Source of the DNA: Reclinomonas americana ATCC 50394
Lineage: Eukaryota
Direction: 5' to 3'
DNA: 32,907 nucleotides
Assembly (NCBI GenBank): GCA_048213135.1
Contig: PS015490.1
Span: 63,228-96,134 of the forward strand
Shown: piece by piece, positions 1 through 32,907 of the stretch
How the letters are laid out: each line of letters begins with the position of its first letter
Position numbering within the stretch: position 1 is the stretch's first letter
The notes under the pieces: generated by a model
The model's database searches: none
Told to the model about the DNA's origin: nothing
The model's input: only the letters and a program-made list of their open reading frames with translations
Program-made: the position numbers and the translations under genes

Positions 1-56
<56 letters not shown>
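1..56. repeat. (GA)n microsatellite grading into GACA repeats, probably intronic in the aminopeptidase gene
   Basis: Direct inspection: more than 20 GA units followed by GACA units. Confidence 0.95.
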
Positions 57-58
<2 letters not shown>

Positions 59-313
59 GCAGCAGCGGTAGCAATAATAAGGTAGACATGTACCTTCTTT
101 CTTTCTCGTGAGAGAGAGAGAGAGAGCAGCACAGCCTTCCTGTGCTGCAATCTATTTTTCGTGTGACAGAGAGAGCGAAGGATGACATGCACCTTCCTCT
201 ATTCTCGTGCGAGCTGAAGGCTGTCATGCAGCCTGTTTCTCGCACGTGTGTGTCATTCTCTCTCCCTCTCCCGCTCCCCTCCCTCCACCCTCCCTTCTCT
301 ATTCCCCACTCAC

Positions 314-609
314 CACAGGCCACCACCATACGCCTGCACGCCAACCTGCAGGAACCCGGCACCAGTGACCTTGGTGTTCGGCTTCAGCTACACCACGAGA
401 GAAGGAATCAGCACCAAACAGCCGCCCATTGACCACCTCTTCTCCACACACGCAAATAACCTTAAAGTCGGGACTGTCAGTGTGCGCCGCCACCACCTGG
501 AATCCATTGCCGGGCTTCTGCTTACACACACAACAGCAATTCTCCGATCAGATCGCAGAGACAACTCGCGAAATGCAACGCGCGGGGAATCGTCACAAGC
601 AACAGAGAC

Positions 610-662
<53 letters not shown>

Positions 663-1001
663 CGTGTGTGTGAGTGTGTGTGAGCACGCAACATACAAGG
701 CACCGACAGCAAAGGCCAAGAGCGTGGTCTGATTGCGCGTGAAAAAGTACTTGCCACCCGGCTTGATGTTCCACGCATCGCGCTCCGACAGCTGCACAAA
801 GCCTCGCTCAATCAACTGCCGACGCGCCTTCTCTACAAAGACAACACACAGAGAGAGAGAGTGTGTCAGATGTCGCTGTCATGTCGCACAGAGAGGCACA
901 CACACGCGCGCGCGCAAACCGACTGCGTGGAACGGCGACACGGAGTAGTTGACAAAGTCAAGGAAGCGGTTGGCCAGCGCACGCGCGCTCTCCGTCACCA
1001 T
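314..1001 (-). CDS. DNPEP: Aspartyl aminopeptidase (peptidase M18), 5' part; the rest lies beyond the window start. Exons 1001-920, 832-693, 517-~461, 387-314
   Basis: Spliced translation: MVTESARALANRFLDFVNYSVSPFHAV|EKARRQLIERGFVQLSERDAWNIKPGGKYFFTRNQTTLLAFAVGALY|KPGNGFQVVAAHTDSPDFK|LKPNTKVTGAGFLQVGVQAYGGGLW. It has the M18 hallmarks SPFHAV, AHTDSP (metal ligand His) and YGGGLW. All introns are GT-AG and phase-consistent. Confidence 0.93.
604..682. repeat. (GA)n/(GT)n microsatellite in aminopeptidase intron 2
   Basis: Direct inspection. It produces the spurious ERERER/SLSLSL ORFs. Confidence 0.9.
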
Positions 1002-1064
1002 GATATGACAAAGAAAGCAAACACCAAAGTGCAAGAAGAGGACAGACTCGCTAATTGACTGACA

Positions 1065-3610
1065 ATGAGCGATGACGAGGGCGGTGGCGTCACACCACCT
1101 TCCGCCGCCACTGGCATCATTCGTCCCTCTGTGCAACCGCCTCCGCCTCCGCCGCTTCCTCCGCCGGCATTGAAGCGCACGGGCACGCAGAAACGACGCA
1201 AGAAGAAGCGCAGCAGTGATGAGGCGGCAGCGCCTGCGCGTCGCTCGCATCATCATCAGAGCAGTAAGCCTCTTGCGCATCGATCGTTGCAGTTGAGCGA
1301 GCCTGCGTCGTCATTGTCGGCATCATCGTCGTCGGGATTTCGCTCAGTGGATCGTGTGCTGTTGATGCCGCTCGGCGATGGAGCGATTGCGCGCGGAGGT
1401 CTCGTGCGACTGGAGGAGAACTACCTCGCGCCTATCACGCCGGGTATCATTACGCCGCGACAGCAGGTGGACACTGCTGCTGGTGCTGCTGCTGGTGGCG
1501 CTGGTGGTGCTGGTGGGAGTGGAGTTGGCGGAGGGACATCACGGCAGTCGTTGATTAGTATGAGTCGCGGGAGTGCAGTGTCGGATGAGGACTCGGATGT
1601 GGTGTATGCGCCGCCGTCGGCGGGGAGAGGTGGGGCGGGGCGCGGCAGCAGTGGGCGGTTGGATGAGGCGGCGTTGTTGGCTCTGGCGGGCGGTGGTGAC
1701 GATGTGGGTACCACGGATCTGCACTCGTCCAGTGCGTTTCCGTCGTATCACGGCGTGGTCGGGCCGGGATCGTCTCGTGGTGGGTCGGAGGTGGCACCGG
1801 CGTTGTTGTTGGCCGATGGCGGCACGCTGCTGGAGTTTGAGAGGCGGAGATCGGTCAAGGGCGTGTTTTACGTGCTCTTTTGCCTGCTCCTCCATTGTGC
1901 GTCTCTCTCCACGGCGACCCCCTCCCATGCATCGCGAACTCACTCTTGTGTCTGTGTGTTTTCTCCCGCGCAGTGGTGGAGCAGGTCGTGCATCTGTTCA
2001 CCACCATTACGCTGCATAGCAATCGCGGCATTCTCGACAGCTACTTCATCTCGTCGCTGGTGTTCCTGATGCTGCCGCACGCCATTCTCTTTCTTGGTGG
2101 CCTCTTCGGCCGCGGTCTCATTGACGACGAGACGCCGTCGTCACGCAATGCGGTCGTCGACCGCATCATGTTCAGCTCGTCGTCCACGTACGGACGTGGG
2201 GGTTACGGCAGCATTTCGGCCTCGAGAAGTCACAGCAGGCAGCATTTGGTGAGTGCGCTTGTTTGGTGTGCTTTGTGTGCGCATTCCTCACTACGCAATG
2301 CATCTTCGCTTCTCAAGGCTGGCATGTGGGACTCGCAATCCGGCCTCGAATCGAACTGGTGGGCCACGGGTCCAAGTCGCCCGCGGCACATGGTCGCCCG
2401 TGTGTGGCAGTACATCGTCACGCGACTTCTCATTCCACTCACCGGCATGGCGTACTCGTCGCGCTGTGTGGTGCTCATGACGTGCCAGTCGAGTCGATAC
2501 ACGGTCGAGCTCAACATTCCCATGCTGGCGCGCTTCAAACTCGTGCACGCCTTCTTTGGCCTCGCACCGCAGTTCATCCTCATTGTTTCGTCGGCGTCCG
2601 TCCACTGTTTACTAGCTGCTGCTCACCAGCGTTCCACTGCTCCAGATCTTCCACGTGATCCAGAACGAGATGCTCAATCTGGAATTCACTCTCTGCATCG
2701 TCGTGTGCAGCGTGGGTTCGGCCATTGCCTTTGCGTCGGCCGACGTGGTGCTGCAATCGGACGACTCGTTTGTGCGCCTGCTGTCACAGGAAAGGGTGCT
2801 GACCACCGGTTCGTTGCTTGCTGGCGCAGAGCGGCGAATCATCTCCCCCCGTCTTCTCATGTGCCATTCACAGTCATGTCGTTCTTGCACATTGGATGCG
2901 CTCTCGGCGAGTTTTCGCTCCGTCTCGCCCTCGTGTTCAAAGTCAAGGACGTCACGGTGGCCATGGTGTCGCTGCTGGTCGACACGGCGCTCTTTTTCGT
3001 GGCGCAAGCGGCCGTGCGAATACGGCGCGCCCAATGTCGATCCATCTGCTATCATGCGTGAGTGCTGCTTGCTTTCTCATTCCCTTCCGCGCATCCATGC
3101 TGATCCTCTGCTTGTCTCACAGTGCCGCCTCGTTGGTGGGCGCCGTGCTGTCGCATCTCACGCACCCGTACACGCCACACATGTTGTCGGGCATTCCATT
3201 GCGAGCCGACGAACAGCTGTGCCTCCTTGGTGCGATAATTGACATGCCCTTTTCGTGCCTCCTCCCACTGTTGGCTGACTCATTTGCTTGTTTTCTGCGC
3301 AGGTGGCAGATTAGGCGTGTACCTACTGCGTATCGGCACCGTGGTGCTGGCCTTCCGACTGTACTGGCAGCTCGGGTTCGCCAACTTTACGTTTTTGGTC
3401 GGCCTCATGGCCGTCTTCTTTGGTTGCAGTGCGGTGCTGCAAGTAATAGACTGGATCCGTGCACTGCGGCGGCGGCGTTCTCGTCGCGCTGCGTCGGCTG
3501 GCACATTAGGCAGCACCGCAAGTGGTGGCGGAAGCTCGTCCAATCGCATGCTGCAATTGGTTCCAGACGAGGCGGCGCCACTCACGCCACGAGCGATAAC
3601 AGACTATTAA
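1065..3610 (+). CDS. XK-related (Xkr/XK family) polytopic membrane protein with a long disordered N-terminus. Exons ~1065-1896, 1974-2248, 2318-2584, 2646-2767, 2830-3057, 3123-3228, 3303-3610
   Basis: After splicing, segments align in order with XK family motifs: VFYVLFCLLLHLVEQVVHLFTTITLHSNRG..YFISSLVFLMLPHAILF (TM1-2); RFKLVHAFFGLAPQFILIIFHVI (compare LrLlEaFlEsaPQliLQ); CIVVCSVGSAIAFASAD; FLHIGCALGEFSLRLALVF (compare wrllei.sRvlal.lF). Further hydrophobic helices follow. Introns are phase-consistent GT-AG. Confidence 0.7.
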
Positions 3611-3836
3611 ATTATTCGTGCATGTGTAACAACACTCTTCTTCATGTTCTTCATTCGTCTAAACTCACAAACAAGCAAAACACACAAAACCCATACGGGA
3701 TTCTACAATCAAAAACGATTAACACGCACTGAGGCGTGCAACAAGGGGGGGAAAACATACACAAATCAAAAAAATGGAAACTCACACACAGAGCAACTAG
3801 GGAGGCTCGACCGCGCACTCCGGATCACACACCACA

Positions 3837-6800
3837 TTACACCGCCTCCATGGCCTGCACTCCGCCGCGCGACTCAACACGCTTGGCGGCCGCCGCCATG
3901 CTCTCCTTCAGCAGCATCTCGCGGTTGGCGCTGAGCTGGTGGCTGAGATTCTGCGAGACAGGTCGCCGGCCGAGAGGCTCGGCCTGCGGCACGCTGGCCA
4001 TGCTGACCACACTCTGCGCATCATCGTCGCCCATGTTCGACGGCGTCATGGCGCCCTCTCCAAGGCGGCGACGGCGGCGCGGTGTCACCTCTGGCGACGT
4101 CGGCTGCCCCGCTCCAGTGTGCGGGGACTTGCGGCGATCCTCTGGGCCATCACGGTGCGCGCGCTCTCGAATCTGGCTCTGCAGCGACGACACGCGCACG
4201 TTGTAGACGGCACCCTGATCCTGCTGCTGTTGCTGTTGCTGCTGTTGGTGATGGTGGTGCTGGTGGTGGTGACTCTTCTCACGAGCGGCCGGTGATCCAA
4301 TGTGCACATGCTCCGGCTCGTCGGCCACCACGTCCATGTCCGAGTTCTGACGACGGCGAGAGCGGCGCTCCGAATCCGATGCATCTCCACCGCTGCTGTG
4401 GCGGCGGCTGCCACTGCCCTGGCGTGCATCAGCGTCGGTCGACGATGCCGACTTGTGCGACACTGGCCGCTCCAGCTGCTCCTGCATGTGGGCCGACGAC
4501 GATGTCGACTGGCGTGAGCTGCCACGCGATCCAGCAGCCGCAGCAGCCTCAGCGGCCGCAGCTGCCTCCTGCGCCTCCCGCTCCAACCGGCGACGCTCAC
4601 GTCGCTCGCGGCGTCGGCGGCGCGCCTCCTCATCCTCCTCGCCGTGCGAGTCCTCACGACCCAGTCGATCGAGCTCACGCTCCACCGGCTGCGCGTGTCG
4701 GCTGCGCTCCACCTCGCGCTGGTGCAACTCCACCAACCTCTCCGCGTCCTCCTTCTCACGACGGCGACGCTCACGGCGCTCGGCACGGCGGCGCTGCGCA
4801 GCCTCCTCCTCGTCCTCCGCCACCTCAGCCTCGCTGGTGTGTTGGTGATGGTGGCGCTCGCGGTGGCGCTGCTGCTGCTCCTTCTCCTCCGCACGACGGC
4901 GGCGGCGGCTCTCATCTTCAGCGCGCTGCGCTTCCTCGGCCGCAGCACGCGCCACTTCCTCCTCCTCCTGGCGACGACGCTCGCGGCGCAGGCGACGGCG
5001 TTCACGAGCCTCTTCCTCCTCTGGCAACACAAAACAATTGAGCATTACAGGCTTCCTCGATGCAAGGCAAACACACATATCAAAAGCGTACCAATCACGC
5101 GCTGCTTGTTCTCCGCCGCTGCACGCGCTTCCTCGGCTTCCAACTCGCGCTGCACACGCAGACGTGCCTCTTCCGCACGAGCTTCAGCCTCGCGCTGCTC
5201 GCGACGACGAGCGCGATCCTCCTCACGGCGGCGACGCTCATCTTCGGCGGCGCGAGAGGCGCTGCGCAGACGCTCACGCTCTTCGGCCTCGCGGCGAGCC
5301 AGCTCCTGTCGAGCCTCCTCCTCGCGCTGCGCTTCACGCTCAGCGGTCGCGCGCTCCTCCTGCACGCGTCGCTGACGGCGACGCTCACGGCGAGCCTCGC
5401 GCTCCATGCGCTCCAGTTCCTCACGAGCGGCCGCTGAGAAGGAAAACAGTGAGTAAACTAAGCCCAACAAAATGACCAATACCCTCGCACTCGTGTAGTT
5501 ACCTTCCTGACGCTCGCGCTCGCGTTCACGTTCGCGCTCACGATCCGAGCGGCTGCGGCGCTGACCGTCAGCGTCGTCACTGGTGCGACGAGACGAACGG
5601 TGGCGCGACGAGCGATCTTCGACCACTTGCTCGACCTCGCCTGCTCCGTCCTCGTCGTCCGTCACCTCCACCTCCTCGTACACCTCCTCGTACGACGCCG
5701 TATCCTCGGCCTCATCACGCGGATCCTCCTCGTCCGAACCCTCCTCAACCTCCACTGGCTCGGGCTTGCGCTGCAGCGCCGCCGGGCGAGAGGGTGCCGG
5801 CGGTGGCGGTGGTGGCGGGGCAATGGCGGCCGCAGCCAGCTGGCGACGGGGTCCCGGCAGCGGCATCTCGGTCGTGGCCACAATCGGGCGTGCCAGCAGC
5901 AGCGGGTTCGGTGGAGTCACGGGCTTGCTCTGCGCCTGTGCCTGTGCCTGTGCCTGAGGCTGCGGCTGCGCCTGCGCTGGCGGTGCCTCCTGCGGTGCCT
6001 GGCGCGTCACAAACGGCGCCGGAGTCTGCTTTGACGACTGCGGCTGCGCTGCCTTGGCGGCCGCAGACGGCGGCGACGGCGGAGGCGCGGCCTTCGCGGG
6101 AGCAGGCTGCGGCTGGGCGGGGCCCTGCTTGACGGCGCCAGCCGGAAGCGGCGTCATCTTTGGCGACATGGGTGGCGACGGTGCCGGCGAGAACTTGCCA
6201 GGCGTCACGCCAGTGAGAGCCAACTTGACGGCGGCCTCCTGGGAAGCCGCCGACGACGGCAGGCTACGCGCGGGACTGGCGCTGGCACGCTCAACGGTGA
6301 TGGCAGCCGTGGTCGCGGCAACCGGCGGCGCCACAGGTGTCTTCACCGCCGGCTGCTCCTGCTTGGGCTCCTGCTTCGGCTGCTCCTGCTTGGGCTTCGG
6401 CTGCTCCGGCTCCTGCTTCGGCTGCTCTTGCTTCGGCTTCGGCTGAGCGGGCTGCTCCTGCTTGGGCTTCGGCTGCTCCTTCGGCTTCGGCTGCTCCTGC
6501 TTCGGCTTCGGCTGCTCCTTCTCCGGTTGCGGCTTCGGCTGCTCGAGCTTCACCGGCGATGGCTGAGTCGCACGGGCAGGAGGAGCTGGCGGCTCAACCG
6601 CGGCGGGCGGCAGCACCAGCTGCGGCATCAGTGGCGCAGGCGAGGTGCGCGGACCACTGGTCGGCGACGCGGCCTGCAGAGGCACCGACGTCGGCGTGGC
6701 ACCGACAATCACCGAATGGTCGTAGAGACCGAGCATCGGCGGCGACGGCGGCGGTGGCGGGGCCAGCACCTCGGGCTCCTCCGGCATCACCACCTCCGGC

Positions 6801-9723
6801 TCAGCTTGCGGCTCAGGGGCCGGCAGCTCAGGCTCAGGCTCCGGCTCCGGAATCAGCACCGCCTTCAGGGGCATCGAGTGCACCGGCGGCGCCGCCGGTC
6901 GCATCCGCGGCGACACTGGGCTGACGGCGCCGTTCTGCGGCACAATCGGCTTCATGGAGGTCACCACGAGGCGCGACGGAGGGGCGACGACCGGCTTTGC
7001 CGGCGCAGGCGACGACGACGACGACGACGACTCGGCAGCCGTGGCATGCAACGGAACTGGCGAGGCCGCAGACCGCGCGGCGGCACTCTGCGACATGGAG
7101 CCCATCATGCGTGCGAGCTCCGAGCTCGCCTGCGCCAAGGGCTTGGCGGAGACCTGTTGCATGCGCTCCAACTCGGTCGACGGCTTCATCGGTGGATTGT
7201 CGACCTCCTTGGCGACAGCAGCAGCAGCAGCAGCAGCAGGGGATGTTGACTTTTCCGTGGCGGCAGTCGGCGTGGTGACGGCGGCGGCGGCGGCGGACGG
7301 ATAGCCAACAACAGCAGCAGCAACCACAGTCGGTGAAGCCAAGGGCGAAGAGGCGAGCGAGCTGCTCGTCTTGAGGGCCGGCTTGACGGGGGACAGCACA
7401 GCGCTGGTGCCGACGCTGCCGTTGCTCGGGGTTGGGGGGCCGGTGGGTGTCGACGGAGACGACGACGCCACATCGTCGTCAAGCGCAAACGTGACCGAGC
7501 GGTCGGTGCGGCTCTGCTTTGAGCGCGAGGAGCGCGAGGTCGGCGTTCCATTGGCCGGCACAAAGCCAGGCTCCGTCACCAGCATGTTGTAGTAGGTGTT
7601 GAGCAGGGCCTCCGGGACGTGACCGCCGTTGCGCAGCTGCATCTCGATAATCTACAAAAGAGTGGTGAGGAGGATGGAATGAAAAAGAGCACCACTTCAA
7701 ATCACCAACACACCTCGATAAACGACGATGCCGAGGTGCGTCGCTGACTGCGGCGAGACGACGGCGAGTGATGTGGGGGCGGGACGGGGCGACGCTGGTC
7801 CGAGCCGGTGCGTTGGTGCGCGCGGAACGGACCCTGCTGCTGCATGTGGTTTTGTGCTGCAGAGTGACGGAGAGGGAGAAAGAGAGTGAGTGGAAAAAGC
7901 AAAAATAAACGTGGCAAATTATGGTGCGCCACTCACCATCTGCACTGCGCATGCCGCCATTGGGGCGCGCCATGCCAGACGAGCGGCTGGGGCTCTGAGA
8001 GCGCGACGAAAGTGGCAGGTGCGGCGCACCATTGCCATTACCAATGCCACCGCGAGTCGCCTGGCGACCGCGCGCCATGGACGGCGAATCGGTGCGTTCC
8101 TCACGCGCCGCCGCCGCCGTCGACGACGACGACACCGAGGTGGGCGTCATGGAGCGCGTGGGAGTCGACGAACGCTGACGCGACAGGATTGGCGTCGACG
8201 AACGGCGAACCAAGCAGCTGGCGCTGGGGCGCGGGCTGACCTTGCCCGACAGGTTCGCCGAGGCGGCCGCATTGGAGGCGGCGCCATTGTCGGCCCGGTT
8301 GCCGCCACTGGCAGCACCCGAGCCGCTGGCAACCGAGCTGCTGCAGGTGCTGCCAGTGGTGGTGTTGTTGGCAATGGCCGCCTGGCGGTTACGCGAGGCG
8401 GGGCTCACGCTGCGAGAGCCACTGCCATTGCTGCGAGACTGGGAGCCGGTGCTGCGGCCACCCGGACTCTGCGAACGCCCCGTGGAGCGAGCCGGTCGCG
8501 GAGCGCTGACCGGACGACGCGGCGACACACTCGTCGACGGACTCTGCGCGGCGGCAGTGACATCGCCACGGCCGAGTGGCGACTTGGAGCGCGTGCGCTG
8601 TGTGTGCGTTCATGCAAGTCAGACGAGGGGGAGTAGAGGGGAAAGGGAGAGCAACAAACGAGTGCGTGCGCAACTTGACCCGACAGACGCATAATGCCAG
8701 TGGGCGGCGCCGCTGGTGTCATGGACAGCGGCAACACCAGTGGCGGCACCGTGACCGGCACCGGCACGGCCGCGCGACCCACCACCGTCACTGTGGCCAC
8801 CACCGGCACAGCGACCATACCTCCCGTTGGAGTGGCAGGCGACGTCACCAGCGCAGCAGCAGCTGCCGTGGTGGTGGTGGTCGTTGTCGTGGTCGGCGAC
8901 GACACGCTCACTCCCGACGAGCCCACCGACGCGCCACCCGACGGCGACTGCGGCGACGACAGAAGCGATGACGCACGTGGCGTCAACGAAGAGCGTCGCG
9001 AAGGCACTCCCTTGAGCGGCTTGCGTTGCACAGCTGCCACAGCCGCAGCCGCGGCCGCAGCCACAGCCGCCGCACTGGCCGTGTTGCCTTGCACGACAGT
9101 CACACCCGTGTTAAACGACAAGGGCGAGGTGGCGCGCGCCTGGCCTGGCGACGAGGGGAACAGCGCAGACTGCGCGCGGTTGAGTGGCGAGGGAGGCTGG
9201 GTGACTGTGGGCGTGGTCGATGAGGTCGACGAGGTGCGTGTGATGGTGGTGGGAACCACGGTGGCGCCCAGTGATCGCCATGGATGGTGGTTGGGCGATG
9301 AGGGTGAGGGCGACGAGGAGGAGAGTTGAAGAGGCAGAGGTCGATGGTTGTCACTGTGCATCAGGGGAACGGGATCGAGAAGAGAGTGAGCGGTTGTGAT
9401 CTCACTTTCGCCACACAAAGTCGAGACAAGTCACTTCTCTCGATGATAACAACGCGCGTGTGTGTGTGCGCGCGTGTGCTTCTCTCTGTGTGGCTGTGTG
9501 ACTGACTGACCTCGATGAGCATAGAGAGCGTGTGTGTGTGTTGTGTGTGTGACTTGACACCAAACTCATTTTCCCATCAAAGTGCGGTTATGTACCTCTT
9601 TCACACTCACTCACTCAGACACACACAGTTCCCTGCTCTGTTGCGTCGCACACACATACCAACACACAAAGACTGCACGACTACTGCGCGTGTGCGTGTC
9701 AAAGGATTGTGAACGTACCTCAT
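3837..9723 (-). CDS. Large (~1,700 aa) low-complexity protein: Ser/Pro/Thr/Ala-rich N-half, QPKPKQE repeats, Glu/Arg-rich helical C-half; function unknown. Exons (9723-9719), 9353 or 9361-8675, 8597-7937, 7856-7714, 7651-5503, 5433-5092, 5020-3837; the 5' end may extend further upstream
   Basis: Long minus-strand ORFs (8405-9418, 7479-8528, 5045-7642, 3837-5078) are joined by phase-compatible GT-AG introns with pyrimidine tracts. Exon sum from ATG 9361 is 5166 nt (1,721 aa plus stop). No globular domain recognised. Confidence 0.8.
6350..6546 (-). repeat. Coding tandem repeat encoding (Q/E)QPKPKQE-like units
   Basis: Translation EQPKPQPEKEQPKPKQEQPKPKEQPKPKQEQPAQPKPKQEQPKQEPEQPKPKQEQPKQEPKQEQP; repeated ggctgctcctgctt(g/c)gg on the + strand. 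Confidence 0.9.
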
Positions 9724-10453
9724 TTGTCTACAGTGTAAAAAAGTGCGGGCGTTTCCCGGCGATCAAAAAATCCCTCCAGAAAAGACAACGCGCTCGGGGC
9801 CTTGAACCACAGAGTAAGTGCGTGTGTGTGCGTGTGTGGGCGCGTTGTGTGGCAGAGGGAACTCTGTTTCGGCGACACACGCTGCAAATGCACGTGGTCC
9901 ACTCTCTCGCAACTCCAAAAAACCGTAAATGTTTCGGCTTGTTCTTTTTCGCGATCCAAACAGAGCAGTGTCAATGGCGTTTCCTACTGTAAGTTGGAGG
10001 TGGGGGTGGATGGGGTGAGAAAGGGGGGAGGGAGGGTGTTCCAGGGCGGAAGGCTGTGAGGTCAAGAGAGTTGGAAGTCGAGTGTGAGAGATTGACGACG
10101 ACGAATTCGAAAAATCGAGTTGAGATATCGATATTGCGCAGCGACGCCTCGATTTTCCAAGCCATGACCCAATCGCCTGGAGTACGGACTTTCAAGAACT
10201 ACAAGACATGCACATGGCAGCAAGCGCAGGCTTTGGAGCTCGTGGTTTGATCATGAATTCGATATCGCTGCGCAGCGATTGATCCGGATCGCGAATTCGA
10301 ACCAACTTGTCCGTGGACGTCTTGATCGCCCACCGGAGAGGAATGGATGCTGCTCATTTCACGGGTAATCCTTTTGTTTTGAGCCGTGGATTCTCTTTCT
10401 CATGTCGACGTCGACGTCGTGATCGACTTTTCTCGTTTTCTTTCGTAATTATA

Positions 10454-12105
10454 ATGTCTCAGTTGCTTGTGGTCACTCATTTCCATGCAGTTGTGTTTGT
10501 GTTGCTGTTGATGTTGTTGTCGTTGTCACGCACGCCTTGCGGATCCTGTCAATCCCGCAGCGCCGGCCGGATTTTGCATCATTTTTCCTCTCTCCTCCAC
10601 ACACACGCACACACGCACCGCCCTCTGACATGTGGCAATGCTCTGCTTCCATCCCCAGCACCGACTACATCGAAGCGATGTGCGTGTCGGATGTCGTCTT
10701 CGTGCCTGCTTCACATCGCCGGGTGAGAATGTATGCATTTTTCCGCTCTCTCTCCATCTCTCTCCTCGCTCGCAGCACTCACTCGACTGTGGCAACACAG
10801 GCGCAGCGCGTCGCGTACGCGACAGCAGCATGTCGCATCCACGTGTTCTCGGTGCTCTTCGACCCACTGGAGATCGACATCGCGCGCACGCTCGTCATCA
10901 ATCTTGACAAGTGGGACGGAAACACGATCTATTCCCTGGCCTTCTCCCCCGTCAACCCCGACGTGCTCATTGTCGAAAGAGAAGAGATGAGCTACAGCTT
11001 CGATACGCCGTACGAGTACAGGAGGGTGACGGCGTGGAGACTGCCGCCGTTCACATTCGCTTCACCGCCAGCGGAGAAAGCGGGCTGCTTCTGCACCTCC
11101 AGCTGGGAGAAGCACATCGACAACAGCTGGCGTGTCCACATCAACGGACGATCGAGCAGCAATTGCGTTGTAGTTGACGAAGCAGACCTCGCGTCGTTCA
11201 CCGCGACTATCGTGGGCCGTGACGACAGCGGCGGAGAAGAGAGACGTATTTTTGTGTCGTCGACGCACACGATACACGGGAAGTCGACACAAGTGGACCG
11301 GATCCAGCCGGCGTGGCTGTCGGTGACTACCGGCGAAATGCAAGTATTGGGGCAGCTACGAGCCGAGGGAGATGGTCGCGCCTTGCGCCAGAACGTGGCG
11401 ATGTCACCCAGTGGAGCGCTACTGGCGTCACATGCACTCAGTCCTTCCAGTGATTGCACCGCTCAGCTCTCCTTGCGGGCCGCCGATGATGGCTCTCTGC
11501 AGAGGACATTCGACGTGCATTCCGACACGCCGTGCGCCGGCATGAACATCGAATTCTCGCATTGCGGGCGGTCGTTGTTGCTGCGCGGATTGTGTGGAGG
11601 TGCGCCGTGAACGATGGATCCCTCTCCGCGTTGCCTACCGTCTCACAGTTGTGTTGATGTCCCCCTCCGTCCATGACTAGGTGCGCCCGGCACCGCCGTG
11701 CGCCACAGTTATCGCTACGTGAACATGTTGCTCGACTTGGAGAGCGGCGAGAGCCATCGCCTGGAGGGCGAAGACAGATTTGCTACGTTTCTTCACGACA
11801 ACCGTGTCGTGCTCATCAACTCGAACTCCGTCGCAATCACGTGTACGATTCTGTCAGGTGTGGTGGCACTTGCTTCACCTCTCTCCGGCTGCCTGATCCA
11901 TGTACTGATCGCTCGTGTCGGCAAAGGGCCGTGGTGTGAAATCCGATGGCTGGCGCTGGAGGTGGACGCGGTTCGGCATGCGCTGGCCTGCGTGAACGCA
12001 ATTGAATGCGACGATGGTGATGACGGCGAGCCGCTTCCGTCGTTTGTGCTGCGCAACTTTCTCGTGGAGGATTGGCAGGTTGAGCTGCAGCGAGCGCAAA
12101 TGTAA
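10454..12105 (+). CDS. WD40/YVTN-like beta-propeller protein. Exons ~10454-10489, 10561-10722, 10801-11599, 11681-12105 with a probable extra intron at ~11859-11926; alternative start at 10630
   Basis: Blade-like motifs IYSLAFSPVNPDVLIV, VAMSPSGALLAS..QLSLRAADDGSLQRTF, IEFSHCGRSLLL and LLDLESGESHRL. Intron G|GTGCGC..actag|GT joins ORFs 10537-11610 and 11698-12105. Confidence 0.6.
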
Positions 12106-12638
12106 TGGTCGCAACCACAACAGATGAATCCGCCACGTCACACGCTTCGACGTCTCGTCGCTGTGCCGAGAAGTGTGGATCGCCGACGCCGTTGCAAGGT
12201 TTGTGCTCACTGATGGCTGATCCTGGCGGACGCTAGCACGTCGCTGACGCTTACCTGTGCGCAGCTTGAGTACATATCTGCGATAGGATCGCGAACACAC
12301 AAAACTGCAATTTACATGACCAAACAAACTGGTGTGGGCGTACACAAGGCGAGTGACTGCCAGATAAGATATGAACAGTAGTGCTCTCCACTCATGTGTC
12401 TTCTCATAAAAAGAGTTGCTTCAGCGCGACGAAGGCCGCTGCACGCTGTTTCCCGCGAGCAACGCCAGCAAATTCAAACGACACACACTTTACACAGTGA
12501 TGGGCGACACAGACACAGTCTCTGTCTTTCTCTTCTCTCGCGGAGAGTGTGCCTATGGTGCCGCCCCGGCCTCCTCATTGTTGGACTCCCGTCTGGACAT
12601 TGCCTCGGCTGTGACCACCTGTGCTCTGCAGTTTGTGG

Positions 12639-15600
12639 ATGGTGTCGAGTGCGCTGAGTCACACAACAGAGGTGCGCACGCATGCGCAGCGTGTGTGCAT
12701 TCGTGCGCCCAGTTTTTTCTGATCACACAAATATTGTGTGTGCATTGTGTGTGTGTATATAATGTGCATTGGTGGATCAGATGATACGGTCGAAGCAGGC
12801 AGCCAAGGTGCGTACTTAGATGCTTTTGCGTCGTGTGAGCTCGCTGCAGAGAATTGACTCCAGCCCTTTCCCACGGCAGATCGCCTCGATCTGATCATGA
12901 CTGTGGCGGAGCTGGTTGACGGTGTGTTGCCAAAAGCATATCAGCTTCTGCAGTGCTCTCACCGTGGCTCTCTCTCCCCCTCTCCCTCCCTCTCTGTCTC
13001 TCTCGCTCTCTCTCTCTCTCTCCGTCAGATGCTGTACCGCCTGTGGAGAGGGCATTGTGCGTCTTTGCTGCCGTCACTGCCTCGAAAATTGTACACACGA
13101 GTCGACATGTGGCTGCAACAGACGCTGTGGACGTTCTGCGTAGCGTCCATCTCGACCAGCTTGGCCCAGCACGCGAGTGCACCATCAAGCAGGTGCAGTC
13201 GGAGCTGCTCGCCGATCTTGGCTTCTGCAGTCGTTCACCAGACGACGATGCACCGGCTGTGGAAGCATGCCACCGAATGTTGGAGCGTGCACAGCAAGCG
13301 GCAGCAGCGGCCGATGTCTGGATGCTGTGGTTCGACGTGGCTTCGCAGCCCGTCGTGGCACAAGCCGACATCCGGAACGCCCGCAGCCGCCAGGCATTGT
13401 CGATGGCCATGTTCAACCCTGCTGATTACCCGCGATCGCCTGATTCCAGCAAGTGGCGTGCTGGGCCGAGGGAGCACGGTCTACTGATCATGGGGACAAA
13501 ACGCGACACGCGCGCGGACAGCGCCAGCACTACCTTTTTTGACTGGCTGAAGGTGTGCTTCTATGAGATCGAGGTCCTGTTATGTCTGTCTTGACTCACT
13601 CAAACCACGATGTCGAGTTGCAGAACCTCAGGTGGAATGTGGAGCAGCTGTGCTTGTGGATTTCCTTCCAACTGGTGCGTCCCTGAGTCTCCGAGAAGCA
13701 AATGCTCTGCCACTCGCTGCATTTTTTCGCCGTCCGCAGATTTACTGACACCGCATCGCAGGAAGCTGACGAGAAATCGTTGTTGCTGTGGGCGAAACTG
13801 CAGATGGCCACGGAACTCCAATTCTCCTCGGGTGCACGTTCCGCCCTCGACCTGCTCAACGATCATCTCCAGCAGACACGCGATGCTTCGAATGCGCCGT
13901 GCACACGGTGAGTGCTGTGCGCTCGTGCTCAACCTCTTCTTTCATGAGATCACCAGTGTTTTGACGACTGTTGTGTCGTAGACCCACCCTGGCCAGGTGC
14001 AAGAGGTGTGGTCCATGCAACTGCAAGATTGGATCGCTGGCCGACATCGACAACATTACGATGACAGTGGACGCCAACAGCGTTCAGTTGTCCACATTCG
14101 GGAAGCTCGTCGGCAACGGGGAGCGCGAGCTCGCCACTGCCGGCGTGATTTCGTTACCGCAGCCACAGCACCTGCAACAACAACAACAACAACAACAACA
14201 GCAACACCAACACCAAGCTGCTGCTCCTTCGACGATATCCGATCCCTCGGTGGCTGATCTGCTTCTGGCGACGTATCCCTGCATGCCGGTCGCATTGTTG
14301 CCGAATAATGCCGGGGCCGAGGCGCACCTGACCGCCGTACATGACACGTGCACCAAGTTGGACAAGACCTTTGGCGAGAGCACGCTTCTTGAGCGCTCCA
14401 TTGTGACGGTTATCATGAAAAACCACATGGCGCTGTGGACGGTGACCTTTGAGTCGCTCTCGTTTTGGATCCTGATCGCGGTGGTCACCGCGGCCATCAT
14501 GCAATCTGTACGTGTGTGTGTGCTTTCTCCTTTGTCGGCGTGTCTTTCGCGAGTCCTCTCTCATTGCAGTATGCTACAGCCGCCATCCACGCGAGATCTG
14601 CTCTTCGCGTTGTGGACGACAGCGTTGTGCGTTCTTTTCTTTTGGTGGCAGCGCGATGCCAGGGAGGCCGATAAGGTCTGCTAAAGCGCGCTCGCGCTCT
14701 ACAAGTCTTGTTTTCCGCTACTCATCTTTCCGACTGTGCCAAGCCGGGTGTGCTGCTCTTGCAAGAAACGAGTCGTTGGAATGAGAAGGCTCTTCGCCTG
14801 TATAGCGTGGGACGTTTCACCGCCTTCGACAATGCTCTGATGCCTCGCCGTTTCGAGACTGCTCTCCGTCAGCTCGAGTCCTGCGCATCCCATCGCCTGT
14901 GTCAGTTTCTAAATCTCGAGGGAAAGGATCGGCGACGGTGAACGGCGGCCTGTCTCGTGCACGTGGTTAGTTTTTGTATTCATGGCGCCCTACTCTGCAC
15001 GGCAGCGGTTGCTCAACTCACATCTCCTCCATGTCGGAAAAGTAGTACAATCGATGGCACGAGCTGGCAGGTGCACATGAATCCACATCCACTGTGGGCA
15101 TGTGTCAATGAATGCGAATATCCATCCGTCTTGCGCGCCCTACCACCAGCATGAGAAGCAAGTTGCTGTTTACACGACAGGCCAGCGACATCACTGGCGA
15201 GCGTTTTTTGGGCCCAGCAGAGGGTCCTTTTCGGACGGCGGCCTTGATGCGATCGGTGGCGGAAGTTGTGCATTTAGGTGTGGCAGCTCAGAGCGTCCAA
15301 TTCCACTTCCGGCTCTTGATCCTCTTCTGTCTTCGTCAACCGCGGTGCGAAGGCAGTCACAAACGCCGGGAGTTGGCATCTTTCCGGCACCTCGAAAGTC
15401 CCTGTTGCTGCATTCCACGTGAACTGCACCACAGGCAGCGGCTCCTCAGGTTCCGTGGCATCCTGCATGTTTCTGTTAGAACTAATTCGCACTCTTCCTT
15501 CTTGTTCAAGCACACTAAATCAGTACTGCCGCACTCCTGACGTCATGACAGGCTTTGGTGGGTTGTTACAGTGTGATTTGGTTGCTGGGTGGGAGACAAG

Positions 15601-15841
15601 AATGACGGCTCGCAGTGTGCTTCGAATGCACCGCGTAGCCGTGGCCTTGACCGAGGCTGACTCGGGCCCAGCACTCCCTCGTTTCAACCAACACCTGCAA
15701 CAACACGCGGCTGCCATAAAGGATATGAAGAAGACTGCGCAAGACGCCGCTCACGCCGCGCGGAAGGAGAGAGACACTGAAGTGGAGAAGACGACCGTGG
15801 AGGATACTCACGGAATCGAGAGACCGCTGGTCAACAAATAG
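12639..15841 (+). CDS. Hypothetical multi-exon protein (about 10 exons) with a Cys cluster, polyQ tract and one hydrophobic segment; start and later junctions uncertain
   Basis: Phase-consistent exon chain: MIRSKQAAK|PFPTADRLDLIMTVAELVD|DAVPPVERALC...FFDWLK|NLRWNVEQLCLWISFQL|EADEKSLLLW...APCTR|PTLARCKRCGPCNCK...AIMQS|YATAAIHARS..., ending in ORF 15419-15841. No family recognised. Confidence 0.55.
14159..14216 (+). repeat. (CAA/CAG)n polyglutamine tract within the hypothetical gene
   Basis: Encodes QPQHLQQQQQQQQQQHQHQ. Confidence 0.85.
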
Positions 15842-16114
15842 TAACCTCCTCGTGGACGTGTGCCTTTGTCTGTTGGTGCGAGAAGCTCTCTGCCGTTTTT
15901 CTAAAGAGGAGAGTGTGGGGCGGTAAAGTGGGAAGAAAATATGAATGAACCGAGTTGTGCTGGTGGTTGTCATCGCGATGTAATGCTTGCGGATGTTTTA
16001 CAGGCAGGTGGCAGGCATGTTAATGACCGCACTCTCACCTTACAGAAGACAACCTGGATTACACGAACACAAGAGACCGCTGCGATAGACATCCCGACAA
16101 AACTCGCTGCTGCT

Positions 16115-16908
16115 TCACTCCCCCTCCTTCACCCCCCTGCCCTTCTTCCCCTCCTTCCCCTTCTCCCCCCTCTTCTGCCCCATGAGCACCACTCGCGCCG
16201 GCTTCAACGTCGCCATCTCCGACGGCCGCAACCACGTCATCGACGGAGGCGGAGTGCGATCCAACAACGCGCGAATCCACGCCCCCTCGGCCTCGACCAC
16301 CGCCGCCTCCCCACCACCAACAGTCACCGCCCTCACCGCCACACACGCCACACGTGTCAACCTCAAGCACTGCGCCAGTCTCCCCTCCGGATCCAACACT
16401 GCACACAGCGGCACCTGTCTCACTTGCGCCAACACAGGCAGATTCTGCACCAGTGTCAGTGGCTGAGTGTTGCGCGACATGATGACCAGTGCCACCGAGG
16501 AGGCATTGCGTTCCAGTGTGCGTGTGATGCTGTTGATGCCAGTGAGCACGTGCTGTCGTCGCCACGTGGCATCGTCGGCGGCGACAGAGGCGGCCGCCTG
16601 CACGCGCAAGAGACCGTGGATGAACTCGTCGAGGTACTGCTCACTCTCCGAGGCCCCGAGACTGGGCCTAAGAAAGAGAGTAGAGGGAGAGTGAGTGCTT
16701 GCTCTGCTTGTGTGTGTGTGTGTCTGCGCGCTCACCATTTGTACTCGTAGGGAGTCTGCAGGTACTGCTTGGCCTGTGCGGCCTTCTTGCCGCCCTTCTT
16801 GCCTCCTTGCTTCTGTTGCACATCAGCAGCGGTCTTTTTTCTGAGTCCTTGGTTGAGCCCGGCAACGGGTGCAGGCAGGTGTGCGGTGTTCGGCTTCTTC
16901 GCGCTCAT
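16115..16908 (-). CDS. RPP38: L7Ae-fold RNase P/MRP subunit RPP38/Pop3-like. Exons 16908-16736 and 16667-16115
   Basis: MSAKKPN...YLQTPYEYKW|PSL...HVLTGINSITRTLER..VALVIMSRNTQPLTLVQNLPVLAQVRQVPLC..RLAQCLRLTRVACVAV..PPPSMTWL. It has the L7Ae core (GiN.vtr.LE, lp.l...vP, La..l.l.rv) plus the PY..WP N-terminal and WL C-terminal features typical of Pop3/RPP38. Confidence 0.75.
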
Positions 16909-16990
16909 GCAGATTGAAAGAGGAGGACAGTGGCAAAATGTTACTCTCTGTCGTTTAATTCCACTAGGTTTCTTGTTTGTACGTGCTGCA

Positions 16991-19900
16991 TTACCCGCCT
17001 TGACTGTGCAGTACAGCGAGACTGGCGACAGTGATGGCTGTGCCGCCCATCTTCACCATGAGGTTGGCCGGAGCAAAGGTTCGTCGACGTTCGCCGACGG
17101 TCGCGTTGATCCACTTTGGGAACACGAGTACGCCCAGGAATGTGGCCGTCCTGTGCACGTGCGTGTTGTTAGTGCGGGTGGAGGCCACCAAAGGCGTGAG
17201 ATGTAGGAGAGCGGTACCATGAGAAGAGGATGCGAACGAGAGTCATTTCCAGGTACACCTGTTGAGGAAGTGAGCAGCAGGCGCAGCAAGCGGTGCGTGA
17301 GGGGGAAGAAGACGAACGAGGGAGATGTCGTAGGTGATGGCCAGATAGAAAAGAACAATGGCTCGTCCGTTAAGCAGGGCGCTGCGAGAGGCGGCGCAAG
17401 TTAAGATCAGTTGCCTTCCCTAAATTCCACACGCTCACTCTCCGGCACTCTGTTCCCTCTTCCCCCACAGTGCCGACACTCTCCAACCACATCCTATTCG
17501 CCAGTCCATTCCTTTCTCTCTCACTCTGCAGCTCTCTCTTGCCCGCTCACTCTCCACATCGCCGACGATTTTCAACAATACCCTCTCTGCGACTCACTCC
17601 GTCTCTGTGCACTCCGCAAAACTTCTGTCGCTCTTAATGCCTTGCAGTGCCTCCTCCGCGTCGTCTCTCTCTTCTTTCTCTCTCATTCACTCTCTCTCTC
17701 TCTCTCTCTCTCCTTTCCATAAGCACTCAGCGAGACATGTCTGCTTCATTGAAGAGAATTCTCTTTTCTTCTCATGGGCTTCTTGCTGATCTCTCTCGCT
17801 CTCTTGATCTCTCAGATTTCCTTTCCCTCCTTCTCTCTCTCTCTCTGCCCCGCTCCATATCCTCCTCGCAGCACGTCCTTTCCCTGTCCCTCAAGTCATT
17901 CTCATCCACGTCTCTCATCTGTCTGTGCTGTTCCCTTCCCCGTCCGCCCCTCCCCCAAACCTCCCGCCCCCATTCTCCTTCATCCCCGAACCCGCATCCT
18001 CTCCTTTCTCAATCATTCTCGTCAGAACCTGTCTGCAGCATCCTGCGTCTGTGTTAGTTATCTTTCTCTCTCTCTCCATATCCTCTCCGCCGCACTTCCT
18101 TTCCCAACCTTTGTCGTCTGCATCCCTTTCCCCCCTCTCCTATCCTCCCTTCCCCTCCTTTCTTCTCCTTTCCCCCCTTCCCCCCTCTCCTATCCTCCCT
18201 TTCCCTCTATCTCTTCCCCCTCCTTCCCCCTCCCCCCTCCTCCCCCCCTCACCGATAAACAAACAACTGCACATACGCCGCTTCCCTCAGACCCTGCTTG
18301 AACGCCTGCCACATGGTCTGCCCGTGATCTTGCGGGCGATTGCAATTGTTGCGGCAAAACGGCGTCAAGTCGGTGAGGAACAGCACCGGGAACATGTACA
18401 AGGGCAGCAGCACTTGATCCTGTATTCATCCAGGCCGTGAGCGACAACCCTTCCTCCTTCTCCCTCTTTCCCCCCTCTTTCTCACCAGCGCCAAGAAGGA
18501 CCACTCGTTCTGCAGCCACTCGTTGTTGACGTAGTACTGCTCCACCCACCACAGCGCCGACACCACCGCAATGTCGATGAACAGGAAGAGAATCCACAGC
18601 GCCTTCACAATGTGACGCTGCAGGCGTGACATGCGCCGTAACCGAGCGTCGGCGCGGGAGAGGCTCTTGCGATCGGGCTCGGGGGTCTCCAGCAGCGGCT
18701 CTTGCAGCGCAGTGCTGTGCTGACTTGACGTGCGCTCCATGCTGCAGAGGAGATTTTTTGAGTGCTCTGCGGGCATCTACGCCATGTCGAGGGTGCACGC
18801 AACGTGTCCAGCTCGCGCGACGTGGCCTCGTCGTCGCTGGCGTCCTCGTTCTCCGTCGCCAGCACCACGGTCGAGTCGAGGAACCCGGTGTCAGAGTCAT
18901 CGAGTTTCTGCGTCGAAGAGTCGTGCGCGGTCTTCTCATCGCTCACATTACTCCGCGGCGTCGATGGTCTCGACGCCTGCCGCAAGCAGCGCGGCTGCCA
19001 CTTGATCCACGAGTCGGGCAGCGGCATGAGGAAGAGCACCGTGCCAATGGAGCCGAGAATGTACACCAACGCCGACGCCACTTGCCCATCGTCCAAGCCT
19101 GCACGTGTGCGCAAAATGAGCTGCGGCTACGACAAAGCACAGAGCCCCTCCTCGAGCACCCATCGCGCACCAAACAGCGTCGTGACGGGTCGCACAAGGA
19201 ACGACGAGAAGAGGCCCGACAGCACAATGACCACCAAGCCGAGCGGCTCACGGAAGAGAATCGCTGCGCGTGCGGGAAAGATGAATTGAGTGCGCCGTGA
19301 ACGAGCGCGATGAGCATGCAGGCCAACAACGAGGCACCTTCCGCAAAGTAGTACGCAATGTTGAGCAGTCCATTGAGCTGCAGAGACAGAGAGAGTCAAC
19401 GATGTGCTCTGATGGTCAACATGCACTTGAGAAGAAGAGGGCGCACCAGCAGTCCCGGATGATAGTATAATGACTCAAACATGTACCAGGGACCCTGTCG
19501 CGGGCATTCAACCACCACACAACCAGCACTTCCCGCAGGCGCACATGGCTTCGTCCCATTGTTGGCAGAGTTGGCATAGCAGGTGGCCTGATCATGCGTT
19601 GAAATGAGAGATGTGAGAGAGAGAGAGAGAAAGAGTGAGAGTGCGTAACTGTGATGGAGTTAATGTTGACTGTGTTGGCGACGCTCAGTGGGAAGGCGAA
19701 CTGGAGAATGCCAAAGATCACGAGCACCTGTGTGTGTGTGTGTGTGTGCGAGAAGATCAGCTGTTGCATGCCTCTCTGTGTGTGAGTGTGTGTGCACGCA
19801 CTTGCAGACATGAGACGAGACACATGGGCACAAGAAAGCGTCGTTTGCTTCCGCCATGATAGACGCGACAGCAGCGTTGTGCGAGTGAGTCTCCCAGTGA

Positions 19901-20025
19901 GCCCAGCAGTCTGTGTTTTCGCAGAGAGTGAGTGGCACACACACAGAGAGAGAAGGGGAGAGAGAGAGAGAGAGAGTATGCAACTGCACGCAGACAATGA
20001 TCCATAGTGGCGGCGCGTCGCGCAT
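16991..20025 (-). CDS. EamA/drug-metabolite transporter (DMT) superfamily-like membrane protein, about 11 exons, two halves separated by a long hydrophilic loop
   Basis: Spliced translation: MRDAPPLWII|VLVIFGILQFAFPLSV..|ATCY..WYMFESLYYHPGLL|LNGLLNIAYYFAE|AILFREPLGLVVIVLSGLFSSFLV..|GLDDGQVASALVYILGSIGTVLFL..loop..KALWILFLFIDIAVVSALWW..|DQVLLPLYMFPVLFL..|ALLNGRAIVLFYLAITYDISL|VYLEMTLVRILFSW|TATFLGVLVFPKWINATVGE..ANLMVKMGGTAITVASLAVL*. The C-terminal part resembles EamA TM8-10. Confidence 0.65.
17405..18255. repeat. Long polypyrimidine (+) / polypurine (-) low-complexity tract filling an 895-nt intron of the EamA-like gene
   Basis: CT-rich with (CT)n and C-runs. Bounded by donor GC|GTATGT (18276) and acceptor ctcgcag| (17382) on the minus strand. 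Confidence 0.8.
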
Positions 20026-20155
20026 GTTGCCGGAGGTGAGGAAGACTCCGTTGATCGACAGCCGGATTGGTTGTAACAACACAAGCAGCAACAAATTCAT
20101 TATACGTTTTCTTTTTAACACGACAGCCCACGCATCCGCAGTGCGACCGACAAGA

Positions 20156-22509
20156 TCACACGTTGCGGCTGAGAGTGCTCCTTCTAAAGTTTGGTGGCAC
20201 TCCGCTGCCGCCCGGTGGCGAGGAGCTGCGGCCGAGATGCAAGAGGTTTTGCGCTGCGCGCATGCCCTGTTCTCGTGCGTAGCGCTGTCGCTGGTTCTGC
20301 GGCCGGCTGCCCATGTAGCGAGTGTACAGGAAGAATAGCACGACGCAGACGACCATTAGCAGCAGCCAGGTGGATGTCATGAGGCCGAGGAATTGTCCAT
20401 CAGCTGAAGACGCTGCGCGGATGAGAAGTGAGTCGCGAAGGAACAGGCGACGTCTTGCGCTTCTCCCCTCGCCACGACGCAACAGTACTCCAACCCGTCC
20501 ATATCGGTGCGTGGTCTGAACTCGTGAGCCGCCGTGATTTTTGTCGGAGCTGGAGGACTGACCACCGGCAACGGTATCTGCTGGTGTGCCGGCAGCGACG
20601 TCGGCTTCTTCCACGACACCCACCGGATTGATCCATCTGCCGCGAAGGAAAAAAGAGAGTGTGAGCACCTTCCAAGTCATCAGGCTGGCGACAAGGAAAG
20701 GCGGTGCACGCACCCGAGCCGCCGAGGTAGCTTTGCTGATTACGACCGGTGCGTGGCGCCACCGGTGCGAATCGCGCCACCGGACACCGAGCTTGCGGTG
20801 TCCACGACTTGCGATACAACTCAAAGTTGGCCGGTCGTGGCAAGGTCAGCGAAGCGTCCGAAGGAGATCTGCGACCGCGTGAGTGATTAGAGGAGAGAGA
20901 ATGAGCGAAAGGGGGGGGGGGGGACGCAACAGTGTGTGCTTGCTGGCAGGCAGTCGGGCGTCGCCCGCCGGCAGATCCGCCGGCACCACAAACGGATGAT
21001 TGAGCAGCGGAACGCGATCCAGCAGCGGACCCAGTTGCCCGGTGGTGGTGTATCTGCACCAAAAGATGATGAGAAGAAAGACGTCGTGCGCCACGTCGAC
21101 GATGACGCAACGTAATCATGTGCTCAAAGAGCCAAAAGCATGGCATGGAGAGATGGTGATCGTCGACGCAGCTCGAGTCGCCAAATACCGCCACACGACC
21201 GGGGTTCTTGGCCAAGTCGAGCCGCCTGTCTCGCCGACAAAACAATGAGTGACAATGTCAGGCACACAAACATCTCTTTCTCGTGAGTCGTTCTACACGC
21301 ACCGCACATCGTACAGGCCGAGGATGGCGGCGTTGGTGACTGCGCGAACACCCTCCAACAGCAACTGACTAGAGTGGCTGATTTGGGTTTGCAACAGGCG
21401 ACCACCGGGTGGGAAGCGCACAATGTGAGTGCCGGATGCAATCTGTCGAGCGAGTGAGTGTGACTCCATCGAGAGTGTCATTTTGCCTCCCACACACACA
21501 CACCTTACTCGTGTGCTCGCCCAGAGTAAACGACCCATCCACTACGGTGTTGCCGAAGGCAATTCCCCAACTCATCAGCAGCTCGTTCAGACCGGGCACA
21601 TGCGACCCGCCCGTCAGGCAGTCCCACTGCGATTTGGTGTTGTCGTCGAAGAATTGCAGCTTCTGCACCACCCGATTGTCGAACCAGTCGGCCATCACCA
21701 GCAGCGACAGGCCACCGTGATTGACATCCTGAACGGCGCGTAAGGAGATCGATACCGACACACCGAGAGAGCACGTCAAAGACAGACACACGCACCCGCG
21801 ACAGCTTCTCAATCTCCGACGGGTGGAAATCGGTCTCCGTGTCCACCAAGATCAGCGTGCTATACAAACTGGCGTTGAAGCAGGTGAAATCGGTCTCCAG
21901 AATCTCCACAAACAGCGGCAGTGGCTCCGGCTCGTCTGGCAGTGTGATCCGAGTACGCAGAAGCGAGGCCAGCAGGGAGCGGAAGTTGGTGTGCAGGTGG
22001 TCGCCGTGCGAGTCGAGAATGTTGTCGGTGACCTGTGACGGGTCGCGGGGGTCAGCAAGGGTGGATTAACCAACAAGAGGAACAAAGACTCAAGAGGACA
22101 AAGTAGTCCAGGCTGTCACTCTACCGATGGCAAGATGCTGCCCCTATCAGCAATTCTGCTCACATCGGTGACGCGAGCCAACAAGCGACACACCACTCTC
22201 GCGTACACTCTCTTTCACAAAAAATAGATATGAAACCAACAGCACCACAGTCGATCACAAAAACTATTTGACTCACTCTTGTCCTCTCTCCCCTCTCTCG
22301 CACAAGTGCAACATCAGCAGCAGCACTGTCTATCGTAACTACTGATTGACTATCAGTCCTTTTCTCTCCCCCTTCCACTCTCTCTCTCTCTCACACACAA
22401 GCAAATCAGCAACACCGCTGTCGATCGTAACAACAGACAATCCCTCTCATGTGAGCGTGCACGTGCAGAAACATCACCATAGCGGTAATCTGCATAGACG
22501 AACTCTCTG

Positions 22510-22545
<36 letters not shown>

Positions 22546-25500
22546 TGTGCAAGTTCAAAACAATGAAAGGGAGAACAAAACTCACGACACGCAGTCGAGC
22601 AGATCCTTCTGTCTCCTCCCCTTTTCCCTCCTCCCCTTCTCCCTTTCCCCATTCTCCCCTCATCTCCCCCCTCCAACCCCTTTCCCCCCGACCCCTCCGA
22701 ACCTCCAATCGGTCCCGCGGAATGTACGCCGGCGGATACTGCAGATTGTGATACTGGGAGAACAACACTCGCTGCTCGCGTCGCGGCGGCGGCACAATAG
22801 TCACGGCAATTGGCACGCGCACAGTGTACACCACCACCTCGTCCCATAGTGGTTCACCGGCCGGCGGCGGCGGCGACGGCGGCTGCGGTGCGCGGGAGGC
22901 ACCAGAGCCAACCTTTTTGTTGGTCCATGAGCCTCTCGATTCGCCTTCCATCTCTGCGGCACGAATGGTGTGAGCAACGTGGAAAGAAATAGAATCGCCT
23001 TGCAAAGGCAACAAATACACCTGCCGACTCTTGCCGCCGCATCTGCGCACGCCACGGTCAGCATTGAAAAAAAGACCACTCGCTTCACACAACAAACGCA
23101 CCGATCCCTCCTCCTCCGTCCCGCCGTCCACATCGTCACCGCGCAGCAGTCCGTGCAGCTCACGGTCGCCGATTCGCTCGGCCGCCAGCGCGTCCAGACC
23201 AGGATCGGTCAGCGGCGAGGTGGAGTTATTGTGCGGATCGATGGACGCGGAGCCCAGATGCGGTGACGGAGTGGACAGCGTCTGTCGTCTGCCGACACCG
23301 ACATCGCCAGGCGAGGTGCGCGGCACATGATTGAGAATGGGAATTTCGATTTCGCCAAACACGTCGCCCGAGTATCTATCGACACGAAAAAATTAGCAAA
23401 CGCACATCAAAGATGACCGGCAGAGCACAGACACGCAACTGCAGGCCCCAACGTGTGACAGTCATGTGTACACCGAGTGCGCCAGAGTACGGCCACAAGA
23501 GCGAGTCGCCCGAAAAGGTGACATCCAGCAGGCGCGGATTGCTGCCCTCTGGCAAGTCGCCATTCTGCATCATCGTCTCGACCTGACCTGGATCGGCCAC
23601 TGGATTGAGCTGCACGTAGCGCGGAGTGCCGATGCGACTCGTCACATCCAACGGGTTCGTCACCGTGATGTTCACCGTCAGAGGCATCTGCGTGACCAAA
23701 AAATCAGGAACCTGTCACCTCATTATGCTCGCTCTGCAGACAAGTACCTTGGAGAAATACAGCGGCTGCGCACACAGTGGATACCAGTGGTCACACATGT
23801 CGTGACCGCGGGCATCGGTGCCGGAGCGCAGATCAAGGGCGGCCGGATATGCAGCCGGCATGCGAACACGCGGGATGGAGGCTGTTGGCGGTGGCGGCGA
23901 TGATGACGAGGAGGCAGCAGGCTGGCAATGCGACGCGCAAGTTAACCCAACAGCCACATACCCCAAGAAGCTCAACGAGAGCGCACACACCTGGCGAACG
24001 CTGTCAATAACATCGGCAGCGAGATCCATGGCCCCTCGCAAATCCAGCAAGCCGGCACCCTGCTCGAATGCGTTGTAGGCACGGCTATCCAGTGGCGTGG
24101 CGGAGGCTTGCAGCAGGTGGCGGATGAGTGCGGTGTTGATGAGACGCGATTTGCCCATGGAGGCACCGTCCACTGGAATCGCCGCGGCCTCGGGTGCGTA
24201 CTGCGCGGGCGGGTGTCATGAGCAGAAGAAGAGGAAGCATAGTACTTTCCATCCACCTCCACACACCTTTTTCAACGCCGACACCAGGAGCGCCACAGCA
24301 CCAGTGACCACTGGCGCCGCCACTGAAGTGCCCGACAATTCGCGGCACTGCGTCACCGCCCCGAATTCGTGCGACATGGAGTACAGATTGACACTTGGGG
24401 CGAGGATATCGGGTTTCAGGCGACCATACGTGCCCGGGGCATTCGCTGCCGCCCCCTCACAGTGAGTATATCACACATCCGGACAAAAGAAAAGAGAGAG
24501 AGACACCTACGCAGACAGACCTGATCGCTGATGATGATGCAACTCCCACGTGGTCATGCCGCGCGAGGAGAAGCGCGCGACGCTCGGGGGCGATGTTGTC
24601 GTGTCGGCACCACCAACGCCAATCACGTCGGGTTGATCGCCAGGATTGGCCAGCGTGCCGTACATGGGCCCGTCGTTGCCAATGGCAGAGATGACGATCT
24701 TGCCCTGCGCGGTGACTTCGCGTACCTTGTCGATGAATGGTCGATCCGAGTAGTCGGGTCCACCGATGCTCAAGTTGAGCACGTCAAGGTCGCTAAACAT
24801 GGCGTAGTTGAAGGCGTCCAGGAACCACGACGTGTACGACACCTGGTCGCGCGTAAACACCTTGAACACCACAATCTCGGCTTCGGGCGCCAACCCCGGA
24901 CAGCGCGCGTCGTTGCCGGCCACCACACCGGCCACAAACGAGCCGTGACCCACATTATCGTCGCCAGTCGTCTCCGTGGTCCAGTTGGTGATCTCCACCA
25001 GCTTGTCAAGACCGGGGTGGTTGTGCGAGAGGCCGGTATCAAAAATGCCCACTCGCACTCCCTGGCCCTTCACCGGCAAGCTCCACACCGTCGATGCACC
25101 GAGATACTCGGCCACATTCACCATGCGGCCACCAACCGACAGCAGAGTGCGTCGGTTGGCGGGCGACGGCACAGGACCAGTGACTTTCATGTGACGGCGG
25201 CCCGGATGACGACGCCCCGTCAACTTTTCGTCTCCCGCTGGTGTCGTGGTGTTCGTGGTGCCATCAGCGGGCTTGTCAGCGGACAGCAGATGCCGCAACG
25301 TGCGCTGAGCCGAAACATCGCGCACAGCACCGAGACCGCGCACGGTACGGCGAAACTGTGCATGTGCGCCTGTCGTGCCCACCACCTGCACGGAAGAAAA
25401 AACAGCTTAAGGAACCACCATCATCATTCCGTCGCAGGAATATTCTCTCTTTCTCTTCTCACCGCCACCACGGCAAAATCCGACGGGTATCGTTCAGTGG

Positions 25501-26303
25501 CGAGGTTATGTCGCTCCACCACTCTCCACGAGTAGCGCGGTGGCGCCACATCCCTCACCAACGGCACATGCGACATGCACGGACACTGCGCACGCGACGC
25601 CCGTGCATGCCCCCGACGCACGCGCGGACACCGAGCTGTCGCCACCCACGGTCCCGGCAGCGACTGCTGCAGGTACCGGTGGTGCTTCTCCAGCGGCTGA
25701 TACTCGCGGAACTGCACAATGTACTCGTCTGCGCACACAGTCAGTCATCGCATTGTCGACGAGGAGTAACAACAGTCGAACCTTCCGTGGTCTCCACGAC
25801 TGTAGTCGCCTGTACACCACACAGCGCAAGGTGAGGTGACTGGCAGTGACACAGGAGACAGAGGGGAGTGCGCGCGCAACTGCATGTGCTGCCGACGCCT
25901 TTGTCAAGTGCGACGCCACCAGTGGACCCATCAACGACGCCATGCGCAACTGATCATTGCTGTCGCCCGCCGGCAGCGACAATATCCACACCGCGAGCAC
26001 GCACGCGGTCACGGTGCACACGAGCGGAGTGAGCGACATTCGTCGACGAACGCGCGTGCTCGCCGACTCTGCGAACCCACAGAACGCCTCATATGCCGCT
26101 GCCGCAGATGTGGCATTGCGTGGGGCGCTGTGATGAGGGTTCGTGTCGTTTGTGGTGATGGTGTTGTGCTCCTCCTCTGGTTCATTGTCAGAGGATGAGC
26201 TCGACGAAAGTGGATTGTTGTTGATCAGCTTGCGTTTGCGCGCGGCTTCTGGTGACGAGGTGGTGTCATCACCGCCACCACCACCGCCGAGATCCATGAG
26301 CAT
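20156..26303 (-). CDS. MBTPS1: Membrane-bound transcription factor site-1 protease (S1P/SKI-1, subtilase S8), about 18 exons; alternative start ATG at 26039
   Basis: Catalytic motifs: VGIFDTGL (Asp ~25039), [12 protein letters not shown] (His ~24946), [36 protein letters not shown] (Ser ~24325). S1P-specific motifs: [96 protein letters not shown]. Prodomain RxLL sites RHLL and RTLL. C-terminal [18 protein letters not shown]. Confidence 0.96.
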
Positions 26304-26671
26304 GGAGAAGAGGTTGCGCGCGCGCGTGGGTGGAGTGTTATTTTACAACAGGACGTACGCGAAGTTGCTTGCCACGCGTCTCGGCGAAGTCGGCATTGGC
26401 GAGCAGAGCGTGTGCGTATGTGGCGGTGCTGCCATGCGCGATTATTCTGCGTGCGTGATTGCGGTGACAGAGCTTGTGCGCATGGAGGAGAACACAGTAC
26501 AGAATAAAAGAACGATCGGCGTTCGTACGAAGGCACTCTTCCACGCTGATCACCTCCACTTCTCTGCCCCTCACACCTCCACCTCCAACCACACGCACCA
26601 GACAGCGCGGTGCCGCACAAAGCGCAACGTCGCAGCGTGTCCTGCACTCACATTCCCTCCCCAATACAATC

Positions 26672-27372
26672 ATGTCGAGCGACGACAGCGACAGCGACAG
26701 CGACCACAGACACCCCACTGCCGCCGCACTTGCGGAGTTGACCTCGCGACTGGATGATGTGGAGAGACACATTGACGAGTTTGTGTCCATGTCGGCCATG
26801 GCGAGAGGCGCTGGAGGAGCGCCACAGCCGGGTGTCAAGGGAGGCGACGATGAGGAGCAATTGTCGGCACTGGAGCGCGCCAAGTTGCACGTGTCGTTGG
26901 CGTACGCAGTCAACTCGCTGTACTTTAGTTGCGTCTGTGATGTGAGTCTCGAGTGACTCTTGTGTGCGCTTACTCATTGTGTGACACATACACACACACA
27001 GCGTATCTGAAGACGCAAGGTGTGGCGCCGCAAGACCACCCTGTGGCGCAGGAACTCGATCGTGTCAAGTCCTATGTGAAGAAAGTCAAGGGTCTGCATT
27101 GAGGCGATTGTGTTCCCTTTGTCGTGCTCGCATGCTCATTGTGTGATTACGCAGACGCTGTTGCGCTTGACAAGGGCCCCTCGATGCGCGTCGATGTGCC
27201 GGCTGCTGGTCGCCACATTCGACAGGGCATCACCGGCGCGGCGACCAAGTTCCGCCAGCAAAAGGAGCAAAAGGAGCAGCAGCAGCCGGCGTCGTCGTCG
27301 GTGGATGGCACTCATCGGTCGACGCCGGCTCCGCGCATGCCGCACCTGGCCTTCCGGAAGGAGTTCAAATAA
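26672..27372 (+). CDS. C1D: C1D/Rrp47 (Sas10/C1D family) nuclear exosome cofactor. Exons 26672-26927, 27002-27091, 27155-27372
   Basis: LSALERAKLHVSLAYAVNSLYFT|YLKTQGVAPQDHPVAQELDRVKSYVKKVK|DAVALDKGPSMRVDVPAAGRHIRQGI matches the C1D/Rrp47 consensus, including the C-terminal vD..AA.R.I motif. Confidence 0.92.
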
Positions 27373-27426
27373 GCAGTGTTGTTGTTGTTGTTAACTTGTG
27401 CGCAATAGATGATGTGTTTATGATGG

Positions 27427-28425
27427 TCACTCGGGTCGCATGCGGCAAAAGAAACTCTGTGCGTTGCTGCGTTCGAGCAGGTCGGCTAGTAGTAGGGTCT
27501 GCAGGGCGTCTTGAATGGCACTGGCGAGTTCGCTGATCGATGCAAGGAGGTGAGTGACAGACTGTCTGTGCCTTGCAAGAGAGGACGCCGTCTTTTTTCT
27601 CAAATCACCTGCTGTCTTGATCGCCAGTGGCTGCCTGCTCGATCCACTCCATGTCGCCATCCATGGCCTCCAGCGGGTGCACAGTGAGCGAGAAACACTG
27701 GCAGTGAACACAATCTCGCCTTCTCAGCCTCGGAGATAGGCAACACAGCTGGCGAAGTGCCTGTTGCGACGCTTTCCTCATTCTCCTCGTCCACCACCTG
27801 TCACGCCGGCTGCTGTGGTGAATCTGCGTCACCAACGATATTTATGCGAGGCTGGCGGCGATTCCTCTTTCGGCGGTCTCTGTCAGCACCGTGCGACGGA
27901 ATGGAGTGGCACTCGACGACGACGGTGGCGCCTGTTCAACACAGTCAGGCAGGGCAAGGAAAGGGAGCACTCGCGGCATGACTTCTGACCGAACTCGTCT
28001 TCATCGAGCCCGGCGGCGTGAGAGACTTACCGCTGCGTCACGCCAATGCACAAGTGGCACCGCAAAGGTCGCCTTCCGAGGGCGTTGCAGAATGCCTGAA
28101 TAGGAGTTGATGCTCTGCATGCAACACCCGCGCGCAGCGGTTTCACGCAACACCCGCGCGCAGCGGTTTCACCGGTACAGCATTCTGTGCGTCGACATGC
28201 AGGTGGAGTGCCAGCTGCCAACGCGTTGATCTCGCGCGCCGCTGCGCTTGCAATTGCGCGCGGCACGGCCGGCAGCGGAGATTCGCCGCCGGCAGGCCGT
28301 GCGGCCACTGACACGGGGCGATGGCGCTCCAGTGGACGGCAGCGCACCACTCGGAGTCCATTCGGCGGTGTGAGTGCTGGGGGGACAACCATGCCCAGGC
28401 TGTTTTGCAGCGGCGCGGACTTCAT
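27427..28425 (-). CDS. Small hypothetical protein, about 5-6 exons, structure uncertain
   Basis: Tentative chain: MKSAPLQNSLG...ECCT|GILQRPRKATFAVPLVHWRDAA|...VVDEENEESVATGTSPAVLPISEAEK..MDGDMEWIEQAATGDQDS|SELASAIQDALQTLLLADLLERSNAQSFFCRMRPE*. There is a clear GTAAGT donor at ~28030. No family recognised. Confidence 0.4.
28121..28172. repeat. Perfect 26-bp tandem duplication, GCAACACCCGCGCGCAGCGGTTTCAC x2
   Basis: 28121-28146 is identical to 28147-28172. Confidence 0.95.
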
Positions 28426-28953
28426 CGGCGACCACCCACCGAGCCCGCGAGCCCGCCGGCGCAGAGCTCGGCGCGGCGCTGGTGAATGTGTCAATTACCA
28501 AGTTTCTTTGAGCGTGAGAGGGTCGGATGGGTCAGAGGCGGAGGAGAGTGAACACTTTCAGCGTTACGGCAATTCCCGTTTTGGTATGGGACTTTGAGCT
28601 ATCCGAAAGGAGTTTATTTTTATACATCGTATCAAGCGTGCGAGTAGCGTACTCGCATCTTGCACCGCACAGCTGCGACAAAACCACGTGCAAAATAGTA
28701 CACACCATTGTGAGACAGGTGAGGGAGTGCATCGATGTGATGAGGAGATCACACTGCGCTGCGAGCACACACTCTTTTCGCACGGCGCAGCTCTCTATAG
28801 TGTATTGTTCCGACTTCTTGTTTCTCATTCACTTGCAGCGTGTGTGCGTGTTCTTGTCGTGCATGCACGCCTTCACACTGATGAACATGATCATGCCACA
28901 TACTCAACACGCAAGTGTGCACGCAGGCGCAGAGTGTACACACCAGATAATCA

Positions 28954-31900
28954 ATGGTGGCCGCCGATAACAAGTGGACTGTGTCTGTGTCGCTAGCGCT
29001 GCTGGTGCTGGTGGTGTTTGCGATGTCGCTGCACGCGACTGCGTCGGCGGCTGTCTGTTGCGTGGTTTGGGGGTGAGAAGTGTGGTCGCCAAAAGAAGCA
29101 TCGTACGAGCAATCGCCACCAAGTATCGTGTGCTTTTCCCTTCTAGAGTATAGATTCATGTTAATAAGAGTAAGAGAGAGCGGGAGAAGTGTAGAAAGAG
29201 GGGAGTGAGAGAGTGAGAGAGTGAGAGAGAAAACGTTTGTGGTAAGTCTCATGCCTTATCATAGTTCCTGTATTCCATGTTGATTTGTTGTGAAGACAGT
29301 ATACGCGCGCGTGTAGTGACAACCTCTAAATCGTTTGCCTGGTGATTTCGCAGCCACCTCGTCTGCCAACGTTAACACTGCCGCCACCGCTGCAGCTCGG
29401 GGACAGAAAAGCGTTCATACCCAAGGCTCTCTGATTGGCGGCGTCTATGGTGAGTTGTTCTGCTCTGATCATATGGCTCATTACAGCATTCACTGTGTGC
29501 GCTCTGCTGGTGCATGCAGGTGCCGATTGCACCGCCGACCCTCACGAGTCGAAACGTATCTGGTGGTCAGTCGCCTCGAACGATGACGGCAGCAAGTTGG
29601 TGGCCGTGGTCGAATTCGGTCGCATCTACACCTCCACCGACTCTGGCGCGACGTGGACGCCTCGTGAGTCCGATCGGTACTGGGTCAGTGTGGCCTCTAG
29701 CACCGATGGCAGCAAGCTGGTGGCCGCCGTCTTCTGTGGCGGGCAGCTATACACCTCGGTCGACTCCGGGGCAACGTGGACTCCACACGCTACAGTGCAA
29801 GCGTGGTCGGCGGTGGCCTCCAGCGCCGACGGCTCGAAGCTGGTGGCCGCGGCCTACAGCGACTTCATCTACACCTCCACCGATTCCGGCGAGACATGGA
29901 CGGCACACGATTCAGTTCGACTGTGGATAGCTGTGGCCTCCAGTGCCGATGGCACCAAATTGGTGGCCGCTGTGCGCGACGGTCAGATCTACACTTCGGC
30001 CAACGCCGGCGCGACGTGGATGGCACGAGACACGAATCGACCGTGGGTGGCAGTGGCGTCGAGCAGTGATGGCGTGAAGCTTGTGGCGGTGGCTCTTAGC
30101 GGCCAGATTTACACGTCCGCCGACTCTGGTGCGACGTGGACGGCCCGCGAATCGGCACGTCTGTGGCGTTCGGTGGCCTCAAATAGCGACGGAACGCGGC
30201 TGGTGGCTGTTGCCGGTCACGACAAGCTGTACACGTCGAGTGACTCTGGCGCTACCTGGACACCTCGCGACTCGAACCGCAACTGGTTTGCCGTGGCCTC
30301 CAACGCCGATGGTACGAAGGTGGTGGGCGCTGAGTACGACGGTCGCATCTACATCTTCGACCTCAGCGCATGTGCGCCGTGCTCGGGCTATGGTACGCTC
30401 AACCCGAGCGACAACACTTGTCAGTGCACCATGGGCGACTGTCCGGCTGGCTCGTACCAGTCAGCTGCCTGCTCATCTACTGCCGATCGGGTGTGCACTC
30501 TTTGTTCCACTGGCACCTGTCCGGCTGGCTCGTACCAATCAGCTGCCTGCTCATCTACTGCCAATCGGGTGTGCACTCTTTGTTCCACTGGCAGCTGTCC
30601 GGCTGGCTCGTACCAGTCGGCCGCTTGCTCCTCAACAGCAGATCGTGTTTGCCGGTCGCTGACTGTGTGCGGTGTCGGCGAGGTTGAGTTGCAGGCCCCG
30701 ACGGCCACCACCGATCGAATATGGTGCGTATCACGTGATCACTGCTCATCCATGTTCTTGGTCTTTCTTGCTCGAGTTGGTCTTGACCATTTTCCTTTCC
30801 TCTCTTTATATGCACGATTATTATATTAGTTCTGCTCCGTTTGGCACTGTGTCTGGCACAGTGGTGGACTTGGTCAACGGTCTTCCAGTTGCGAACGTGG
30901 TGGTTTCCATTGAGGGCGTGGAACCGCAGATGACCGGTGCCGCCGGCGCGTTCGTAATCAGTAACGTGCCGGTGGCAGAGAGCACGGTGGTGCGTGCATC
31001 GTCGGTCGGGTACATCGATGCATTCCGCACCGTGTCGGTGGTGGCGGGTACTATCACGACGACTGAAATTCGCTTGCCGACGGCCGGTACGCCCTTTGCC
31101 ATCGACTCCAGTGGCGGCACTCTGGCGAGTAGTGACGGCACGTCGAGCAGCACGCAAGTCATCGTCTCGATGCCGGCATTCGCATTTGTTGATTCGGCCA
31201 CGGGCGAGCCGCTTACCGACCTCGACACCAACCCAGTGACGATTGAGTTCTCGGACTTCACCTTCTCCTCGTCGAGCGACGTGTTGGCGCTTCCTGGCCT
31301 ACTGATCGGTCGAACGGTCAACAACGACGTGGCACCGCTTGAGAGCATTGGCTTCTTTGTGGCAACCATCTCTCCTCGAAACGACGGCATTGTTCCCCAG
31401 CTGGATCCGGCGAAGGGTGTCATCATCTCCATCCCCCAGCCACCGTCGCTGATTGGTGTGGAGGCAATCTCGTTGTGGTATTTTGCTACCGATCTCGGCA
31501 TCTGGGTGGAGGACGGCGTGGCTGAGTTGCAAGCAGGAGGTGCTGGGGTCCAGAGTGCTTATGTCGGAAGGTGTGTGTGTGTGAGAGTGAGAGAGACAGT
31601 GTGTGCGTGTGAGTGTGTGAGTGTGTGAGTGTGTGTGTGAGTGTGCGTGTGTGCGTGCGAAGAGCGAGGAACCTCATGAGCTCACTCTGCGACTGTTGAC
31701 GCACAGCGTGTATCACTTTTCGTATTGGAACTTTGCCCGCGTGTTCGTGCCAGCCTACATCACTGGGCTTGTGCTGTCGAGTAATGGGTTACCGCTTGCT
31801 GGTTCCACTGTCTACTACTCTGGTGTCAGCTACGTTGGCACCATTTCTGTGTTGACTTCTGATGACGGCTTGTTCAAATTGCTTGTCAAGGGCGGTGGCG

Positions 31901-32907
31901 AGTTTGTTACCATCGGTGCCTCGTATCGAAATGTCAGTGTTACAGGCACGGATTCGCTTGTTACTCCAGCGCCCGGAGAGACGACCGACATTGGCTCCTT
32001 GGTCATCGACGTACTCGGGCCGTTCCCGCTGACGGTGGTGCTGTCGTGGACGAATGACGCCACGATTGCCGACTTGGACGGCTATCTCGCTGATCCGTTC
32101 GACAACTACGTGGTGGGTGCCCCTTTCACCAAGAGACTGCAGCTCGCGTCTGTCGCCTCGACAGCTTCATCGGTTCTGGCGACTCGTGGTGACCTTGCCA
32201 CCGCCGGCGACAGTGCCGTTGGTCCAGCTGTTGGTCTCGGCGCTGTCAACTCTTCACCGTTCGTCAGCCTTGACCAAGATGTTACTGCCGCTGGTGCCGT
32301 GGAGACAATCACGGTGACGCGACTGAGCCCGAGCGCAACGTATACGTACTGCGTGACTGTGGTGCCGCGGAGTGACGGTTCGACTGCGCCGCTGGAGGCT
32401 TCCGGCGCATCAGTGCTGTACGTTGGCGAGGAAGGACGAGTACAGCGACTGACGGTACCGACCGACAACCCCAACAGGCACATTTGGTGGCGTGTTCTGC
32501 AGGTGACGGCTGATGAGGAGGGGCGGCAGATAGCATCGACGTTGTTCCTGAACCAGTTGGTTGAATCGTGTGCACCAGATATTCAGCTGTGCCAGGCATA
32601 TGCATCCGTCGCGTGCTCCGGCAATGGAGCGTGCAAGAGCGACGGTACTTGTCAGTGCACAGGGGACTACACCAATGCCAGCTGCAACTGCAGTCCCAGC
32701 ACCACGTGCTCTGGTAACGGAACGTGCAAGAGTGACGGCACGTGCCAGTGTACTGGCGACTACACCAATGCCAGCTGCAACTGCAGTCCGACTGTGACAT
32801 GCTCTGGAAACGGAATGTGCAAGAGTGACGGCACGTGTCAGTGCAACGCCAACTATTACGGTGCATCGTGCAACGTGAACTGTGTGGCAGCCACCACGTG
32901 TTCTGGA
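28954..32907 (+). CDS. Large secreted/surface mosaic protein, 3' end beyond the window. Domains: signal peptide, 7-blade Asp-box (BNR) propeller, EGF-like and TNFR-like Cys repeats, carboxypeptidase-regulatory-like domains, LES-G/HFSxWN domain, YfaP/DUF2135-like domain, tandem EGF repeats. Exons 28954-29056, 29354-29449, 29520-30723, 30830-31570, 31707->32907
   Basis: Signal peptide MVAADNKWTVSVSLALLVLVVFAMSLHATASA. All four introns are GT-AG and phase-consistent. The last exon (31707 to end) is open with no stop and is absent from the ORF track. Motifs: WxSVASSxDGxKLVA..IYTSxDSGATWT; GTVSGTVVDLVNGLPVANVVVSI; LESIGFF..LWYFATDLGIWVEDG..VYHFSYWNF; LTVVLSW..ADLDGYLADP..SLDQDVT..ETITV; CSGNGxCKSDGTCQC. 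Confidence 0.88.
29558..30365 (+). repeat. Seven ~40-aa propeller blades (six with a complete Asp-box, SxDxGxTW)
   Basis: Units such as YWVSVASSTDGSKLVAAVFCGGQLYTSVDSGATWTPH, with a period of about 120 bp. Confidence 0.9.
30440..30652 (+). repeat. Three near-identical 78-bp (26-aa) Cys-rich TNFR-like repeats, CPAGSYQSAACSSTADRVCTLCSTGT
   Basis: Units start at 30440, 30518 and 30596. Confidence 0.92.
32614..32907 (+). repeat. Tandem ~93-bp EGF-like repeats, CSGNGxCKSDGTCQCTGDYTNASCNCSPxxT
   Basis: Units start at 32614, 32707, 32800 and 32899 (truncated by the window end). Confidence 0.9.

Follow-up and report, generated by a model that had tools for sequence, protein, structure and literature searches.

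The stretch of DNA analysed here (the window) comprises 32,907 nucleotides of Reclinomonas americana ATCC 50394 (contig PS015490.1, positions 63,228 to 96,134) and carries genes for an aspartyl aminopeptidase (M18), a large low-complexity protein, a membrane protein, S1P (MBTPS1), C1D and a probably secreted protein. The initial annotation had assigned ten introns of these six genes to the donor GTTGCG, and all ten hexamers were indeed present where and on the strand it had placed them, its exon-end triplets were correct, and none of the ten exons ended in G. Most occurrences of the hexamer are nevertheless not donors, since GTTGCG is found 30 times in the window on both strands, against ten donor sites. 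The introns of this class (class II hereafter), including three predicted ones with related donors, are as follows.

518..692, minus strand: class II intron (GTTGCGT...CAG) in the aspartyl aminopeptidase (M18) gene, phase 0; M18 profile contiguous across positions 59 and 60
8598..8674, minus strand: class II intron (GTTGCGC...CAG) in the large low-complexity gene, phase 0; frame continuity only
18742..18803, minus strand: class II intron in the membrane-protein gene, phase 2; gene model, and protein makes sense only if cut before G
20413..20483, minus strand: class II intron in the S1P (MBTPS1) gene, phase 1; frame continuity, with another in-frame acceptor at 20404
20869..20930, minus strand: class II intron in the S1P gene, phase 2; frame continuity
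21054..21111, minus strand: class II intron in the S1P gene, phase 2; best AG-ending junction against the homolog HMM
23376..23439, minus strand: class II intron in the S1P gene, phase 2; strict model only, frame continuity
25810..25880, minus strand: class II intron (GTTGCGC), first intron of the S1P gene, phase 0; protein makes sense only if cut before G
26928..27001, plus strand: class II intron in the C1D gene, phase 1; Pfam PF04000 contiguous
29057..29353, plus strand: class II intron after a signal-peptide-like exon of a probably secreted protein, phase 1; frame and sensible protein
19588..19649, minus strand: predicted class II intron with a GTTACGC donor; donor-blind and strict models
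2585..2645, plus strand: predicted class II intron with a GTTTCGT donor; trained models only
10490..10560, plus strand: predicted class II intron with a GTTGTGT donor; trained models only

A donor-blind gene finder, which was self-trained and scored every GT alike, called seven of the ten sites as donors, and a stricter trained-donor model called all ten among 95 window introns, part of them false. Conserved protein had been said to anchor several of the sites, and this held in profile and HMM comparisons for three of them: positions 59 and 60 of the M18 Pfam profile were contiguous across the aminopeptidase junction, profile positions 58 and 60 of PF04000 flanked a split codon in C1D, and the S1P junction at 21111 ranked top among AG-ending junctions against an HMM of 60 homologs (35.9 bits; next, 30.9). 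Such enumeration was run at S1P 21111 and 23439 and was informative at 21111 only. The sites at 18803, 25880, 29057 and 21111 gave sensible protein only when the cut preceded the G, and those at 8674, 20483, 20930 and 23439 were supported by frame continuity. The EamA label given to the gene at 18803 could not be confirmed, as neither of two flanking exons had a Pfam match.

As in shifted-register donors, the class II consensus lies one base deeper in the intron while the cut stays at GU. When cuts at offsets of -1, 0 and +1 were permitted whatever the dinucleotide, GTTGCG[CT] was cut 7, 87 and 9 times, respectively, out of 295 occurrences and the positive control GGTGCG[CT] 4, 64 and 2 times out of 295, whereas seven look-alike motifs reached at most three at any offset, so that GTTGCG is used as a donor above background. 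Pfam comparison of 72 of the 152 candidate class II exon pairs found the same family on both sides in 10, exactly contiguous in 7, with 62 pairs uninformative. From the frame tests and conserved proteins, we infer that class II introns are cut before the G.

All intron counts came from our own gene finder. Over 687 kb of the genome, the tabulation of donors by preceding base that the initial annotation had proposed gave GTTGCG as the commonest donor (237 of 2668 donor-blind introns, about 40% of donor-blind calls being a noise component) and tied it to exons not ending in G, which preceded it in 9 of the 237. Unsupervised clustering of the donor-blind calls recovered the motif caa/GTTGCGT (slash, cut). 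Among high-confidence introns, the share of GTTGCG ranged from 145/851 (donor-blind) to 210/987 (trained); the earlier estimate of one in seven was thus right about routine use and slightly low as a figure, and the wider class GTTNCG/GTTGNG made up 23–28%. The claim that the exon never ends in G was nearly correct, with G at -1 in 9/195 class II donors versus 391/462 class I donors. The genome therefore has a routine second donor class, resembling G/GTGCGT moved one base intronward and tied to non-G exon ends, as had been proposed. C occupied +5 in 169/195 class II donors (87%) versus 178/462 (39%) at the class I counterpart position. The two classes were mixed in 128 of 155 genes with at least five introns.

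In other respects, class II introns resembled class I. Frame and protein conservation gave them U2-type GT...YAG ends; like class I, they also had a U2-type branch point, with a CTSAC-type motif located 20 nt before the 3' end. Comparison of 654 class I introns with 266 GTTGCG introns showed no difference at the branch point or the 3' site, except at one of ten positions (p 0.009). Lengths were similar, and class II showed no conservation beyond +7. Pairing of G+5 with the U6 ACAGA box in the normal register was not a feature of class II. Features of U12-type introns were absent as well: apart from a common C+5, there was no RTATCCTT donor, nor was there a TCCTTRAC branch point. Raw phases were flatter in class II (95/94/86 versus 300/208/95 in class I), but became equal after adjustment for the exon-end base (0.43/0.33/0.24 versus 0.45/0.31/0.24), leaving no bias away from phase 0.

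Rfam searches together with a pattern ignoring the 5' arm revealed three U1 loci. One, on C343, is a canonical U1 on a contig whose composition matches that of the window (r 0.97), and the other two, on C429 and C479, are haplotypes of a single variant U1 locus. The variant carries the 5' arm AUACGUAACUU instead of the canonical ACUUACC, with the changes U5G, C8A and G11U, and retains the 70K loop, U1A loop, helix H, Sm-like site and terminal stem-loop. It matched RF00003 over the full model length (E 2e-14, 64 bits); the Rfam cut-off is 69.5 bits, and both the variant and the canonical paralog (63.7 bits) fall below it. The two haplotypes showed no differences over 154 nt and their flanks were 93.7–96.9% identical, and the gene looks constrained. 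CCCACAA lies upstream of the variant U1 at -66, of U2 at -62, U6 at -69/-70, U11 at -70 and a U6atac-like gene at -72, and GRGTSAC upstream of the variant U1 is shared with U2. This motif pair was not enriched genome-wide (86 matches versus 98 in the control), so only its position argues for an snRNA promoter. Retrieval of U1 and U6 genes, likewise suggested by the initial annotation, thus yielded a variant U1 locus beside a canonical U1, and a single major U6 type with the canonical ACAGAGA; no variant major U6 was found in the genome.

At class II donors the variant U1, shifted by one base, paired better than canonical U1 (medians -8.5 and -1.6 kcal/mol, respectively). Duplex energies at the ten window sites were -8.2 to -11.3 for the variant and -3.3 to +0.5 for canonical U1 in the shifted register, and the variant outpaired canonical U1 at 189/195 class II donors versus 72/462 class I donors. 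G5 of the variant predicts the excess of C+5 in class II, and A+4 of the predicted GTTACGC donor at 19588..19649 would pair with position U6 of the variant arm. A at -1 was found in 49/112 perfect and 52/83 imperfect class II donors (p 0.0096), a pattern of compensation, whereas the A:C ratio at the partner of U1 position 11 gave a weak signal (p 0.03 donor-blind, 0.21 trained). The initial annotation had offered variant snRNAs or flexible U1/U6 pairing as explanations. The former fits class II better, as a U1 paralog is complementary to its donors in a register moved one base intronward; flexible pairing of a single canonical U1 fared poorly, with its low median and with U5 facing C+5.

The two common donor classes are therefore, in our reading of the sequences, probably read by two U1 paralogs, class II accounting for about a quarter of introns. 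Class I donors (G/GURNGU-like) would pair with canonical U1 and need the last G of the exon for C9 of U1, whereas class II donors (H/GUUGCGU) would be read by the paralog with U5G, C8A and G11U. The variant arm would pair from +1 to +7 (C9-G+1, A8-U+2, A7-U+3, a U6.G+4 wobble, G5-C+5, C4-G+6 and A3-U+7); because this pairing would lie wholly within the intron, no exonic G would be required, and U10 would favour A at -1. The cut would fall before the G, followed by an ordinary U2-type branch point and 3' site, and catalysis would rely either on major U6 bulged by one base or on the divergent U6atac-like RNA, which would pair in the normal register. The variant U1 would accordingly be expected to be expressed, to assemble into an snRNP and to pair with these donors in the cell. 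The preference for A at -1 and -2 could alternatively stem from U5 loop 1, which weighs against this explanation, and the active rarity of G at -1 (9/195, versus a background of 33%) is left unaccounted for by two U1 genes, since U10.G could wobble.

Class II might instead be read by the one canonical U1 in a +1 shifted register, the variant being incidental or silent. Human cells have been proven to use such a register (PMC4856993), and class II does mirror class I displaced by one at U1 positions 3, 6 and 10; however, two mismatches would remain (C8.U+2 and U5.C+5), and the poor energies at the ten window sites, the higher frequency of C+5 than at the class I counterpart and the apparently constrained variant gene make this unlikely. 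Nor do we think it likely, indeed somewhat less so, that class II consists of transformed U12-type introns, as in Physarum, or of a recent transposon-derived (introner) family. The C+5 common with minor donors, the lack of an exonic G, the matching U6atac-like RNA and the flatter raw phases would suit such an origin, but the adjusted phases are equal, the branch point is U2-type as in class I, conservation ends at +7, lengths are similar, and a canonical U11 and real minor introns coexist with class II.

A further alternative moves both cuts one base downstream, the true introns being UUGCGU...YAGN, with exons ending in G and C8A compensating U+1. It keeps the same reading frame as the favoured cut, C8A falls at the very position with which canonical U1 reads +1, and one poorly aligned UBA6/1 junction leans its way (T 0 versus A 3 of 60). 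However, the base after AG follows codon phase like coding sequence (G in 29/62, 7/69 and 23/64; p 0.001), three high-confidence introns would acquire a TAG stop, and conserved residues favour the cut before G in UBA6/1 (L 32 versus R 0, K 25 versus E 0 and L 49 versus V 0, of 60), HSP70 (I/V 50 versus S 0, of 50), DLST (M 71 versus V 1, of 150) and GH47 (RPE in both solved chains shown); G stood at -1 in two of these six junctions. At four of five S1P junctions the residue was identical under either cut, and the fifth was unalignable. We consider downstream cutting highly improbable.

Two matches above the RF00619 cut-off of 33 bits (C392:96657-96788 and C1225:15887-16016; scores 37.8 and 34.9 bits) represent the U6atac-like RNA, with haplotypes differing at 2/120 nt. 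It is colinear with the consensus, with a short 5' end, intact catalytic GAGA and AGC and a 3' stem-loop, and the gene has a compensatory change in the 5' stem, the promoter motif at -72 and a T-run end. Its box is ACCGA (A12 C13 C14 G15 A16; G14C) in place of AAGGA, the form that complements minor donors, and in the normal catalytic register it complements C+5/G+6 of class II. Class II might be spliced by a hybrid spliceosome in which a re-programmed U6atac joins variant U1 and U2; this would be compatible with reading by two U1 paralogs, and we give it somewhat less than an even chance. Consistent with it are the intact core, promoter and near-identical haplotypes, a mean of 2.16 Watson–Crick pairs with class II +5..+8 in the normal register versus 0.34 for major U6, pairing with both U2 types (-7.0 and -8.7) better than that of U6 (-6.0), mismatches to +6 and +7 of ATATCCTT minor donors, and the single, canonical type of major U6. 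On the other hand, major U6 shifted by one pairs equally well (2.13), C13 predicts a G+7 that is avoided (2/195, rarer than class I G+6 at 32/462; p 0.0008), and neither a U12 nor a U4atac partner was found. Moreover, since this is the only U6atac found although canonical U11 and textbook AT-AC introns are present, it may simply be a diverged minor-spliceosome RNA. If the U6atac-like RNA is used, class II may be unshifted at the catalytic step. Still more tentatively, re-programmed U1, U2 and G14C U6atac might form a third, hybrid pathway for about a quarter of introns, alongside a major spliceosome of canonical type and a minor spliceosome that handles AT-AC introns.

Few elements of splicing vary as little as the 5' arm of U1, and especially its C8. 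If two U1 genes do read the two classes, a natural U1 paralog has rewired C8 and serves about a quarter of introns, and snRNA duplication can evolve a second donor code inside the major pathway. Class II would then be a natural test of what sets the cut site (U1, U5, U6 or proteins), and involvement of the U6atac-like RNA would mean that components of both spliceosomes are combined in vivo on abundant introns. Gene-finding programs trained on G+5 donors would annotate many genes in this lineage wrongly. In human +1 shifted-register sites, too, the U1 helix lies one base intronward with the cut kept at GU, but they are rare, non-canonical registers together making up about 1.5% of sites, and use ordinary U1 with a C8 mismatch, which the paralog removes here (PMC4856993, PMC11162779). 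U1 arms have co-evolved with atypical donors in Entamoeba (ACAAAC) and Mastigamoeba balamuthi (ACGUAC), whose change U5G shares, and Physarum is said to have a standard and a modified U1 (Roy and Bowser, bioRxiv 10.1101/2022.06.08.495308). As described there, however, these changes face +3/+4 in the normal register, whereas here C8 is changed, the register has moved and the last exon base splits two donor classes. Duplicated spliceosome parts also serve a second intron class in Fritillaria borealis, but in that tunicate the duplicated part is U2AF, and both of its U1 versions carry the same 5' end; the 2026 paper describes a dedicated U1 as an available route that was not taken (PMC13326754). 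The AG//GU and //GURAG classes similarly lean one on the exon end and the other on intron pairing, but, as presented in PMC11732430, with a single register and snRNA set. The transformed minor introns of Physarum likewise form an abundant second class with a co-evolved snRNA; in that account the changes affected U12 and the branch point, with phases remaining minor-like, whereas here they affected the donor and U1, and the branch point is U2-type (bioRxiv 10.1101/2020.10.12.336362). Hybrid major/minor spliceosomes have been proposed for Giardia lamblia (PMC4829280) and for species without U4atac (PMC11347168), and would resemble a hybrid here in that a U6atac-like RNA acts together with U2-like and U1 components. 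Giardia, however, is described as having one set for a handful of introns, whereas the intron-rich genome of R. americana has canonical U1, U2, U4, U6 and U11 alongside the variants. No paper in the literature searched, which lay largely outside subscription journals, dealt with GTTGCG donors, a U1 paralog altered at C8 or a U6atac carrying G14C; supplements of the Entamoeba and Physarum preprints may contain Physarum U1 variants.

Among further components sought, neither Rfam nor two loop patterns revealed U5, U12 was not found, and Rfam gave no U4atac; U1C (PF06220) had no profile match, its gene probably being split by introns. An exact match to the canonical U6atac box (C56/C491) was not an snRNA, nor was any of four extra loci inspected for a U2-like partner with GAYCR. 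No new snRNA lay near the 30 of 86 promoter-pair matches inspected, and a metagenome scan for the variant U1 arm gave at least 120 matches, none of those listed having two of three U1 features. For a pattern built to complement the U6atac-like RNA there were 49 matches versus 23 in the control, and inspection by eye picked out a candidate U4atac-like pair (C280:87853 and C282:44645) whose copies differ at 5/58 bases.

The initial annotation had proposed that GTTGCG acts as a 5' splice site behind exons that do not end in G, and the ten hexamers that it listed are all present in the window (10/10), preceded by the exon ends it had read, none of which is G (0/10). For wider sampling, we used a self-training, donor-blind gene finder that gives each GT an equal score, so that donor choice comes from coding potential and acceptors alone; about 40% of its donor-blind calls fall within a noise component. 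GTTGCG ranked first among donor hexamers in 322 kb (101 of 1221), and tabulating donors by the base at -1 in 687 kb from eight contigs bore out the proposal, with GTTGCG the commonest donor (237 of 2668) and tied to non-G exon ends (A, C, G and T in 100, 58, 9 and 70 of the 237), while G preceded GTGCGT donors in 97 of 148. When the cut was free to fall at -1, 0 or +1 relative to the G, GTTGCG followed by C or T was used 7, 87 and 9 times among 295 sites, the control GGTGCG followed by C or T 4, 64 and 2 times among 295; none of seven look-alike motifs exceeded three uses at any offset. Unsupervised clustering of blind donors also separated caa/GTTGCGT (the slash marks the cut) as its own component. 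A second donor class is genuine and abundant.

For counting, class II (GTTGCG and kin) was defined by T at +3, G at +6 and no G at +5, and high-confidence introns by flanking exons of at least 45 nt, a CDS of at least 600 nt and a branch motif; the bacterial-like first 30 kb of contig C14 were excluded. With donors scored blind, class II made up 195 of 851 such introns, 145 of them with GTTGCG itself; with trained donors it made up 275 of 987, of which 210 had GTTGCG. In the blind set, G stood at -1 in 391 of 462 class I donors (G/GURNGU-like) versus 9 of 195 class II donors; in the trained set, whose split by exon-end base is partly circular as the blind figures are not, class II comprised 261 of 347 introns whose upstream exon ends in a base other than G, and 16 of the 643 behind G. 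Class II was found on all eight contigs sampled, both classes were mixed in 128 of 155 genes with at least five introns, and the two showed no difference in branch point, 3' site or length. Among 72 exon pairs picked from 152, ten had both exons matching one Pfam family when translated in the predicted frames, seven of them exactly contiguously, and the aminopeptidase class II junction in the window was contiguous in its Pfam match. Judged by donor, branch point and adjusted phase, class II is not of the U12 type. On all contigs, class I donors showed an unusually strong dependence on G at -1 (85-89%), and C was their commonest base at +4, although U6 is canonical. The S1P intron starting at 20483 (-) has two in-frame acceptors, 20413 and 20404, 9 nt apart.

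All class II junctions were deduced from sequence, and one alternative, the frame-equivalent intron UUGCGU...AGN, is compatible with the frame test. Against it, the base following AG varies with codon position (p 0.001), and conserved residues at six junctions, two of which carry G at -1, favour cutting before the G: L over R (32:0), K over E (25:0) and L over V (49:0), each of 60, in UBA6/1, I/V over S in HSP70 (50:0 of 50), M over V in DLST (71:1 of 150), and RPE in GH47. One poorly aligned junction leaned to the alternative (0:3 of 60), and residues at nine further junctions were uninformative on cut position. Maximum identity to a database protein was 64% for S1P and 87% for HSP70.

Both Rfam and a pattern ignoring the 5' arm returned three U1 loci in the genome, one with a canonical arm (C343:5715-5887) and two (C429:9347-9500 and C479:4310-4463) that are haplotypes of one variant gene, matching the canonical U1 in 101 of 175 columns. 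The variant arm, AUACGUAACUU (U5G, C8A, G11U), complements AA/GUUACGUAU; its duplex with GUUGCGU has six Watson-Crick pairs plus one wobble, the wobble position in U1 being common to both classes (G in 165 of 195 class II and 280 of 462 class I donors). The variant gene looks functional: it has retained the loops, helix H, the Sm-like site and the terminal stem, its two haplotypes show no difference over 154 nt while their flanks are 94-97% identical, and CCCACAA, also found upstream of U2, U6, U11 and a U6atac-like gene, lies at -66. An element CC(C)AYAA is shared by snRNA genes at -62 to -72 (loci L001, L005, L060, L062, L265, L271), and GRGTSAC lies at -34 to -39 upstream of U1 and U2; the motif pair showed no genome-wide enrichment. 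In position, the shared element resembles the Dictyostelium upstream element (PMC7919456).

Median duplex energy for class II donors was -8.5 kcal/mol with the variant U1 versus -1.6 with the canonical U1, and for class I donors -3.7 versus -6.4. C lies opposite U1 position 5 in 169 of 195 class II versus 178 of 462 class I donors, an excess predicted by G5 of the variant and not by a shifted canonical U1, and class II donors carry A at -1 in 52 of 83 cases when the intron part is imperfect versus 49 of 112 otherwise. Pairing statistics favour the U1 paralog over canonical U1 for class II, which is probably read by this U1 of its own. Of the explanations first offered, U1/U6 flexibility or variant snRNAs, the variant U1 gained support, and a flexible, shifted canonical U1 fits poorly at U1 position 5. 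G at -1 in class II is below background frequency, which the variant-U1 model leaves unexplained; loop 1 of U5 may be relevant here, and a genome search for U5 snRNA found none. In how it works, class II resembles the human shifted register, yet it is unlikely to belong to that kind, which canonical U1 reads. Co-evolved U1 arms in Entamoeba and Mastigamoeba, and a standard plus a modified U1 mentioned for Physarum (10.1101/2022.06.08.495308), are in normal register, whereas the helix of class II with the variant U1 would sit one base into the intron. The Fritillaria paper (PMC13326754) names a dedicated U1 as a route not taken.

One type of U6 was found, with canonical ACAGAGA; against +5 to +8 of class II it forms 0.34 Watson-Crick pairs in normal register and 2.13 when shifted by one, which requires a bulge. 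A human STAT3 donor is reported to use a shifted U6 register (PMC11162779). The divergent U6atac-like gene occurs on two haplotypes, C392:96657-96788 (L265:1501-1632) and C1225:15887-16016 (L266:1501-1630), is colinear with the Rfam consensus and keeps GAGA and AGC intact; its 5' stem carries a compensatory change, the shared upstream element lies at -72, and a T-run is present. Its box reads ACCGA in place of AAGGA. Counting back from the AGC triad, the established register places G15 opposite +5 and C14 opposite +6 of the donor, and in this normal register the RNA makes 2.16 pairs with class II (C+5, G+6). Its pairing with both U2 types is at least equal to that of U6. These types are clearly distinct, one on C14 (L060:1501-1699) and the other on C409 and C371 (L061:1499-1717, L062:1499-1716); both carry the GUAGUA branch-binding sequence, and the differences lie in the bulge of helix I and in the 3' half.

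Hybrid spliceosomes have been proposed for Giardia (PMC4829280) and for species without U4atac (PMC11347168), and there is a testable chance of one for class II, combining variant U1, U2 and the U6atac-like RNA in normal register. The fit of the box to C+5/G+6 speaks for involvement of the U6atac-like RNA, which we nevertheless regard as somewhat less likely than not: C13 predicts G+7, yet G+7 is avoided in class II (2 of 195), and the gene is the sole U6atac found in the genome, though minor spliceosome parts exist. A minor spliceosome is indicated by U11, whose 5' end is canonical and whose gene has the shared CCCACAA element upstream (L271:108-232, L272:111-241), and this canonical U11 coexists with textbook AT-AC introns, also counting against the hybrid. 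Such introns, with ATATCCTT donor, CCTTRAC branch point and terminal AC, occur at no fewer than five loci in the first 100 of 544 pattern matches:

G000:C4:140472-140543 (-), textbook-looking AT-AC minor intron
C5:89957-90035 (-), textbook-looking AT-AC minor intron
C5:242333-242413 (-), textbook-looking AT-AC minor intron
C15:142273-142345 (-), textbook-looking AT-AC minor intron
C16:28433-28505 (-), textbook-looking AT-AC minor intron

The U6atac-like box is mismatched to the AT-AC donors of this organism. Either a canonical U6atac copy is absent from the assembly or search, as evidently holds for U5, or one RNA serves both intron kinds, or the match is due to chance. Genome searches confirmed no U12 or U4atac; a stretch complementary to the U6atac-like RNA (G000:C280:87853-87910 (+), C282:44645-44702 (-)) is possibly a U4atac-like partner and could also be chance or coding sequence.

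The source assembly, in which the window is G000:C482:63228-96134, spans 108 Mb, and at least some loci are present as two haplotypes on separate contigs. It also includes contigs that look bacterial, among them C1, by its composition. C14:1-30000 (L083-L085), where a eukaryotic scaffold ends, carries long genes that lack introns and look bacterial (biotin carboxylases, patatin, phage lysozyme, molybdopterin oxidoreductase) and is probably a chimera or contamination. The presence of KAP3, CEP76-like and DZIP-like domains hints at a flagellate organism. A class II intron also interrupts a prismane (hybrid-cluster protein) gene (L070:9273-9641), a possible sign of low-oxygen metabolism.
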